Source: an uncultured delta proteobacterium
Lineage (GTDB): Bacteria > Desulfobacterota > Binatia > Bin18
Direction: 5' to 3'
NCBI GenBank assembly: GCA_963733195.1
Contig: CAVTCR010000010.1
Location: 16,283-80,282, forward strand
DNA: 64,000 bases
This document shows, one piece after another, positions 1-64,000 of the stretch (position 1 is its first letter; each line of letters starts with the position of its first letter). Below the pieces are notes generated by a model that did not search any database, had not been told where the DNA came from, and saw only the letters and a list, made by a program, of their open reading frames with translations. Made by a program: the position numbers and the translations under genes.

Positions 1-103
1 GGTGTATGCTGAAGGAAAGACGCTCACCCTGGACCAAGGTGGGTCAGCATCAACCACTGCGTTCTGTGCGGCAGTACGAGAATGTCTGGGAAAGAACCGC
101 TAA
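1..103 (+). CDS. 3' end of isocitrate/isopropylmalate dehydrogenase family protein (partial)
   Basis: Frame from base 2 reads VYAEGKTLTLDQGGSASTTAFCAAVRECLGKNR*, matching the family C-terminal 'EGKxLTxDxGGxAST' motif. Confidence 0.7.
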   Translation, partial: VYAEGKTLTLDQGGSASTTAFCAAVRECLGKNR

Positions 104-132
104 GGAAAAACGCGCGGGGATGGAGCTAACGA

Positions 133-288
133 CTATCCCTGCGCCTTATTGCGGGCCTTGGTGATGACCACCACTTCCTGACCATTCACACGAACCATCC
201 GACGATCAGATGTATTTTGCTGGGGAACTTTGCGGGTACGAGTTTCCCGCCATTGTTTGAGTTGCTTCACTAGTTCGTTTTCGCTCAC
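133..288 (-). CDS. Small basic hypothetical protein (~51 aa) downstream of rpoD
   Basis: GGAGGAG RBS just before GTG at 288 within ORF 133..333; co-oriented with and 34 bp after the rpoD stop. Confidence 0.45.
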   Translation of the reverse strand: MSENELVKQLKQWRETRTRKVPQQNTSDRRMVRVNGQEVVVITKARNKAQG

Positions 289-322
289 AGGTCTCCTCCG
301 GTCGGTCGGTGTGACCGCCTTG

Positions 323-2083
323 TTATGCGTCAATAAACGCTTCTAAACTCTTGGCGCGAGATGGATTACGCAGTTTCCGCAGGGCTTTGGCTTCGATTTG
401 GCGGATGCGTTCTCGCGTTACGGCGAAACGCTGTCCGACCTCTTCTAGCGTATAATCAGTCTTTTCATCGATTCCAAAACGCATCCGTAAGATTTGTTCT
501 TCACGGGGCGTAAGGGTGGCGAGTACTTTGCGGGTCTGCTCCTCTAGACTCAACGCCATTGCTGCATCCGCCGGTGACAATGTTTGCCGGTCCTCGACAA
601 AGTCTCCGAGCGAACTCTCTTCATCATCGCCAATCGGTGTTTCGAGCGACACCGGTTCTTTTACGATCTTGAGGACCTTGCGTACCTTATCGGCAGGAAC
701 TTCCATTTGTGTAGCAATTTCTTCCGGGGACGGCTCCCGACCCAATTGCTGCACCAGATACCGCGAGGTGCGCAGGACTTTATTGATCGTCTCAATCATA
801 TGGACTGGGATACGAATCGTCCGTGCTTGATCAGCAATCGCACGGCTCACTGACTGTCGTATCCACCAAGTGGCGTAGGTCGAGAATTTATACCCACGTT
901 GGTATTCAAATTTTTCTACCGCACGCATGAGGCCGATATTGCCTTCTTGAATGAGGTCTAAGAAGCCGAGACCACGGTTGACGTAGCGTTTGGCAATACT
1001 CACAACGAGACGGAGATTGGCCTCAATTAGGCGGCGCTTCCCTTCTTGTGCTTGATATTCACCGCGGGCAATAATCATCAACGATCGTCGCAGGTCCTCA
1101 TAGCTGGTGCCAAGTTCGCCTTCGATCCTTGTTATTTCCTTGCGGACATCTTGGATAATGGTGCTGGCATCAACCATCCGTTGCGATTGCGTTTTGCCTA
1201 GTTCTGCAGCAAGAGTTGTTGCCCGACGGCCACCTGCCTTCAGTGTTCGTGCCAACGCAAGGATGTCCGGGGCTTTCCGGCGGAAGTGCTCTTCTTGATC
1301 CTGAATCAACCGTTGCTGATGGGCAAGCGAGAAACCAAACTCTTTAAGCTTCTCTGCAATAGTCGTGATATGGCGACGGCCTAGTGGAAGGCTGCTCAGC
1401 GCAGCTTCGACTTTATGGCGAATGTCGACGAGCTTCTTTCCTGCTTTTTCTTTGTCTTTCAGCGTCAACCGCTTGTGGACATACTCTTCTGCCACTTCCC
1501 ATTCGCGCGCAAATCGTTTCAGAGGAGCCATCCGGCTCAAGAAAAGCTCAATCCGATGGTCTTCCTTCGCTTCCGCATTATCAACCGCCTCTTCTTCTTC
1601 ATCTCCGAAAACATGCCGAGCTTCGACTTCTCCTTGTTTCAGTCGGTCGCCAAGGGAAAGGACGTAGCGCAACGCCAAGGGCACAGAAAAAACTTCTCGA
1701 CGAACCTGCGTCTCTCCTGCCTCGATTTCCTTGGCAATAGCAACTTCTTCCTCGCGACTCAGCAAGGGAATATTGCCCATTTCTTGCAGGTACATGCGGA
1801 CAGGGTCAGAGGTATCACCTATCGTAGGTTCCTCTGGAGTCACAACTTCCTCTTCCCACTCTTCCTCTTCCCGTTTGGGCAGGTCGATTCCCAACGTGCT
1901 TTCGTCGTCCATCACGTCAACGGGTTCAATATCCATTTCTTCAAAAATGGATATGACACCATCGATTTCTTCTGTGGGGGATACTTCAGTGGATAGGGGA
2001 TGAGCAGTCTCTGAGGCGCCCATGAGTCCTTTTTCAGAGGAACGCGGAGCTACCTCGATTCTTTTTTCTTTCCCTTTTTTCAT
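323..2083 (-). CDS. rpoD: RNA polymerase sigma factor RpoD/sigma-70 (group 1-like paralog)
   Basis: [11 protein letters not shown] (1.2), [10 protein letters not shown] and [11 protein letters not shown] (2), [24 protein letters not shown] (4). Confidence 0.93.
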
Positions 2084-2437
2084 AAAAGGTTATGCCCTCT
2101 CGCGCATTGGATGTGCGTGGGTAAAGATCTCCCCTTCCCCCTTTAGTCGAGAGAAGAAAGAAGTACAGCGGTGACCACAAACGTTCGTACGCAAGCTTTT
2201 TACTGTATGATTGGGGAGGCTTTCTCCCGAAGTATTATCTCGCAGGAGAATGAAAGTCACTTCAATCTTAGGTATGAGATAGAGGACAGTCAAGGGAGCA
2301 TACAAATATTCTCCTCTATCACATCGTAGGTGCATTTGTGTTGTCTCTGAATCCGGACCTGCTCCTCTTGTCCTTACTTCTCTGGTGGGAATCGGCACAT
2401 TTATCCTTTTCTTGATCAGCTCTTACCCAGGAAAGCG

Positions 2438-3256
2438 TCAACCGAGGGTCCCTTTTACCGCCTTAGCTGCCCCGATCGCTGTCGCGTATTCTGCATAGGG
2501 CGGAACAATGACATTTTCCCCACGGCGAGGCTGCATAGCTTCAAAGCGATCGCGAAGTGGTTTCACCCGTGTCAGTTTCCCGGTGAGAACAATCTCATGG
2601 TGTTGGCGAGCACGGGCTGCCATAAGGCTTAGCGTAAACGTCACCTCAGCTACCATATTGACCAAGGCTAACGCCTTATCTGCCTGAGTCGGATCAGACC
2701 GGACTTTCCCGAAATTACTGGCAGTCGCTGTCGCCGGAACAATACCAACCGGCCCACCAGCAATATCTCCGACGGTTAAGTCAACCCGGCTTAAATCCCC
2801 ATGCGTTGCAAGTTGTTCAAGTGTATCAAGACGAGACACTCCTAGTAGGTGACGGGCAAGCCCTAGTAACGTCCCACCGCCAACTCCAGTACCGCCAACA
2901 TGTTCGATGTTCTCATTACGGACGGATACCAGTGCCGTACCGGTTCCCAACGAAACGACTAGCGCTTCATTCTTTTCCGCTAATGTACTCCCACCGACCC
3001 CAATAGCGGTGATCTCGGGCACGTTCACCACCGGCACGCCAAAGAGCTGATCCTGTAAACAGCGCGCCCCTCCACCACTCGCCGCAATAGCGCGAATACT
3101 GGATAAGTTTCCCCCTGCTGTGCTCAGCAGCTTTCCCAATGCTCCCGCCGCAGCAGCAAGCGGGTCGCCAGTCTCGATCGTCACAACAATAATCTCTTCC
3201 CCGTCTACCAACACCGCATCCGTCGTTGAACCCCCAATGTCGATACCAACAATCAT
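2438..3256 (-). CDS. Type II (Fumble/CoaW-like) pantothenate kinase, ASKHA family
   Basis: GIDIGGSTT phosphate loop, GGTGVGGGT, DLTVGDI and ASNFGK motifs. Confidence 0.8.
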   Translation of the reverse strand: MIVGIDIGGSTTDAVLVDGEEIIVVTIETGDPLAAAAGALGKLLSTAGGNLSSIRAIAASGGGARCLQDQLFGVPVVNVPEITAIGVGGSTLAEKNEALVVSLGTGTALVSVRNENIEHVGGTGVGGGTLLGLARHLLGVSRLDTLEQLATHGDLSRVDLTVGDIAGGPVGIVPATATASNFGKVRSDPTQADKALALVNMVAEVTFTLSLMAARARQHHEIVLTGKLTRVKPLRDRFEAMQPRRGENVIVPPYAEYATAIGAAKAVKGTLG

Positions 3257-4450
3257 TGAACCACCCTTCTTACTAGGGGGTCGGCCCCTAACAGATTTCG
3301 TCGATACACTGCTATTTGCTGCTTGCGCTCAGGACTGTACTCGCGCCATTTTTTCTCTGTGACTTCGTCTGGGAGTAACTCGACGAAATCCGTGTCGCTC
3401 GAAGAGCCGCTGTGCTCCCTCTTGGGTTGTACAGGCAAAAATGTAGGTTAAATGTTGTTGTTCTCCTTCAGCAACCATGTGGTCAACTAATCGCCCACCG
3501 ATCCCTTCGCCTTGGTAACGAGTGATAGTTGAAAGGCCAACAATCTCCACAGCACCCGCCTCTGGATAAGGCAAAAGCGCACAGAAACCCGCCAGCTCCC
3601 CAGGCGCAGGTCCGACTCTGGCCCCATATCCATGCAACAGCAATAAGGTAGTTTCATGTGGGGATCGTGGCTTGAGATAGCCTTCTCGTTCACCGCGTTG
3701 TAGAAGCTGTTCTACTTCACGAAAATCATCAATGCCTAACTTTTCCACCTGACAATAGTCCGTCAAGGTAAACAGGGTTCCGTCGCCTTCATAGGTGAAT
3801 AGTTCACGGCCGAGCCCAGCCAACGGACAAAGAGTGACTGAGGATATCCCTCCCTCCAGCACCTTGTAGATGGCTTCCAGTAACGGACGTCGGGTTACCA
3901 ATCCTGCCCACTCGGCTGCGCCTGGGCGAAGCAACTCTTGCAACACGGCACCATTCATAAACGAGAGCGATCTTCCGCCAGTGGATACTCCTCCAACTGG
4001 ATCGATAAACACCACCTTGTATACTCGCAAATTGACCGCAACCCGTTGCGCCGCTGTCACGAGAGGGACAGTAGTCCCGGCAGGCCAGAGGCTCACACAG
4101 ACCTCGCTTCCGCGCAAGACAGTCCAGATCGGTAACAGCAGATCGTCGTCGGTGCCATCCGCAGGTAAAACAACAAGTGACGGATATGCGACTTTCGCTA
4201 CGCGTGCCAGGTGTTTATACAGCGCTCGCACCCGCCGCTGCTCACTCTCAGTGTCAGCAGCTTCGATGAGAAAGAGCAATTGCGTCTCATTCTTTAACAG
4301 AGTCTCAAACACTTCGAGCGCAGCAGTCACCTCCGTTTCAGATGCAAGGTCTGCTGCACGAATCACAAACAGTAAGCTCTTCTCGTGGAATTCGTCGAGG
4401 TAGAAGTCTTTCTCAGCAAACGACAGGGTAGAAACTTTGCTTCGTCTCAT
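3253..4450 (-). CDS. argA: Amino-acid N-acetyltransferase ArgA-like (kinase-like + GNAT); one frameshift near 3' end
   Basis: ELFTYEGDGT linker, GNAT motif YQGEGIGG; tail continues in ORF 3253..3438 (PDEVTEKKWREYSPER) to a stop overlapping the next start. Confidence 0.7.
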
Positions 4451-7400
4451 TGCACTGTGCCACCAGTACTAGAGGATCGCACGAGTTCCGTTGCAATAAA
4501 GTGGCGTTCTTCGTCCCTCCAGGCAGATGTCCTGACCTCACCAGAACGAACATAGACAACGGCAACCTCTTGCACTGGGCGCCTAGTCAATCGTTCAAGT
4601 GCAAACGCGTGGAGGAACAGGGGAGTTTCCTTCCCATCCTTCACCATTTGCGATTGTCCAGCAGGCATGGGATCGAGGAGAAAGCTCCCAACAACCCAGG
4701 CATCACCAACGATGAACGCAAGGTCAATAGTTCCACTCCAGAGACGGCCCTCGTAATGCAATGTAAACGGAAGCCCCACCCACCGCTCATGCGCCTCGTA
4801 CGCACGGGCAAACAAGGAGGTAGTGCGTAGAGACAGTAACAGATGTTCAAGTTCATGTTGCTCTGCCACCGTGTTCCCAACAGTTCTAGCGATCTCACTT
4901 CTGCTTTTCTCTGGATGAGCAAACATCTCTTGCACAGCTTTCCACAAGGTAATGCGTAGTGTCGAGGCAGATAGGAAGCTTTCCCCTCGTCCAACGTCAG
5001 CAGTAAGAATGCGTTGCGGAAGGTCCCTGAGCATTGACATCGTATCACGTTCCTTGTGTTCACACCCTTTTTCTGTGGTAGCACGCCGTTCAGCGTTCCA
5101 GTGTTCATAGGCACGCAAGACCGCAGCATTCGGCAGCACGTTCGTTATCATAGGTGGTGGTGGAAGCGAGGGTACTACCTGTTCGATACTCGCAGGATCA
5201 ATATGGTAGGTATACACATACGCCCCAGTTACAGGGAACGAAAAGGAACTCTCCGGTCCCCGTGCATCGTCATTTTTCTCCTCTGTTTGCTCACCAACGT
5301 CACTGACTTCTCGCTCTATGTGCGGCCAGATCGGCATAAGAAGATGGTCACGGACTCGCGCAGCTGCCACGTATCGTAACCGCCATTCTTCTGCCAACTC
5401 GCGTGCCTGTTCGCGTGACTCCGCCTTCTGCCACCCCCGTGTAGTACATGTCAAGGTCTGGGGACCAATACGCAGTTCTAATGTTCCACTCAAACGTTCG
5501 ACAATGCCAGTTTTACTCGTTCGCCCTCGGCCAGGATCGTCAGTCATATCAGCGAGTATGACGACGGGAAACTCTAACCCCTTGGCTTTGTGAACGGTCA
5601 ACAGTCGTACGACGTTGTCATCTTCTTCGGTGAGAAATGCTTCCTCTTCTTCTCCAGTCACATACTGCTGGGCAAGAAAGCGGTTCAAGGCTGCCAGTGT
5701 TGGTACTCCGCGAGTCGCCAGCGCCTGCGCGATATCAATCAATTTGAGCAGATTCGCTACGCGTTGCGCCCCATGTGGACGTAAAGCAAAGAGAGGTACC
5801 AGATGGGTGTCTCTATAGACCTTATACAGCAATGCAACAGGACTCAGCTCAGCCGCATCCGTGTACAGCGCGCGTAAGGTTGCAAAAGCCGTCGTAAAAC
5901 GACTAGCCGAGGGAAGTACATCGGGTACTGCGGGCTGCAGTGCGTCAAATTTTCCTCCTTCACTCACAAACTGTGTCAATTCTTCGTCACTAAAACCGAA
6001 GACACTTGAGCGCAACACGGCAACGACAATGGCAGGATCGGTCGGTCGTTCTATCGCGAGGAGTAATACCCGAAGATCCTCAACTTCTTGCCGGCTAGTA
6101 TAACGCCGTCCCCCTAACACTCGATATGGGATGCCCGCGTTAGCAAACGCCTCTTCATACGCTCCCATCGCCCGATAGGTACGGAAGAGTACGGCTACGT
6201 CACGATATTCTTTCGCCTGATCTCCCCACACCGCAAGCGAGCCGTACGTCACCGCCTGTTTTAGCATTGCTGCAACGGTTCGCGCTTCGGCGCGTCGCAA
6301 CTCATCCTTCGTCGCGCGTACCGGTACCACCTTCGCTGGGATCGGAACCGCGATGAGTTCCCGTCCGGTCACTTCTTTGCGAGTTGCTAATAAGGGCTGA
6401 TAGGTAGGCTGATCGCTACGAGTTCCTGCAAAAGCCGAAGCAAACGTATCGTTCATCCAGTCAAGTACCGGAGCACGCGTACGAAAGTTATTCTCCAAGA
6501 TGAGCACTGCTCCTTGTTGAGCGATTGCGGTACGGACTTGCGAGTACACTTCCAGATCCGCTCGCCGAAACCGATAGATCGACTGCTGTGGGTCACCGAC
6601 CAGAAACAACTTCCCAGGCCGAAGTGTTACATCCATCCATTCGGAGGCTCGCGGTTCTTGCTCAGCGAGGAAAAAAACGATCTCTGCTTGCAAAGGGTCG
6701 GTGTCCTGGAATTCATCAACGAGCAGGTAATCAAACCGTCGCTGAAAATAGCGACGAACATCAAGATTAGTCTTCACCAAATCTCTGGTCACAAGTAGGA
6801 GGTCAGTAAAGTCGAGCTGACTCTGCTCGTGTTTCTTTTCGTTATACGTCTGTAGATACCCTTCAAGCCATTGTACCAAGCCGATGGAAAGATTATGAAA
6901 CCAGCGGCTACGAGCCTCGGTATAGAGTTCAGCCAACTGACGAAAGAGTACTCGTACTTCGTCGAGAACAGAGGCGGGTCGCCAGTTTGCTTTTGTTCCG
7001 CTGGTTGCACTTGCGACAATGTCATGGGGTTCATGCAAAAGGAAGTGTTCCCACGATCCCAGATCTTCGTCTTTTGGGACGAGAGTTTCTAACCGCTGAA
7101 CATGTGCAAAGGCACGGTCAGCAGATGTTCGACAGGATGATTTCCGACAGCAGAGCTGCGCAAGGAGCTGGGGAACCGCCGCGTGTAACTCAGCAAGAGG
7201 TGATGGAACTGGAGCAGGTAGTAAGGTTAGACAGTCACGATGTTCAAGAACAAAGTTGCGCAACGTCTCGATGTGAGTCAGGGTCAAACCGGCTCGGAGC
7301 GCTTGTTTGAGAACGGTCGGACTGCGATCCATCTCTGTGCTAACCATTCCCGCCACACTTCTGTTTGCACGAGATTGGCCTCGAATTGACTCAGGGTTGA

Positions 7401-7784
7401 GAAGTAAGGATCAACCCGAGCCTCAACCGGGCGTTCGCGGAGAAGGGCCGCACAGAAGGCATGGACAGTAGCAATCTGTGCACGGTCGAGTTGCCATCGG
7501 GCGTTACGCAGATTTGTGTATTCTTCTTCAGTCAACGGTCCGGCTAAGGCGAGCTCAAGTTCGGCACGGAGACGCACACGGATCTCCGCAGCTGACTTTT
7601 CACTGAAAGTAATTGCGGCAAGGCGATCTACTCGACTCCGTCCACTACGCAACAAAGACAAGAGACGAGTGAGAAGAACAGTGGTCTTCCCCGTTCCTGC
7701 TCCAGCTTCAACCAAAAAGGTTGTCGTCAATTCCTTAGCGGCGCGTCGCCGAGCTTCGACATCGGCACGTGCGGTATCACTCAT
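4447..7784 (-). CDS. addA: AddA-like UvrD helicase/nuclease; frameshift near 7340
   Basis: Walker A AGAGTGKT and ITFSEKSA in 7284..7784; DEFQD, VGDPQQSIYRFR, NFRT, TVHKAKGLEFPVV in 4447..7356; ATG 7784 overlaps the addB stop. Confidence 0.88.
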
Positions 7785-10700
7785 GGTGTGCTTTTTGCTT
7801 TCTGGAGAAAAGCAAGTCGTGCATCGCCCTGTTTTCGAGCTGTACGTGTTTCTGCCTGTGACCCACAAATCAGCGGGAAAGGACACGGACGACACGAATC
7901 TGGAGTATTGGGAAAACACCCAGTCCGAATACCGTGGGTAATCGCCCCGACCAATGTCTGCAGCACCTCCAGTTCTTCCGACCACGTATCAGGTGAGAAT
8001 GTTGACGTATTCTCCTTGCGTACGGCTGCTGGCCGTAGGGTAACGTATTCTGCCCCCACCCACTGCAAATCTGGCCGCAAGAGGCGGGCGGCAAAAAGGT
8101 ACAATGGAAGCTGTAGCGCCATACCACCTGCGAAACGTCCGCGAATCGGCTTGCCACTTTTGTAGTCGAGGATACGGGCCTGTTGCCCGTCGGACGTGAT
8201 ATCAATGCGATCGATGCGACCATGGATAAAAACCGGGTCTGCCTCATTTCCGACCAACGACATGAGTTGGGCAGGAAAAAACGGCGCTTCTAGACTCGCT
8301 TCTTCCCGCCCAAAAGGAATCTCGAAACCAATAGGAACGAATGTATCGTCGCGTTCGTATTCCCACTGCAGAAGAAAGAGAAGCTGCGCTCGTATGCGCT
8401 CCTGTTCTAGTTCCCACAGCAGAGGGAGTCCGGTGACTTTTGTCCGTGCAAAAGTAGCACAGTGTATATCAGCCACCTCTGTCAGTAAGCGACGAAGAGG
8501 TTCCTGGGGTTGAGAACGGACAGGAAGCCGATGTTCCCGTTGTAGACGCGAAAAGAAATCGTGCAGAATCATATGCAACAAGGTCCCGCGGTCGCGAGGT
8601 CGAATCGTCAGGAGCTGCTCCGGATCATCTTGCACTGAGAGCCCTAAGATTGCCGTGAGGAAATAGCGGAACGGGCAACGGGCATAGGTTTCCAAAGCAC
8701 TCACCGAGAGCAACATCCGTGTGGGAAACAGATACGTGTTCAGTTTCGTCGTGGTCGTCTCTTCTGTCAACACACCATCGAATGCAGTTAGGAACGGTAA
8801 ATCCCATCGTTGATGTATGGCGGTAAGCGCCGAGGAAAAAAATGGTGCTGTTCCAGGAAGATACCCGAGCAGTGACGAATTGCCCGTTTCCTGTGACCGC
8901 GCAACACTCGCCCAGTGAAATTCAATAGTATCGAGGGCTGTCGATGGTGGATCACTCCATAGTGGAGAGAGCGGGACGTGAACACACCAGTCTTTTAACT
9001 CTGGCAGAGACACCGACTGTCCACTCAACGCTTCAACGACACGGAGCAGATAGGTAGAGGGGACTTGTACTCGCCCGCTCGCTTGATCTTGACGGGCGTA
9101 GGTGAATACCACGTATTCAGTCGCACTTTGGAGTGTCAAGGCAAAGGCAAGGCGTTCTTCTTCCACGACCCGGTTCCGTTGCCGCAAATCGCAGAGTAAC
9201 ACCTCACTGAGATGCTGACGTTCACTATCGAAAAGCAGCGGATCCTGACGGACAGTCTGAGGAAATTGTCCCTCAACCATTCCGGGAATAATCACTGCAC
9301 GAAATTGCATCCCCTGTGCGGACGCGAGATCACCGACAAACACCTTGCTGGTCGGCTCGTCGTTCGCAAGCACTGCTGGAGTCGATGCCAAAGCATCCGT
9401 CACAATTTTCCCCCACTCTCTGAGAGAGATGGATTCATCTAACAGCGTAAGCTGTCCCAGTCGTGCGAATACCGCTGCAACTTGGTCAGTATACAAAGAC
9501 GGCGAAACATAACGAGACAACACCGCACGCATCTGTACTTCCCATCCGTTCCAGCTATTGAGGCGCGGCAGGTGTTCTGTGTCAGCAAGAAAGTCTTCCA
9601 TGAATTCGATAAAGGTACGAAGTACCTGTTGATCAACAAGTTCTTGCGGACTCGTCTCGGTATCGTCAGGCACATTGCGGGCTTGGAGCTGTGCCAAGCG
9701 TGTACGCCACTCCTCAGCTCCTCTTACTATCCCTGCTTCTTGTGACAGGAGGTCCCATCGTGCCAGTTGCGCATACATTGCTGATGCACCCAGAAGTTCA
9801 GAAAAGGGTGGACGAGCAACACTGAGAAACTCCAATACGCGAGTGCGCGCGTACTCCTCAGCCAACACTCGCCAGAGCAAGGACACACTTTGACCGGCTT
9901 GCGTCTGTAACAACGAGAGGCCTTTCGTAAAAGAACAGGGGACACCGAGTGCGGTCAGGGTTTCGTAGAACAATGGTCCATGTATCCCGAGATTCGGAAC
10001 GAAGATGGCGATTTCATCGAAGCGAAGATTGCGTTCACGAACAAGCGTAAAAATGACCCGAGCAATCTCACGGACCTCACGACTAACAGTCGGTGCCGAA
10101 AGCAATAACACCGAGTGATCATATTTTTGACGTTTCTCATCCACCAAAAAAGAAATCGGCTCAAAAAGTCGCGTTTGCAATTGCGTCAGACTCGTTTGCG
10201 GCGTGCCTTCAGCACTGAGTGTTGTACGGTGAAATCCAAGACTCGTCAGCCACCCGAGCGAAGCGGTTGCAGCTTCATATGCAGCCCCAGGGCGCCATGG
10301 GAAGAAGACCAGAGTGTCACGATCTCGCACGGCCATTTCAACAACATGTTGTTGGAGAGGTGAGAAGTCGCTAAAGCCGTATATCAAGAGCGGGGTCGTC
10401 TCATGGCATTCCTCGAGCACAGATGCCGCACGCTCCAAGATATCCGCATCATCGTACAAATGCTGTGCAGCAAGAAACTGGGCATAGCTCGTATACAGCT
10501 CCTGTAAACTTTCGCTTCGTTGTTGGTAGACTCCGGTTGGATGCGTCCGATCGAGGAAGTACTGCAACCCCTGCGGCGAGATTCGTGCCTGTTTGAACTC
10601 TTGGAGAGTCATCACCACATGGCGAAGGAAACCTGGTTGGGAAGCCAGTACAGAGAAGTAGTTCTGTGCACCAGCGTCAGCAAGCAATTTCTTGATGACT

Positions 10701-10981
10701 AACGAAGCAGTCAAAGAGGAGAGCGGTTGCCGCTTTTCCTGCAGCAGCGCATGTTCAGCCCTATCTTTGGCAAACTCACTCAGGGTGAAGACATGAAGTC
10801 CAAGATACCCATCCCCTGCTTTCGCCACGGCTTGTTGTAAATGTGCAGCAAGGAATTCATGCGGTACGAGAATGGTTACGGGTAGCAGCACATCAGCCGC
10901 CTTGAGCGTTTGCACTGCCGTCACCAGGGCATTCTGCAAAACAGTGAACGACTCACTCACAAACAGACGCTGTTGCGGCAT
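7781..10981 (-). CDS. addB: AddB-like PD-(D/E)XK nuclease subunit with Fe-S cysteines
   Basis: LSVSALETYARCPFRYF, GRIDRID, ILDYKSG, QLPLY, CRPCPFPLIC; directly upstream of addA. Confidence 0.87.
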   Translation of the reverse strand: MPQQRLFVSESFTVLQNALVTAVQTLKAADVLLPVTILVPHEFLAAHLQQAVAKAGDGYLGLHVFTLSEFAKDRAEHALLQEKRQPLSSLTASLVIKKLLADAGAQNYFSVLASQPGFLRHVVMTLQEFKQARISPQGLQYFLDRTHPTGVYQQRSESLQELYTSYAQFLAAQHLYDDADILERAASVLEECHETTPLLIYGFSDFSPLQQHVVEMAVRDRDTLVFFPWRPGAAYEAATASLGWLTSLGFHRTTLSAEGTPQTSLTQLQTRLFEPISFLVDEKRQKYDHSVLLLSAPTVSREVREIARVIFTLVRERNLRFDEIAIFVPNLGIHGPLFYETLTALGVPCSFTKGLSLLQTQAGQSVSLLWRVLAEEYARTRVLEFLSVARPPFSELLGASAMYAQLARWDLLSQEAGIVRGAEEWRTRLAQLQARNVPDDTETSPQELVDQQVLRTFIEFMEDFLADTEHLPRLNSWNGWEVQMRAVLSRYVSPSLYTDQVAAVFARLGQLTLLDESISLREWGKIVTDALASTPAVLANDEPTSKVFVGDLASAQGMQFRAVIIPGMVEGQFPQTVRQDPLLFDSERQHLSEVLLCDLRQRNRVVEEERLAFALTLQSATEYVVFTYARQDQASGRVQVPSTYLLRVVEALSGQSVSLPELKDWCVHVPLSPLWSDPPSTALDTIEFHWASVARSQETGNSSLLGYLPGTAPFFSSALTAIHQRWDLPFLTAFDGVLTEETTTTKLNTYLFPTRMLLSVSALETYARCPFRYFLTAILGLSVQDDPEQLLTIRPRDRGTLLHMILHDFFSRLQREHRLPVRSQPQEPLRRLLTEVADIHCATFARTKVTGLPLLWELEQERIRAQLLFLLQWEYERDDTFVPIGFEIPFGREEASLEAPFFPAQLMSLVGNEADPVFIHGRIDRIDITSDGQQARILDYKSGKPIRGRFAGGMALQLPLYLFAARLLRPDLQWVGAEYVTLRPAAVRKENTSTFSPDTWSEELEVLQTLVGAITHGIRTGCFPNTPDSCRPCPFPLICGSQAETRTARKQGDARLAFLQKAKSTP

Positions 10982-11036
10982 ACGTTTGTGCCTAGAGGTT
11001 TCTCAGGCCGTTGGCAAGAACCTCTCCTGCTTCAAA

Positions 11037-11092
11037 TCCCACAACTTTCCCATAACTTTCCCACAACTTCCTGCTCGTTTCGTACATCTTCT
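11037..11092 (+). promoter_or_regulatory. Conserved promoter-like module copy 1: 3x 11-bp direct repeat + CATCTTCT box
   Basis: TCCCACAACTT/TCCCATAACTT/TCCCACAACTT at 11037-11069; CATCTTCT at 11085; same module at 13587 and 21137. Confidence 0.75.
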
Positions 11093-11239
11093 CCGTGCAT
11101 GACGCCGATCCTGCAAGGAGCACGCACGATGAACAGCGCAATTCGCGCTCCGCCTCCGATCATCAGCAAAACCGGCGCGGAACAACGACAGAACAATAAA
11201 CACTCAAGCAACACAATCCACAGTAAGGAAAATACAATT

Positions 11240-11704
11240 ATGAAACACACATCTTCATGGGATTTCGTCGCTGGCTACTCACCAGTGCTCTCACCTTGGG
11301 TCATAAGCACCATCGCTATGGTGAACACCCCTGGTTTCGCACAAGTCATTCCTGGCGATCCTGACCACCTCAAGTGTTACGAAGTGATTCAGGACCAAAA
11401 TCCTGCGGGCCAAAACGAAGTGGATCTGGTCAATAAATTTGGATTGGAACCTGGCTGCCACGTCGGCAAAAAGGCACGCCGTTACTGCACCCCAGCCCGC
11501 AAGTTCATTGAAGGTGGCAATGGCGATGACCCGCGGGGCGTTGCCCTCAACACCGACTTTACCTGTTATCGACTCGAATGCCCAGACAGTCCCATTCGAG
11601 AGTTAGCCATCGATGACCAGTTCGGCAACCGCCACATCCGCATCGACGATGCCGTGATGCTGTGCACGCCAACGGAGTTGGAGGGAGTGCAGGTAGAGGA
11701 CTAA
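11240..11704 (+). CDS. Exported Cys-rich hypothetical protein (DHxKCY...DQFG...LCTP module, DUF7450-like)
   Basis: TAAGGA RBS before ATG 11240; hydrophobic segment ending GFA-Q; two-fold internal pattern (CY..NKFG..YCTP / CY..DQFG..LCTP). Confidence 0.65.
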   Translation: MKHTSSWDFVAGYSPVLSPWVISTIAMVNTPGFAQVIPGDPDHLKCYEVIQDQNPAGQNEVDLVNKFGLEPGCHVGKKARRYCTPARKFIEGGNGDDPRGVALNTDFTCYRLECPDSPIRELAIDDQFGNRHIRIDDAVMLCTPTELEGVQVED

Positions 11705-11714
11705 ACCATCAATA

Positions 11715-11868
11715 CCAGAGCACCCTAATGAGTTTTGACAAGCAAGTTCGGTAAAATTCAGACCTGTGGCTCGAAGGTTCCCTCTCCCGCCGGGAGAGGG
11801 ACAGGGTGAGGGAGAGTAAACGGCGGGGTTGCCGATTTTGATCGTCAATTTTCATTAGAGTGCTCTGG
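11715..11868. mobile_element. MITE-like element (154 bp) with internal hairpin
   Basis: Terminal IRs CCAGAGCACCCTAATGAGTTTTGAC vs rc CCAGAGCACTCTAATGAAAATTGAC; internal CCCTCTCCCGCCGGGAGAGGG palindrome. Confidence 0.7.
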
Positions 11869-11967
11869 CCTTCCTTACCGCCGGGAACGATTTGCCTCCA
11901 TTCTCCCCTTTGCGGGAGATAGGAGAACTAAGCCTGGAAACACTGAACGCTGTAGACAATCTCACAA

Positions 11968-12274
11968 ACAGAGGAGAAAAACCATGAAAGTAGTGAATAT
12001 GTTGAGATCCGCTGGAGCTCTTGGTTGTACACGGTGGTGGAACCACAACAGAGCCGATGATGTCTTGAGGGGATTACCGCGCTGGTGGAGAAAAAAGAGC
12101 ATTGCCGGCACGGCACGGTGTGCAACGCTGGTTGGTTTGAGTGTGTTGGTGGCCACGTTGTGTCTGCAGCCATCACTGGCAGTCGCCGTCAAGGACGTGC
12201 CGTATGGCGAGGACGGTTCACCCCCCGACAATGAAGCTCAGGCCGACGCGGACGCGTTCAACGACGCAATCTTA
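11968..12274 (+). repeat. RBS + 97-codon leader cassette, copy A
   Basis: Manual alignment to 21245..21551: 307 bp, 19 mismatches, no gaps. Confidence 0.95.
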
Positions 12275-13441
12275 GAAGGGGACGTGGAAGACCTGGGGGT
12301 GTGGTACCAGGTGAAGTTCTGCGGCTGGTATCGACTGTCCTTTGCCGACGATATGGCCAGCTTACCGGCGGGATCGGCGTCCTACGACTACTGGACAACT
12401 AACGACGATCAGCGGGCTCTCGGGGCCAAGATCAAGGTGATACGCAACTCCGATAGGGCGGTGGTGCACGAAGCATTCACGCCTTGGACCGGGGTCGACA
12501 TCGGATGTACACCCTCGCTCACTCTGAACTCGGCGGAATCCTACGAGGTGCGTATTTATTCGACCGCCAACGTGAATAGCAATACGATCACCGTGAAGAA
12601 CGACGACGTAGACCAAGACGTATACTATTCGGTTGCCCGGTCCGCCTTTACGCCCACCGCATCGAACACGATTAACGTATATACCGGGACCCATGCGGCG
12701 TGGAATATTGCCGGCGCTGCAGGCTGGGCAATGTCACGCCGTAACGGCGGGCTCAATGGCGAAACGTTCGTGGTGTACGATCAGGCCTGCCCTGGTGGCA
12801 CAAGCAATTGTTTGAGTGGCGGCAATAACTATATCGTCACCGATACCAGCAAATTTGTCATCGTGCACGAACTGGGACACGCGCTGGTGAAAAAGGCCAA
12901 TGCTGGCAGCGGAGCTAATGTTAGCACTGCCCTGGTAAATGCGACCTGTCCAAATGTGGGTGGCACGCATGATTTCAATTCGCTCGAGTGGCAAAGCGGT
13001 GCCGCTAACGAAGGCTTCGCCAGCTACTATGCGGCGGTGGCGTGGAATCAAACCCAGGAGCCGAATTGTACCTATGTGCTACACCGCTGGAACGACTGGA
13101 ATCTCGATGGAGTTAACAGCGATACCAGGGTGTTCTCCTGCGAAGGCGCAGCTCCTGGCGAGAGCGATGCCGAGGACTACGCTGGCCAGTTCTGTGGGGC
13201 GGCTTCCAACCAGGGCACCCAACTCGACTGGATGCGGTTTTTCTGGGATCTCGACAACAAAGAAGGGCTAAACACCACGGACATTGTCGATATGTGGGTT
13301 GACTCGTCACCGGATACGTGGACCGCGACCGGCGTCGGTTCGGGTGCCGGGTTTCCGAGCTTTGAACTCGAGGCCGCCGCTGACCGACTCGGTTTTGGCA
13401 CAGCTTGGAACAATCAGGAATCCAACGGCTCACTTCGCTGA
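11984..13441 (+). CDS. Secreted zinc metalloprotease-like protein with long shared leader
   Basis: GAGGAG RBS; hydrophobic h-region ending SLA-VA; HELGH...NEGFASY gluzincin-like motifs; FFWDL. Confidence 0.75.
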   Translation: MKVVNMLRSAGALGCTRWWNHNRADDVLRGLPRWWRKKSIAGTARCATLVGLSVLVATLCLQPSLAVAVKDVPYGEDGSPPDNEAQADADAFNDAILEGDVEDLGVWYQVKFCGWYRLSFADDMASLPAGSASYDYWTTNDDQRALGAKIKVIRNSDRAVVHEAFTPWTGVDIGCTPSLTLNSAESYEVRIYSTANVNSNTITVKNDDVDQDVYYSVARSAFTPTASNTINVYTGTHAAWNIAGAAGWAMSRRNGGLNGETFVVYDQACPGGTSNCLSGGNNYIVTDTSKFVIVHELGHALVKKANAGSGANVSTALVNATCPNVGGTHDFNSLEWQSGAANEGFASYYAAVAWNQTQEPNCTYVLHRWNDWNLDGVNSDTRVFSCEGAAPGESDAEDYAGQFCGAASNQGTQLDWMRFFWDLDNKEGLNTTDIVDMWVDSSPDTWTATGVGSGAGFPSFELEAAADRLGFGTAWNNQESNGSLR

Positions 13442-13453
13442 AACCCGGCCAAA

Positions 13454-13488
13454 GAGGAGGAGGGTGGGTCGCATCTCACCCTCTCCTC
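13454..13488 (+). terminator. Hairpin after protease gene (possible terminator)
   Basis: GAGGAGGAGGGTGGG...CTCACCCTCTCCTC inverted repeat 13 bp after the stop; no clear U-tract. Confidence 0.4.
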
Positions 13489-13586
13489 GACTGAAGCGGG
13501 AAAAACGTCGCATCGTCAGGCTACGAAGGTCAGGAGACAGTAAGCGACGAAAACAGCATTGTTTCGTCGCTCAATCGCTGCGCAAA

Positions 13587-13642
13587 TCCCACAACTTTCC
13601 CACAACTCTCCCACAACTTTCTCTCCCTTTCACACGTCTTCT
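13587..13642 (+). promoter_or_regulatory. Conserved promoter-like module copy 2
   Basis: TCCCACAACTT/TCCCACAACTC/TCCCACAACTT at 13587-13619; CGTCTTCT at 13635; ATG at 13704. Confidence 0.75.
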
Positions 13643-13703
13643 CCCTACGCGACCTCAGACCTGCAGGAAAAGTAGCAAATTCAGGAATTCTCAGGAGGTT
13701 TTT

Positions 13704-15380
13704 ATGCATTTATCACTTTGGACCATTCTTCGCTTCGCCCGGAAACTTTCTTTCGCTCTGCCTCTTATCGGGCTCAGTATTCCTGCGAACCCAACATTGG
13801 CACAGACGAACAACTGTAGTGCTCCCTATTGGCAGGACACATTGCGATGTGCTGTGTTTCCTAACGATCCACCGCAAGCAAATTTCAACACGCGTCCTCT
13901 GAATGCTTCAGAGGTAAAAGACTTCTCACGGGTCTTTCTCAATAACAATCCCGCCGTTCGTTGTGCAGACGGCACTCGCCCCCTTATGTACGTCGACAAG
14001 GCTGTCGGTGCGCCCTCGAACAAGTGGATTTTCTCTATGACCGGCGGCGGCTCCTGTAATGCTCACGACAGCAACGGAGACGGTGTCTTCGACGATGCTC
14101 AGGAATGTCTCGATACGTATAGCGATCCACAAGAGCACGGTGAGATGGGAACTGCGTCCCAACCGCCGATGAGAAACCTCGAAGGGATCAATCGTCCTGA
14201 TACACTGCGAAATCCGGTTTTCGCCGGCTATAACCGCGTGCGCGTGCAGAAGTGCAGCTACGATCGCTACAACGGTCGCGCCGCGTACGAAGCCGCAGGT
14301 GGCTACTTCCATGAGACAGCTCCGACTGGCGTGGTTATTGATTTCAACCTGTACCAGCACGGCTACCTGATTATGGAAGAAGCGTTAGCGGCCCTGCAGA
14401 GCGGTCTGACTTACACTACGTGGACCGTCAGTGGCGCCGGGGGCCCAAGGCGTGTTATCGAAGAGCAGGAATCCCTCCCACCGCTTGCCGACGCCGAGAT
14501 CGTTCTCTTCATTGGCCACTCTGGGGGCGCGCACGGGCTCTTTCATAATATCGACTACCTCGCAACATCACTTGCAGCTATACCCGGATTCGCAGGCGAT
14601 GTGCGAGCACTGTTCGACGCAAACTTTCTTGAGTCGATCGAGAATGAAGCGGCATTTGCTACTGATGCCTTCGGGACCCCATTGGATGGCGATGCCTACA
14701 GCAACATTTGGACAGGATACACAATCGGTGATGGGATTCCCTTTGCGTACGATGGAGCAACGCGCTATGCCACTAGCGATATCGTCGAACAGTACAACAG
14801 TTGGGCCGCAGTGTTCGACTCTTCGTGTCTCGCCGCCCATACTGCCACTGGCGACGACTGGAAATGTCGAGATCGCTATCATGTACTCTTCAATCATATC
14901 GCTACCCCCTTCTTCTTCCGCGAGGACTTTACCGACCCCAATCAGGAGCATATCAATCACGGCAATGGACACTTCGTCGCATGGGGGACGTGGGATGCAT
15001 ATTCCCATTGCCCCGCAGGCTTCAACCCTTGCCCGCCACTCTTTACGGTTGATGAACACCGTACCCGACTGACACAACAGTTTGAGACACTTCTCGAAGG
15101 ATCGTCCTCCCGCTCAGAACTTGCAACCGGTGTAGACCCTAGCCTTGGCGTCGGTAACTTTCCGACCTTCTACGCATGGATGCCCAATTGCGGCGTTCAC
15201 GAAGGCGCCTACGACGACGCGTCTTTCTATAATACCGCGGTGTCGTACAAAACCTTTACCCACTCGATGCGACAGTGGCTTGAAGGCTTCATGTGGGTTG
15301 GGCGTACGAACTTACGCGGCTCGCGTGTCGACGGCCGGGCTGACAGTAGCGGCAATGTGATGACCAGTACGTGCCCATGA
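13704..15380 (+). CDS. Secreted pectinacetylesterase/Notum-like alpha/beta hydrolase
   Basis: AGGAGG RBS before ATG 13704; signal peptide ending TLA-Q; CADGT, GGGSC, nucleophile elbow GHSGG, C-terminal CGVH. Confidence 0.75.
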   Translation: MHLSLWTILRFARKLSFALPLIGLSIPANPTLAQTNNCSAPYWQDTLRCAVFPNDPPQANFNTRPLNASEVKDFSRVFLNNNPAVRCADGTRPLMYVDKAVGAPSNKWIFSMTGGGSCNAHDSNGDGVFDDAQECLDTYSDPQEHGEMGTASQPPMRNLEGINRPDTLRNPVFAGYNRVRVQKCSYDRYNGRAAYEAAGGYFHETAPTGVVIDFNLYQHGYLIMEEALAALQSGLTYTTWTVSGAGGPRRVIEEQESLPPLADAEIVLFIGHSGGAHGLFHNIDYLATSLAAIPGFAGDVRALFDANFLESIENEAAFATDAFGTPLDGDAYSNIWTGYTIGDGIPFAYDGATRYATSDIVEQYNSWAAVFDSSCLAAHTATGDDWKCRDRYHVLFNHIATPFFFREDFTDPNQEHINHGNGHFVAWGTWDAYSHCPAGFNPCPPLFTVDEHRTRLTQQFETLLEGSSSRSELATGVDPSLGVGNFPTFYAWMPNCGVHEGAYDDASFYNTAVSYKTFTHSMRQWLEGFMWVGRTNLRGSRVDGRADSSGNVMTSTCP

Positions 15381-15411
15381 CGCACCTCGCTGCACAGACT
15401 GTGAGCGTAGG

Positions 15412-16590
15412 GTGCGTCGACATCGGAATCCGGATTTTCGGCATCGGGTGCCGGGGCCGTTGCCAGCCGTGGCGGAGATTGAAGCGGAACTGACGGCGTT
15501 ACTCACCCCCGCGTTGTTCGCGCCGCGCCAGCTGGAACGGCGCGACCCGCGCAATCCCGCTCGGCGGATTCGGCTGCGCGCGCGGATTTTGACGTTACCG
15601 GTGATGGTGGCCCTGGTGGTGAGTTTGGTCTGGCGGCGCTTGGGCGCCATTGCCGAGGTGCAGCGCGTGGTAGTGCAAGACGGCTTGCTGTGGGTATCGC
15701 CGTTGCAGGTCAGCGAACAAGCGATCGCCAAACGGCTCGATACGTTGCCCGCCAGTGCGCTTGGCAGCGGTGTTTACGGAGGTGAGTGCGCGCTTGCAGG
15801 CCCAACCCCCACCGCAGCATCCCTGGCCTGGAGCGCTGGACGGAAGTGCGGGCGCAGTTTCCGCGCATTGCCATGGTCGATGGTTCGACGCTCGAAGCGC
15901 TGCGCAAAAAGACTCAGCCCCTGCAAGCTCAGCCGGGCCTCGTGCTCGCGGGCCGGATGATGGTGATGGTCGAAGCCTTTACCCATCGGCCGCTGTGGCA
16001 ACTCTATCACCGAAGATGCGGCGGCCAATGATAAACGCTTTGCCACGGAAATTCTCGCGGCCGTGCCCGACGGCGGGTTGTTGGTCTTTGACTTGGGCTT
16101 CTTTAGCTTCTTATGGTTTGACGATTTTACCGACCAGCAGAAATACTTCGTGACCCGCTTGCGCCAGAAGACCGCCTATCGCACGACCCAGTGTTCTCAG
16201 TACCAGCCCGTACTATCGCGATGAACTCATTGAGGTGGGGCTGCATCATTCCCATCCCTGCCGTCACCCCTTACGCTTGGTCTCAGTCTTATGGCGCGGG
16301 CAGTGGTATCGCTACCTCACCAACGTTCTCGATCCGACGCAGCTCTCCGCGCGCCACATTTGTGAGTTGTATCGGCGGCGCTGGCGTATTGAAGATGCCT
16401 TCTTGGTCACCAAACGCGTGCTCGATCTCGCCTACCTGTGGAAAGCCTCGGCCAATGGCGTCCAACTCCAACTCTATGCCACTTTCCTCTTCTACCTCGT
16501 GCTTCTCAATGTCTGTCAGCAGGTCGCTCAGAGCCTCAACGAACCGTTGGAACGCATCTCAGTGGAGATGGTCTTTCGCGCTTTCTACCA
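15412..16590 (+). mobile_element. IS4-family transposase, frameshifted and 3'-truncated
   Basis: Pieces in several frames: RILTLPVMVALVVSLVWR, VDGSTLEAL, VFDLGFFSF, YLTNVLDP..LYRRRWRIEDAF..KR; similarity stops after ISVEMVFRAFY; IRs not found. Confidence 0.8.
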
Positions 16591-16672
16591 GGTCGCGACC
16601 CCACCCTACATGATTCGTCACTACATAATCCTTGTTTCTACGCGGGGACACCACACTCAGAAAGGAATAGTT

Positions 16673-18493
16673 ATGCAACCGATAATCGCTCTCATACGCA
16701 CTTGGTTAAAGACTTCAATTTGTTTGCTTACGCTATTGTTGATTCAAAGTCAGGCTGGCATGGCGGTGGCAACTCTTGATGGGGCCCAATGTGGGGAAGA
16801 CGGCCTTTGCAGGATGAACGGGTGCCCAGACCCAGACCCCGATTGCCCGAACGACGATCTCCCAAACAATGGCTCAGGTGGTGGCGGTGGCGGTAATTCA
16901 GCGCATTTCACGATCGAAGGGAAAGTGGAATTCTTCGCCGCCTATCACAGCGGTCAACGTGTCGGACAGGTTCCGAACGGGCAATCGCCGTTGCCTTACC
17001 TCCATGTCTGCGCGTGGGATAAGGATGATGCTGTCGATTTCGAATTCACCGATTACCCCACCGCGCCCGGGAGCGGAGGAAACGACGAATTCCTCGGTTG
17101 TGACAGGGCTGACGTCAACGGGAACTTCCACATCAACGCCTCGTTTGCAACAGGCGGAGAGAGTGAGCCTGACATCTATCTGGTCACTCTTCTTTGCGAC
17201 GACACCGGAGAAGGGGCTGCCTCGGCAGCGGACGTATGCGTGCGGATCAATGCAGAAGAAGCAGACGCCGACTACCCAAGAAACGCGAAGTCGATCTGGT
17301 CGCGCGTGTACGCGGACATCAACCCCAACGGGACCACGGTGACTATCTCGTGGAATCTATCGTGTCCGAATCGGAGTGGGTTGAATTCCGCATCCGTGAC
17401 GTGTGCCGGAGACACAGAGCCTGACAACTGGGCCGAGTCCTCTCCCGGAGCCGCTGACTGGTGCGCGTGCCAGGACGAGCCGTGGAAAGAATGCCTGACC
17501 ACAATCCCGTCCTGTTCGACCTGCGGAGACACGAACTCCCGATACGGCTGCAACAAAGAGGCGGTTCATGTGTATCGTGCCGCGATCGAACCCTACGTGA
17601 CATGGGGCACCAACAAGCCAGCCGCCGACAGCACCTTCTCAAAAGACTGTGACACTGCCGACATCTGGGATGACGGGGGAGACGATCACTGCGAGATGGA
17701 TGAGTGCCAGGACGAAGCCCGATTTCACCTGTCGAATATTCAAGCAATAGCAGGAATGGGATACGAACAAGAGGGATCCGATGGGACAGGTGTTTGCGAG
17801 CCGGACCCCGCAGACCCCCAGAATGGGGCAGGTGACTTTGATCGGATCTGCATTCAAACGCCAGATCAACCGTTCAGAGTCGTCCACGAATACGGACACG
17901 TCATCCAAAACCGGTGGCTGTGTGACCCCAGGGACGCCAGGAAGCGTGTCAACGGAAGTTCCGCCCAGAACCATGCGACTCGAGAGGGGTGGGCGAACTA
18001 TGTCGCGTCGAAGGCCTGGTCAGTGGATCGGTATTGTCAAGAAGGCAGCGGCGGCAACGATTGCTACTCCATGGAAGCAGGTGGAACGAACAACGGGGAC
18101 GAAGTGAGTGTCGGCCAGTTCTTCTGGGACCTCGGTGACCCCGTTGATGATGCTGGCTGGACCGAAACAGAGGACCGGACATTTCAAGAGATCCGCAATG
18201 TCTGGAGTGCTTTTCCAAACGGGTCGGGTCCGTCACAGACACGCGAGTGCGATCCAGGGCCCCCGCCGGGTATCGATTGCTCAGGCAGCGCTGGTCACCA
18301 GGCGAATGGGGTGAACATGTTGGACTACTCCTACTGGTTTAAGGTGAAGATGACGGGGAGACGGCGGTTGACGACTTCATATTGCGACACGCTGAGACAG
18401 AACGACCTGACTATTCACAGTGACTCGCTCGCAAGTGGCGATTTGGATGACATCTGTCGTTCTCTGAGTTGGACGGCTATCCCCGTACCGTAG
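16673..18493 (+). CDS. Secreted Cys/Asp-rich zinc metalloprotease-like protein
   Basis: AAAGGA RBS before ATG 16673; signal peptide; CPDPDPDC; HEYGH...REGWANY; FFWDL. Confidence 0.7.
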   Translation: MQPIIALIRTWLKTSICLLTLLLIQSQAGMAVATLDGAQCGEDGLCRMNGCPDPDPDCPNDDLPNNGSGGGGGGNSAHFTIEGKVEFFAAYHSGQRVGQVPNGQSPLPYLHVCAWDKDDAVDFEFTDYPTAPGSGGNDEFLGCDRADVNGNFHINASFATGGESEPDIYLVTLLCDDTGEGAASAADVCVRINAEEADADYPRNAKSIWSRVYADINPNGTTVTISWNLSCPNRSGLNSASVTCAGDTEPDNWAESSPGAADWCACQDEPWKECLTTIPSCSTCGDTNSRYGCNKEAVHVYRAAIEPYVTWGTNKPAADSTFSKDCDTADIWDDGGDDHCEMDECQDEARFHLSNIQAIAGMGYEQEGSDGTGVCEPDPADPQNGAGDFDRICIQTPDQPFRVVHEYGHVIQNRWLCDPRDARKRVNGSSAQNHATREGWANYVASKAWSVDRYCQEGSGGNDCYSMEAGGTNNGDEVSVGQFFWDLGDPVDDAGWTETEDRTFQEIRNVWSAFPNGSGPSQTRECDPGPPPGIDCSGSAGHQANGVNMLDYSYWFKVKMTGRRRLTTSYCDTLRQNDLTIHSDSLASGDLDDICRSLSWTAIPVP

Positions 18494-18603
18494 ATCACGG
18501 TGGCTCGCTCCCAAGTGACGATTTGGACGACTCTGTCCTTAAGGGATGTGGAAAACAGAGTAGCCCCGAATAATAAGGCCAATTAGCTTAGAGAGGAGAT
18601 CAA

Positions 18604-20342
18604 GTGATGAATACTCGCAATAATGCAATATTCGCCTTGCCGTTGTCTCCAGTCGTAGCGTTAATCGGCTGCATCGAAGAGCGATGGCGGCGACTGGGCC
18701 ATCTCATGAACTCACGAAAGGTCGACCTATGCGCGCTTGCCACGGCGCTGATTGCCACGCTTGTTGCGCACACCGCCGGAGCGCAGCCGGCGACCTACCA
18801 CGACGTCGCGGCGATGGATGCCGCTATCGTCCGGTTGGACGGCGCCGCTGGTGGCCGGATGCAAGTCCACGACATCGGAACGACCGCGAACGGCCGGCCC
18901 GTACGCGCGGTTCACATCTCTGCCACTCCCAACCTTTACGGCACCGGGGCCGAGGCCAGCATGGCCGACAAGCCCGCACTGCTGATCGAGTGCGGTATGC
19001 ACGCACGGGAGTGGGCTGGTCCCGAGCTGTGCCTGAAGTACCTTCAGACTTTTCCGCTCGCCCTCCTGCTCGATCCGATCCGCATTAACGACATTCTCGC
19101 GAACGCAGACATCTGGGTGATCCCGATGGTCAACCCCGATGGGCGCGCACGCGACGACACCGCCGGTGGCGACCGAAGAAGTACACCACGAACAACGACT
19201 CGTTTATGTGGCACGGTGGCGACGCGGCAGGCTGGCGCCCCAACGCGCAGGTTGTGTCGTGCGCACGAGTCCCTTCGGCGGGTACAGCGTCGGGATCGAC
19301 ATCGCCCGGAGCTTCTCCACGGGTTGGAGCATCGCCAATCCTAACGATCCTGATATCAGAGAAGATAATTGTGAGAGCGACCATTTCCACGGCTACGCGC
19401 CCTTCCAGGCGCTTGAGGCGCAGATCCTGCGGCGCTTCGTCGACAACCGGATGATCTCGATGTCGCTCTCGGTCCACTCCAACGGCCAGTCGATGGGTAT
19501 CCGTACCGCATCGCTCAACGCGATCCGCGACAACGTGATCAACCTGTGGAACGCCAAGGTCCCCTCGCTCCCGCTCACGACGGGCGCAACCGGGTCGCAG
19601 GCTAGTGGGCCAGTTTCCCGCGTGGATGGCCGACACGTCCGAGCACACCCAATGAGCCCGACATTGGCACGCGCCGTGGCGCGTCGCACTGCTGATGGAG
19701 CTGCCACCGAAGGAAGAAGAGGATGAGAACGTTGACAACTACGCCCCGCCGTATCAGTACGACTCAAACGACAGCTCGAACGGGTTTCACCCAAGCGCGC
19801 AGGTTTTCCTCGACGAAAGCTGGCAAGGCTTCATCGCCAGCGTACAACATCTCGCCGAGCAGACCGCCGCCCCTGGTGCCCACTCACGCCCGACACCCTG
19901 ACGCCGTCGGCGACATGCAGCCGCGACGTCGGCATTACCGGCGCGAAGATCGCGGTGTGTAACGACTGCGTCGGCACTCTCGCCGAGTCGCCGTTCGGCT
20001 ACTACGGCTCTCGCCAGACCAACACCGCCGGCTCCCGCCGCATCGTCTACCGCATCCAGAAAGCTTCGACAGCACTACGGCAGCGACGGTACAAGTGGCG
20101 GTCAGCATATCCTCGAAGCCGACCGGGTCTTAGTACTTCGGGGCGTACCCACGGATCTCGTTAACACGACGAGCTTCCCGGTGGCGCCGCTGGCTTCGGG
20201 GGCGGCGGCGACGGGCAGCGTACCGTTCACGTTCGTCGCCGGCCGCGATTACATCGTGAACATCAACGCGACGGCGACGTCGTACACCGACGAGACGAAC
20301 ACGCAGAATAACTACCGCCAGTTCCGCTTCATCGTTCCGTAG
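18604..20342 (+). pseudogene. M14 zinc carboxypeptidase with C-terminal beta domain, several frameshifts (possibly sequencing indels)
   Basis: HAREW Zn motif, IPMVNPDG, GIDIARSF, SVHS, MELPP spread over frames; final frame ends YRQFRFIVP* at 20342. Confidence 0.72.
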
Positions 20343-20375
20343 GGGTAGTGCCGCAGGCGGGCGTACGCCGGTCGA

Positions 20376-20472
20376 GACTTCCGTGCGCGTGGGGCGGCTG
20401 AATCTCCGCGGCTGGCGCGTCGACGGGTGGAGCGACGACGGTGGAAATGTGATGACGAGTACGTGTCCATAG
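20376..20472 (+). pseudogene. Orphan 3' end of a paralog of the 13704..15380 esterase
   Basis: Encodes VGRLNLRGWRVDGWSDDGGNVMTSTCP* vs VGRTNLRGSRVDGRADSSGNVMTSTCP*. Confidence 0.85.
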
Positions 20473-20543
20473 CGCATCGAGAAAACTTCTTGTGACCTAC
20501 ATCAACAATTTCTAGGTATGAGTTCGAGAAAGGACATGCGACA

Positions 20544-20941
20544 ATGAAACTACGACTCTTCTTCTTATTGGCTACCCTCTTCGCTTTCCTAACAGCGCCA
20601 GTGCAAGCGCAGCATCCTGAAGAAATACGCAGGGTCGCTGACACGGAATGGGAAGCCGCTCGTCAGGAAAACGATCCCATCGAATTTGTCCTTCCCGTTC
20701 ACTGCCCCACTCGGCTCCAATAAAGGGAGTCGTTGAAAGGGACATGTCATTCTTCACCTCACCGCTCCACTCGGTTCCACGAAAGGGAGCATCACAGGCG
20801 CTGCGGTGCTTCAGTTCACTCCTCCCATCGGTTCCGACAAGGGAACCGCTTACTGGGCTCATCGAAGGCGTCGCTGAGTGCGGCGATACTGGGAGTCTGC
20901 CGGGCAGAGATGGTTCTTTCCGCCACACGCTATCAGCATAA
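20544..20941 (+). pseudogene. Small secreted protein with three ~19-aa TAPLGSxKG repeats, frameshifted
   Basis: AAAGGA RBS; signal peptide MKLRLFFLLATLFAFLTAPVQA; repeats TAPLGSNKGS, TAPLGSTKGS, TPPIGSDKGT. Confidence 0.55.
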
Positions 20942-21136
20942 CCAAACTGATCTGGAATTCTTAGCTGATCAGGGGAGTTTGATATCACCACGCGTGAGTG
21001 GTTCAGCCTGAGTTTCATCTTGCCATATCTTGAGCAGGACAATTGAACGGTTAACAAAAATTTCCGTTCCAATTATTGCTGGCATGACGCGGGGCGACCA
21101 ACTGGTCGCCCCGTTGCTTTTTGTGCCCTGCCGAAA

Positions 21137-21193
21137 TCCCACAACTTTCCCACAACTCTCCCACAACTTCCTGGGTGTTTTCGAGCGTCTTCT
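21137..21193 (+). promoter_or_regulatory. Conserved promoter-like module copy 3
   Basis: TCCCACAACTT/TCCCACAACTC/TCCCACAACTT at 21137-21169; CGTCTTCT at 21186; ATG at 21261. Confidence 0.75.
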
Positions 21194-21244
21194 GCTTCTC
21201 AAGACATCACCCCTGCAGGAAGTGTCAAATTCAATACAACCGTT

Positions 21245-21551
21245 ACAGAGGAGAAAAACCATGAAAGTAGTGAATATGTTGAAATCTGCTGGAGCCCTTG
21301 GTCGTACACGGTGGTGGAACGACAACCGAGCCGACGACGTCTTGAGGGGGCTACCGCGCTGGTGGAGAAAAAAGAGCATTGCCGGCACGGCACGGTGTGC
21401 GACGCTGGTTGGTCTGAGTGTGTTAGTGGCCGCGCTGTGTCTGCAGCCATCACTGGCAGTCGCCGTCGAGGACGTGCCGTATGGCGAGGACGGTTCACCC
21501 CCCGACAATGACGCTCAGGCCGACACGGACGCGTCCAACGACGCAATCTTA
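21245..21551 (+). repeat. RBS + 97-codon leader cassette, copy B
   Basis: ~94% identical to 11968..12274. Confidence 0.95.
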
Positions 21552-22916
21552 TCGGGAGTCGATCCTCATCCAGACGCAATCAACACGGCTACGTGTGACT
21601 ACCACGACACGACTTCTCCCTACAGCGCAACGTACGCTGATTTTGCATCGAACCTCACAGGGCCGAAAGGAAACACTGGGTTGACAATCCAAAATCAAGT
21701 CGAGTATCACCACGTCGGCGGCGCGTCAGTCGTCATTATTGAAGATGGCAATATTACCCAACACCATTGGTATGGCTGTCGAGATCGGGCGACAGCCAGT
21801 CGCACCACGGCAAATACGATCTATCAGGCTGCTTCGTTGTCGAAATTTGTCAGCTCGATCGGCCTTGTGATTGCCGACCGTAACGGGGTGGTCGATCTCG
21901 ATCGCACTGTGCAGTCCTACGCGAACAGCTATCCGGACAGCTTACTGGCGGAATGGGTAGATGACAAATTTCGCGGCAACACTGAGAGTTACCCACAGAG
22001 TATCCCCCTGCGCCGCTTACTCAACCACACCGCGGGTCTTGATACCCACGGCATCGGCGCGTGGGACCCCAGCGATGTCCCGACTATGCGCGACATCATC
22101 ATGGGCTCGAACGACTTCGACGGTTTCTTTGACGGTGGTGTAGAGCCGCTCTTTGCCCCGAAGGTTTCGATTGAATACTCCGGTGGCGGCTTCATCGTCG
22201 CCGAGCATATCCTTGAACTGGAGTCACCCCTCTCGTTCAGGGAATACCTCAAACAAAACGTCCTTGATGCAGCAGGGTTGACACTGAGTACCTTTGACAA
22301 AGCACTGACGTCGATGACCAATCTCGCGCGCCCTTTTAGCCGCACAGTCGGTGACTCCAGCGTTTTGCAGACTAACGTTAAAGCGGCAGGCGGGCTCTTG
22401 GCCAATGCGCGCGAGTATGCCGAACTTGTTACGGCTCTCGTCAACGGCGGACTCACAGACAGTGGACATCGTGTGATGGTGCAGTCCGATATTAACACCA
22501 TTCTGACGCCGGCCGCACACGGAGAGTCGACCTTCGCGCCATGTGCCACTCCAAGTGAGACCAACACAATAGAAACGCCGATCGTTATCAAGGGGATAGA
22601 GATCCCAGCCTCCACTTCTATAACCGAGACATGTGTAGGCGGTGAGTTTCGCCGCGTGCTCCTCGATGGCAGCGACTGGTCCGGGCTCGGAGTCGAACTC
22701 TCCACTACTGTCGAGTCAGACGGCTACCCGCGCACCGTCGATCACGGTGGCTCACAAACCGGTTCGCGCACTTACTTTAAGATCGATCGTCGCACCGGTG
22801 ACGGCATCGTTATTATGATCAACGGAACAGAAGAGTGGGTTGATGGCGACGGGTTCATCTATGGTGCTGAGCCGTTACTTGAGGAAATTAAAGTTGCGTA
22901 TAATGCGGCATATTAA
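21261..22916 (+). CDS. Secreted serine hydrolase (beta-lactamase/class C-like family) with long shared leader
   Basis: SxxK (ASLSK), LLNHTAGL, YSGGG, AAGGL, HGG motifs; GAGGAG RBS before ATG 21261. Confidence 0.85.
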   Translation: MKVVNMLKSAGALGRTRWWNDNRADDVLRGLPRWWRKKSIAGTARCATLVGLSVLVAALCLQPSLAVAVEDVPYGEDGSPPDNDAQADTDASNDAILSGVDPHPDAINTATCDYHDTTSPYSATYADFASNLTGPKGNTGLTIQNQVEYHHVGGASVVIIEDGNITQHHWYGCRDRATASRTTANTIYQAASLSKFVSSIGLVIADRNGVVDLDRTVQSYANSYPDSLLAEWVDDKFRGNTESYPQSIPLRRLLNHTAGLDTHGIGAWDPSDVPTMRDIIMGSNDFDGFFDGGVEPLFAPKVSIEYSGGGFIVAEHILELESPLSFREYLKQNVLDAAGLTLSTFDKALTSMTNLARPFSRTVGDSSVLQTNVKAAGGLLANAREYAELVTALVNGGLTDSGHRVMVQSDINTILTPAAHGESTFAPCATPSETNTIETPIVIKGIEIPASTSITETCVGGEFRRVLLDGSDWSGLGVELSTTVESDGYPRTVDHGGSQTGSRTYFKIDRRTGDGIVIMINGTEEWVDGDGFIYGAEPLLEEIKVAYNAAY

Positions 22917-22999
22917 TCATTAAAAGTGATAATCACAAAACCTTACCGACGCCCGCAATTTACTCTTTAACTTTTTCTTTCCCTGTAAGGAGATTAGCC

Positions 23000-23197
23000 A
23001 TGATACACAAAAAAGCCCAACAGCTTCTTCGCACTGCCGTGACACAATTCACCGTAGGTGGAGCCGCAGGTTCAGCGACTGTTGCTAGTGGCAACACACT
23101 GCGGGCGCGGTTTGCATTTACCAATTACTCGACCGAAAGTGTAAACGTTATTGGTACACATCACGATGCAGCTCATCAGGATTGTCATTCTGAGTAA
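23000..23197 (+). CDS. Short hypothetical ORF, probably truncated by a repeat element
   Basis: TAAGGAG RBS; last codons run into a TGTCATTCTGAG repeat. Confidence 0.35.
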   Translation: MIHKKAQQLLRTAVTQFTVGGAAGSATVASGNTLRARFAFTNYSTESVNVIGTHHDAAHQDCHSE

Positions 23198-23241
23198 CGC
23201 GAAGAATCTCTCGGAGAGGTCCTTCGCTACGCTCAGAGTGA
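23183..23241. repeat. REP-like palindrome (TGTCATTCTGAG...CTCAGAGTGA type)
   Basis: TGTCATTCTGAGTAACGCGAAGAATCTC...TCCTTCGCTACGCTCAGAGTGA; related arms at ~35378 and 49908-50165. Confidence 0.65.
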
Positions 23242-23372
23242 TATTGCCCTGGGTTAATCTCTTATGGCTTGATTTCGCCGAAAACTGTATCAGAGTCGGG
23301 CCCTGAAATCTGGGTTTTCAGGGCCGCCTTGCGCGGAGAGGCACAGCTTATCTGCATCCTCAGCTCACCTTA

Positions 23373-24379
23373 CTAAACCACCTTTGTCGCTTTGGTACGG
23401 ATGTGGCGACTCACGCCGCACATGCCTTGAGAGATTCTCGTTCGCCGAATTCTTGTGTGAATTGCTCGCGCAGGCGAAAGATACGGGAATAAACGGATCC
23501 AGTGGTTGCGTTCAGCAGTCGAGCGATGTCCTTATACGGGGGAGTCAATTTGTACGTCCGCAGCTCCTCGACAAGGCGTTCACGCTGGCGGATACGTTTG
23601 GCAAGAGTGTGTTCTAGAGCATGCTTTTGAGCCAGGAGTTTTTTACTGTCAACAAATATTTTCCCCAGCGGAAAGAAAACCTACCTGCCTATTAAGCTCT
23701 TGCAGCTCCTTTTGTCGCAGGACGATCCATCCCCACACCGAATCGAGTTCGTCACGCAGGCGAGCAAGCTTTTCATCTTTTTGTTTGAGATTGTCTTGCA
23801 CCTCAGCTAGCAACATCAACGTATCGTGAACGGTTCGTCCGGAGATGCTCTGCCAGCAAACAGATATCTTCCGAGTTCAGTGGATACTCCAACAGTGACA
23901 ACAATTTGAGATGCAACTGTTCCTCTGGAGTAAGAGCCTTCAGGGTTTCGGTTGTCATCTCCATCAACATTTCGTCACTGCTCACTCTGTCGACAGCAAT
24001 TGATCCAGGGAGAATGTCTTCTAGGGTCCGACTTCCATCGTCTGAATCATCGACTGGAGTTTGCAAGGATATTGTTTCGATTTCTTTGCGGGTTCGTCGC
24101 CATTCTACGAACAAGTGCTTCAACACGTAGTAGGATAGAAAGGTACGAAACTGAATACTGTTGCGACCTTCGAAGGTTTTGAGGCGGATAAATATACGGT
24201 CTTTATCAAAGACATAGAGGTAAAAATCGCCGGCCTCCTCGATTGGGGTTCCATAGATTTTTACTGGAAAGTTATAGATATCCTCACCATAGGTTTCCTG
24301 GAAACGTCTGCCGTGCAACCGTATCACCTGCAGCGCATGCATTGAGGAACGCGCAGAGACCGACGTTGTCTTGGCGCAT
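23373..24379 (-). pseudogene. ECF-like sigma-70 factor with coiled-coil insert, frameshifted
   Basis: GGAGG RBS; ACAAGDTVARQTF, FYLYVF, FRTFLSY (region 2-like); C-terminal YKDIARLLNATTGSVYSRIFRLRE (region 4 HTH) in another frame. Confidence 0.65.
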
Positions 24380-24624
24380 AGAGTAATGCACCTCCCTGAA
24401 GAGAGAGCTGGGTCATATCATTGCTCTTTGTGGCTTGTGTAGTGCCGCGAGTTCGGCTTTCTAACCTCAGGAAGGAGCAATTTCTGGACCGTGCGGTTAG
24501 GAGATGTTGCCAGTAGAGAGAAGGGCCGGTCTCGATTATCGCTGATGTTGCGATTTCAGATAGCGAGGAAAATCCTGTGAGAAATCAGGCTTGTAAGCTT
24601 CTTAGGTAGGATACACCGCCTTCC

Positions 24625-27600
24625 TCAGCTCCCGCTCCGTAACTCCTCTAGCAGTGTTTTCGCCTCACGCAGGTCAGGAGTGTCAAATCCTTCAGAGAAC
24701 CAACTGTAAACTTCAGATAACATTGAGTGTGCAGCGTGTTGCCTCCCCTGTTGTTGCCAGAGGCGAGCAAGGCTCGATAGAGGCGCGCAGTTCTAAGGAT
24801 TTCGCCTGTTGTTGCCGGGCAATGTCGATGGCCTTTAAGAAACAGGCTTCGGCTTCGCCTTGGGGGTCGGGAGTCGGGGACGGAGGTCAGTTATTGACTT
24901 CCTTGACTTTGCTCTGGACTTGCTTTTGACTTGCTCTTGACTTGCCTGAAACTTGTTCGAGACTTGTTCGAGACTTGTTCGAGACTGTTGGAGGGTCAGT
25001 TCTCCCTGTAAGCCGATACAACTCTGCCTCAAACGTCCGTTCCTCGGTTCGCTCAACCGGCAGCGACTGCGTCAGTGAGCGCTTGCAGCGCAGACTCGAC
25101 CTGGCCGGTTTTGCTATAGGCGTCAACCAGCAACAGCTGATATGAAACCTCCCCAATCCTGACCCCTGCGACCTGCTGTCGTTTAAGCCCGGTCTGCATG
25201 AGGGCAATACCTTCGTCACTCTTGCCCTGCATGACTAACGCCCATCCCTGAAGTACCATCCCCATCGCCAGCAAATGAACAAACCCGCACTCCTGAGCAA
25301 ACGTGCGCGCTGCTTCGGCATGGCGCTCTACTGCTTGAAAGTCACGGCAACAGACATGGAGCGTCGCGGCTAAGTTCAACGCCAAAGCCCGGCCATAGGG
25401 GAACATCGTCTCGTGCGCCAGGGCTAATGCCTGACGACTGCACTCTCGCGCCTGGTCCGGGTAGCCCACTATCCACAACAGTACGGCAAGATGAGCGAGA
25501 CTACTGGCACGTGGGTCTTGCCCCGTCAGAAAGACTTTCGGTTGCGGCAGTTGCGGATTGTACAACGCGAGACTTTGTTCAATATGTGGACGAGCCGCGT
25601 CAAACTCGCCTAGGTGAAATAATGGCGTGCCGATCCCCAGGTGAGCCTCCGCTGCGAGTGCAGACATTCCGGTCCGCTCGACAAACTCCAGAAACTCCTG
25701 CGCTGCTGCGCGTCCGGCCTGCAGCTCACCGCGCAAGAGATGGAAATTCCGTAATCCCCACAGCGCCGCGAAACGTTGCGGTGAATCACCAACGACACGG
25801 CTCAGGTCACGAATTCGCCCGTACGCATGCTCTACCTCTGGCGCCGCGAAGCCTCGGGTATGCATCAACGAAAGACTAAGGCCAACCTGCAACGCCAGCT
25901 CTTGCTGCGTTCGTTCTGGAGACTCCGGGAAGTGCGACAGCAGCGCAATACCCTTGTTCAGATGATCGATGGCTTCCTGATAGGCGTAGGTCCACATCGC
26001 ATTCTGCGCCGCTTGTCCGAGATACTGCACCGCACGGAGGAAATCTCGGCCCAGTTCAAAGTGCACGCCGAGTTCCACTGCCACTTCACCGACTCGGCTC
26101 TGATACGCCCGTTCGAGACGTTCACCAATCCGTAGGTGCATCCCCACTCGTCGGCTTGGCGGCACATGTTCATACAAAACGTTCTGGTAAAGCGCATGAA
26201 TGAAACGATAGCGCGCAACGAATGTTCCGTCTGGCCACTCGGCAGTCCCAACCGCCTGGAGGAACTGCTCTCTCTGCGCCAAGTTCGCACATCGCATCTC
26301 AACAGCTTCATCGTCTCGTCCCAATCCCGCCGCGACGGTCGCGGCGGAAAACTCCATCCCCGCTACGCTCGCGGCCGTTAATACTTCTTGTTCCTCGGCG
26401 CCCAATTGTTCGATGTGGTGCTCGATCAATTGCCGCAGGCTCTCTGGCACCCCAATTGTTGCCCCGTCCAGCATCTGCCGCATGCGTTCTCCGTTCGCAC
26501 TATCGAGCATCCCCTGTTGTTCCAGATAGTCAGTGACATTCACCATAAACAACGGATTTCCCTCGGCATGATGATAGACAAGCTGTCCCACGCCAGCGGG
26601 TAATGCTCTGTCAGCGAACCGCCGGGTGAGATAGTGCTCGACCGCCTCGGCGGAGAGAAAACTCGGGGTGAGTTCATGGTAATGCCCAGCACGTTGGATT
26701 TGCACGCGCAGCTTTTTCAACGGATGGTCACCTCCAAGCGTTTCCAAAGATCGGGAGGTTCCGAGCACAAACAATCGAGCAGGTTCGGGACGAGCAGCAA
26801 CGACAGCAAGCAACTCCAATGTCGAATAATCACTCCACTGCAGATCTTCGAGACACAGAATAAACGGGCGCTCCACAGTCAGTGCTTCGAATGCCTCGGC
26901 CATTTCTCGTAACATCCGGTCACGGGTCGCTCCTCCGACCTGGCGCTGAAGTGTCTCGCGTTCCGCATCACTGAGTAACGCGGGCATGTGCACTAACCAG
27001 GTTGGGGCGTGGCGATGGAGCAACTTTAACATTTCGTCTTTTTCAGAACCCCGACAGAGTCGCCCAAAAGCTTCCAGCACCGGCATATACGGTTCTCCTG
27101 CGCCGTATTGCTCGATGCATTGGCCCCGACCCAGCCAGGGAACAGGATTTGGGGTCTGGGATCTAGGATCTAGGAATTGGTCTTCTATTTTTGATTTTTG
27201 ACTTTTGATTTTTGACTTTTGACTTTCTTCCTGCTTTTGTACTCCGAACTCTTCGGAACTCTGTACCCCGAACACAAAGGTGTCGACGAGGGCCGTTTTC
27301 CCAATCCCGGCTTCGCCAGTTACGAAGATAATCTGCCGCTCACCGCTACATGCTCGAGCAAACCATTGGTGAAGTTGTACAAGTTCGGTGTCACGACCAA
27401 CGAAGTTCGGGGCTTGAGGCTTGAGGCTTGAGGCTTGAGGGAAGACAAAGGCAGTTTCTGTTTCTGACTTTTGCTCTTTGCCTTTTGCCTTTTGACTTTC
27501 CTCTTGTCCTGGACTTTGGACTCTGGACTCTGGACTCTGGACTTCCGCGATAAACCGATACCCTCGTCGATGCGCCGTCTCGATGTACTGCGGTGATTTG

Positions 27601-27899
27601 GCGTCGTCTTCTAAAGCTTTGCGTAACTCCTTGATACATGAGGTCAACGTACTGTGACTCACAATCGTATCTGGCCACACCGCGCGTAATAATTCACGCT
27701 TAGACACCAACTGACTTGGACGATGAGCTAGATGGCGTAGGACTGCGAAAGCTTTCCCGGTTAGTCGCACGACGTGTTGATTCCGCCACAGTTGCCCGTT
27801 TTGTGGGTCCAATCGATAGACACCGAAGTGCAGGACTTCGTGTGGTTGTGCTTGTGGTGCTTGCTCTGCAGCTGGGAAGTCTGTTCGCGTTTTCATCAT
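24625..27899 (-). CDS. Transcriptional regulator: OmpR/PhoB-type (CadC-like) wHTH + AAA_16/STAND ATPase + TPR; frameshift near 25060
   Basis: wHTH ..VWPDTIVS..IKELRKAL..IETAHRRGYRF; FVGR, GEAGIGKT, LEDLQWSD, GNPLF; tail FEAELYRL..KSLELRA..EGFDTPDLREAKTLL* ending 24625. Confidence 0.85.
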
Positions 27900-28044
27900 G
27901 CTGACATTCCTCCCTTTTCGTAACGACCTTTTTGGTCACGTATCCAACAGGGTGGGTACTTATAAAATAGAAAAATCTAAGTCTAGATTAACAGGGAAAG
28001 AGGACTCTCGCAGCCTCGGAGGTTCGCTGATAAGAGATACAACT

Positions 28045-28308
28045 ATGGACTTAGTTGAGATCTACCTCCGCATCCGACGTGAGGACATCGCCCTGCTCAA
28101 GTTTGTCGTCGAATCTTATGAAGGGATTGGTATTGTCCGAACCATCGATAGGAAAAGAGCGACGGTAGCGATCTTGGCCATGCCTGACTTGGTTGATCAT
28201 ATTTGGGCAGTACTGGAATCCCTGCGCGAAGACATGGAGTGGTATGAGATTCCAGCTCCAACAGAACAGGATGATTGGCTGATGGAAAGACTGAAAAATG
28301 AAGACTGA
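28045..28308 (+). CDS. DUF4911-like small protein
   Basis: IALLKFVVESYEGIGIVRTID motif. Confidence 0.7.
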   Translation: MDLVEIYLRIRREDIALLKFVVESYEGIGIVRTIDRKRATVAILAMPDLVDHIWAVLESLREDMEWYEIPAPTEQDDWLMERLKNED

Positions 28309-28350
28309 AAAATGAAGAATTACCGGTTTATTGCTTTTCGATTATCTCTT

Positions 28351-29115
28351 TCATTCTTCACTCTTCACTTTTAACTCTTTATTCTCCTCTCTTCTCGTGC
28401 CACACACATAGGCCACGCCAATACTCACAAGGTAGAGAAGCAACAGCGGACCAGCCAGTAAGAGCTGAGAGGCGACATCTGGTCCGGGAGTCAAGACGGC
28501 GGCCATAATGAAAATTCCCACAACCGAGTAGCGGAAAAAATCGAGCAACGTACGGTGAGTAATCAAGCCGACGCGAGTAAAGAAGAACGCCAGCACCGGC
28601 AACTCGAACGTAATGCCAAACGCTAGCAGCATACGTGAGGTGAAACTAAAATATTCGCTGATGCGCAACGTCGCCTGCACCCCAATCGTTTTGTACTCCT
28701 CAAGGAAAAATCTGTAGGCCACCGGCAAAACCACCATGTAGCAGAAACTCGCGCCGAGGAGAAAAAAGAGGCTCGCAAACAAGACGAAGGGAATCGCATA
28801 GCGTTTCTCGTTTTGGTATAAGCCCGGTGCGACAAACTGCCAGAGCTGATAAAAAACGACTGGGCTCGCGGCAAAAATAGCGGCAATAAAGGCGACTTTG
28901 AGTTTGGCGAAAAAAGCCTCAGCTGGAGCGAGACCCACGACAGGTGGTGGATCAGGTAGTTGGTGTAAAGGCTGCAGGAGAAACGCAAACAAAGTTGTGA
29001 CAAATGCATAGGTCGGCACAAAGGCGACGACAACTGCTAGCAACGCCTTCACCAGACGCCACCGCAATTCTTCAAGATGACCCAAGAGCGGCATCGTACG
29101 GTCATCAAGGGCCAT
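28351..29115 (-). CDS. tatC: Twin-arginine translocase subunit TatC
   Basis: HLEELRWRL, QLWQFVAPGL, FELP, TPGPD; multiple TM segments. Confidence 0.95.
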   Translation of the reverse strand: MALDDRTMPLLGHLEELRWRLVKALLAVVVAFVPTYAFVTTLFAFLLQPLHQLPDPPPVVGLAPAEAFFAKLKVAFIAAIFAASPVVFYQLWQFVAPGLYQNEKRYAIPFVLFASLFFLLGASFCYMVVLPVAYRFFLEEYKTIGVQATLRISEYFSFTSRMLLAFGITFELPVLAFFFTRVGLITHRTLLDFFRYSVVGIFIMAAVLTPGPDVASQLLLAGPLLLLYLVSIGVAYVCGTRREENKELKVKSEE

Positions 29116-29116
29116 C

Positions 29117-29470
29117 TTACGAAGACTCTCCTGTTGGTGACTCCTTTTTTGTTTGTGCGACAGTAAACTCTGGCGGAGTCAGGATTGGTTCAGTAACAGA
29201 CTCCGCAGACGTGGTTAGGGCTGATGAGGATTGCCCAGCGTGGTTTGTTCTCGTCTTTTCTTCTTGAGTAGCACGCTCAGCTTGACGTACCTCTTCTTCC
29301 AACATGGACTTTGCATTATTGAATTCAGCAGAAATCTCATCTGTCGCTTTGCGAAATTCGCCCAGTGCTTTGCCGAGAAATTTTGCGACTTCTGGAAGCT
29401 GTTTCGGCCCTAAAATCACCAGGGCCACAAGGAAGATCACGACTAATTCTGGTACGCCAACGCCAAACAT
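29117..29470 (-). CDS. tatB: TatA/TatB family subunit
   Basis: MFGVGVPEL..GPKQLPEVAKFLGK; directly upstream of tatC. Confidence 0.8.
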   Translation of the reverse strand: MFGVGVPELVVIFLVALVILGPKQLPEVAKFLGKALGEFRKATDEISAEFNNAKSMLEEEVRQAERATQEEKTRTNHAGQSSSALTTSAESVTEPILTPPEFTVAQTKKESPTGESS

Positions 29471-29560
29471 AATTGCTGTTTCGGCTACGGTAGTATAATC
29501 GACTCACTGACGCAAGCTGTGAGGATGGGAATCAAGGATCTAGGGAAGGAAGATAAGACC

Positions 29561-30598
29561 ATGACGACATTGCGCACTGGTATTGTTTTGGATTCACGTT
29601 ATCAAGACCACTACACTGGCCGCACTCATCCTGAGCGACCAGAGCGAATTGCCACTTTGCTTGATCTCATCGAACATACACAGCGGTCAGGCTTGAAACG
29701 CATGTCACCTCGGCTGGCCACCCCGGAGGAAGTAGGGCTCATCCATGATCCCGCTCACGTAGACCGTGTCGCTGCCACAGCCCAGCAAGACCGTTTTTCC
29801 TTCGATGCCGATACTCCAGTCTCTGCGCAATCCTATGCCACAGCGATGTTAGCAACCGGTGGACTACTCACGTTGCTCGATGCCGTTATGGAGCGAGAGA
29901 TCGACAACGGCTTTGCTCTTGTCCGGCCCCCAGGCCATCATGCCGAGCGCAATCGCCCTATGGGGTTCTGTCTTTTTAATAGCGCAGCAATTGGTGCGCA
30001 GTATTTGCGAGAAAGATTTGGACTGAACCGTATTCTAGTAATGGATTGGGATGTCCATCACGGTAACGGTACCCAACACAGTTTCTATGATGACCCTGGA
30101 GTACTGTACGTCTCCACCCATCAGTATCCGTATTATCCAGGGACTGGCGCACTTGATGAAGTCGGGCGAGGACGAGGCGAAGGCTATACGCTTAATTTGC
30201 CACTCTCAGCAGGTTGTGGAGATGAAGAGTATCAAGAGTTATTCGAGTTCGTTATTGATCCGATTTGTCGTCAATTCGATCCCGAATTTGTCGTGATTTC
30301 CGCAGGGTTTGACGCCCATGTCCGAGACCCCCTCGGCGGCATGCAAGTGACCGAGACCGGATTCGGCACCATGGCCCGTATCCTTTTGCGCGTCGCGCAA
30401 GAGCATGCTCAAGGTCGGTGTGTTGCCATTCTTGAGGGCGGTTACGACCTCGAAGGGTTAAAAAAATCAGTGCTCCAGGTCGTAGATGAGATGGGCGGAA
30501 CACATCTGGCAACAGAGTGCCCTCCATATACACCACGTGGTTTCACTGCACCCGTGCGTAAGATTCAGCAGCGTTACTGGGAACTACCACGACAGTAA
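29561..30598 (+). CDS. Histone deacetylase family protein
   Basis: HPERPER, RPPGHHA, DWDVHHGNGT, SAGFD, LEGGY. Confidence 0.93.
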   Translation: MTTLRTGIVLDSRYQDHYTGRTHPERPERIATLLDLIEHTQRSGLKRMSPRLATPEEVGLIHDPAHVDRVAATAQQDRFSFDADTPVSAQSYATAMLATGGLLTLLDAVMEREIDNGFALVRPPGHHAERNRPMGFCLFNSAAIGAQYLRERFGLNRILVMDWDVHHGNGTQHSFYDDPGVLYVSTHQYPYYPGTGALDEVGRGRGEGYTLNLPLSAGCGDEEYQELFEFVIDPICRQFDPEFVVISAGFDAHVRDPLGGMQVTETGFGTMARILLRVAQEHAQGRCVAILEGGYDLEGLKKSVLQVVDEMGGTHLATECPPYTPRGFTAPVRKIQQRYWELPRQ

Positions 30599-30603
30599 CG
30601 TGC

Positions 30604-32997
30604 TCACGGCGGCATAAGGTTATCGTTTTCCTCTTGCACTGGCTCCGGACTGTCGTTGGGATAATCAGTCGGAGGAGCATCGATAACACTCTCCCCCACA
30701 TCTGCGTTTGCCTCCGGCACGATCGTATCTGTTGTCTCTGGTGTATCAACGGTACCGTCTGGCTCAGGACCTACATCCGATTCGAGCACTTCCTCAGTGA
30801 GTGGTTCCGGTTGCTGAACAACGGGAACTTGCCTCTCAACAAGCTCATCAAGTGGCGTTCGTACCTCTGGCGTAATTGACGGAGCTAACACTACAGCTGG
30901 CTCTTGTATTGGGCGAGGGGCCTCAGTGCCAATAGGGGAAGGGGCGTTTGCATCGGCCATTGTTACCGATGGTGCTGGTGGTTGCGGCAACTGTGGCTCA
31001 GTACCACGGGCAAAAATTTCTAAGATCGCACGCGAAGAGATAGCTGTCGCTCTTTTGCCAGTCGCTGGGTTGATATGTGCGAACGTGATTTCATCAGGCA
31101 TGTGGAAGTCGTTGACTGGATGTTCGGCTAGCGCCTCTTTCATAAAGTCGGTCCAGATAGGCGCCGCAACTTTCCCCCCCGTTTCGCCTGACCCAAGTGG
31201 ACGTTTTTCGTCAAAACCGACCCATACTCCGGCTAACATCTCTGGCGTGTAGCCGATAAACCAAGCGTCTCCGTAATCGTTCGTTGTTCCGGTCTTCCCG
31301 GCTGCCGGACGGCCAAGTTCAAGGGCCGCTTTCCCGGTCCCTCGTTCGATAACACTCTTGAGCATGCTAGTCACCAGATAGGCAGTTTCTGCGGAAATCA
31401 CTGGAGTTTGCTTGAACGTCGCTTCATTCACGAGCGATCCGTTGCCATCAGTAATCTTGGCAATAAAAATTGGCTCAAAGAGCATCCCACCATTCGCAAA
31501 CACTCCATAGACACGGATCAGTTCGAGCAAAGACACTTCAGCAGCACCGAGCGAAACTGACAAATTAGGCGCGAGTGGTGATGTGATTCCTATCTTCGAG
31601 GCATACGACAGGAGGTACGGAAGGCCAATATTGTCGGCAATGCGCACGGTCGGTACGTTACGGGAGAAGGTTAACGCTTCACGTAAGCGTATGGGTCCCC
31701 GATACTTGCGATCTGCGTTTGCTGGTGACCACCGTTTTCCACGTCCGTCACGAAAGCTGATCGGCGAATCTTTCACAATCGAGGCCGGGGTGTACCCATG
31801 ATCTAATGCAGCAGCGTATATGACTGGCTTAAATACCGAACCAGGCTGACGCTTCGATTGGGTGGCCCGATTAAATTGGCTCCGGTTAAAGTCATATCCG
31901 CCAACCATCGCTTTGACTTGCCCAGTGGTCAGGTCAACCGCGAGCATGCCACCATCAACATGATTGCCATCTTTTCGTCGACAGATTCCTTCCCGCTTAC
32001 ACAACGAATCAATTCCATCACGGAACGCTTTTTCTGCTATGCGCTGCAGGTTGAGATCGACCGTCGTGAAAACTTCGAGTCCCAATTTCTCAGGCGCATC
32101 TGCTCCATAACGGCGCTCTAAGATTTGCCGCACATACTCAACATAGTACGGGGCAAGACCAGTGTACGAAGGTGGTGGCTGTTGCGAGGGAGCAACTTGT
32201 TCTTGCCACGCAGTCATCCCTTGCGCGTATGAAACATACCGCTCTTCCATCATGCGCTCGAGCACATAACGTTGACGCTGTTTTGCCCCTTCAAGATTTT
32301 TGAACGGATCATACACACTAGGGGCAGGCGCAAGACCAGCAATCATGGCAATTTCTGGTAACGTCAAGTCATTGACGCTTTTGTTGAAATACTCACGTGC
32401 AGCAGCTTCTACTCCGTAGGCACCGCTGCCAAGGTAAATCTGGTTCAGATACAGCTCAAGGATTTGTTCCTTGTTTAACTTTTGCTCCAAACGGAGCGCG
32501 AGAATCATCTCTTGGATCTTACGACGGTAACTCCGCTCCGGCGTTAAGAGGACGGTTTTCACAATTTGTTGAGTAATGGTGCTTCCCCCTTGCACCGTTT
32601 TCCCCTCATTCCAGTTGGTCAGAAACGCACGGGTAATCGCAGAGAAGTTCACACCGCGATGCTGGTAGAAATCTTTATCTTCCGCCGCAAGGACCGCGCG
32701 CTGCAACATGATGGGGATCTTGCCAAGCGCGAGTGGATAGCGCTTCTGGAGGTAAAACTCGCCCAGCAGCGTAGCGTTATCGCCGGCATATACCCGGGTG
32801 ACTGCTGGCGGAGTATGGCTGGCCAAGCTCTCAATTGGAGGGAGCTCACCAGCAATATCCTGGTAGAACACCCAGGCAGCGAACACCCCGCCGATCAGCG
32901 ATACGAGGATAAGAGAGCGAAATAAGAAACGGAAGAAGCGTCGTATACGTCTAGGGGGTGGCGCTTCCGAAGAAACCGACGAATTTTCATTAGCCAT
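30604..32997 (-). CDS. mrcA: Penicillin-binding protein 1A (transglycosylase/transpeptidase)
   Basis: EDKDFYQHRG, GGSTITQQ, RQPGSVFK, SRN, GKTGT. Confidence 0.9.
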   Translation of the reverse strand: MANENSSVSSEAPPPRRIRRFFRFLFRSLILVSLIGGVFAAWVFYQDIAGELPPIESLASHTPPAVTRVYAGDNATLLGEFYLQKRYPLALGKIPIMLQRAVLAAEDKDFYQHRGVNFSAITRAFLTNWNEGKTVQGGSTITQQIVKTVLLTPERSYRRKIQEMILALRLEQKLNKEQILELYLNQIYLGSGAYGVEAAAREYFNKSVNDLTLPEIAMIAGLAPAPSVYDPFKNLEGAKQRQRYVLERMMEERYVSYAQGMTAWQEQVAPSQQPPPSYTGLAPYYVEYVRQILERRYGADAPEKLGLEVFTTVDLNLQRIAEKAFRDGIDSLCKREGICRRKDGNHVDGGMLAVDLTTGQVKAMVGGYDFNRSQFNRATQSKRQPGSVFKPVIYAAALDHGYTPASIVKDSPISFRDGRGKRWSPANADRKYRGPIRLREALTFSRNVPTVRIADNIGLPYLLSYASKIGITSPLAPNLSVSLGAAEVSLLELIRVYGVFANGGMLFEPIFIAKITDGNGSLVNEATFKQTPVISAETAYLVTSMLKSVIERGTGKAALELGRPAAGKTGTTNDYGDAWFIGYTPEMLAGVWVGFDEKRPLGSGETGGKVAAPIWTDFMKEALAEHPVNDFHMPDEITFAHINPATGKRATAISSRAILEIFARGTEPQLPQPPAPSVTMADANAPSPIGTEAPRPIQEPAVVLAPSITPEVRTPLDELVERQVPVVQQPEPLTEEVLESDVGPEPDGTVDTPETTDTIVPEANADVGESVIDAPPTDYPNDSPEPVQEENDNLMPP

Positions 32998-33167
32998 GGA
33001 ATAACACGTAAGGAACGCTCATACGCCGTTGATAAGGAAATAGCAGTCGTCAGCAGTTCGTTCCTTCAGACTTCTCCTTTTAATAAAAGGGTAAGTGACA
33101 GCGTATCATAGCTACTCTTAAGGACACATCCAAGAGAGAGCAGCATATCCCCCAAAAGATCGATCCG

Positions 33168-33944
33168 CTACTGCACGTTACGAACGAAGTCGCTCACAAT
33201 ACGATTGAATTCGTCCGGACGTTCAAAATACGCCGAGTGTCCAGCCTGCGGAATTTTCACGAAGCGTGCGTGGGGAATCTGGTCAATAATACTTTCCATC
33301 ACCTGTGGGGGTGCAAGGACATCTTCTTCGCCCACTAGAAGAAGAGTCGGAATTTTGTGCTCGACGATCGGCTTTACGTTATGTTTCATACCAAAGAGCA
33401 TCGGAACCAGATTCGGGGAGACGTGCGTATTGAGCGTCGAGATCTGTTGATAGAGAAAACACAGTGCTGGTTCTCGTTCAGGAAAGCTTTTCGCGTATGC
33501 ATTCGTCAGGATTTGTTTGAGATTCCCCTGTGAACGCTCACGAATGTTGGCGTGAGATTTCACCGCCTCTGTCGTCTCAATCCCACCGGTGGTATCACAG
33601 AGAATCAACGCGCTGGCACGTTCCGGATGCGACGCAGCAAAGCCGCACACTGTCCAACCACCCATTGATTGCCCTGCAACAGCCGCCTTCTGAATGCCGA
33701 GGTGGTCGAGAAGTGCGGTGAGATCTTCGACAAAGGCGTTTGGTCCAGGACCGTTGGGCAGATCGCGCGATTGGCCAAAGCTACGATGGTCAAAGGTAAT
33801 GACTGTATAACGCGAGGCAAAAGCTGGCACTTGCTGCCACCAACTGAGGTGACTTCCTCCCCCCCCATGTGCAAAGACGAGCGCTGGGCCACTGCCATGG
33901 GTTTCATAATACAGCTCGATTCCGTTGATTTTAGCAAAGGGCAT
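33168..33944 (-). CDS. Alpha/beta fold hydrolase
   Basis: HGGGG, GQSMGG, GEED, AGH. Confidence 0.9.
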   Translation of the reverse strand: MPFAKINGIELYYETHGSGPALVFAHGGGGSHLSWWQQVPAFASRYTVITFDHRSFGQSRDLPNGPGPNAFVEDLTALLDHLGIQKAAVAGQSMGGWTVCGFAASHPERASALILCDTTGGIETTEAVKSHANIRERSQGNLKQILTNAYAKSFPEREPALCFLYQQISTLNTHVSPNLVPMLFGMKHNVKPIVEHKIPTLLLVGEEDVLAPPQVMESIIDQIPHARFVKIPQAGHSAYFERPDEFNRIVSDFVRNVQ

Positions 33945-34098
33945 AAGTTTTCCTCCTCGGGTTGGGGTTCTCAACCTTAAGCAGGGTAAAAGGGAAATGG
34001 GAAAAAGGGCAAACGGAAGAGGGAATCTTGCCGCTCAACTTTCCTTTCCTTTTCACCCCTTCCCTTTTCACCTTTTCTCCTGGCTCTCGTTCGTAATG

Positions 34099-35331
34099 TT
34101 ATACGTTCGCAGCTCGTTCAGCCATAATCTCCGCATTTGACGCCACGACTCGCTCGGCCTTAAGTTTGGCAATGTCGGCAACAGAATAGCCCAGGAGGTT
34201 GTGTAGCACTGATTCAGTGTGCTCCCCAAGCAAGGGGCCGGGTGCGGCAACGAACCCTGGTGTTGTAGAGAGGTGGATTGGCGGACCGTCGAGAACAACA
34301 TCCTCTCCTTCGGGAGTTGGCACCTGTGCCCAGTAACCGCGCGCTCGTAGTTGCGGGTCACGGTCCATATCCTCGCTATTTGCTACGATGCCAGCGGAAA
34401 CTCCAGCATGTTGAAGCGACTCCATAACCTCCCCGACCGTCCGTTGCTGTGTCCATTCTTCAACATAGCGGTCCAGGGCTTCCTGATGCTGCACTCGCGT
34501 GGTCAGCGTGGTGAATCGTGCGTCGTGCGTCCACACCGGGTTTCCTAATACACGACAGAATCCTTGCCATTCTTCCTCAGTAAAGACGGTAATGGCACAC
34601 CAACGGTCTTCACCGAGACAGCGGTACACACCGTGTGGCGCTGCAGGAGCTTCCTGAGAGCGATTCCCGAAGGGAGCACTTTCTGTTTTATTTACGAGAA
34701 TATCGAGAAGCGAGGGGCCAACGACACTCGAAATGGTCTCGAATTGTGAGAGATCGACAAACTGTCCCTGCCCGGTACGACGGCGATACCACAAGGCCAT
34801 CAACACAGCCAACGCGCCACTATAGCCGCCAGACATATCCGCGTAGGAATAGCCCCACCCAGCCGGCTCTTTTCCGTCGTGGCGCATAAGTAGCGTATAA
34901 CCAGACAAAGCTTGCAGCGTCGGACCATAGCTGACGTAGTCTTTGTGTGGACCGGTGTGACCAAAGCCGGACATGCTCACTGCAATAATGTCAGGTTTGA
35001 TCTGTTTGAGGCTCTCGTAATCCATCCCCCAGTTACGCATAACACGAGCACTGAAGTTGTCGATCACCACATCAGAAACTTTGACGAGCTGCTGAGCGAT
35101 TTCACGTCCGCGCGGGTCTGACATATTGATGACCGTACTCTGCTTACCGCGGAAAAGATTACCGGTGAATCCGCCACGACGAGAACCCAGGTCAAGAGAA
35201 TCTCGACGCTCAACCTTAATCACCTCAGCTCCCTGGTCAGCTAGGATACGTGTCGCCACTGGCCCAGCGACAACCCAGGTAAAGTCGAGAATACGAACAC
35301 CGTCTAACGCGCGTCGAGCTGGTTTGTCCAT
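34099..35331 (-). CDS. CaiB/BaiF family III CoA-transferase (catalytic Asp present)
   Basis: LDGVRILD, AGP, GAEVIKVE, SGFG, YAD. Confidence 0.92.
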   Translation of the reverse strand: MDKPARRALDGVRILDFTWVVAGPVATRILADQGAEVIKVERRDSLDLGSRRGGFTGNLFRGKQSTVINMSDPRGREIAQQLVKVSDVVIDNFSARVMRNWGMDYESLKQIKPDIIAVSMSGFGHTGPHKDYVSYGPTLQALSGYTLLMRHDGKEPAGWGYSYADMSGGYSGALAVLMALWYRRRTGQGQFVDLSQFETISSVVGPSLLDILVNKTESAPFGNRSQEAPAAPHGVYRCLGEDRWCAITVFTEEEWQGFCRVLGNPVWTHDARFTTLTTRVQHQEALDRYVEEWTQQRTVGEVMESLQHAGVSAGIVANSEDMDRDPQLRARGYWAQVPTPEGEDVVLDGPPIHLSTTPGFVAAPGPLLGEHTESVLHNLLGYSVADIAKLKAERVVASNAEIMAERAANV

Positions 35332-35434
35332 GTCAATCGATATTCACTAGCACTCTGTCCACTTGCATATGAAGGGTTGTCATTGCGAGCGCAGCGAAGT
35401 CGAAGGGTCGAGAAGCCAGTTTCCTGATTCTGGC

Positions 35435-36328
35435 TCACACTTTCTCCCCGGTGAGATGCGCCGCGATCTCCTGATAACGTGCGGCAGCTTGCGCAATAAT
35501 GTCAGGCGGCAGATGAGGAGCTGGCGGCTTACGATTCCACCCCAGCGAAATGAGATAATTGCGGATGATCTGCTTGTCGTAGCTATCCTGCGCTGCCCCT
35601 GGCTGATACACATCGGCTCGCCAGAAACGTGACGAGTCGGGCGTGAAGGCTTCATCAATCAGCAGGACTTGCCCCTCGCGCAGGCCAAATTCAAATTTGG
35701 TGTCGGCCAGGAAGAAACCTTTGGTCTCGGCAAACGCATGAGCTGCACGATACAGCGCGAGACTGAGATCACGTACTTGGGCCGCAAGACTAGAGCCGAC
35801 GAGCCGCTCAGCCTCCGAGAAGGGAATATTTTCATCATGCGCGCCGGCTTCGGCTTTCGTCGAAGGTGTAAATATCGGCTCAGGAAGTCGTTCGCTTTCT
35901 CGTAGCCCTTTCGGCAACTGAATGCCGCACACCGTGCCACTCGCGCGATACTCTTGCCAGCCGGAACCGGCAAGATAGCCACGGACGATGCATTCAACTG
36001 GGAGCGGTTGTGCCTTTTTTACTAGCATCGCCCGTCCGCTTAACATGTCGCGATAAGGACGACAGGGAGCCGGGAAATCGCTCACGTCAACTGAAACAAG
36101 ATGATTCGGCACGATATGTGACAAATAATTGAACCAAAACCGCGAGACTTGTGTCAGCACTCGCCCTTTGTGAGGAATACCATCAGGAAGAACGACATCA
36201 AACGCAGAGACACGATCAGTCGCCACGATAAGGAGAGCATCCTCCAGTTCGTAAATATCTCGCACTTTCCCGCGCCGTGGTGCGGGAAGCCCTTCAATAG
36301 CAGTGGACAACACCACTGAATCACTCAT
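35435..36328 (-). CDS. purC: SAICAR synthetase
   Basis: GKVRDIY, TDRVSAFD, ECIVRGYLAGSG, ADTKFEFG, TPDSSRFW. Confidence 0.96.
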   Translation of the reverse strand: MSDSVVLSTAIEGLPAPRRGKVRDIYELEDALLIVATDRVSAFDVVLPDGIPHKGRVLTQVSRFWFNYLSHIVPNHLVSVDVSDFPAPCRPYRDMLSGRAMLVKKAQPLPVECIVRGYLAGSGWQEYRASGTVCGIQLPKGLRESERLPEPIFTPSTKAEAGAHDENIPFSEAERLVGSSLAAQVRDLSLALYRAAHAFAETKGFFLADTKFEFGLREGQVLLIDEAFTPDSSRFWRADVYQPGAAQDSYDKQIIRNYLISLGWNRKPPAPHLPPDIIAQAAARYQEIAAHLTGEKV

Positions 36329-36383
36329 GACCAAGCCCTCTCCATCTCTTCTAAATTCTTACTTCTGACTTCTGCATTCTCTC

Positions 36384-38237
36384 TCAGTGAAGCGCTGTCG
36401 CCGCAGCCACTCTGGCGGTCGTTCCGGTCTGCGAGGCGATTGCTCTTAGCTCGTCACCGGAGATGACTTCCTTTTGCAGTAGCACTTCTGCCGCATCTCG
36501 CAAAGTGTTTTGTTGGGCAGTCAGCAAAGTCGTAACCCGTGTGTATTGTTCCTCGATGATACGCCGGACTTCGGCGTCAATTTCCTGGGCAGTAGATTCG
36601 CTGTAGTCACCATTATTTGAGGCTTGATTCGTACGCAAAAACAACGGCTGGCGTTCACCATCAAAACTCACCTTCCCCAACTTTTCGCTCATGCCATAGG
36701 CTTTGATCATGCTTTTGGCGATCTCCGTCGCTTTAAGCAGGTCGTCGCGTGCTCCGGTGGAAACCTCATGATAAATAATCTCCTCGGCAACGCGTCCCCC
36801 AAGCAATACGGCAATACGATTCTCTAATTCAGAGCGGGTCATGAGAAACCGATCTTCGGTCGGTAATTGCAGCGTGTACCCAAGCGCCGCCACCCCACGC
36901 GGAATGATCGAAATCTTCTGCACCGTATCAGACCCAGGAATCGCCAACGCTACCAGCGCATGCCCAACTTCATGGTGCGCAACACGCTCTTTTTCTTGTT
37001 TGTTGAGTACACGGTTTTTCTTCTCAAGGCCGGCAATCACACGCTCAACCGCCTCTTGCAGTTCAGACAAACCGACCTTGTCTTTCCCTCGTCGGACCGC
37101 TAGTAGTGCCGCTTCATTGACAATATTCGCCAAATCCGCTCCAGCAAATCCTGGCGTCATCGCCGCAATCACTTCCAGATCCTCTTCAGAGACGAGCGGT
37201 ACTTCGCGGGCATGCAGTTTCAATATAGCCAAGCGGCCAATCTTGTCTGGCCGGTCTACTAATACCTGGCGATCAAAACGCCCAGCCCGGAGGAGTGCGG
37301 GATCAAGAATCTCAGGTCGGTTAGTAGCCGCCACGAGAATAACGCCAGTCCGCGCATCAAACCCATCCATCTCGACGAGCAGTTGGTTTAGCGTTTGTTC
37401 GCGCTCTTCGTGTCCCATCGGCCCCATACCGCGAGCTTTGCCGAGAGCATCGAGTTCATCAATAAAGATAATACAGGGGGCTTTCTGCTTTGCTTGGACA
37501 AACAGGTCGCGCACCCGAGCCGCACCGACACCAACAAACATTTCGACAAATTCCGATCCACTGATCGAGAAGAACGGCACTGCCGCCTCCCCGGCAACTG
37601 CTTTGGCGAGTAGCGTCTTGCCAGTTCCTGGAGGGCCGACCAGCAAAATGCCCTTAGGAATCTTGCCACCTAAACGACGGAATTTTTCCGGAGTTTTGAG
37701 GAACTCAATAACTTCCTGTAGCTCGGTCTTGGCCTCATCAACGCCGGCAACATCGGCGAAGGTCACCTTGACATCCTTCTCCATGTAGATTTTGGCTTTG
37801 CTCTTGCCAATGGCAAGGAAGCCACCACCGAGTCCTTCACGTTGCGCAAAGCGGCGCATGAGAAATATCCACAAGCCAAAGAACAGCAGCGTAGGAAGGA
37901 CCCACGAAAGGAGATCATGGAGGAACGTGTCTTCGATCTCACCGGAAAATTTTACTTTATGCGTCTCGAGCTTATCGGCAAGGTCGGGTTCCACACGAAT
38001 AGTGACGAACTGTTGCGGATGCCCCTCTGGCGCTTCCTTCAGCTTCCCGCGTATCGATTCAGGACCGATCCGTATCTCTTCGACTTTCCCTTCAGAGAGA
38101 TAGGTTTGGAATTGGCTGTAGGGGATTTGCTCAATTGGGTTCGCATACTGCATCCATAAACTGTGCAGAATTACCACTCCCCAAACCGCAATAAAAATAT
38201 ATCCGAGATTAAACTTCGTCTTCTTATCCATAGGCAT
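36384..38237 (-). CDS. ftsH: ATP-dependent zinc metalloprotease FtsH
   Basis: Two [25 protein letters not shown]. Confidence 0.96.
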
Positions 38238-38448
38238 TCATTCCTAGAACAATACAGATGTTGCCTGTCTGACAGACAGGACAACTCTATTGTGAACGTC
38301 TCCAGGGGGTCAAGCAAGGAACCCGCAAAGTTAATGAAGAATGAAGAGTGAAAAGTGAAGAATGACAAAAAGGAGGGGGGCAAAACCAAAGCTGTTGAAT
38401 TCTTAATCTTCATTCTTAACTCTTCACTATTTTGCTGGGTTTCTGCAG

Positions 38449-39660
38449 TCAAATGGATCTCTCCCGCGCCAGCATCATCAGTTGGTCTATGCTGATACCG
38501 AGTTCTCCTTGGTAGATCTCCGCATTGTGTTCTCCGAGCAGTGGCGGACGGCGAGCAATACGCCAGGGTGAAACAGTAAAGAAAAAAGGACCGCCTGGGT
38601 AGCGAATAGAGCGACCCAATTCAGGATGATCAATGTCGGAAAAGAATCCGCGCGCATTGAGTTGTGGATCATCCACTAACGCTTCTGGTGGACGGACCAT
38701 CGCATAGGGAATGCGGCGGAGCTGGGCGCCTTCCATCAGTTCGGCGACACTGTAGTCTTTTGCCCACTCATCCAAGACATCAAACATATGCTCAGCGTTG
38801 TCCTTGCGATAAAATTGATCTTCCCATTGTGTCTCGCTCAGATCCTGGGCTTTATCGTCAGACTTCACCCATTCAACTAGTGAAGTCCAGTCGCCAAGAG
38901 AACAGTGCATGATATAACCGTCTTTACATTTGGCCACACGAAAGTAGCGACTCCAGTGCAAACTACCGTGGCGGGTCTGCACTCCCATTCCTTGATGATA
39001 AAATGGGGCAACATGTTCAACTGCAGCCGCAACCGCCTCTTGAATACTGACATCAACCCATTGCCCCTCCCCAATTGTGTCACGTGCCCACAGCGCTGAC
39101 ATGGTACCAATCGCCGCAAAAAACGACGCACTGTGATACGCTTGTAAGCCCAACGCTTGTAACGGCGCGTCATCAGGAAAGCCGTTGGTATAGATCATTC
39201 CTCCAAGCGCCTCGGCAACAGTGTCGGAAGATTTGTAATCACGATATGGGCCGGTTTGTCCAAACGGCGTAATTGAAGTCAGCACGAGTTGAGGATTGAG
39301 CCGCTTTAGCTTTTCATAACCCAAATCCAATTTTTCTAGTGTCCCTGGAGCGAAAGACTCGATTACGACATCAACTGTTGTCACAAGCTGCTTGAAGAGT
39401 TCCTGTCCGCCAGGTTTTTGCAGATCCAGCGTCACGCCTCGTTTACTGGTGTTGTAAAACCAATAAAGCAAACTGCGGTCATGGTGCGGCGTGTGGTCAA
39501 GAAACGGACCGATCGAGCGCATCGCATCGCCGCCCGGCGGCTCGATCTTGATGACATCCGCACCCATATCACCAAACAGCTTGGCACACAGCGCACCTTT
39601 GATATCGGTGAGATCGAGGATGCGGAGGTCGGAAAGAGCGGTCGGAGGAACATTGCTCAT
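38449..39660 (-). CDS. CaiB/BaiF family III CoA-transferase (catalytic Asp apparently absent)
   Basis: LSDLRILDL, GADVIKIEPPGG, ITPFGQTGP; QAYH where active members have an Asp. Confidence 0.9.
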   Translation of the reverse strand: MSNVPPTALSDLRILDLTDIKGALCAKLFGDMGADVIKIEPPGGDAMRSIGPFLDHTPHHDRSLLYWFYNTSKRGVTLDLQKPGGQELFKQLVTTVDVVIESFAPGTLEKLDLGYEKLKRLNPQLVLTSITPFGQTGPYRDYKSSDTVAEALGGMIYTNGFPDDAPLQALGLQAYHSASFFAAIGTMSALWARDTIGEGQWVDVSIQEAVAAAVEHVAPFYHQGMGVQTRHGSLHWSRYFRVAKCKDGYIMHCSLGDWTSLVEWVKSDDKAQDLSETQWEDQFYRKDNAEHMFDVLDEWAKDYSVAELMEGAQLRRIPYAMVRPPEALVDDPQLNARGFFSDIDHPELGRSIRYPGGPFFFTVSPWRIARRPPLLGEHNAEIYQGELGISIDQLMMLARERSI

Positions 39661-39727
39661 CGAGGAGAAATCTCCTTGCTACTCAGAAACAAAATCTTCA
39701 ACCCGTACCGGACACTTGTGGCAGCCC

Positions 39728-39806
39728 GTCATTCCGGGCAAGGCCGCAGGCCGCGACCCGGAATCCAGGAGCAAAATACTGGATTCCGGCTTTCGCTGGA
39801 ATGGCG
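39728..39806. repeat. REP-like palindrome (GTCATTCC...GGAATGGC type)
   Basis: GTCATTCCGG..CCGGAATCCAG / CTGGATTCCGG..GGAATGGC. Confidence 0.7.
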
Positions 39807-40171
39807 GGCAGGGATACGTCCCCTGTTTCTGCCTCCACGCTTAGCACCCGCGCTATGGACGACTCAGAAGAACTTTTCTAGCAGCGCCCTGACTTCTTGC
39901 AAGTCCTGCGAGGCCACTTCTCTGGGTGTTCGCTTTTCAAGACCATCATCCGGCCTTTGGCACTCCGAGGACGCAATCCTCAAACTCAACAAATGGGTTC
40001 AGGGATAGTTATACTGGCATTGGCGCGGTTAACGCTGATATGGACATCATCCTCGTGTTACGCGACGGACAGCAAGTGCCGTTGAAGTTTAATATGTATC
40101 GAGCCGTCTTCGGCAAACAATGAGACGGATCGACTTGTATCTAGGTATAACCAAGGTCATACTCACTGTCT

Positions 40172-40377
40172 ATGAAAACAGCGATCTCCCTTCCAGACCC
40201 ACTGTCACCGAAGCAGAACATGTTGCAAAACGGCTGCGCATCTCACGGAGCAAGTTGTATGCAACGGCTCTCTCACAGTTCTTGAAACAGTCCGGCTCTT
40301 GTGAGGTGACCGAACGCCTCAATGAAGTGTACGTGCAGGAATGGAGGTTATCCGTAAAGAAAAACGGCAATAAGTAG
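40172..40377 (+). pseudogene. Orphan ChpI/MazE-like RHH antitoxin, frameshifted; no toxin follows
   Basis: MKTAISLPD...AKRLRISRSKLYATAL...VTERLNEVY; upstream GGTATAACC palindrome at 40144. Confidence 0.7.
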
Positions 40378-40539
40378 TACTTCTCGATGAACGCTTTCGT
40401 AAACCGTACGAGCGTATGCCAGGGCCAGGGTGAAGGCGCTATTATTAGCTGTCATACGTCAAGGGACTAACGTGTAGAAGCGAAGAGGCATATAATTTCT
40501 TGTAGTCTTCATATGCAGAGAGAACAGTACGGAGCTCTT

Positions 40540-40854
40540 ATGAATCTGGAATTGCTTGAGGATGAACTGCAAGCGGTAACGCAGGCAGGGGCATATAAGT
40601 CCAAGGAAGAAGCGATTGGGCACGCGCTGGAGGTGCTGCTCGCCGCGAATCCGCAATTACGGTTGAATACAGCAATCGAACTGTATCGTCAGGAGAAAGT
40701 CACACTCTCCCGTGCGGCGGAGATCGCTGGGCTCGAATGGGACGCCTTCAAAGAAAAACTGAGGGAACGCGGTATAGAGGTAATGGTAGATGAATCACTA
40801 GACGATGTTCAGGCCGGAGCTGCACTCATTCGTCGTCTGCGTGACGCCTCATGA
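40540..40854 (+). CDS. UPF0175 family antitoxin-like protein
   Basis: AIELYRQEKVTLSRAAEIAGL..FKEKLRERGI. Confidence 0.8.
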   Translation: MNLELLEDELQAVTQAGAYKSKEEAIGHALEVLLAANPQLRLNTAIELYRQEKVTLSRAAEIAGLEWDAFKEKLRERGIEVMVDESLDDVQAGAALIRRLRDAS

Positions 40855-41356
40855 TACTTCGCTGACACCGATATCCTGTCTGCATTGGCAAAAGTCGGCC
40901 GCCTTTCTTTGCTTTTCTGCTCTCTTCTCGCGTGCCACGATTACAAATTGTCCCGGGTGTCTTCAAGGAAATCTCTCACAGTGTCACGCTAAGACGATCC
41001 TACGCGACGGAAATCCTTTCCCTGATTTCTAGCGCGCAAATTGAAGTGCTTTCCTTGAGCCAGGATGAAACAACTCTTTTGTAATACACTACCTTCTTCC
41101 TTGGGCGCAGGAGAGCGTGAGAGTATTGCGATTGCACGAGAACGAAAAGGAACCCTGCTCTCGAATGAATCACGTGTTGCTCACTACTGCCGACAGTATC
41201 AAATGCCCTGCATCCGCCTTCCGGACATCCTTCGGCTCTTTCTGGATCGAAGGCATTACTTCCAAGGATGAAGTTCAGGCCATTATCGTCGATTTGCAGA
41301 GCAAAGATAAGATGCAGTTTAAGCGATCCACCCTTGACGCAATTTTTGCCGACTAG
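40851..41356 (+). pseudogene. PIN-domain (DUF3368-like) toxin, frameshifted
   Basis: ADTDILSALAKVGRL, LGAGERESIAIA, LLSNE; ATGA overlap with the UPF0175 gene. Confidence 0.7.
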
Positions 41357-41378
41357 CAGGCTTCCTTAGCTCGTTTAC

Positions 41379-41444
41379 TTCCGAGAGGCGTATGCAGGGA
41401 AATTTCGCGTCGTCTACGCGCTCCCTGCCTTTCAGAAGAAATCC
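41379..41444 (+). pseudogene. RelE/HigB (Gp49-like) toxin fragment
   Basis: FREAYAGKFRVVYALPAFQKKS resembles the 'VYVLHAFQKKS' motif. Confidence 0.45.
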
Positions 41445-41670
41445 TGGTATCACGGGCACGTAGCAAAGATACAGTTTGTTAATGCGTTTGATGAGAGTCT
41501 AGAGTGAAGACTCCCGATTCGATTCTAGAGAGCGACTAAAGACATGGCGAAAGTTTTACCATCAAGTTCGTCGTAACGTACGGATTGATTGCTGGAGAAC
41601 GGCCATTACTGAGAGAAGGTTGGTTCTGATCTATTCCCTTCCATCTGCTCTCCCGACCACACAACATTTA

Positions 41671-44600
41671 TCAACGGAGGAAGTGCACTCGCATACCATC
41701 CCTCTTATGAATCGGTTCAGCAAACGTCTGCTTATCGACAATACAGTGGTGCGGATCGTATACGATATATAGTACCCGCCGCTGGTTATCCCCGTATTTC
41801 GTGATGTCAGCGGCAATAGCTTCAGTAATCGGATGAATGTCCGCTTTCTTTCTTATGTGATATCCAACCAAGGTTTTTCGCTTTCCGACATCCAACGTGT
41901 TGATCGATCATAGAAGCGCTTTAGCATTACAGCGCTGCGCCCTCCAGATTTTGTCTCTTCAATCCATAACTGAACATAGTAGGGATATCCTTGCGTATCT
42001 TTCCACGCTCGATCCTTCTCTTCCTGCTCGGTAACTCCGTGTGTCTCTACCAGTTGATCCATTTCTTGCCGACTTAAAGGCTCTAGAATAATGCTTTCTA
42101 GTAATGAACTCTTGAGGTGCTGATCCCATCCTGGGTGTGTTGCAAACAATTGATCGCGTCCAAGGATGACCATTACGGTCTCGAAGTCTACTGTTTGTAA
42201 TGTTGGCAAGAGGTACTCAACGAGAAACGTTGCCAAAGATGAAGCTAGTGCCTCAAAGTCATCAAGAATAATGAGTAGGCGATCTATTCCCTGTATTTTG
42301 CGATGTCTTGGCTTCCACCAATCGTCTCCTTGATAACGAGACAGAATTGCGGAGAAGTCTGCCTTCATTGCTTCAGCCAACGAGCGGCAAGCATTCTCCT
42401 TGACCGCATTTCGCAGTGCAGTTCCATTAAAATCTGGGAAAATACCGCCAAGCCACAGTGACTCTTTACGAAGACTCTGTAACTTCGGGAGTGTCTCTTC
42501 GATGATTGGTCGATATTTCTCAAACTTACGAGCTTCTATATATTTCTTCGTTACGGGAAACCCTTCATTCACAGCTTTCCCAAAGCTAATGATACTATCT
42601 AGAGCGTGTCGCAGAATTCCCTGGGCTCTACTCCTGGGGTTTTAGGCTCTCTCGATGACTTTTTTCCGTTGGCTCATGTGCAGCCTTCGTGCTGACCCAC
42701 CCCAGCTTCCCTTGGCTCTGAGCCTAATGGCAGCGAAGGCGACGAGTGAGCGCACAGAGCTCGGAGCTACGCCTTCCCGTTGAGTGCCGCGTTCGTCTTT
42801 CAGGCTCGCGTCAAGCTTGCCGATTTGGTTTGTTTCACCACATCCCTCATCAGTGTGTTCAAATTCACTGACACGATGGCCCGCTGGCCAGCCGCGTCCT
42901 GCGTTTCTACGCAGCGCTCCTGCCGATGACTGAAGCCGTATTTGCGGCTCTTGAGGCGGCCGATGCTGCCTTCGGTCTTGCCCCGTTCGCTTTTGACAAC
43001 TCCTTGATCCTTCTCCCCCACCAACCAGGTCCCCTGGCCACGCGGGGGGATCCCGACCTTCTTGACCCCGGTTTGTTGTAGCTTCGCGGCCGCAGCTCTC
43101 AGACTCGCTCCGCGATCGTAGACCACCATTGCCGGAGTCGCCTTTGCTCCGAACACGTAGCGATACTCCTTCACCCCTTCCTCTGGCATCGTGTTTTCGT
43201 CGGCGCGCGCTGCGACACGTCGCCCAAAGAGATAGCCTCCGGCGAGGCGATTGAGCAGCCACTTCATCCCAAACTTCACCTTGCCCGCGCCTTGTGGTAA
43301 TCGCCCGCGCCGCCGTGATGCCGGGGTGAAGGATCTTCTCGGTGGCGACTCGCCCCGTCGTCATCCACTGCTTGATCTGCGGGAGTAACGTTCGGGCGAC
43401 CCTCTCCCATCCGTTTCAAGGTGGCGGCGGCACGCTGTTTGACTTGTCCCCAGCGTGGGCTCAGCTGCGCGCTTACTACCTGTGTCAGCTTGAGCAGGAC
43501 TTCGCTCTGCTCGACGATCTCGTCGAGCAACTTTGTTTTCTCGGCTCTCGTTTTGGCAAACAGATGATGCTGTTTGACGCTCCGGTAGACCTCCTTGGCC
43601 TGCTGGATTCCCGCTTCTGCCGCCTGCACGCCACAGGCTTTGAGCTTCTTCAACGCCCGCTCGATTCGCTCGGCCAGGCCTTTCAAAATCCCGGGCTCGT
43701 GCGGATACCCAATCGCGGGTTCCTGTACCGTCGTGTCCGAAGAGAGCGTCTTGCCATTGGTAAACTGCAACTTTGCCGCAGTCTGGATGACCAGCGCGTT
43801 GACGGCAGCCTTGCCCTCCGCCCCCAACGCCGCTTCGGCCCGTGCAATACTTGAGTGATCGCGGATCTGTTTCAGCTCTCCGTCCTTCAGCGCGAGAAAT
43901 CGCCGGGCCACCACGCTCTCGCTGATGTAGTCCTCCATCTGTCGTGCGTGATACGCCTTCACCCACATCAAGACCAACAAGGGCACATACAAAGACACCG
44001 GCCACGGCCGCCCGGACCCGCCGTCGACATTTTTGCCCGCCGTGCGCCAATACGTGATCATCCCTTCGGTGAGGGCTGCCCAATCCAGTACCTGCTTCAG
44101 GCGCAGCACGGGATGCTCGTCCCCCACAAAGATCGAGACCCATTCGCCGTTCCCTGCTGGCGCACCACCGCCCGCCAGCGTAGACTCGCGGTGTTCTCTC
44201 ATGACATCCTCCTGTCCTCATCACACAGGCCATGTCATCGAGAAGCGGAGAGCTTTTCAACCCCTAACGTGTTGAGAAGCTCTCAATTTTTCGGTCCATT
44301 TCTGCGACACGCTCTATCTAGCAATTGTGAAACCGTTTCTCGTAAATCATCGTTAATAGAATCTTGGTTTTGAAACTCAGCAACAACTTTCGCTTTCACT
44401 TCATCAATAACTTTCAGTACCGCGTGGACATTGGGGAAATAGTAACCTGGTGGGTGGGCACGAAGTGCGGAAGCCTCAGCACTATCAACAAGTCGAACAA
44501 CATCGCGCGCAAGAGTGCGTGACATAAGGTCATTCCCATCGAGCTTGAGAACAAGGTACCTACATGCTGAAATGTCTGTTTGCTCGCACACGTGATCAAA

Positions 44601-44740
44601 AAGGTAGGTTTTTCCAATACCGCCGGACCCTTCTATACTGAGGATAGTGAGTTTTCTGCCGGCTTTTTCCCTTCCCTGTAAGACCGCAGAGCTATCTTCT
44701 CACTATCCTGCGAACGTCCAACAAACCGGTCTGCTGCCAC
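41671..44740 (-). pseudogene. P-loop ATPase gene interrupted by an IS; 3' end resembles a PD-(D/E)XK nuclease tail
   Basis: FVGR and GSGGIGKT (44740-44607), Walker B IILDDFE and GYPYY in 41853..42572; removing the IS rejoins the frame as SQLLDSIISFGKAVNEGFP. Confidence 0.78.
42602..44314 (-). mobile_element. IS5-like insertion sequence (1713 bp); transposase 42800..44202 with frameshifts
   Basis: Perfect 15-bp IR GAGCGTGTCGCAGAA (42602) / TTCTGCGACACGCTC (to 44314); 6-bp TSD TATCTA; DTTVQE, KFG, YDRG, EGSIGRLK motifs. Confidence 0.88.
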
Positions 44741-44872
44741 TTCGCTTACCTCGACTTCTTACCGAGTTTACTTTGACTCTTCTTCAAGCTTATGACACCC
44801 GGTTTATTTTCGCCAAATGGGACCTTAACCAGATAGAGCCTACTTGCTGCTGCATTTCAGTTGTTCTGGGCA

Positions 44873-45235
44873 TCACAACCTATCAAAGTATCCTTTGATC
44901 TTTGCTGCCATAAGATTTCGGCGCAGTTCAAGGAACTCGTCGTATTGCCCTGCCAGCGGACCAAACATTTCAGTTGCGAGGCAATGTTCTTGAAGATTCG
45001 CTTTCAACTCCCCCAGATCGGTAATACCGCCATACTTCCTTTTCCCGCCGTAGCACTGCTCCATCGGCTCTGCGAAGTAGCCAGCAGGAGCTTCGTCACC
45101 AATAACGATATTGATCTCGCTCTGTGTTACGGCGTAGTTGGCAATCTGGTCGTAGGCCTCGGCTCAGTCCTTGTCCCTTAAGGTAATTACGAGGAAACAC
45201 ATGGTGTACATCGCTGCGGTTCAGGATGAAGTCTT
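44873..45235 (-). pseudogene. 3' fragment of a DUF262/DUF1524 (GmrSD-like) restriction protein
   Basis: [21 protein letters not shown] and YDEFLELRRNLMAAKIKGYF; 5' part absent. Confidence 0.65.
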
Positions 45236-45349
45236 GCATGGTGATGTTCTTGTGACAGAAAGTGTAAGAAAATGGTTGTCAGTGTTTGTTGTTCCGCATT
45301 CCCCAGTCAAAATTCATCATTCTCCATTCACTGCAAACGTCTTCCCTCC

Positions 45350-46645
45350 TCACTTGCCGCGCTGCATCAAGGCCCCAGTATTAAACTGATAGTCTGACAG
45401 ACCAACGCCAAACCGTAGCGGTTGTCCCTTCTTCATCGGTAACTCTAGGGTTGCGCGACTTAGCAGTTCGTCTACGGACAGGGTCAGATCGGGCTGAACA
45501 AGGGAAAGATCACCCTCTGGGGTTCGTGCAACCGTCACAGAATTCAGCAACACTCGCCAGAGCTGACCCGCACGGTTATATGCCTCTTTGTAATAGGCCG
45601 TATACAATTCACGATCGATCCACAGCACCTGACGCCCATAGGCATACTTGGGGTCTTTGGCTGTTGCCTCGATCACCCAGACGGGTCGCTTCACGAGCTG
45701 AATAGTGGTTGGCCACCACGCCTTCCCTTTCCACCCCTCTTTCTCCCAACCCATGATGAGGAGATCCTTTTGCTCCTCTAAGCCATAGCCCTTACTCTCA
45801 CGCTTTAGGAGCTTCGGCTCGGGTGAGTTATACGGAACGAGCGCGTCCTGAGCGCCCACTAACTTCCAGGTAAAATATTGCACCTTGCCAGAGAAAAGGT
45901 ATGGGTCATCGTATGCGAGATCCGAACCAAAAAGATTATCCGAACCGTTCGCCGGAGGCAGTTGCCGTACCCGTCGCAGTTCTGGAGCATACATCCACAG
46001 GGAGTTCCACCGCTGCGGATCGAGATACACCCATTCCAGAATCATCACGCCGTCGACCTCCGCCGGAGAAATCCCGGCGATAATCTCTTTGCGGAGTGTC
46101 ATATCTGGGTTGGCAATGGGACCGGAAAAGCGCGAGCCATGAAACAACAACTGGGCCCGGAATTCAATGCGGTTTTGTCTCTCGGTTGGACCCACCCACT
46201 GGAGTGAACTGGACCGTTCGACATCGTCCGCCTGCATAAGCGTATAGGAAAAATTGTAGATCACCTTGGTCGCTGCTTGCGGATCTTTAGGGTCGATCTG
46301 CGGAAACGGATAACCATAAAGGAAGGGGGGAACGGTATTTGTCGCCTTAGCCGTTAACGAACCGGCAGCATCAACCGCGAACTTTCCAGCGTTGGCTTCG
46401 GTCGCAGACTTGAATTTACTGCCCCAAGCCATCGTCGCTGGTAGGGTGGTAATCTTGGCTTGATAGCTCCCATCCTGAAAGCGGCGGAGAATTCCCTCTG
46501 GCAACAGACTCTTCGCTTGCTGCCAACTTTCTTGGTTCAGTGTGTCGCCAGGATTGAGATCTGCCACTGCGGCTTGGCAGTACGACAGACTCAGTACACA
46601 ACTTGTTGTGACGACCCACATCGCCAGCGTGAATGTCCTTCGCAT
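45350..46645 (-). CDS. DUF1329 family exported protein
   Basis: Signal peptide, GYPFPQIDPKDPQA, WMYAPELRRVRQ, YAYGRQVLWID. Confidence 0.8.
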   Translation of the reverse strand: MRRTFTLAMWVVTTSCVLSLSYCQAAVADLNPGDTLNQESWQQAKSLLPEGILRRFQDGSYQAKITTLPATMAWGSKFKSATEANAGKFAVDAAGSLTAKATNTVPPFLYGYPFPQIDPKDPQAATKVIYNFSYTLMQADDVERSSSLQWVGPTERQNRIEFRAQLLFHGSRFSGPIANPDMTLRKEIIAGISPAEVDGVMILEWVYLDPQRWNSLWMYAPELRRVRQLPPANGSDNLFGSDLAYDDPYLFSGKVQYFTWKLVGAQDALVPYNSPEPKLLKRESKGYGLEEQKDLLIMGWEKEGWKGKAWWPTTIQLVKRPVWVIEATAKDPKYAYGRQVLWIDRELYTAYYKEAYNRAGQLWRVLLNSVTVARTPEGDLSLVQPDLTLSVDELLSRATLELPMKKGQPLRFGVGLSDYQFNTGALMQRGK

Positions 46646-49428
46646 TACGATTGTTCCTTTCTTTGATTCCCTGATGATCGTTGCAGAGTATACTGAAGAC
46701 GGTCAAGGAGTGTGGTCGAAAGATTAAAAAAGATGCGTGCAGCAATGCGCGGGTAGCGCCACACACGAGTGCGAAAGCGCTCGTCCATAGCTAAGACCTC
46801 GACATCCTCTAAGCGCGACCACTTCAGACACACGTTCGTCATTGCCGTTGCGCATCAGGCTGGTGACGCCGAACACATCTCCCCGGCGCAACTCCCACAA
46901 AGTACGGGATTGACCTGCCGTGTTGACTCGTGCCTCGGCGTGCCCACTAATCATGACAAACATTTCCTTGGTCTCTTCTCCAGGACGCACAATCACTTGG
47001 CCACTCGGGAAAGATTTGAGCTCGCCCATCAAGGCCACGATCTTGGCTTGTGAGGGACGCAGGTTGGCGAACAACCCAATCGTCTTGTGTGGGTCCTTGC
47101 CAAGTTTGACATACAAAAGGTCCCACAAGGTAATAATCGGCGTCGTTGCTAACAGAGCAGGGAGGAGCATAATCTCTCCCAATCAGCCCGACGAGTATGG
47201 TCGTCGCCGAAAGAAAGCCAAATTCACGAATCGGCACAAAAGTAGAGAAACTGAGGGTAAAAAAGCCAAGGAAGAGCACCAAAGAGGCGTAAAGTGCGGG
47301 CTTTCCGACCGTTGACAGTGTCTCAAGCAAGGCCTGCTCTTGGTCGGTGGTCGTCCGAATCGCGCGACTCAATCGCATCATAATGTGAATGGTGTCATCT
47401 ACAGCAACTCCGAAAGCGATGGAAGCAATGATGTTGGTACCAAAGTTGAGTTCTGCACCGGTGAGGCCCATAAGACCGAAGAACACAAAGAGGGGAAAAA
47501 CATTCGGGACCATGGCAATCAGTCCAACACGGATAGAGAGAAACATGGTCGCCATAAGGACGAAGATGACACCCGCGGTCAGCGCCAAACTCTGAATCTG
47601 GCCGTTGACAATATCACCAGTTGTGCGAGTCAGGAGTACCAGATTCCCAGTCGGGCGGACCGACAGTTCAGGGGGAAAATGTCCACGAGCGAAAGTTTCG
47701 ATTCGCTCCACAAGAGTAGCAATATCACTGGAGCGCGAGAGCGAGGTCCGCACTAAGATAGTCGAGCGCGAATAGTTCGGGATGATTGACCACACTCGCA
47801 ACTCCGTCGGCGTTTAAGAACACCAGCCGCATGACTCCTTTGAGTTGCTCAGGATTTGACCAGAAGGTCGTCTTCTCTTCTGGTGCGGGAGTTTCAACGA
47901 CTTCTCCCTCAGCCGGGGCCAGCGGAATTTCCTGGATACCGCGGTCAAGCATCTCGCAGTAATCGACAAAGGAGATGGTTTTTTCTACGCCTGGCAAAGA
48001 GTCAATGTAGAGTTGCAGATTTTTGATCCGCCACAAGGTATCCCATTTCTTGATGACGTCGTTTTCTGCCCCATCAATGACGACATAGAAGGTCATGCTC
48101 CCGACCAACGCACGGTTGATGGCCTCGGTCGATTGACGAATAGGATCGGTCTCACGAAAGAACGATTGAAAGTCAGAGCCGGCATGAATCGCAGAACCGT
48201 ACCATGTAGAGACCAACACAATAAGCACACCGATAGTGATGACGAGACGACGGTAGCGGCTCGAGAATCTGGCCAGCGACTGCAGCACCGCGCTCACGCG
48301 TGCCGAAAAGGCTTCCGCACGTATAGTCGGGAGTGGAAGCAGTATCAGTAAGGCCGGGATAAAAACCACCGACAGCACGAACGCCGTCGAGATACCGATA
48401 GAGGCGTACAGGCCCAGTTCTCGAATGCTGATAATGCGGTTGACAATCAACGAGAGAAAACCCAAGACCGTCGTGAAGGCAGCAATGAAGAGCGGCGTGT
48501 TGGTTGCCTGTAACGTCGCCAAGACAACGTTAGCCACAGAACGCTCAGGTTGGACTTGTTCGTAATACTCCGCCACGATGTGCAGAGAGTAGGCAGTCCC
48601 TAAGACAAGGATCAACGGCGGCAGTGCCATGTTGCCCAAGCTTAGGCTGCTCCCCATGAGCACCATGATTCCCAGGGTCCAGATCAGACTCACAACTACC
48701 GTCACAACTGGAAGCAGCACACCACGGAGCGAACGGAAGCTCAGGAACAACATCACGACAATAAGGATCAACGTACAAGGAACGAAGAACGCCAAGTCTC
48801 CCCACATCGCTCTGGTGGAATAGACTTTGAAGTGGGGAAGTCCGGTGTAATAGAGCTTTTCCGGGCCGCTCTCCTTAGCCACCAGCGCTTGAATCGTGTC
48901 ATCGATACCACGGCGAAAGAATTCATCGTCCCCGAGATTTTCAAAGAAAATATTGATCGCCGCCGCGCGCCCGTCCGCTGAAACGAGGTTTTTCAGATAA
49001 ATTGGCTGATCGAGTAGCTTCTTTTTGAGCTCTGCAGCTGCGGCATGTGGCAATTTGACATCGGGAACCAGCAGGGTGGACTCCTTTGCCACACTCGTGA
49101 TGATGTCTGGCGCGTTGGTGAGGCTGATGACGTTTTTCACCTCCGGGATTTTCCCGATCTCTTCTGTCAGGCGGGTAATTTTCTCCAGCACCCGTTGGGT
49201 GTAAATATTGTCGGTTACTATGCCGATGACCCCGACTTCGTCACTGCCAAATAGCGCGCGAACCTCATCATAGTAGGCTTTCTCAGCATCTCCCTTCGCT
49301 AACAAGCTCTCGACCGAGCTGTCCAAGCGAATGTGTTGCGCGTGGTAGGCAAAAAATCCCGTCAGCAGGAAAATGACAATGACAATGCTTTTGGGCCTGT
49401 GGACAATCAGGTCATAGACCCACTTCAT
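46645..49428 (-). CDS. MMPL/RND family transporter with C-terminal cNMP-binding domain; frameshifts near 47760, 47180 and 46810
   Basis: Two RND halves (LGTAYSLH, GVAVDDTIH); cNMP motifs GEETKEMFVMISG, GDVFG. Confidence 0.8.
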
Positions 49429-49545
49429 AACCGCTCCGCGTTCATGGCGGCTTACCTTATCACAGGCGGCGATGAACTGAAGGTGACCGCTAACCGGGAA
49501 CGTTATACGGAGCACAGGTTTGCAGCGTGGGTGTACACCCATCAA

Positions 49546-50216
49546 CTAAATCGAATCACATGAGATTGGCACAGTCCCTGACACAAATCCCCCCGCGCGG
49601 CGCGCGGCCCCCTTTGCTAAAAGGGACATTTGGGTCCCCTCCTTTGTAAAAGGAGGGACAGGGAGGATTTCACAGCAAGTGCCACAGTGTACGAATGTTC
49701 TGTGGTCCGATTTAGAAACGACGACCAGTTGAGTCACACAGACTCTCGCTCGGCGCATGTTGGCGCTAAGGGCGGTCACAGAGCAAACGATGAACCGAGT
49801 GCAGTGGTACGCAAGCGCATCCTACAGAACCTTCAAGAGACTGGTACGCTAAATCGCACTACAGAAGATTCGTATACTCTCTCATCCGCAGTGGAATACT
49901 TTCTCACTCGTCCTGAGCGTAGCGTAGCGAAGTCGAAGGACTCAGCATGAGCAGTTTCGGTCGGCAGGGTGCTAATGTCGTGTGGTCCGATTTAGAGTTG
50001 TCACCCTGAACCCTTCGACAAGGCTCAGGGTCAACTCCGCGAAGGGTCTCTCCGAGAGACCTGTCCTGCCTGCGCCAGTGCCGCAGGCACAGGTGAGCCT
50101 GTCGAAGATTCTTTGCGGAGCCTGTCCTGCAGTCCCAGTGATACGAAGGGGGCTCAGAATGACAGTCATGAAGGGTCACATCGTACAGTGTACGAATCTT
50201 TTGTGACCTGATTTAG
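49546..50216. mobile_element. Cluster of MITE-like elements sharing CTAAATCG..CACA terminal IRs with different internal hairpins
   Basis: IR copies at 49546 (+), 49686-49715 (-), 49849-49878 (+), 49981-49995 (-), 50187-50216 (-). Confidence 0.7.
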
Positions 50217-51915
50217 CCAAGCAGTGCTTTGGTCTGCTCGATTGAGCGGGCGTATCGGTCACGCAGGTACTTCAGGCCTGCTGCAGATCCGTCAAGCATG
50301 ACTTTTTCGAACGTCTCAGGCTGAACCTCCATCAGGGCGTTGAGAGTTTCTGCAAGGTCACCATCATGTTTGAGTACCTCTGCCGTAGCCCGCACCATGC
50401 CACCGAGCACAGCAGTCTCAATCATTTCAAAGGGTGGGCAGGTCAAACAGGGATCAGGACGCGGGGGAAACGGTTTTCCTGGAAGCGGTACCGCGAGATA
50501 TCGTTCGATGAGGCGTTCACGCAATTTAATGTCAAGCTGCCCAAGCCAGTCAAACACAAAGTGAGTGACCCAGCATGGACCGAAGAGATATATTAATTTG
50601 GACCGCAGGACGTCGCCAGCCACAAAAAGATCGGTTTTGCGGTGCAGTTCCTCGATGCCTGGGTGCTGATAAAAGCTCTCAAGTGCGTGAATGTACAGAC
50701 AATGTCGCGGCAACTGTGGCGGCGCGAGCCATACACCCAAGTTGATGAAGTAGCGCTTGATCTTCTCCCAGTTGTTGCCACCGGCAGCCTCGATATCACT
50801 GATATTGAGGTTCATCCAGTGATGCCAGGTCGAATCGACCGCCACCCGCCCGATGTCCGCTCGATGGCCGTCATAGACGCTAATCATGGCGAAGCGTTTC
50901 GCCGGGGAATCACCTTTTGAAGTGCTGAAGCGGGGGGTCGGCCAAGCGTGCGACCGTGGGCGATCACTTGGGGTAATGGTTGCACACCATTTTTCGTCGG
51001 ATATTCATCCCCAAAGTTTGTCCCATTGAAGTTGAGGGTATTCGTCAAGGTGATCGCGGCCAATCCCGTGTCGGCATTGGGAACGTGATCGAACACCGTT
51101 CCCTCGTGCGGATGGTCGGGCATCACGTCGATCGGACCGATGGTCGGATGACATAGCACGGGATGTGGGCGCTCGCGAACGCGCCACCAAGGAATGTTGA
51201 TAGACAACCATGGCACCCACTCGATGGGCTGGGGGATGACATCCTCTTGTACCCCAAAAGGAATAATGTCAGTTCCGGCAGTTTGACCAGGTGTCGCAGG
51301 TCGGTTGGTATCGATCCTGGTAGTTCCACCAATCGGCGGCACTCCTTGGGTGTTGGTCCACGCTCGCATAGTGCCAACCCGAGGAATAAAGCGACACATC
51401 GACGCGCCAAGGTAGTCATGATCCCCCGTGGCAAAGACCCCGCCTTTCTTGTCATTCATCCATTGGGTCAGCGCGGCGAGTTCTGCCTCAGTTGCCTTAA
51501 AGAGGTCGTTATCAATGTTGGAATCCGGCCCCCCGTCATTGCCTGGGCGAAAGCCAAAGCACCAAATCTCGTCGTACTGATCGATCACCTTTGCCCCGTT
51601 GTGGACACTATCAAAACGAAACCCGGTGTATTTCGCTCCGGTATCACCAGGAGTGTTATCGACGGCAAAATTGGGTTCGAGGTTGTCGGGGCGCCGGGCA
51701 ATATCAACGTCGAAATACATGCAGCCGACGGTGGTATCACGCATGAGTTTAATCACCCGCCCAATGCCGAACGAGTCTGGACTGAGATCCGTCTGCACAC
51801 TCCGATCAACAACGCACAGCAACCGCACACGGGTGAAAAACAACTTTGGGATAAAGTCTTGGAACACCGGACGAGCAAAATCGACGACTTGAGAAAATTG
51901 GAAATCACGTGGCAT
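50213..51915 (-). CDS. Hypothetical protein (possible class I GATase-like fold); frameshift near 50930
   Basis: GGAGG RBS before ATG 51915; YDEIWCFG, GGVFATGDH, PDHPHEG, GRVAVDSTWHHW across two abutting ORFs. Confidence 0.65.
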
Positions 51916-52532
51916 ATCTTCCTCCGAGAGTGAAACGATTGCCCTGTGTGGCAATCCGGTGAGTTCGTTCTGGTTTCTTTCCTGGTGCTGCCTGCCGTAC
52001 GTTACAGGCAGCACGAACGAACCTCCTGAAGCAGCGCGTTCTCCCACATTGGTACCTACGGCGCGCACGTAGCGCACCTCCGTGGAACAGCGCGTTACAT
52101 CAAGAAGTCGAGTTGTAGGTGAAGAGCACGTGGTACCCTGTCACGATCATCGTGAGGGTTGATGATCGTCATGCCAGCTTTTGCTAGGAATAGACGTCCC
52201 TGCTGCCTATCCAGCAAATTCAACCTAACAGAGTACTAGTGTCGCAGGTCTTGTCACCTCAACTCTATCTCTCAAGGAGCATACAACATGCCACTTTGTG
52301 GAGAGGGGAAAATCTATATTTTTCTAGAGTCACCACTCAGGAAGATGAGCAGCAGTGGACTGTGCAGTGTCAACTTTTGTTGCTTCTCTCTGTATGGTTG
52401 CAACAAAAGAACTGCAGACAGAGCAAGGCATTAACCGCAGGGTCAAGTAGAAAGGACAGTGCGTCGTGAAGCAGTGCTACATCTTCTGGATTCCCGCTCC
52501 CGGTAGAACCTGGGACAGGCTGCGCAGGAATT

Positions 52533-53396
52533 TCATGCACCTGTGGCGCGCGCTTGAGCATGAAGTAGATTCGCCTGTTGCCACTCGGTGGCAACCTGAC
52601 GCATTGTTTTGAACGTAACGCCATCATGGCCTTTGAGGTAGTCAATCATCCGTTCCAACATGAGGATGCGATGCCCGCGGCCAATGACTTGCGGATGCAT
52701 GGTCAGAATGTAGACCCCCTCTCCCATACGCTGGTAGAGGAAATCAAAATCGGCTTTCCAGATAGTTTCGACTTCTTCAGGTGTACGTAACCCGACGTGA
52801 TGCGCAGGCCAATGCAGCCCGAAATACGGCCAGTCATCAAGGCTCCAGTCCATCGGCAGTTCAACAAGATTAACCTTCTTGCCAAAGATGTACGGTCCAT
52901 CAGTCCGCATTTCATCGCCAACACGGCAATAGTATGGCGTGAAATCATCAGCCATCATGCTGGAATCGTAGAGAAAGCCAAACTCGACCAACAAACTCAC
53001 GGAATGTGGGCTCAAATCCGCCGCCGGAGAACGATAGCCAACTGGGGTCTTTCCGGTGACACGACGAATACAAGCGATGCCACGTTCTAGGATGCTCCTC
53101 TCTTCGTCAGGTTTAACCGACGCTGGATTCTCGTGGCAATAACCATGATGACCGATTTCGTGCCCTGCATCGGCGATGCGCTGCACGAGGTCAGGAAAAG
53201 TATCAATGGTGTGCCCTGGAATGAACCAGGATGAGGGCACCTGATATCGTCCGAGTGTATCGAGTAAACGTTCGGTTCCCACCTTGCCAAACTCACCACG
53301 CGAAACCGTGCTCAGCGATCTTGATCGCATCGTTGTCAACCAAACGGACATCGCGTCAAAGTCGAACGACAAGCAAACGGAAACATTCTTTGCCAT
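52533..53396 (-). CDS. Polysaccharide deacetylase (PuuE/PgdA-like CE4)
   Basis: SFDFD, HEIGHHGYCHE, GYRSP, YDSS, MHP. Confidence 0.9.
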   Translation of the reverse strand: MAKNVSVCLSFDFDAMSVWLTTMRSRSLSTVSRGEFGKVGTERLLDTLGRYQVPSSWFIPGHTIDTFPDLVQRIADAGHEIGHHGYCHENPASVKPDEERSILERGIACIRRVTGKTPVGYRSPAADLSPHSVSLLVEFGFLYDSSMMADDFTPYYCRVGDEMRTDGPYIFGKKVNLVELPMDWSLDDWPYFGLHWPAHHVGLRTPEEVETIWKADFDFLYQRMGEGVYILTMHPQVIGRGHRILMLERMIDYLKGHDGVTFKTMRQVATEWQQANLLHAQARATGA

Positions 53397-53407
53397 ATGT
53401 CACTCCG

Positions 53408-55009
53408 TTATAACTTCACAAACAAATCCTTCACTCCTTCGCTCGTCAATCGGGAGACGGTAGAAATCTTATCACTGAACTCTTTGAGTGTTCCGAACGA
53501 GCTTGAACCACCGACATCAATCAGAATTGAGAACAGTGAGAATCCCATCTCTTCTTTATCTACACGGAATTCTTCTGCCCATTCCGGCTTCACCTGGCAT
53601 TCGCCATCAGTGATAAAAACAATATCACCACGCTTGAAGCGTGATTGACGCAGACACTCGCGCGCCGCATTAAGCGGGGTCTCGAAATCCGTCCCACCAC
53701 CAGGGAAGTATTCAGCCAGCTCCATCACTTTGCTCATTTCGACTTCATAGCGCTCACGCGGGTTGAGATCGAAGACCTGTAATGGTGTATCTGCCGAGGA
53801 AAAACAAATTGTGCGAAATAAACGACGCTGCCGACGCGCAATTTCTAGGAGCGTCAATGTAAGCGCCTTGGCCCACACTTCCTTGTCGCCGGCCATCGAT
53901 GAACTACCATCAAGGCACACCACGACAGGGCCCTTCCCTTTCTCCTCAATGCCACGCAGCGAGTACAGTAACAGCTCATTATCGACAAACCGGCGAGTAA
54001 AATCTTTGCGAAGGATCGGATGCCGCAGTGTCACCAACTCATGTGGAAGCAGACGACTTACTTCTGCACCGACACCGACCTCGAAAAGCTCTTCATCAGT
54101 TCGCTCAAAAATTTTGCGGCGCAGCGCGAGTGCATACTCTCTCATGCGGCCCACCATCTTCGCGAGTTTTTTGAGTTTTTCGTTACCAGCAAGATGCTTA
54201 CCCAACTCAATTTGCCGCCCAGGAGAAGATTTGTGACCGCCGCCCAGTGCCACTCCCCAGGATTCAGCTTCCTGGGCTGCATCATCAAGATCTTGGGTGA
54301 CCTTGATTGCTTCTTTGCGGAAGCGAGTTTCTGCTTCCTGCTGCGCCCGCGACAGATCTTCTTGGAGTTGTTTGGCTTGTTGTCGTAAACGTGCTTCCTC
54401 GGCTCTCGCTTCGCTGGCTAGCTTATTCGCAGCTTGCTCCAACAGTTCCTTTGCTTCTTTCGACAGCTCTCCCTGTTCCGCCAGTTCTTTACTCAATTCC
54501 TTTGCGTTGTTCGCTTCATCGATTTTCTCTTGCACGATCTCTTCTTGTTTTTGCATGTTCCATAAATCGAGAAGATCACGACGCGTAAGCGGCTTTTCCG
54601 TCTTTAGCAGTTTCAAAGCGCCTTCTCCGAGTAGCACAGTCGCCAGACCAGCTTTGCTTTCATCGAGAACGGTTGCTTCGCGGAGCAGTTGAGCAAGATC
54701 GCCCTGATGCAGCGCTGACAACAGCACGCGATTCAACGCCGCGCTCGGCAGTACTTCTGTATCTTTCAGGAAAAGCACGTTGAGTTTGAACAATGCACTA
54801 AACACATCTTGAAGAAGGGCATCGAAGCGTGGGGCTAGTGCGTTGCCACTTTCTTCCAATGCCCGAAGCGATGGCGATTCGTCACGTAATTTCTTGTACA
54901 CCGCACGATCGTACGAATCGTTCTCGATCCAACAGGTGTTCTGTGGAATCGGCGGCGGAGGAGGAAGAACGAACTGTGATTTCTTTTTTATTGGTACGCG
55001 ACGGGGCAT
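53408..55009 (-). CDS. VWA-domain protein (ViaA-like)
   Basis: DGSSSM MIDAS, GGGTDFE, FITDGE; downstream of MoxR ATPase. Confidence 0.85.
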   Translation of the reverse strand: MPRRVPIKKKSQFVLPPPPPIPQNTCWIENDSYDRAVYKKLRDESPSLRALEESGNALAPRFDALLQDVFSALFKLNVLFLKDTEVLPSAALNRVLLSALHQGDLAQLLREATVLDESKAGLATVLLGEGALKLLKTEKPLTRRDLLDLWNMQKQEEIVQEKIDEANNAKELSKELAEQGELSKEAKELLEQAANKLASEARAEEARLRQQAKQLQEDLSRAQQEAETRFRKEAIKVTQDLDDAAQEAESWGVALGGGHKSSPGRQIELGKHLAGNEKLKKLAKMVGRMREYALALRRKIFERTDEELFEVGVGAEVSRLLPHELVTLRHPILRKDFTRRFVDNELLLYSLRGIEEKGKGPVVVCLDGSSSMAGDKEVWAKALTLTLLEIARRQRRLFRTICFSSADTPLQVFDLNPRERYEVEMSKVMELAEYFPGGGTDFETPLNAARECLRQSRFKRGDIVFITDGECQVKPEWAEEFRVDKEEMGFSLFSILIDVGGSSSFGTLKEFSDKISTVSRLTSEGVKDLFVKL

Positions 55010-55096
55010 TGAGACTTCTATCACGTAAAACGTGATACGTAATCGTTCTCCCTTACGTCACGTTTCTCTTACGTTTTACGTTTCACGCTTTACGTT

Positions 55097-56215
55097 CTAG
55101 AACTTCGCCAACAACTGTTGCTGAATCGTCTGAATCTCGGTTTTGATGGTTTCCACTTTATCAAGGGGCCGACCGATTTCGCTCACTTTCTCACTGATTT
55201 CGTTCACCTTCGCCAAGATGTGACGAATCTTCGTATGTGCTTCGATTACAGCCCGTGCTTGCTGTTCTTTGCTGTCCCAGGTGCGCTCAGCATAGTCGCG
55301 CAGCTCGCGCGTTTGAAATAACAATTCCCGGACCTCATCTTCATACCCGTGAATCAAACCATGGATGACGTTATGCACTTCTACCTGTTCACCGGGGTCT
55401 TTCCACAACACGTGTTCAAGGAAGAACAGGTCAGATTCCGCCACACTTGATCGCCCGCTCAAATACGCCAATGCTTGTAGCAAGCTGAGGCTCTGACGAT
55501 AGCGACGGTCAGAGGCGACAATACTCTTCTTCTGTAGTTCACGACGAATATCTGCCATTCCTTGAAGCACCCGTGCTGGTATCGTGATGGATTGGGCCTC
55601 AGTTTGCATGTGCAGAAGTTCGTCGAGAGTTAGTGTCGTTCGCTCGGATGGCTCTTTCGCTTGCAGCATTTTCAGAAAGCGAAAATCCTCGCTGATATAG
55701 CTCACCACAAACCGCAACAAGAAGCGGTCATACAACGCTAACAACTCGTCATCTTCCGGCAACTCGTTGCTCGCACCAAAGAGTGAGAGCAACGGCACTG
55801 ATGTCACTTGGCGACCGTTATGAAACAGCCGCTCGTTGATAATCGTCAGAATCGCATTGAGAATTGACGAACTGGCTTTGAAGACTTCATCGAGAAAGGC
55901 GATATGGGCTTCGGGCAACTTGTGAGACGTGACACGACGATAATCGTCGGCTTCTAGCGCTTTCAAACTGACCGCGCCAAACAATTCTTCTGGCGTAGTG
56001 AATTTTGTCAGCAGCCACTGAAAATATGACGCACCCTCGATTCGACGACATAGCTCGTCGGCGAGCATAGACTTCGCCGTGCCTGGAGGTCCGACGATCA
56101 TCACGTGTTGCGCAGACAGCAGGGCGGCCAACGCACCATCGATCAACTCAGCCCGTTCGAGAAACATCTGCTGCAACTCCTCGCGGATTTTGCGCAGTTT
56201 GTTTTGTGGAGTCAT
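55097..56215 (-). CDS. MoxR-family AAA+ ATPase (RavA-like)
   Basis: GPPGTAKS, FLDEVFKA, ASNELP, ALYDRF, SDRR. Confidence 0.88.
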   Translation of the reverse strand: MTPQNKLRKIREELQQMFLERAELIDGALAALLSAQHVMIVGPPGTAKSMLADELCRRIEGASYFQWLLTKFTTPEELFGAVSLKALEADDYRRVTSHKLPEAHIAFLDEVFKASSSILNAILTIINERLFHNGRQVTSVPLLSLFGASNELPEDDELLALYDRFLLRFVVSYISEDFRFLKMLQAKEPSERTTLTLDELLHMQTEAQSITIPARVLQGMADIRRELQKKSIVASDRRYRQSLSLLQALAYLSGRSSVAESDLFFLEHVLWKDPGEQVEVHNVIHGLIHGYEDEVRELLFQTRELRDYAERTWDSKEQQARAVIEAHTKIRHILAKVNEISEKVSEIGRPLDKVETIKTEIQTIQQQLLAKF

Positions 56216-56482
56216 GTTGCTCTGGCTTAGCAGATTGGCACGGGAGGAACAATGAAGGAGAAATCAACAGAAGGAGGGAAAAGGGGAAAGGAAAAACAAA
56301 AGTAGGAGATCTCTCATCCTCTTCGTCTTTTGTCCTTTTTATCTTTTACCTTTTTTTATTCTCCCCGTTTCCCCTTTTGCCCATTTCCCCATTTCGCCCT
56401 TTTCGTTGACGCCACTAGCTTCCAGATGGCTGAGTAGTTTATAAAAACGGCAGCAACGAATCGATAAAAGGAGGAGAGAGTC

Positions 56483-57694
56483 ATGGCCGGAGCACTCGAC
56501 GGAATCAAAGTTCTTGAACTCACTCGCGTAGGACCTGGTGCGTTTTGCACGATGATGTTGGCAGACATGGGCGCTGAAGTCCTGAAGATTGAAGCCCCGC
56601 CGTCAGACAAACTCGCAGGTTCGGGCGCCTCTCCTGGGCCAAAAGATGCGAAGAAGCTGGCAACGAGTTTCACTAACCGCAACAAGAAAAGTTTGACCCT
56701 CAACCTCAAAGATCCAGCCGGACAAGCTGTGCTGCAGGACCTGGCTAAGAGTTACGACGTATTAGTCGAAGGTTATCGTCCAGGGGTGATGAAACGACTC
56801 GGCGGTGACTACGACACCTTGAAGAAGCTCAATCCCCGTCTGATTTATTGTGCGCTGAGTGGCTTCGGCCAAGACGGTCCCTATCGCGATTATCCTGCTC
56901 ATGATTTGAACTACTTGTCTCTCGCCGGAGTAGCCGACTTGATCGGTCCAACCGAAGGACCTCCTTCGATTCCGCTTAACATCATCGCCGATTATGCAGG
57001 CGCATCGATGCACGGTGTCACTGGGATCATGTTCGCGCTATTCGCCCGCGAACGCACCGGCAAAGGACAGTTTGTTGATATTTCTTATCTCGACACGACA
57101 CTCTCACTGCTGGCCGCGACACCAAATGTGAGAGATTATTTTGCTGATGATGTGATGCCTGGTCGTGGTAATGGTGTGTTTGGTGGCGGCCACGCCTACT
57201 ACAGCTTTTATAACACCAAAGATGGCAAGATGATTACCATCGGCTGCACCGAACCGTGGTTGTTCGAGAACCTGTGCGATGCACTGAATCGACCAGACTT
57301 GAAAGATTGCGCGATGAAAGCCGGCGATTTTTCTGGCCCTCCGCATGAACGTCATGTCCATGCCCGCGCTGAGTTACAGAAAATCTTCCTCACCAAGACG
57401 CGAGAAGAGTGGTTTGAGTTTCTGACCAAAGCTGATGTTTGTGTCGGCAAGGTTTATAGCGTACCTGAAGCGTTTAATGATCCGCAGATTCGTCACCGCC
57501 AAATGGCAGTCGAACTTGATCATCCTGTAGCTGGGAAAGTGATCCAAGCCGGAGTCGCGGTGAAACTCTCTGATACACCGGGTTCTATTCGTTCCTTTGC
57601 TCCTGCTATTGGCGAGCATTCTGACGAAGTCTTACGTGGCTTGGGCTACAGCGCAGCGAAAATTGCCGAGCTGCGGGAAAAACGTGTCGTCTAA
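56483..57694 (+). CDS. CaiB/BaiF CoA-transferase (AMACR-like)
   Basis: GPGAF, NRNKKS, RPGV, HDLNY, IADYAG. Confidence 0.92.
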   Translation: MAGALDGIKVLELTRVGPGAFCTMMLADMGAEVLKIEAPPSDKLAGSGASPGPKDAKKLATSFTNRNKKSLTLNLKDPAGQAVLQDLAKSYDVLVEGYRPGVMKRLGGDYDTLKKLNPRLIYCALSGFGQDGPYRDYPAHDLNYLSLAGVADLIGPTEGPPSIPLNIIADYAGASMHGVTGIMFALFARERTGKGQFVDISYLDTTLSLLAATPNVRDYFADDVMPGRGNGVFGGGHAYYSFYNTKDGKMITIGCTEPWLFENLCDALNRPDLKDCAMKAGDFSGPPHERHVHARAELQKIFLTKTREEWFEFLTKADVCVGKVYSVPEAFNDPQIRHRQMAVELDHPVAGKVIQAGVAVKLSDTPGSIRSFAPAIGEHSDEVLRGLGYSAAKIAELREKRVV

Positions 57695-57792
57695 GAAGAA
57701 TCAGGTGTAAGGGGTCGGGGATCAGTCAAGAGTTGACGTTCTTCTTTCTTCTCCCCCAACCCCTAGTCCCCAGCCCCTAACCCCTTTCTCCT

Positions 57793-59151
57793 ATGCGTTT
57801 AAGTTTCGACCTTGGTACCCTCGTCCTACATGACCCACCTCCCGGATTCCAACCGCCTTCTCACTTTCAGTGGGATGGTCGTGTCGATCGTTGGCGCACG
57901 CAAGCACATTATTACCGCGCAACAATCGAACAGTTCAAGCAAGATAAAGTAAGATACGACAACACTGCTCCTGCCTATCGCACGCTCAAGCTTTCTAGTC
58001 GCTTGACCCAGGCTCCACATCCTTTTCAAATCGAAGCCCTCGCCGCTTGGAAAAGCGCTGATCGTCGTGGGGTCGTTGTGCTCCCAACCGGGGCGGGCAA
58101 AAGTTACGTCGGTCAGATGGTTATCGAAACTGTACAACGCGGCACACTCGTCGTCGCACCAACGATTGATCTGATGAATCAATGGTATGACCTGTTGTGC
58201 GCCGCGTTCGGTGAACAGATAGGTTTGATTGGTGGCGGGTATTACGAAATCCAGGACCTCACTGTCACAACCTATGACAGTGCGTACAATCACATGGATC
58301 GCCTTGGTAATCGTTGGGGCTTGGTGATCTTCGACGAATGTCATCATCTACCGGGTGAGATGTTCAGTCATGCCGCTGAGATGTGTCTGGCCCCGTATCG
58401 CCTCGGATTGACTGCCACACCGGAACGTTCAGATGGACGACACACGCTACTAGACGATCTCATCGGCCCACAGGTGTACACAAAAGGGATCAAAGAGTTA
58501 GCTGGTGACTATCTGGCTGATTATGTGGTTGAGCGGATCAAAGTAACATTAACGCCGGAAGAAGAAGAAGAGTACCGCCGTTCCCGCAGTACGTTCTCTA
58601 ATTTTCTCATCGACCACGGCATTGTGTTGGATGGCTTAGCCGGCTGGCATCGCTTCGTGCGTGAAAGTGCGATCAGTCGTAAAGGCCGCCAAGCCATGCT
58701 CGCACATCAGCGCTCAAAGAAACTAGCGCTCGGCACTTCAGCGAAATTGCGCACGCTTGATTTTCTTTTGAAGAAGCATGCACGCGAACGGACAATCATC
58801 TTTACTAGTGACAACGATACCGTCTACGCAATCTCTGCGGCGTTTCTGATTCCTGCTATCACCCATCAAACACCGACTAAAGAACGTAAAGCCATTCTCG
58901 AAAGCTTCAATCGGGGCGATTATCTTGCGCTAGCAACTTCAAAGGTACTGAACGAAGGGGTAAATGTTCCGGAGGCGAGCGTAGCCGTGATCCTCTCTGG
59001 CTCGGGGTCAACTCGTGAACACGTACAACGTTTAGGCCGTGTGCTACGTAAACGCGAAGGCAAACAAGCAATTCTCTATGAAGTCATCACCGCTGGTACC
59101 GTTGAAGAAAACATCAGCAAACGGCGGCGGCAGCATGATGCCTATCAGTGA
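57793..59151 (+). CDS. XPB/Rad25-like SF2 helicase
   Basis: LPTGAGKS, DECHH, LTATP, LNEGVNVP, QRLGRVLR. Confidence 0.9.
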   Translation: MRLSFDLGTLVLHDPPPGFQPPSHFQWDGRVDRWRTQAHYYRATIEQFKQDKVRYDNTAPAYRTLKLSSRLTQAPHPFQIEALAAWKSADRRGVVVLPTGAGKSYVGQMVIETVQRGTLVVAPTIDLMNQWYDLLCAAFGEQIGLIGGGYYEIQDLTVTTYDSAYNHMDRLGNRWGLVIFDECHHLPGEMFSHAAEMCLAPYRLGLTATPERSDGRHTLLDDLIGPQVYTKGIKELAGDYLADYVVERIKVTLTPEEEEEYRRSRSTFSNFLIDHGIVLDGLAGWHRFVRESAISRKGRQAMLAHQRSKKLALGTSAKLRTLDFLLKKHARERTIIFTSDNDTVYAISAAFLIPAITHQTPTKERKAILESFNRGDYLALATSKVLNEGVNVPEASVAVILSGSGSTREHVQRLGRVLRKREGKQAILYEVITAGTVEENISKRRRQHDAYQ

Positions 59152-60176
59152 TTCCTCAAGGCCATCTCCTTTGCTCGCCCAAAGAGGAACGGCACCGATG
59201 GGGCAATATTTTCCCACTCTGGATCATGGCGTTTGCCCCGGCGATGAAGCATCACGTTGAAGCAACTGATCGCGCCGAAGCGATACCCTGCCAGCGCACG
59301 AAACCAGGAAACATTCTTCAGTTTGCGCCGCATCCCCTCTTCATACCAAGTAGCGATCTGTTCAGCAGACGGGGCAGACGAGATCGGAGAGCACACTCCA
59401 GTCCAACTTCCTGGATCGGCAAAGACAATCAGCCAGCCGAGATCAAGGAGTTGTCCGCCGATGCCAGAGATCTCCCAATCCAAGACGGCATTTAGAGTGT
59501 CCCCATCAAATAGAAAGTTAGATCCTTGAAAGTCACCATGAAACAGACCGATCGGCGTATCTTGTGGAATGCTTTGTAACAGCAATTCTCGTACTTCCTC
59601 TCCTTGCTGAATCCAGCCTGGTTCTGCTCCCTTGGACAGAATGGGGTCCCAGAAACGAATCTCAGCGTCGAGCGCACGCGGCGCTTCCCACCCGGCGAGG
59701 TCTTTCTGCCAGTTGAGCTGATGAGTCTGCACGAGCGCATGAACAATCTGACGAAACCGAGGTGCAACTGCTTGCGGACTCAGATCAAAAGAAGGATCAG
59801 TTTCGGAAAACCGGAACGTCCGCCCAGGCAGGCGCTCGACCATCATGTAGGGCACTTCGAACCAGCGGAGGTCATTACCAGACCAGCGTACAGTTGGCAC
59901 CAGCACTCCATGTCGTTTGAGGGCTTGGAGGAGTGGGACTTGTCGCAACACATCGGTATTCCCACTCTGCCGCACCCCCTTGGGCGGCATGCGCACGACT
60001 AGTGACTCGTTCTTCGCTTGTCCTGCTTCCTGATAGTCAACGCGAAAGCCAAAGCTCAGCCCCGCATGTCCAGGCATCACTTCTACCTGACTGACCACCG
60101 CTTCCTTGCCATAGTGGACAAGTGAAAATTCTTGCAATTGACGTTGAAGAGTCGCGAGTTCCACAGCCATCAGCAC
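59145..60176 (-). CDS. APH/ACAD10-like phosphotransferase family protein
   Basis: LVVRMPP, HGDFQGSN, LDWE. Confidence 0.88.
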   Translation of the reverse strand: MLMAVELATLQRQLQEFSLVHYGKEAVVSQVEVMPGHAGLSFGFRVDYQEAGQAKNESLVVRMPPKGVRQSGNTDVLRQVPLLQALKRHGVLVPTVRWSGNDLRWFEVPYMMVERLPGRTFRFSETDPSFDLSPQAVAPRFRQIVHALVQTHQLNWQKDLAGWEAPRALDAEIRFWDPILSKGAEPGWIQQGEEVRELLLQSIPQDTPIGLFHGDFQGSNFLFDGDTLNAVLDWEISGIGGQLLDLGWLIVFADPGSWTGVCSPISSAPSAEQIATWYEEGMRRKLKNVSWFRALAGYRFGAISCFNVMLHRRGKRHDPEWENIAPSVPFLFGRAKEMALRNH

Positions 60177-60270
60177 GTCTCCTGTTCGGTCAATACCCTA
60201 AGCCCCAGACCATAGCGCAACGGACCTCATTCTAAAAGAGAGAAGACGCCAAACACCACACCGGAAAGGC

Positions 60271-62043
60271 TTACTCCAGGTCGAACAGATCCTCTCGCTT
60301 GGATTGTGGTGCGGCTTTCTGTATCACAGAAGACTGTGGCGTAGGCTTGGGCTTTTGCAATAGTTGCGATTTGCTACGTTGCTGGGACGAAGTCTGAGTA
60401 CTCACTTGGTGTTTTTTTGGCAACCGTGCTCGTCGTCCTTTCCGCCGTTTCCGTTTTCGCGGCAAGTTACCATCTGCCAATTCCGGCTTGCGTAGTAACT
60501 GCGCTTGCAGTCCCTGTGCAAGCGCTTGGGCCAAACGCTCAGCCGATGGTGCTCCAACCGCTGGAATTCCTTCGGCAACAAACGCAGGAGGAGCGTCAAA
60601 CCCAAGTTCCCGAGCATTCGCTGTATCGTGTTCAATCGCTTTGTAAACATCGGTTCCTAAGCATTCAAGGAACTCTAGTCTTTTCTTGACGCGCAGCCTG
60701 TGAACAAGCTGTGGCAGTTCACTTTCCTTATACCAATGCTGACCAAAGGACGGTGGCTCACGTGTCAGCAACTCCTGACGCATGCGAGGAAAGACTCCCC
60801 ATTGCGCTGCACATCGTGTGAAGTACGCCGCTTCAGTGGCAACAGGATCATACCCAGGAATGAAGTCGTGGAAAATGACGCGTACCTGCTTGTCCTGTGC
60901 CAGCAGAGTATCGATCTCTTGTTGGGCAGCACGACAGGAGGGACATCGATAGTTGGTATAGACCACAAGCCGTTTCCCTTTTTTCGCTCCCAGCACCACG
61001 ACTCCGGTATCCACAACCGGAAGGCGTGGAATGGGCGGTGGCTTGAGCAGTATCTCTATAGGACTGCTGTCGCGCAATTTTTTCAGCAACCTTTGCCGAC
61101 GATCGTAGGCTTTGCGGAACTCTAAGTAGACGTGAGCTCGCTCAGCCGTTGGCGCTGGTCGCCCGGCTTCTTGCTCTGCTGTAGTAAACGCCTGGATCTC
61201 TGTTTCACTTACAGATTCCTTCGCTGACAATTCGGCTAACAGCGCCTCGGTTGTCATACTACGTCGTCGGGCTTCGTTGCCTAATAAAGCATTTTCAATG
61301 GCAGATTCTAGACTGCGCCGCCGTTCGCGATATATTTCCCCGCGTAGTTGATAGAGTCGCCACGCAGCGGCCTGTTCAAATTCGACCGCACGAATCCAGG
61401 TGTTATCAACTTGCGCAATCTGCCGCTCCTGTGTCATCGGAAACTCCAGCTCCTGTGGGCGTGGGAAAGATAAGCGAATCATATGTCCCTGTCGGAGGCG
61501 TTGGCGCATTTGCGCGTCTGCAGCTTCACGCGCTTTTTGTTCGAGATAGTAGCGAAGAAGGGCAGTCTGTTCATCTGACTCACTTGCAACTCCCTCAACG
61601 GAGCGCCTCCCTATTACATCCTTTTCGGGTGTCGCTCGATAGGAACGGACTTCTTCATCCGCCACTGATGGCGTAGCCGGTAGTTGAGACAACTCCTCGG
61701 ACGGTTCTGGTACTGTTAAGGATCGCAGCCGTTCATCGATCAGACGGTCCACAGTCCGGGCTAGGAGTGCACCGAGCTCGTCGCGAATCTTGGAAAGCTG
61801 TGCGGTCGACAGTTCGTCGATCTCACGCATGAAGATCGGTTGACCGTCTACCATTGCCACAATGTCAGTAGGAGCAGCAAAGCTTAATTTTGTGACAGCA
61901 ACGGGAAGGAGGAACACGAGTAGATAAACGCTCCGCCCTCCAGGACACCACCTGCGCCTTGGCCAGTAGTACCAATAGTGCGTCCGCGATCGAGTGTTGG
62001 TGCGACTCACAGGGAAACGTTGATACCTCAAGTCCTTGTTCAT
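60271..62043 (-). CDS. DsbA/thioredoxin-like protein with duplicated SurA-N-like segments
   Basis: CPSC, FHDF, APPAF; repeated 'IVAMVDGQPI/IAQVDNTWI' helical modules. Confidence 0.72.
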   Translation of the reverse strand: MNKDLRYQRFPVSRTNTRSRTHYWYYWPRRRWCPGGRSVYLLVFLLPVAVTKLSFAAPTDIVAMVDGQPIFMREIDELSTAQLSKIRDELGALLARTVDRLIDERLRSLTVPEPSEELSQLPATPSVADEEVRSYRATPEKDVIGRRSVEGVASESDEQTALLRYYLEQKAREAADAQMRQRLRQGHMIRLSFPRPQELEFPMTQERQIAQVDNTWIRAVEFEQAAAWRLYQLRGEIYRERRRSLESAIENALLGNEARRRSMTTEALLAELSAKESVSETEIQAFTTAEQEAGRPAPTAERAHVYLEFRKAYDRRQRLLKKLRDSSPIEILLKPPPIPRLPVVDTGVVVLGAKKGKRLVVYTNYRCPSCRAAQQEIDTLLAQDKQVRVIFHDFIPGYDPVATEAAYFTRCAAQWGVFPRMRQELLTREPPSFGQHWYKESELPQLVHRLRVKKRLEFLECLGTDVYKAIEHDTANARELGFDAPPAFVAEGIPAVGAPSAERLAQALAQGLQAQLLRKPELADGNLPRKRKRRKGRRARLPKKHQVSTQTSSQQRSKSQLLQKPKPTPQSSVIQKAAPQSKREDLFDLE

Positions 62044-62155
62044 TGAGGAAAATCAGGGTGTCGTCAAGGACTATTCAGGAAGGCGCTTGCTCTGAGGGGC
62101 AAAAACCTCCACACTTGGGAAGGTGTCGACGTTACTCCCGCAAGGAGGTCCCGCG

Positions 62156-62590
62156 ATGAAACGCAGCTTCAAAACCATCCGCGTCCGCGAGGTCATGACA
62201 ACCACGCTCGTTACCGTCAGTCCCGAAGATTCGCTGCAGCACGCCCTCGCTCTCCTGAAAAAGCATGACGTGCATGAGCTGCCAGTGGTTGCCCCTCAAG
62301 GCCATCTGATTGGCATTGTGACTGCTGGCGATCTCAAACTGATGACACCGGTGTATCCATTGTTCCCTGCCCAAGAGGAGATTCGCCAAACCCTGCGGGA
62401 GCTGAAAGTAGCAGCGGCAATGACATTTGAGCCGGTCGTTATTAGTCCTGATGCAACACTCCTGGACGCAACGAAACAACTCTTTGAGCGTCGTATTGGT
62501 TCGCTCCTGGTCGCCGAAGAAGAGAAACTCTTAGGAATTCTCTCTACAAGTGATATTTTACGGATCGTGATTGAGCAGCAGGAAGCATAG
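62156..62590 (+). CDS. CBS domain pair protein
   Basis: VREVMT, LPVV, GIVTAGDL, GILSTSDI; AGGAGG RBS. Confidence 0.9.
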   Translation: MKRSFKTIRVREVMTTTLVTVSPEDSLQHALALLKKHDVHELPVVAPQGHLIGIVTAGDLKLMTPVYPLFPAQEEIRQTLRELKVAAAMTFEPVVISPDATLLDATKQLFERRIGSLLVAEEEKLLGILSTSDILRIVIEQQEA

Positions 62591-62748
62591 CGATCAACGA
62601 TGAATGCTAAACGATGAATGATGAATTAAAAAAGAAGGCTATCAGTCACAGGCTTGAGGGGTCTCCCTTCCCTGGAGCCTAAAGCCTACAGCCTCGTTTC
62701 TCGTTCATCATTCTGCATACTGCGTTCATCATTTTTGTCAAGGAAGAA

Positions 62749-63981
62749 ATGCTTACCTCCGACCTTCTCCAAACACGCAACGAAGGCCCGTACCTCTACC
62801 CACGGTACATCAAGATCGATGCTCAACGGTTCATCACGATGGCCGAAGAGTTGGTCGCTATCTACGCCGAACATGAAGGAAAAACGCGCCGTGAGCTGAC
62901 CGACGCACTCGACCGTTATGCAGATGACAGTACGGAGTATCGGATTCAGCGCGGCCTGGCCAAGCTCCTGAGCGACGATCGCTGTGAGTTCATAGAGCGA
63001 ACCATCGCTCCTTCTGCAGAGATTCGGCAACGATTGTTTGCCCTGGCGCGCGAAAATCACCCGGTCGTTCTCCACCCTGACCTTATCCACCCTGTCACCA
63101 AAGATGACCTCCTGGCCGAAGTCGCTCGCGAGTATAAAACCGACCCTGAACAAGTCGCGTGGGCGTTGTACGCAGACCTGACTGAGAACCACATCCTCAC
63201 TCGCTTCGATGCCCCAACCCCCGAGTGGTTGTTGCAGCGCTACAACGTTGCCTTGGCACAGGCACTGCTGTATCGCTGCATTCACATGAAGTTATCAGTA
63301 TTTCGTAACATCCCCAGCCGCTACAAACAGTTGTTCAAGTTCATCAAGTTCTACCAGTTGATGCACACGATCCAGGGCGACCTCGATAGCGGCTACGAAA
63401 TCCTTCTCGATGGACCAGTCAGTATGTTTCGCCTCTCGCAGAAATACGGCCTCCAGCTTGCCGTGTTCTTACCCGCGCTCCTGCTCTGCACCCGCTGGAA
63501 AATGGAAGCTGAGATTGTCATGGCTGACGGTTCGCATCGTTTTTTTCCGCTCGACGAAAGCGCTAGTCTGGTTTCGCATTATAAGGACAGCACAATGTAC
63601 GACTCGCTGCTCGAACGCACCTTTGCCGAACGCTTTGCCGAAGTTGATAGCGGGTGGCAGATTGAACGGGAAGTCGCGATTATCAACTTGAAAGAGACAG
63701 TTTTTATCCCGGATTTCGCCTTCCGTCATACCGATGGACGTACCGCACTGTTAGAGATTGTCGGCTTCTGGCGGCCAGATTATCTGGAAAAGAAAATCAT
63801 GAAACTCAAACGCTCTGGTCGTTCGGATATGGTTGTCGCCGTCTCTGCGAGCCTGAACGTCGGTGAAGAAGATTTTAAGGATGTGCCGGGAAGCGTGTTC
63901 TTTTTCAAAAATCGGATCAATCCACAGGAAGTCATTGCACGTCTTGAGCAGGTCGGGCGGGATGCGACACTAGAAACGTAA
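62749..63981 (+). CDS. DUF790 family (Bax1-like) endonuclease
   Basis: MLTSDLL, RYNVALAQ, DGP..KYG, YDSLLE, IPDF, EIVGFWRPDYL. Confidence 0.87.
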   Translation: MLTSDLLQTRNEGPYLYPRYIKIDAQRFITMAEELVAIYAEHEGKTRRELTDALDRYADDSTEYRIQRGLAKLLSDDRCEFIERTIAPSAEIRQRLFALARENHPVVLHPDLIHPVTKDDLLAEVAREYKTDPEQVAWALYADLTENHILTRFDAPTPEWLLQRYNVALAQALLYRCIHMKLSVFRNIPSRYKQLFKFIKFYQLMHTIQGDLDSGYEILLDGPVSMFRLSQKYGLQLAVFLPALLLCTRWKMEAEIVMADGSHRFFPLDESASLVSHYKDSTMYDSLLERTFAERFAEVDSGWQIEREVAIINLKETVFIPDFAFRHTDGRTALLEIVGFWRPDYLEKKIMKLKRSGRSDMVVAVSASLNVGEEDFKDVPGSVFFFKNRINPQEVIARLEQVGRDATLET

Positions 63982-64000
63982 GAGAACAAGTAGTTAGTAG

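Follow-up and report, generated by a model that had tools for sequence, protein, structure and literature searches.

A conserved triple-repeat promoter module linked to a winged-helix STAND regulator and an ECF-like sigma factor in Candidatus Binatia

Results and Discussion

The locus described here comes from an uncultured soil bacterium and is part of a window of 64,000 nucleotides (the whole stretch of DNA analysed). It is probably a single unit of a transcription circuit specific to the Candidatus Binatia lineage, and has the look of a conserved circuit for local control whose target genes can change, rather than of a cassette-swapping system. Its anatomy, conservation and linkage can be read from the sequences compared, and it is from these that we infer its binding partners and its regulation. 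In the circuit we propose, a one-component STAND protein (OmpR/PhoB-type winged helix, AAA_16 ATPase and TPR sensor) would, once activated, occupy three (sometimes four) head-to-tail CCCACAACTnT sites, the last 11-bp site covering the −35 position, and a CGTCTT-like −10 element would be read by the neighbouring atypical ECF-like sigma factor. The sigma factor would work without an anti-sigma partner, and its own gene would be under a sigma-54-type promoter. The circuit would drive a small regulon with DUF7450 as its core; depending on the genome, secreted hydrolases, a canonical ECF sigma factor and small proteins of unknown function would belong to it as well.

The promoter module

The module is built from an 11-bp unit, CCCACAACTnT, with three units per copy and sometimes four. 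The original prediction of a promoter-like module occurring three times was borne out: the pattern CCCACAACTTTCCCAYAACTYTCCCACAACTT matches the window at 11038, 13588 and 21138, all on the plus strand, with none expected from 100 shuffles. P1 (11027..11090, +) consists of AAAT, three 11-bp units (11038-11070) and a −10-like CATCTT (11085-11090). P2 (13577..13640, +) has its units at 13588-13620 and P3 (21127..21191, +) at 21138-21170, each followed by a −10-like CGTCTT (13635-13640 and 21186-21191, respectively). The CGTCTT-like −10 begins 25 nt past the start of the third unit; among 18 module copies from six genomes, 14 have C[G/A]T[C/A]TT at a distance of +24 to +26 from that unit. The three copies of genome G010 keep this spacing, their downstream sequence being otherwise unrelated. 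The layout, AAC-N17-CGT, is of the ECF type. Judged by its sequence, the triple-repeat module is a conserved promoter.

Five module sites are present in the 6.9-Mb genome, versus none for a reversed control pattern. The module was found in six of 55 genomes of the family (Candidatus Binatia) and was absent from all 16 searched genomes of other families in the order and class. A metagenome scan returned 29 stretches, 28 of which are real module copies; beyond the family genomes, about 24 metagenome contigs carry the module. The genes that recur behind it encode DUF7450, an esterase of PAE-like type, a beta-lactamase-family hydrolase, small unknowns and an ECF sigma factor. DUF7450 orthologues follow it in G002, G010, L070, L075-L078, L085, L086 and L093, and contig C71 carries a PAE-like paralogue together with a module of its own.

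The module is usually linked with orthologues of the window's regulator and sigma factor. The orthologue of the regulator's DNA-binding domain (DBD), the module and the sigma gene are linked in G002, G010, G016 and one metagenome contig, and the sigma gene adjoins the DUF7450 module in every linked locus. In G002, forward regulator and sigma genes are followed by reverse-oriented DUF7450 with its module, and then by AddB. In G010, a reverse-oriented sigma gene precedes three forward groups (module, DUF7450 and metzincin; module and unknown; module and PMP-repeat protein) and a reverse-oriented regulator gene. In G016, a forward regulator gene is followed by metzincin, DUF7450-like gene and module, all in reverse orientation, and a forward sigma gene. 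Contig Ga0081539_10000744 reads AddB, then forward module, DUF7450, MP1 and PAE′, a second forward module with an unknown gene, and reverse-oriented sigma and regulator genes, both of which are intact. A DBD orthologue is present in five of the six module-bearing genomes, although such co-occurrence counts overstate the support because related genomes are not independent. G024 (83% complete) carries the module, and neither the sigma gene nor a DBD orthologue was found in it. On G002:C16, two modules flank a different regulator paralogue with a 51% identical DBD.

It is very likely that the module-borne genes make up a single regulon, associated with the regulator and sigma factor encoded next to it. 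Of the secreted-enzyme arsenal under one regulator that had been envisaged, the linkage seen in G002, G010, G016 and the metagenome contig upholds the regulon. The regulon is not purely an arsenal of secreted hydrolases, since some module-preceded genes have no signal peptide and in two genomes it includes a gene for an ECF sigma factor.

The regulator and its family

The regulator (24625..27899, −; assembled ORF 25053-27899) combines a Trans_reg_C winged helix (wHTH; E 2e-19), an AAA_16 STAND ATPase (E 5.5e-20) and TPR. Profile matches of the wHTH include PhoB, OmpR and CadC. DBD orthologues with 72-84% identity are present in G002, G003, G010, G016, G018 and G022, the next best being at most 65% identical; in G018 and G022 the module is absent even with a relaxed pattern. 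The G016 neighbour retains the recognition helix VSHSTLTSCIKELRKAL, although identity over the full protein is no more than about 34%.

The genome holds at least 33 wHTH-STAND paralogues. Period-11 triple repeats (at most 2 mismatches) number only 31 genome-wide, and 12 of these lie within 3 kb of the start of one of 33 wHTH-STAND genes, where 0.88 would be expected. Eight wHTH-STAND genes have a period-11 triple repeat no more than 150 nt from their start, with a different unit sequence each time, and the same pattern of gene and repeat is seen on C48 and G013:C340. The occurrence of eight such genes, each with a repeat of its own, supports repeat binding of the AfsR/PhoB kind.

In the pho box, direct repeats of 7+4 bp replace the −35 element. 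The Binatia regulator resembles PhoB/OmpR in its Trans_reg_C winged helix and direct-repeat sites, but it has no receiver domain and carries its STAND ATPase-TPR input in the same polypeptide. The spacing of PhoP/PhoB direct repeats is one helical turn (PMC4832192). A closer architecture is that of AfsR and the 'large' SARPs of Streptomyces (OmpR-type wHTH, BTAD, NOD/NB-ARC and TPR), which share the N-terminal OmpR-type winged helix and, behind it, the STAND P-loop ATPase and TPR sensor. As described in PMC10936776, AfsR (wHTH + NOD + TPR) binds two 11-bp direct repeats and contacts the first 8 bp of each, while the upstream repeat overlaps the −35 and sigma region 4 is engaged. The Binatia module is similar in that its 11-bp repeats run head to tail over the −35, with the first 8-9 bp conserved and the last 2-3 free. 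Differences are also evident: no BTAD domain was detected in the Binatia regulator, the module has three to four repeats rather than two, the −10 is ECF-like rather than housekeeping-like, and the regulator gene is accompanied by a dedicated sigma gene. Moreover, the lineage is Binatia, the targets are secreted proteins rather than antibiotic clusters, and the family is expanded to at least 33 copies per genome.

The sigma factor

The atypical ECF-like sigma gene (23411..24379, −) lies in three frames in the window; its orthologues have 327-333 aa. The window fragment gives a sub-threshold match to TIGR02937 (E 1.4e-5), a profile matched by all ten aligned family members (best E 2.7e-14), with scores under the NCBIfam cut-off wherever the cut-off was shown (42.9 bits vs 32.9 for the G010 sigma and 24.8 for the window fragment). 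These weak but consistent sigma70-ECF matches, together with the AAC...CGT target layout, liken it to ECF sigma factors. Unlike these, the predicted model has a coiled-coil hairpin of about 90 aa (195-286) between two HTH elements (163-191 and 293-324); the N-terminal half was folded at low confidence and the Foldseek matches were coiled-coil only.

The sigma paralogues always have a zf-HC2 anti-sigma gene directly after them, a pairing typical of ECF modules, whereas the window-type copies have none. All four genomes in which the sigma gene lacks an adjacent anti-sigma gene carry the module, and no similar repeats were found near the anti-sigma-linked paralogues. A conserved candidate sigma-54-type box (24476..24491, −; GG-N10-GC, ...TTGCT) precedes the sigma start by about 100 nt, and rpoN is present in the genome. 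HrpL-type ECF sigma factors are expressed from sigma-54 promoters, and by analogy the Binatia gene may be as well. An AAC-N-CGTC promoter was found upstream of none of 21 sigma genes, so the autoregulation usual for ECF sigma factors was not seen.

Could the sigma factor alone account for the regulon? It would then recognise CGTCTT as the −10 and, as the −35, the AAC within the last unit, and its two HTH elements may even contact two units; the wHTH-STAND protein would serve as a sensor further upstream, acting elsewhere or directly on the sigma factor. The ECF promoter consensus does resemble the AAC...CGT layout, the AAC-N17-CGT spacing is ECF-like, the sigma gene stands next to the DUF7450 module at every linked locus, and the model places two HTH elements around the hairpin. 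In addition, distant Binatia keep sigma, anti-sigma and AAA_16-TPR genes together, and there the AAA_16-TPR proteins align to the regulator only from near residue 140, leaving the wHTH region unaligned. We nevertheless regard this as unlikely. The genome-wide pairing ties period-11 triple repeats to the winged helix at units without such a sigma gene nearby, a −35 element needs fewer than three or four equally conserved units, and the anti-sigma-linked paralogues have no similar repeats nearby. The sole tie of the sigma family to CGTCTT is adjacency.

The accessory block and the integrity of the locus

P1 is followed by an upstream ORF or leader peptide, MNSAIRAPPP... (11129..11239, +), which is conserved and has its own Shine-Dalgarno sequence; it runs in frame into DUF7450 here and is stop-terminated in most relatives. 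DUF7450 (11240..11704, +; PF24247, E 3.6e-8), a cysteine-rich secreted protein, would be the conserved core target. Between DUF7450 and the sigma gene lies a block that is GC-richer than its flanks and contains MP1, PAE, MP2, a broken M14 gene and bla. MP1 (11984..13441, +) has a long signal leader and an HExxH...NEGFA metalloprotease-like domain of no Pfam family, and shares 91% protein identity with its counterpart in Ga0081539_10000744. The PAE-like (pectin acetylesterase/Notum family) secreted esterase (13704..15380, +; PF03283, E 4.8e-16) is followed by a frame-shifted IS4-family transposase fragment (15412..16600, +), for which no terminal inverted repeats were found. MP2 (16673..18493, +), a secreted HExxH...REGWA metalloprotease-like protein and remote homologue of MP1, has no promoter module upstream. 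The M14 zinc carboxypeptidase gene (18706..20342, +; signal peptide, GC 0.64) is readable only via about four frame changes, which, like the IS4 fragment, had escaped the first reading of the array. Next come a 59-aa ORF with a signal peptide (20544..20723, +), whose homologous DNA in G003 comes after an intact PAE gene, and bla (21261..22916, +; PF00144, E 2.5e-31), a beta-lactamase-family serine hydrolase with the MP1 leader. As had been stated, seven co-oriented genes (DUF7450, MP1, PAE-like, MP2, M14, 59-aa ORF and bla) bear export signals, each a hydrophobic stretch at the N-terminus with an AxA/AQA-like site behind it, as called by a hydropathy scan and by eye without a signal-peptide predictor.

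Locus content differs sharply among close relatives, in keeping with the variable locus originally proposed: the same slot measures 587 bp in the same-genus G002 vs 11,756 bp in the window, and different secreted proteins occupy it in other relatives. By this comparison the hydrolases sit in an accessory insertion of 11.2 kb, missing from the same-genus relative. The block would have been built via insertion, duplication and deletion, with two of its genes holding their own promoter copy.

The sigma factor and the wHTH-AAA_16-TPR regulator are adjacent, as had been noted, but three +1 insertions, missed at first reading, disrupt each gene: at 23653, 23847 and 24309 in the sigma gene, relative to an intact close homologue, and at 24775, 25008 and 25058 in the regulator gene, whose last 130 codons are readable only across them. 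With three frameshifts each in the assembly, the circuit may be dead here. A decaying remnant, with regulator, sigma and M14 as true pseudogenes and an array made up of horizontally acquired, rearranged pieces that have lost co-regulation, would agree with the six frameshifts in the 1.65 kb formed by the regulator 3′ end and the sigma gene and with the roughly four of M14, when there are none in the four hydrolase genes (about 2,100 codons) or AddB. It would also agree with the IS fragment, two orphan gene ends and the MP2 gene without a module. Natural gene decay, however, is biased toward deletions, and all six changes are single-base insertions. Housekeeping addA is likewise split, by one missing base, and the sigma pieces retain 61-70% protein identity to the G010 sigma, much as intact orthologues do (64-68%). 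We regard decay as unlikely, to about the same degree as recognition by the sigma factor alone.

The leader duplication and the orphans

A 307-bp RBS and leader fused to two unrelated enzymes had been reported, and this was confirmed. Copy A (11968..12274, +) comprises the RBS and first 97 codons of MP1, and copy B (21245..21551, +) the RBS and leader of bla. The repeat begins 16 nt 5′ of the ATG and stops at codon 97 with sharp edges; the copies are 93.8% identical across 307 nt, and of the 19 nt that differ, 11 fall in synonymous and 8 in non-synonymous codons. One leader is common to a Pfam-less HExxH protein and a PF00144 protein. Two orphan gene 3′ ends are also present as described: 41 nt of the bla 3′ region, ELDGYPRTVDHGGS (18466..18506, +; 85% identical), across the MP2 stop, and 88 nt of a PAE 3′ end with its stop (20389..20476, +; 72.7% identical), reading ...LRGWRVDGWSDDGGNVMTSTCP*, which is more similar to the C-terminus of PAE in G003 than to the PAE of the window itself.

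Such features recall Rhs, CDI and MafB, in which an N-terminal module stands before different C-terminal domains and 3′ fragments follow stops. A polymorphic system of this kind would recombine a standard promoter and leader onto foreign enzyme domains and leave displaced orphans. Besides the common leader and the two orphans directly after other genes' stops, it could draw on several signs of mosaicism: the G003 bla promoter includes the first codons of PAE, the RBS and start of G003 bla match the start of MP2 in the window at 90% over 39 nt, the promoter of the window's PAE shares 95% identity across 41 nt with that of another gene in Ga0081539, and MP1 DNA is 90.6% identical to the Ga0081539 copy vs 76-80% in the flanks. 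In the searches beyond the locus the promoter recurs in relatives, and the leader is found only as the N-terminus of MP1. Among 5.8 billion protein clusters (proteins of 266-849 aa only) it had two matches, both MP1 orthologues; it occurs in none of 54 other family genomes; and in the syntenic contig Ga0081539_10000744 it is again the MP1 N-terminus. The idea of a standard leader cassette with toxin-like payload swapping was accordingly not upheld. Furthermore, the orphans are 3′ scraps with no constant region or homology arm able to recombine, no immunity-like partner genes were seen, no recombinase was found beyond the IS4 fragment, the payloads are ordinary, non-toxin hydrolase families, and the module also precedes an ECF sigma gene and proteins without signal peptides. 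Cassette capture is hence improbable, more so than the two alternatives above.

The bla orthologues of G003 and L079 have the module and a short signal peptide of their own; since the leader is native to MP1, this points to a single copy event, from MP1 to bla. On these comparisons, a single metalloprotease family has the leader as its native N-terminus; the leader was copied once onto bla, and one recombination event would have placed the MP1 RBS and leader there. The orphans are rearrangement scars, and together with the IS fragment they would mark the assembly of the block. Mis-assembly of the duplications, conceivable in a draft metagenome-assembled genome whose 87 contigs show evident indel errors, is very improbable, given that the leader copies differ at 19 of 307 positions, in frame and with unique flanks, that the modules are just 60-77% alike outside the repeat core, and that the independent contig Ga0081539_10000744 confirms MP1 with its leader in the same place.

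A probable regulon of mainly secreted proteins behind one promoter type

We consider it probable, with moderate confidence, that an AfsR-like STAND-wHTH activator and an ECF-like sigma factor would act jointly at a triple-repeat promoter to govern a small regulon of mostly secreted proteins, and that this regulon has been locally expanded in the source genome (G000) by an accessory block shaped by ordinary rearrangement. Two parts of this reading most deserve testing: the pairing of STAND-wHTH genes with period-11 triple repeats across the family, and a sigma that lacks an anti-sigma and lies behind a sigma-54-type box. This retains one regulator, a regulon rich in secreted proteins and a varying locus from the original prediction, and gives up its hydrolase-only arsenal and its cassette capture.

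The recurring promoter-like module is present as described, with three copies on the forward strand of the window starting at 11038, 13588 and 21138. Searched as a 32-nt pattern, the three 11-bp units match at these three places in the window versus 0 expected from 100 shuffles. A pattern scan of the whole of G000, a 6.95-Mb draft in 87 contigs whose contig C10 contains the window at 16283–80282, adds only two copies outside the window (on contigs C71 and C3), and a reversed control pattern has no match anywhere in this genome. In an alignment of 18 copies from six genomes, anchored on the third unit, the unit is CCCACAAC followed by TnT, with three units per module and now and then four. Fourteen of the 18 copies have a C[G/A]T[C/A]TT element at +24 to +26, among them all three of the relative G010, although their sequence further downstream differs. 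The AAC-N17-CGT spacing of the module is one that we take to be ECF-like. Across this material the module is predicted to be a conserved promoter. The idea that it is a MITE-like mobile element was rejected because G000, G002 and the metagenome contig Ga0081539_10000744 share the addB-adjacent copy in synteny.

In 13 of the 18 copies, the region of the predicted transcript start (about +38 to +75 of the module) carries a block AAGACAT..CCTGCAGG..ATGTCA (for example at window 21196–21235), which is missing from all three G010 copies. An RNA element was considered for this block and dropped, since RNAalifold found no consensus structure among 25 distinct copies of the conserved 5′ region; a DNA inverted repeat, TGACAT-N14-ATGTCA, fits better, and the block could be an operator.

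The module is present in six of the 55 family genomes (G000, G002, G003, G010, G016 and G024); a search of 16 genomes that belong to different families within the order and class found no copy. A metagenome scan returned 29 stretches, of which one is an unrelated repeat, three are contigs of G002 itself and two overlap on one contig, leaving about 24 further module contigs.

DUF7450 stands behind the module in many copies. Other genes that recur in this position are a PAE-like esterase (twice in G000, and in G003), a hydrolase of the beta-lactamase family (bla; G000, G003 and metagenome locus L079), a secreted MKRxK... protein (G002, G010, L083) and a small secreted protein of 107 aa (G000:C3, L080), together with a PMP-repeat protein in G010, a canonical ECF sigma gene in G003 and G024, and two families, MAKVKVTFENIT... 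and MATKVTEHY..., which have neither a signal peptide nor a Pfam match. Since proteins without a signal peptide and an ECF sigma are among these genes, the set is better described as a regulon rich in secreted proteins than as an arsenal of hydrolases only.

Two smaller features were observed at genes behind the module. At G000:C71:99600-101450, a transposase adjoins the second PAE-like copy, which has a module to itself and is readable only across three frames. In the long 5′ leader of DUF7450 (window 11129–11239) there is a conserved uORF with its own Shine-Dalgarno sequence, which also occurs in L070, L075, L076, L078, L085, L086, L087, L092, L093 and G010 (L020, at about 10480). Its peptide reads M(N/D/S)x(A/V/I)IRAPP(P/L)... 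and stops after 18–36 codons in most loci; the window copy instead continues, without a change of frame, into DUF7450. Given its polyproline motif, the peptide may serve to control translation.

The regulator and the period-11 repeats

The regulator is encoded on the minus strand by an ORF of 948 aa with Trans_reg_C, AAA_16 and TPR regions. Its N-terminal winged helix (residues 43–116) matches PF00486, Trans_reg_C, with an E value of 2e-19, and the neighbouring regulators in G010 and G016 also have an OmpR-type winged helix at the N-terminus. Pfam assigns the STAND/TPR part to AAA_16 (E 5.5e-20), with weak NACHT and NB-ARC matches, and to TPR_12 and TPR_MalT. A tblastn search with the whole regulator gave 168 HSPs, and its DNA-binding domain (DBD) has 33 matches of at least 80 aa in G000.

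G000 was scanned for any 8-nt core occurring three times at an 11-nt period, with shorter periods excluded. Such triple repeats, with up to two mismatches, occur at 31 places in 6.95 Mb; 12 of the 31 lie within 3 kb of the start of a wHTH-STAND gene versus 0.88 expected, two of these 12 being an unrelated CAAGTC repeat inside the 3′ end of the window regulator itself. Eight repeats are no more than 150 nt from a wHTH-STAND start, and the unit sequence is different in each. The repeat ends about 80 nt or less from the likely start codon of the regulator in all seven of these eight that were inspected, and within 20 nt in four. The wHTH-AAA_16-TPR paralogues with their own triple repeat at the start are at C18:82306, C42:50829, C50:102378, C50:160258, C70:38742, C76:36550, C83:21647 and C48:29966 in G000 and at C340:2783 in the relative G013; at the three places where the other strand was read (C18, C48 and G013:C340), the repeat faces a divergent gene. 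The pairing of such paralogues with a triple 11-bp repeat of their own looks like a genome-wide rule for this family. Because wHTH-STAND genes and period-11 triple repeats are paired across the genome, the winged helix is supported as a candidate reader of the repeats, and the fixed geometry together with this pairing predicts that the regulator would bind 11-bp direct repeats at or near −35.

As reported in PMC10936776, AfsR binds two 11-bp direct repeats and touches the first 8 bp of each, with the upstream repeat overlapping the −35 element and sigma region 4 being engaged. The Binatia wHTH-STAND proteins are likewise paired with period-11 repeats, and the window regulator resembles the large SARPs in combining an OmpR-type wHTH, a NOD/STAND ATPase and a C-terminal TPR region. 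Unlike AfsR, the Binatia regulators lack a BTAD match (no BTAD family among the Pfam matches of the regulators from the window, G010 and G016 with E ≤ 0.01, in a sequence-profile search), the repeats number three to four rather than two, and in one orthogroup, the module-linked one, a dedicated sigma travels with the regulator.

Tandem arrays also occur within or just past the regulator gene (window 27169–27247, 27456–27506, 24900–25000 and 28342–28392). Their units are a 7-nt GACTTTT-like sequence and the 11-nt CAAGTC-N5, which encode low-complexity SQKSK/EQVS stretches missing in the G010 orthologue.

Linkage of module, regulator and sigma

The three elements stay together in different arrangements. 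On G002:C40, regulator and sigma genes run rightward and meet a leftward DUF7450 with its module, next to rightward addB and addA. On G010:C3, a leftward sigma gene is followed by three rightward modules, the first before DUF7450 and a metzincin, the second before an unknown gene and the third before the PMP protein, and then by a leftward regulator. On G016:C30, a rightward regulator precedes a leftward unit of module, DUF7450-like gene and metzincin, beside a rightward sigma gene. On Ga0081539_10000744, addB is next to a rightward module with DUF7450, MP1 and PAE', followed by a module with an unknown gene and by leftward regulator and sigma genes, the sigma nearer the module.

The module-adjacent DBD is 72–84% identical in G002, G003, G010, G016, G018 and G022, and all other matches are at 65% or below, which marks it, by sequence, as a separate orthogroup within a very large regulator family. 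In the G016 regulator the recognition helix is unchanged and the remaining protein is only about 34% identical. Five of the 55 genomes have both the module and a DBD orthologue. Two (G018 and G022) have the orthologue without a module, even by a relaxed pattern, and one, G024 (83% complete), has the module without the orthologue. Since related genomes are not independent, this co-occurrence is suggestive and is not a statistic.

The sigma factor

An ECF-like sigma and a wHTH-ATPase-TPR regulator do lie on the opposite strand to the array, each frame-shifted three times as assembled. The sigma ORF of 179 aa covers just the first third of its gene, the rest being in two further frames; the orthologues in G002, G010 and G016 are 327–333 aa. 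Frameshifts were mapped by aligning the window to the intact homologue on Ga0081539_10000744 (77–80% DNA identity), relative to which single extra bases occur in the sigma gene at 23653, 23847 and 24309 and in the C-terminal part of the regulator at 24775, 25008 and 25058. The gene addA is split into two ORFs by one base missing at about 7340 relative to its Ga0081539 homologue, probably an assembly error. Errors in the assembly consensus are favoured for regulator and sigma, since all six changes are +1 insertions and the housekeeping gene addA is also split. True decay of the two genes in G000 is the less likely reading; the tight clustering of the six frameshifts speaks for it.

All ten aligned sigma members match TIGR02937, the NCBIfam sigma70-ECF superfamily, with a best E value of 2.7e-14; the one member with a score shown, that of G010, reaches 32.9 bits, below the curated cut-off of 42.9. 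Pfam gives only a sub-threshold Sigma70_r4_2 match. In the AlphaFold model, the N-terminal half has a pLDDT below 50 and only the C-terminal half is confident; there, a coiled-coil hairpin of about 90 aa separates two HTHs. A Foldseek search of this model against the PDB found only coiled-coil look-alikes at E>0.1.

No anti-sigma gene lies beside this sigma in the window, G002:C40, G010:C3, G016:C30 or Ga0081539, a difference from ECF modules. A zf-HC2 anti-sigma gene follows every sigma paralogue examined (G000:C82 and at least 15 other loci), often with a CHAT or AAA_16-TPR protein next. At G000:C82:33000-45371 (L025) and in L061–L068, the sigma paralogue has a zf-HC2 anti-sigma and a CHAT-TPR protein, with a cyclase-AAA_16-TPR gene nearby; in more distant Binatia, sigma, anti-sigma and AAA_16-TPR protein are also kept together.

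In a further difference, from ECF autoregulation, the sigma gene has no target-like promoter in its own upstream region, and no AAC-N15-18-CGT[CA] promoter occurs within 300 nt before any of the 21 sigma genes. Without an ECF-type promoter before the sigma genes, the proposal that this sigma reads CGTCTT comes from adjacency and promoter shape only. The canonical ECF sigma of G003 and G024 was also considered as the factor that really reads the promoter, and was rejected since no close orthologue exists in G000 (best tblastn match 33% identical). Five of six upstream regions of the module-linked sigma type contain a sigma-54-like box GG-N10-GC ([C/T]GG..C-N5-TTGCT), which lies at 24476–24491 on the minus strand of the window and has counterparts at the corresponding position before the sigma genes of L019, L020, L094 and L026. 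G000 encodes rpoN on C62.

A more far-reaching reading, which we regard as doubtful when taken as a whole, is a previously undescribed circuit with three tiers and two keys. In it, an anti-sigma-less ECF-like sigma, with its coiled-coil hairpin between two HTHs, would be expressed from a sigma-54-type promoter and be active only together with a BTAD-less wHTH-STAND-TPR activator on three or four 11-bp repeats, so that the STAND sensor would replace the gating of the lost anti-sigma. The shared promoter would be portable homology by which new secreted-protein genes are recruited at the site that separates the core target from the regulators, and each Binatia genome would hold dozens of STAND-wHTH/triple-repeat one-component units.

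Binatia are abundant in soil but uncultured, and their gene regulation has received almost no study; we found no paper pairing ‘Binatia’ with ‘sigma factor’ and none mentioning DUF7450. A candidate 33-bp operator and a defined winged helix make a concrete, testable cis/trans pair, which would represent a family of STAND-type one-component regulators with at least 33 copies per genome. The ‘sigma adaptation’ idea of AfsR would be extended past actinobacteria, here with a dedicated alternative sigma, and orthogonal sets of promoter, regulator and sigma of this kind would be useful parts for synthetic biology.

The array as an accessory block

On either side of the array the relative G002, a member of the same genus, is colinear with the window, and the stretch between measures 587 bp in G002 and 11,756 bp in the window, so that locus content does vary between close relatives as predicted. 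The block is also GC-richer, its genes having a GC3 of 0.59–0.66 compared with 0.51 for addB and 0.46 for sigma, and by these features the array reads as an accessory block. In relatives, DUF7450 is followed by PAE (L075, L077), an MP2-like gene (L078) or metzincins (G010, G016). Among the remaining 54 genomes of the family MP1 is without an orthologue; its 90.6% DNA identity to the Ga0081539 copy, against 76–80% in the flanks, suggests a recent exchange.

All seven co-oriented genes have predicted export signals, a hydrophobic stretch at the N-terminus with an AxA/AQA-type site after it, called from a hydropathy scan and reading by eye rather than by a predictor. The 307-nt leader duplication is likewise real: 11968–12274 and 21245–21551 are 93.8% identical with sharp edges, spanning from 16 nt before the ATG to codon 97, and 11 of their 19 differences are in synonymous codons. 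The first copy heads MP1, a 485-aa HExxH protein without a Pfam family, and the second heads bla, a serine hydrolase of the Beta-lactamase family (PF00144, E 2.5e-31). Between them are the PAE-like esterase (PF03283), an IS4-family transposase fragment with no terminal inverted repeats around it, MP2, an M14 carboxypeptidase gene readable only with about four frame changes, and a 59-aa ORF. MP2 is remotely similar to MP1 around HExGH...EG[FW]A..Y...FFWDL, a pattern that we take to be gluzincin-like; a sequence search of both against PDB chains gave nothing useful.

The leader had been proposed to be a standard cassette, and this was not borne out, as only MP1 carries it apart from the one bla copy in G000. 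A search of 5.8 billion clusters (proteins of 266–849 aa) gave two matches, both MP1 orthologues, one of them without the N-terminal extension of about 25 aa. In the bla orthologues a short signal peptide of a different kind takes its place, and their alignment starts at the same VDPHP point. Since the leader is restricted to MP1 and bla orthologues have a signal peptide of their own, it was presumably copied from MP1 to bla in a single event.

Payload swapping of the Rhs/CDI/MafB kind fares no better, there being no constant N-terminus with many payloads across strains. Unlike polymorphic toxin and CDI-Rhs systems, the leader is not joined to many alternative payloads, the payloads have no small partner genes (none immunity-like in a reading-frame map of 11–23 kb), and the two orphan 3′ ends, which are indeed present, are 41 and 88 nt long. 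In an integron-like comparison, the IS4-family transposase fragment is the only recombination gene seen with Pfam and NCBIfam. The 41-nt orphan is a piece of the bla 3′ region spanning the MP2 stop, and the 88-nt orphan is the PAE 3′ end with its stop, behind the M14 gene. The latter resembles the C-terminus of the G003 PAE more closely than it does the PAE in the window and is followed by the same small ORF as the intact PAE of G003, so it is best read as what remains of a second PAE copy that was lost.

Small mosaics are found as well: the first codons of PAE lie within the G003 bla promoter, the RBS of G003 bla resembles that of window MP2, and the window PAE promoter is most like the promoter of another gene in Ga0081539. 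These show that recombination around module promoters recurs; together with the leader copy they do not amount to a dedicated cassette mechanism. The growth of an accessory secretome beside its regulators would then proceed by ordinary duplication and recombination around a common promoter. Directly after the 59-aa ORF, at 20700–20860, there are also three tandem copies of about 60 bp (…CACTCGG[C/T]TCCA..AAAGGGAG…).
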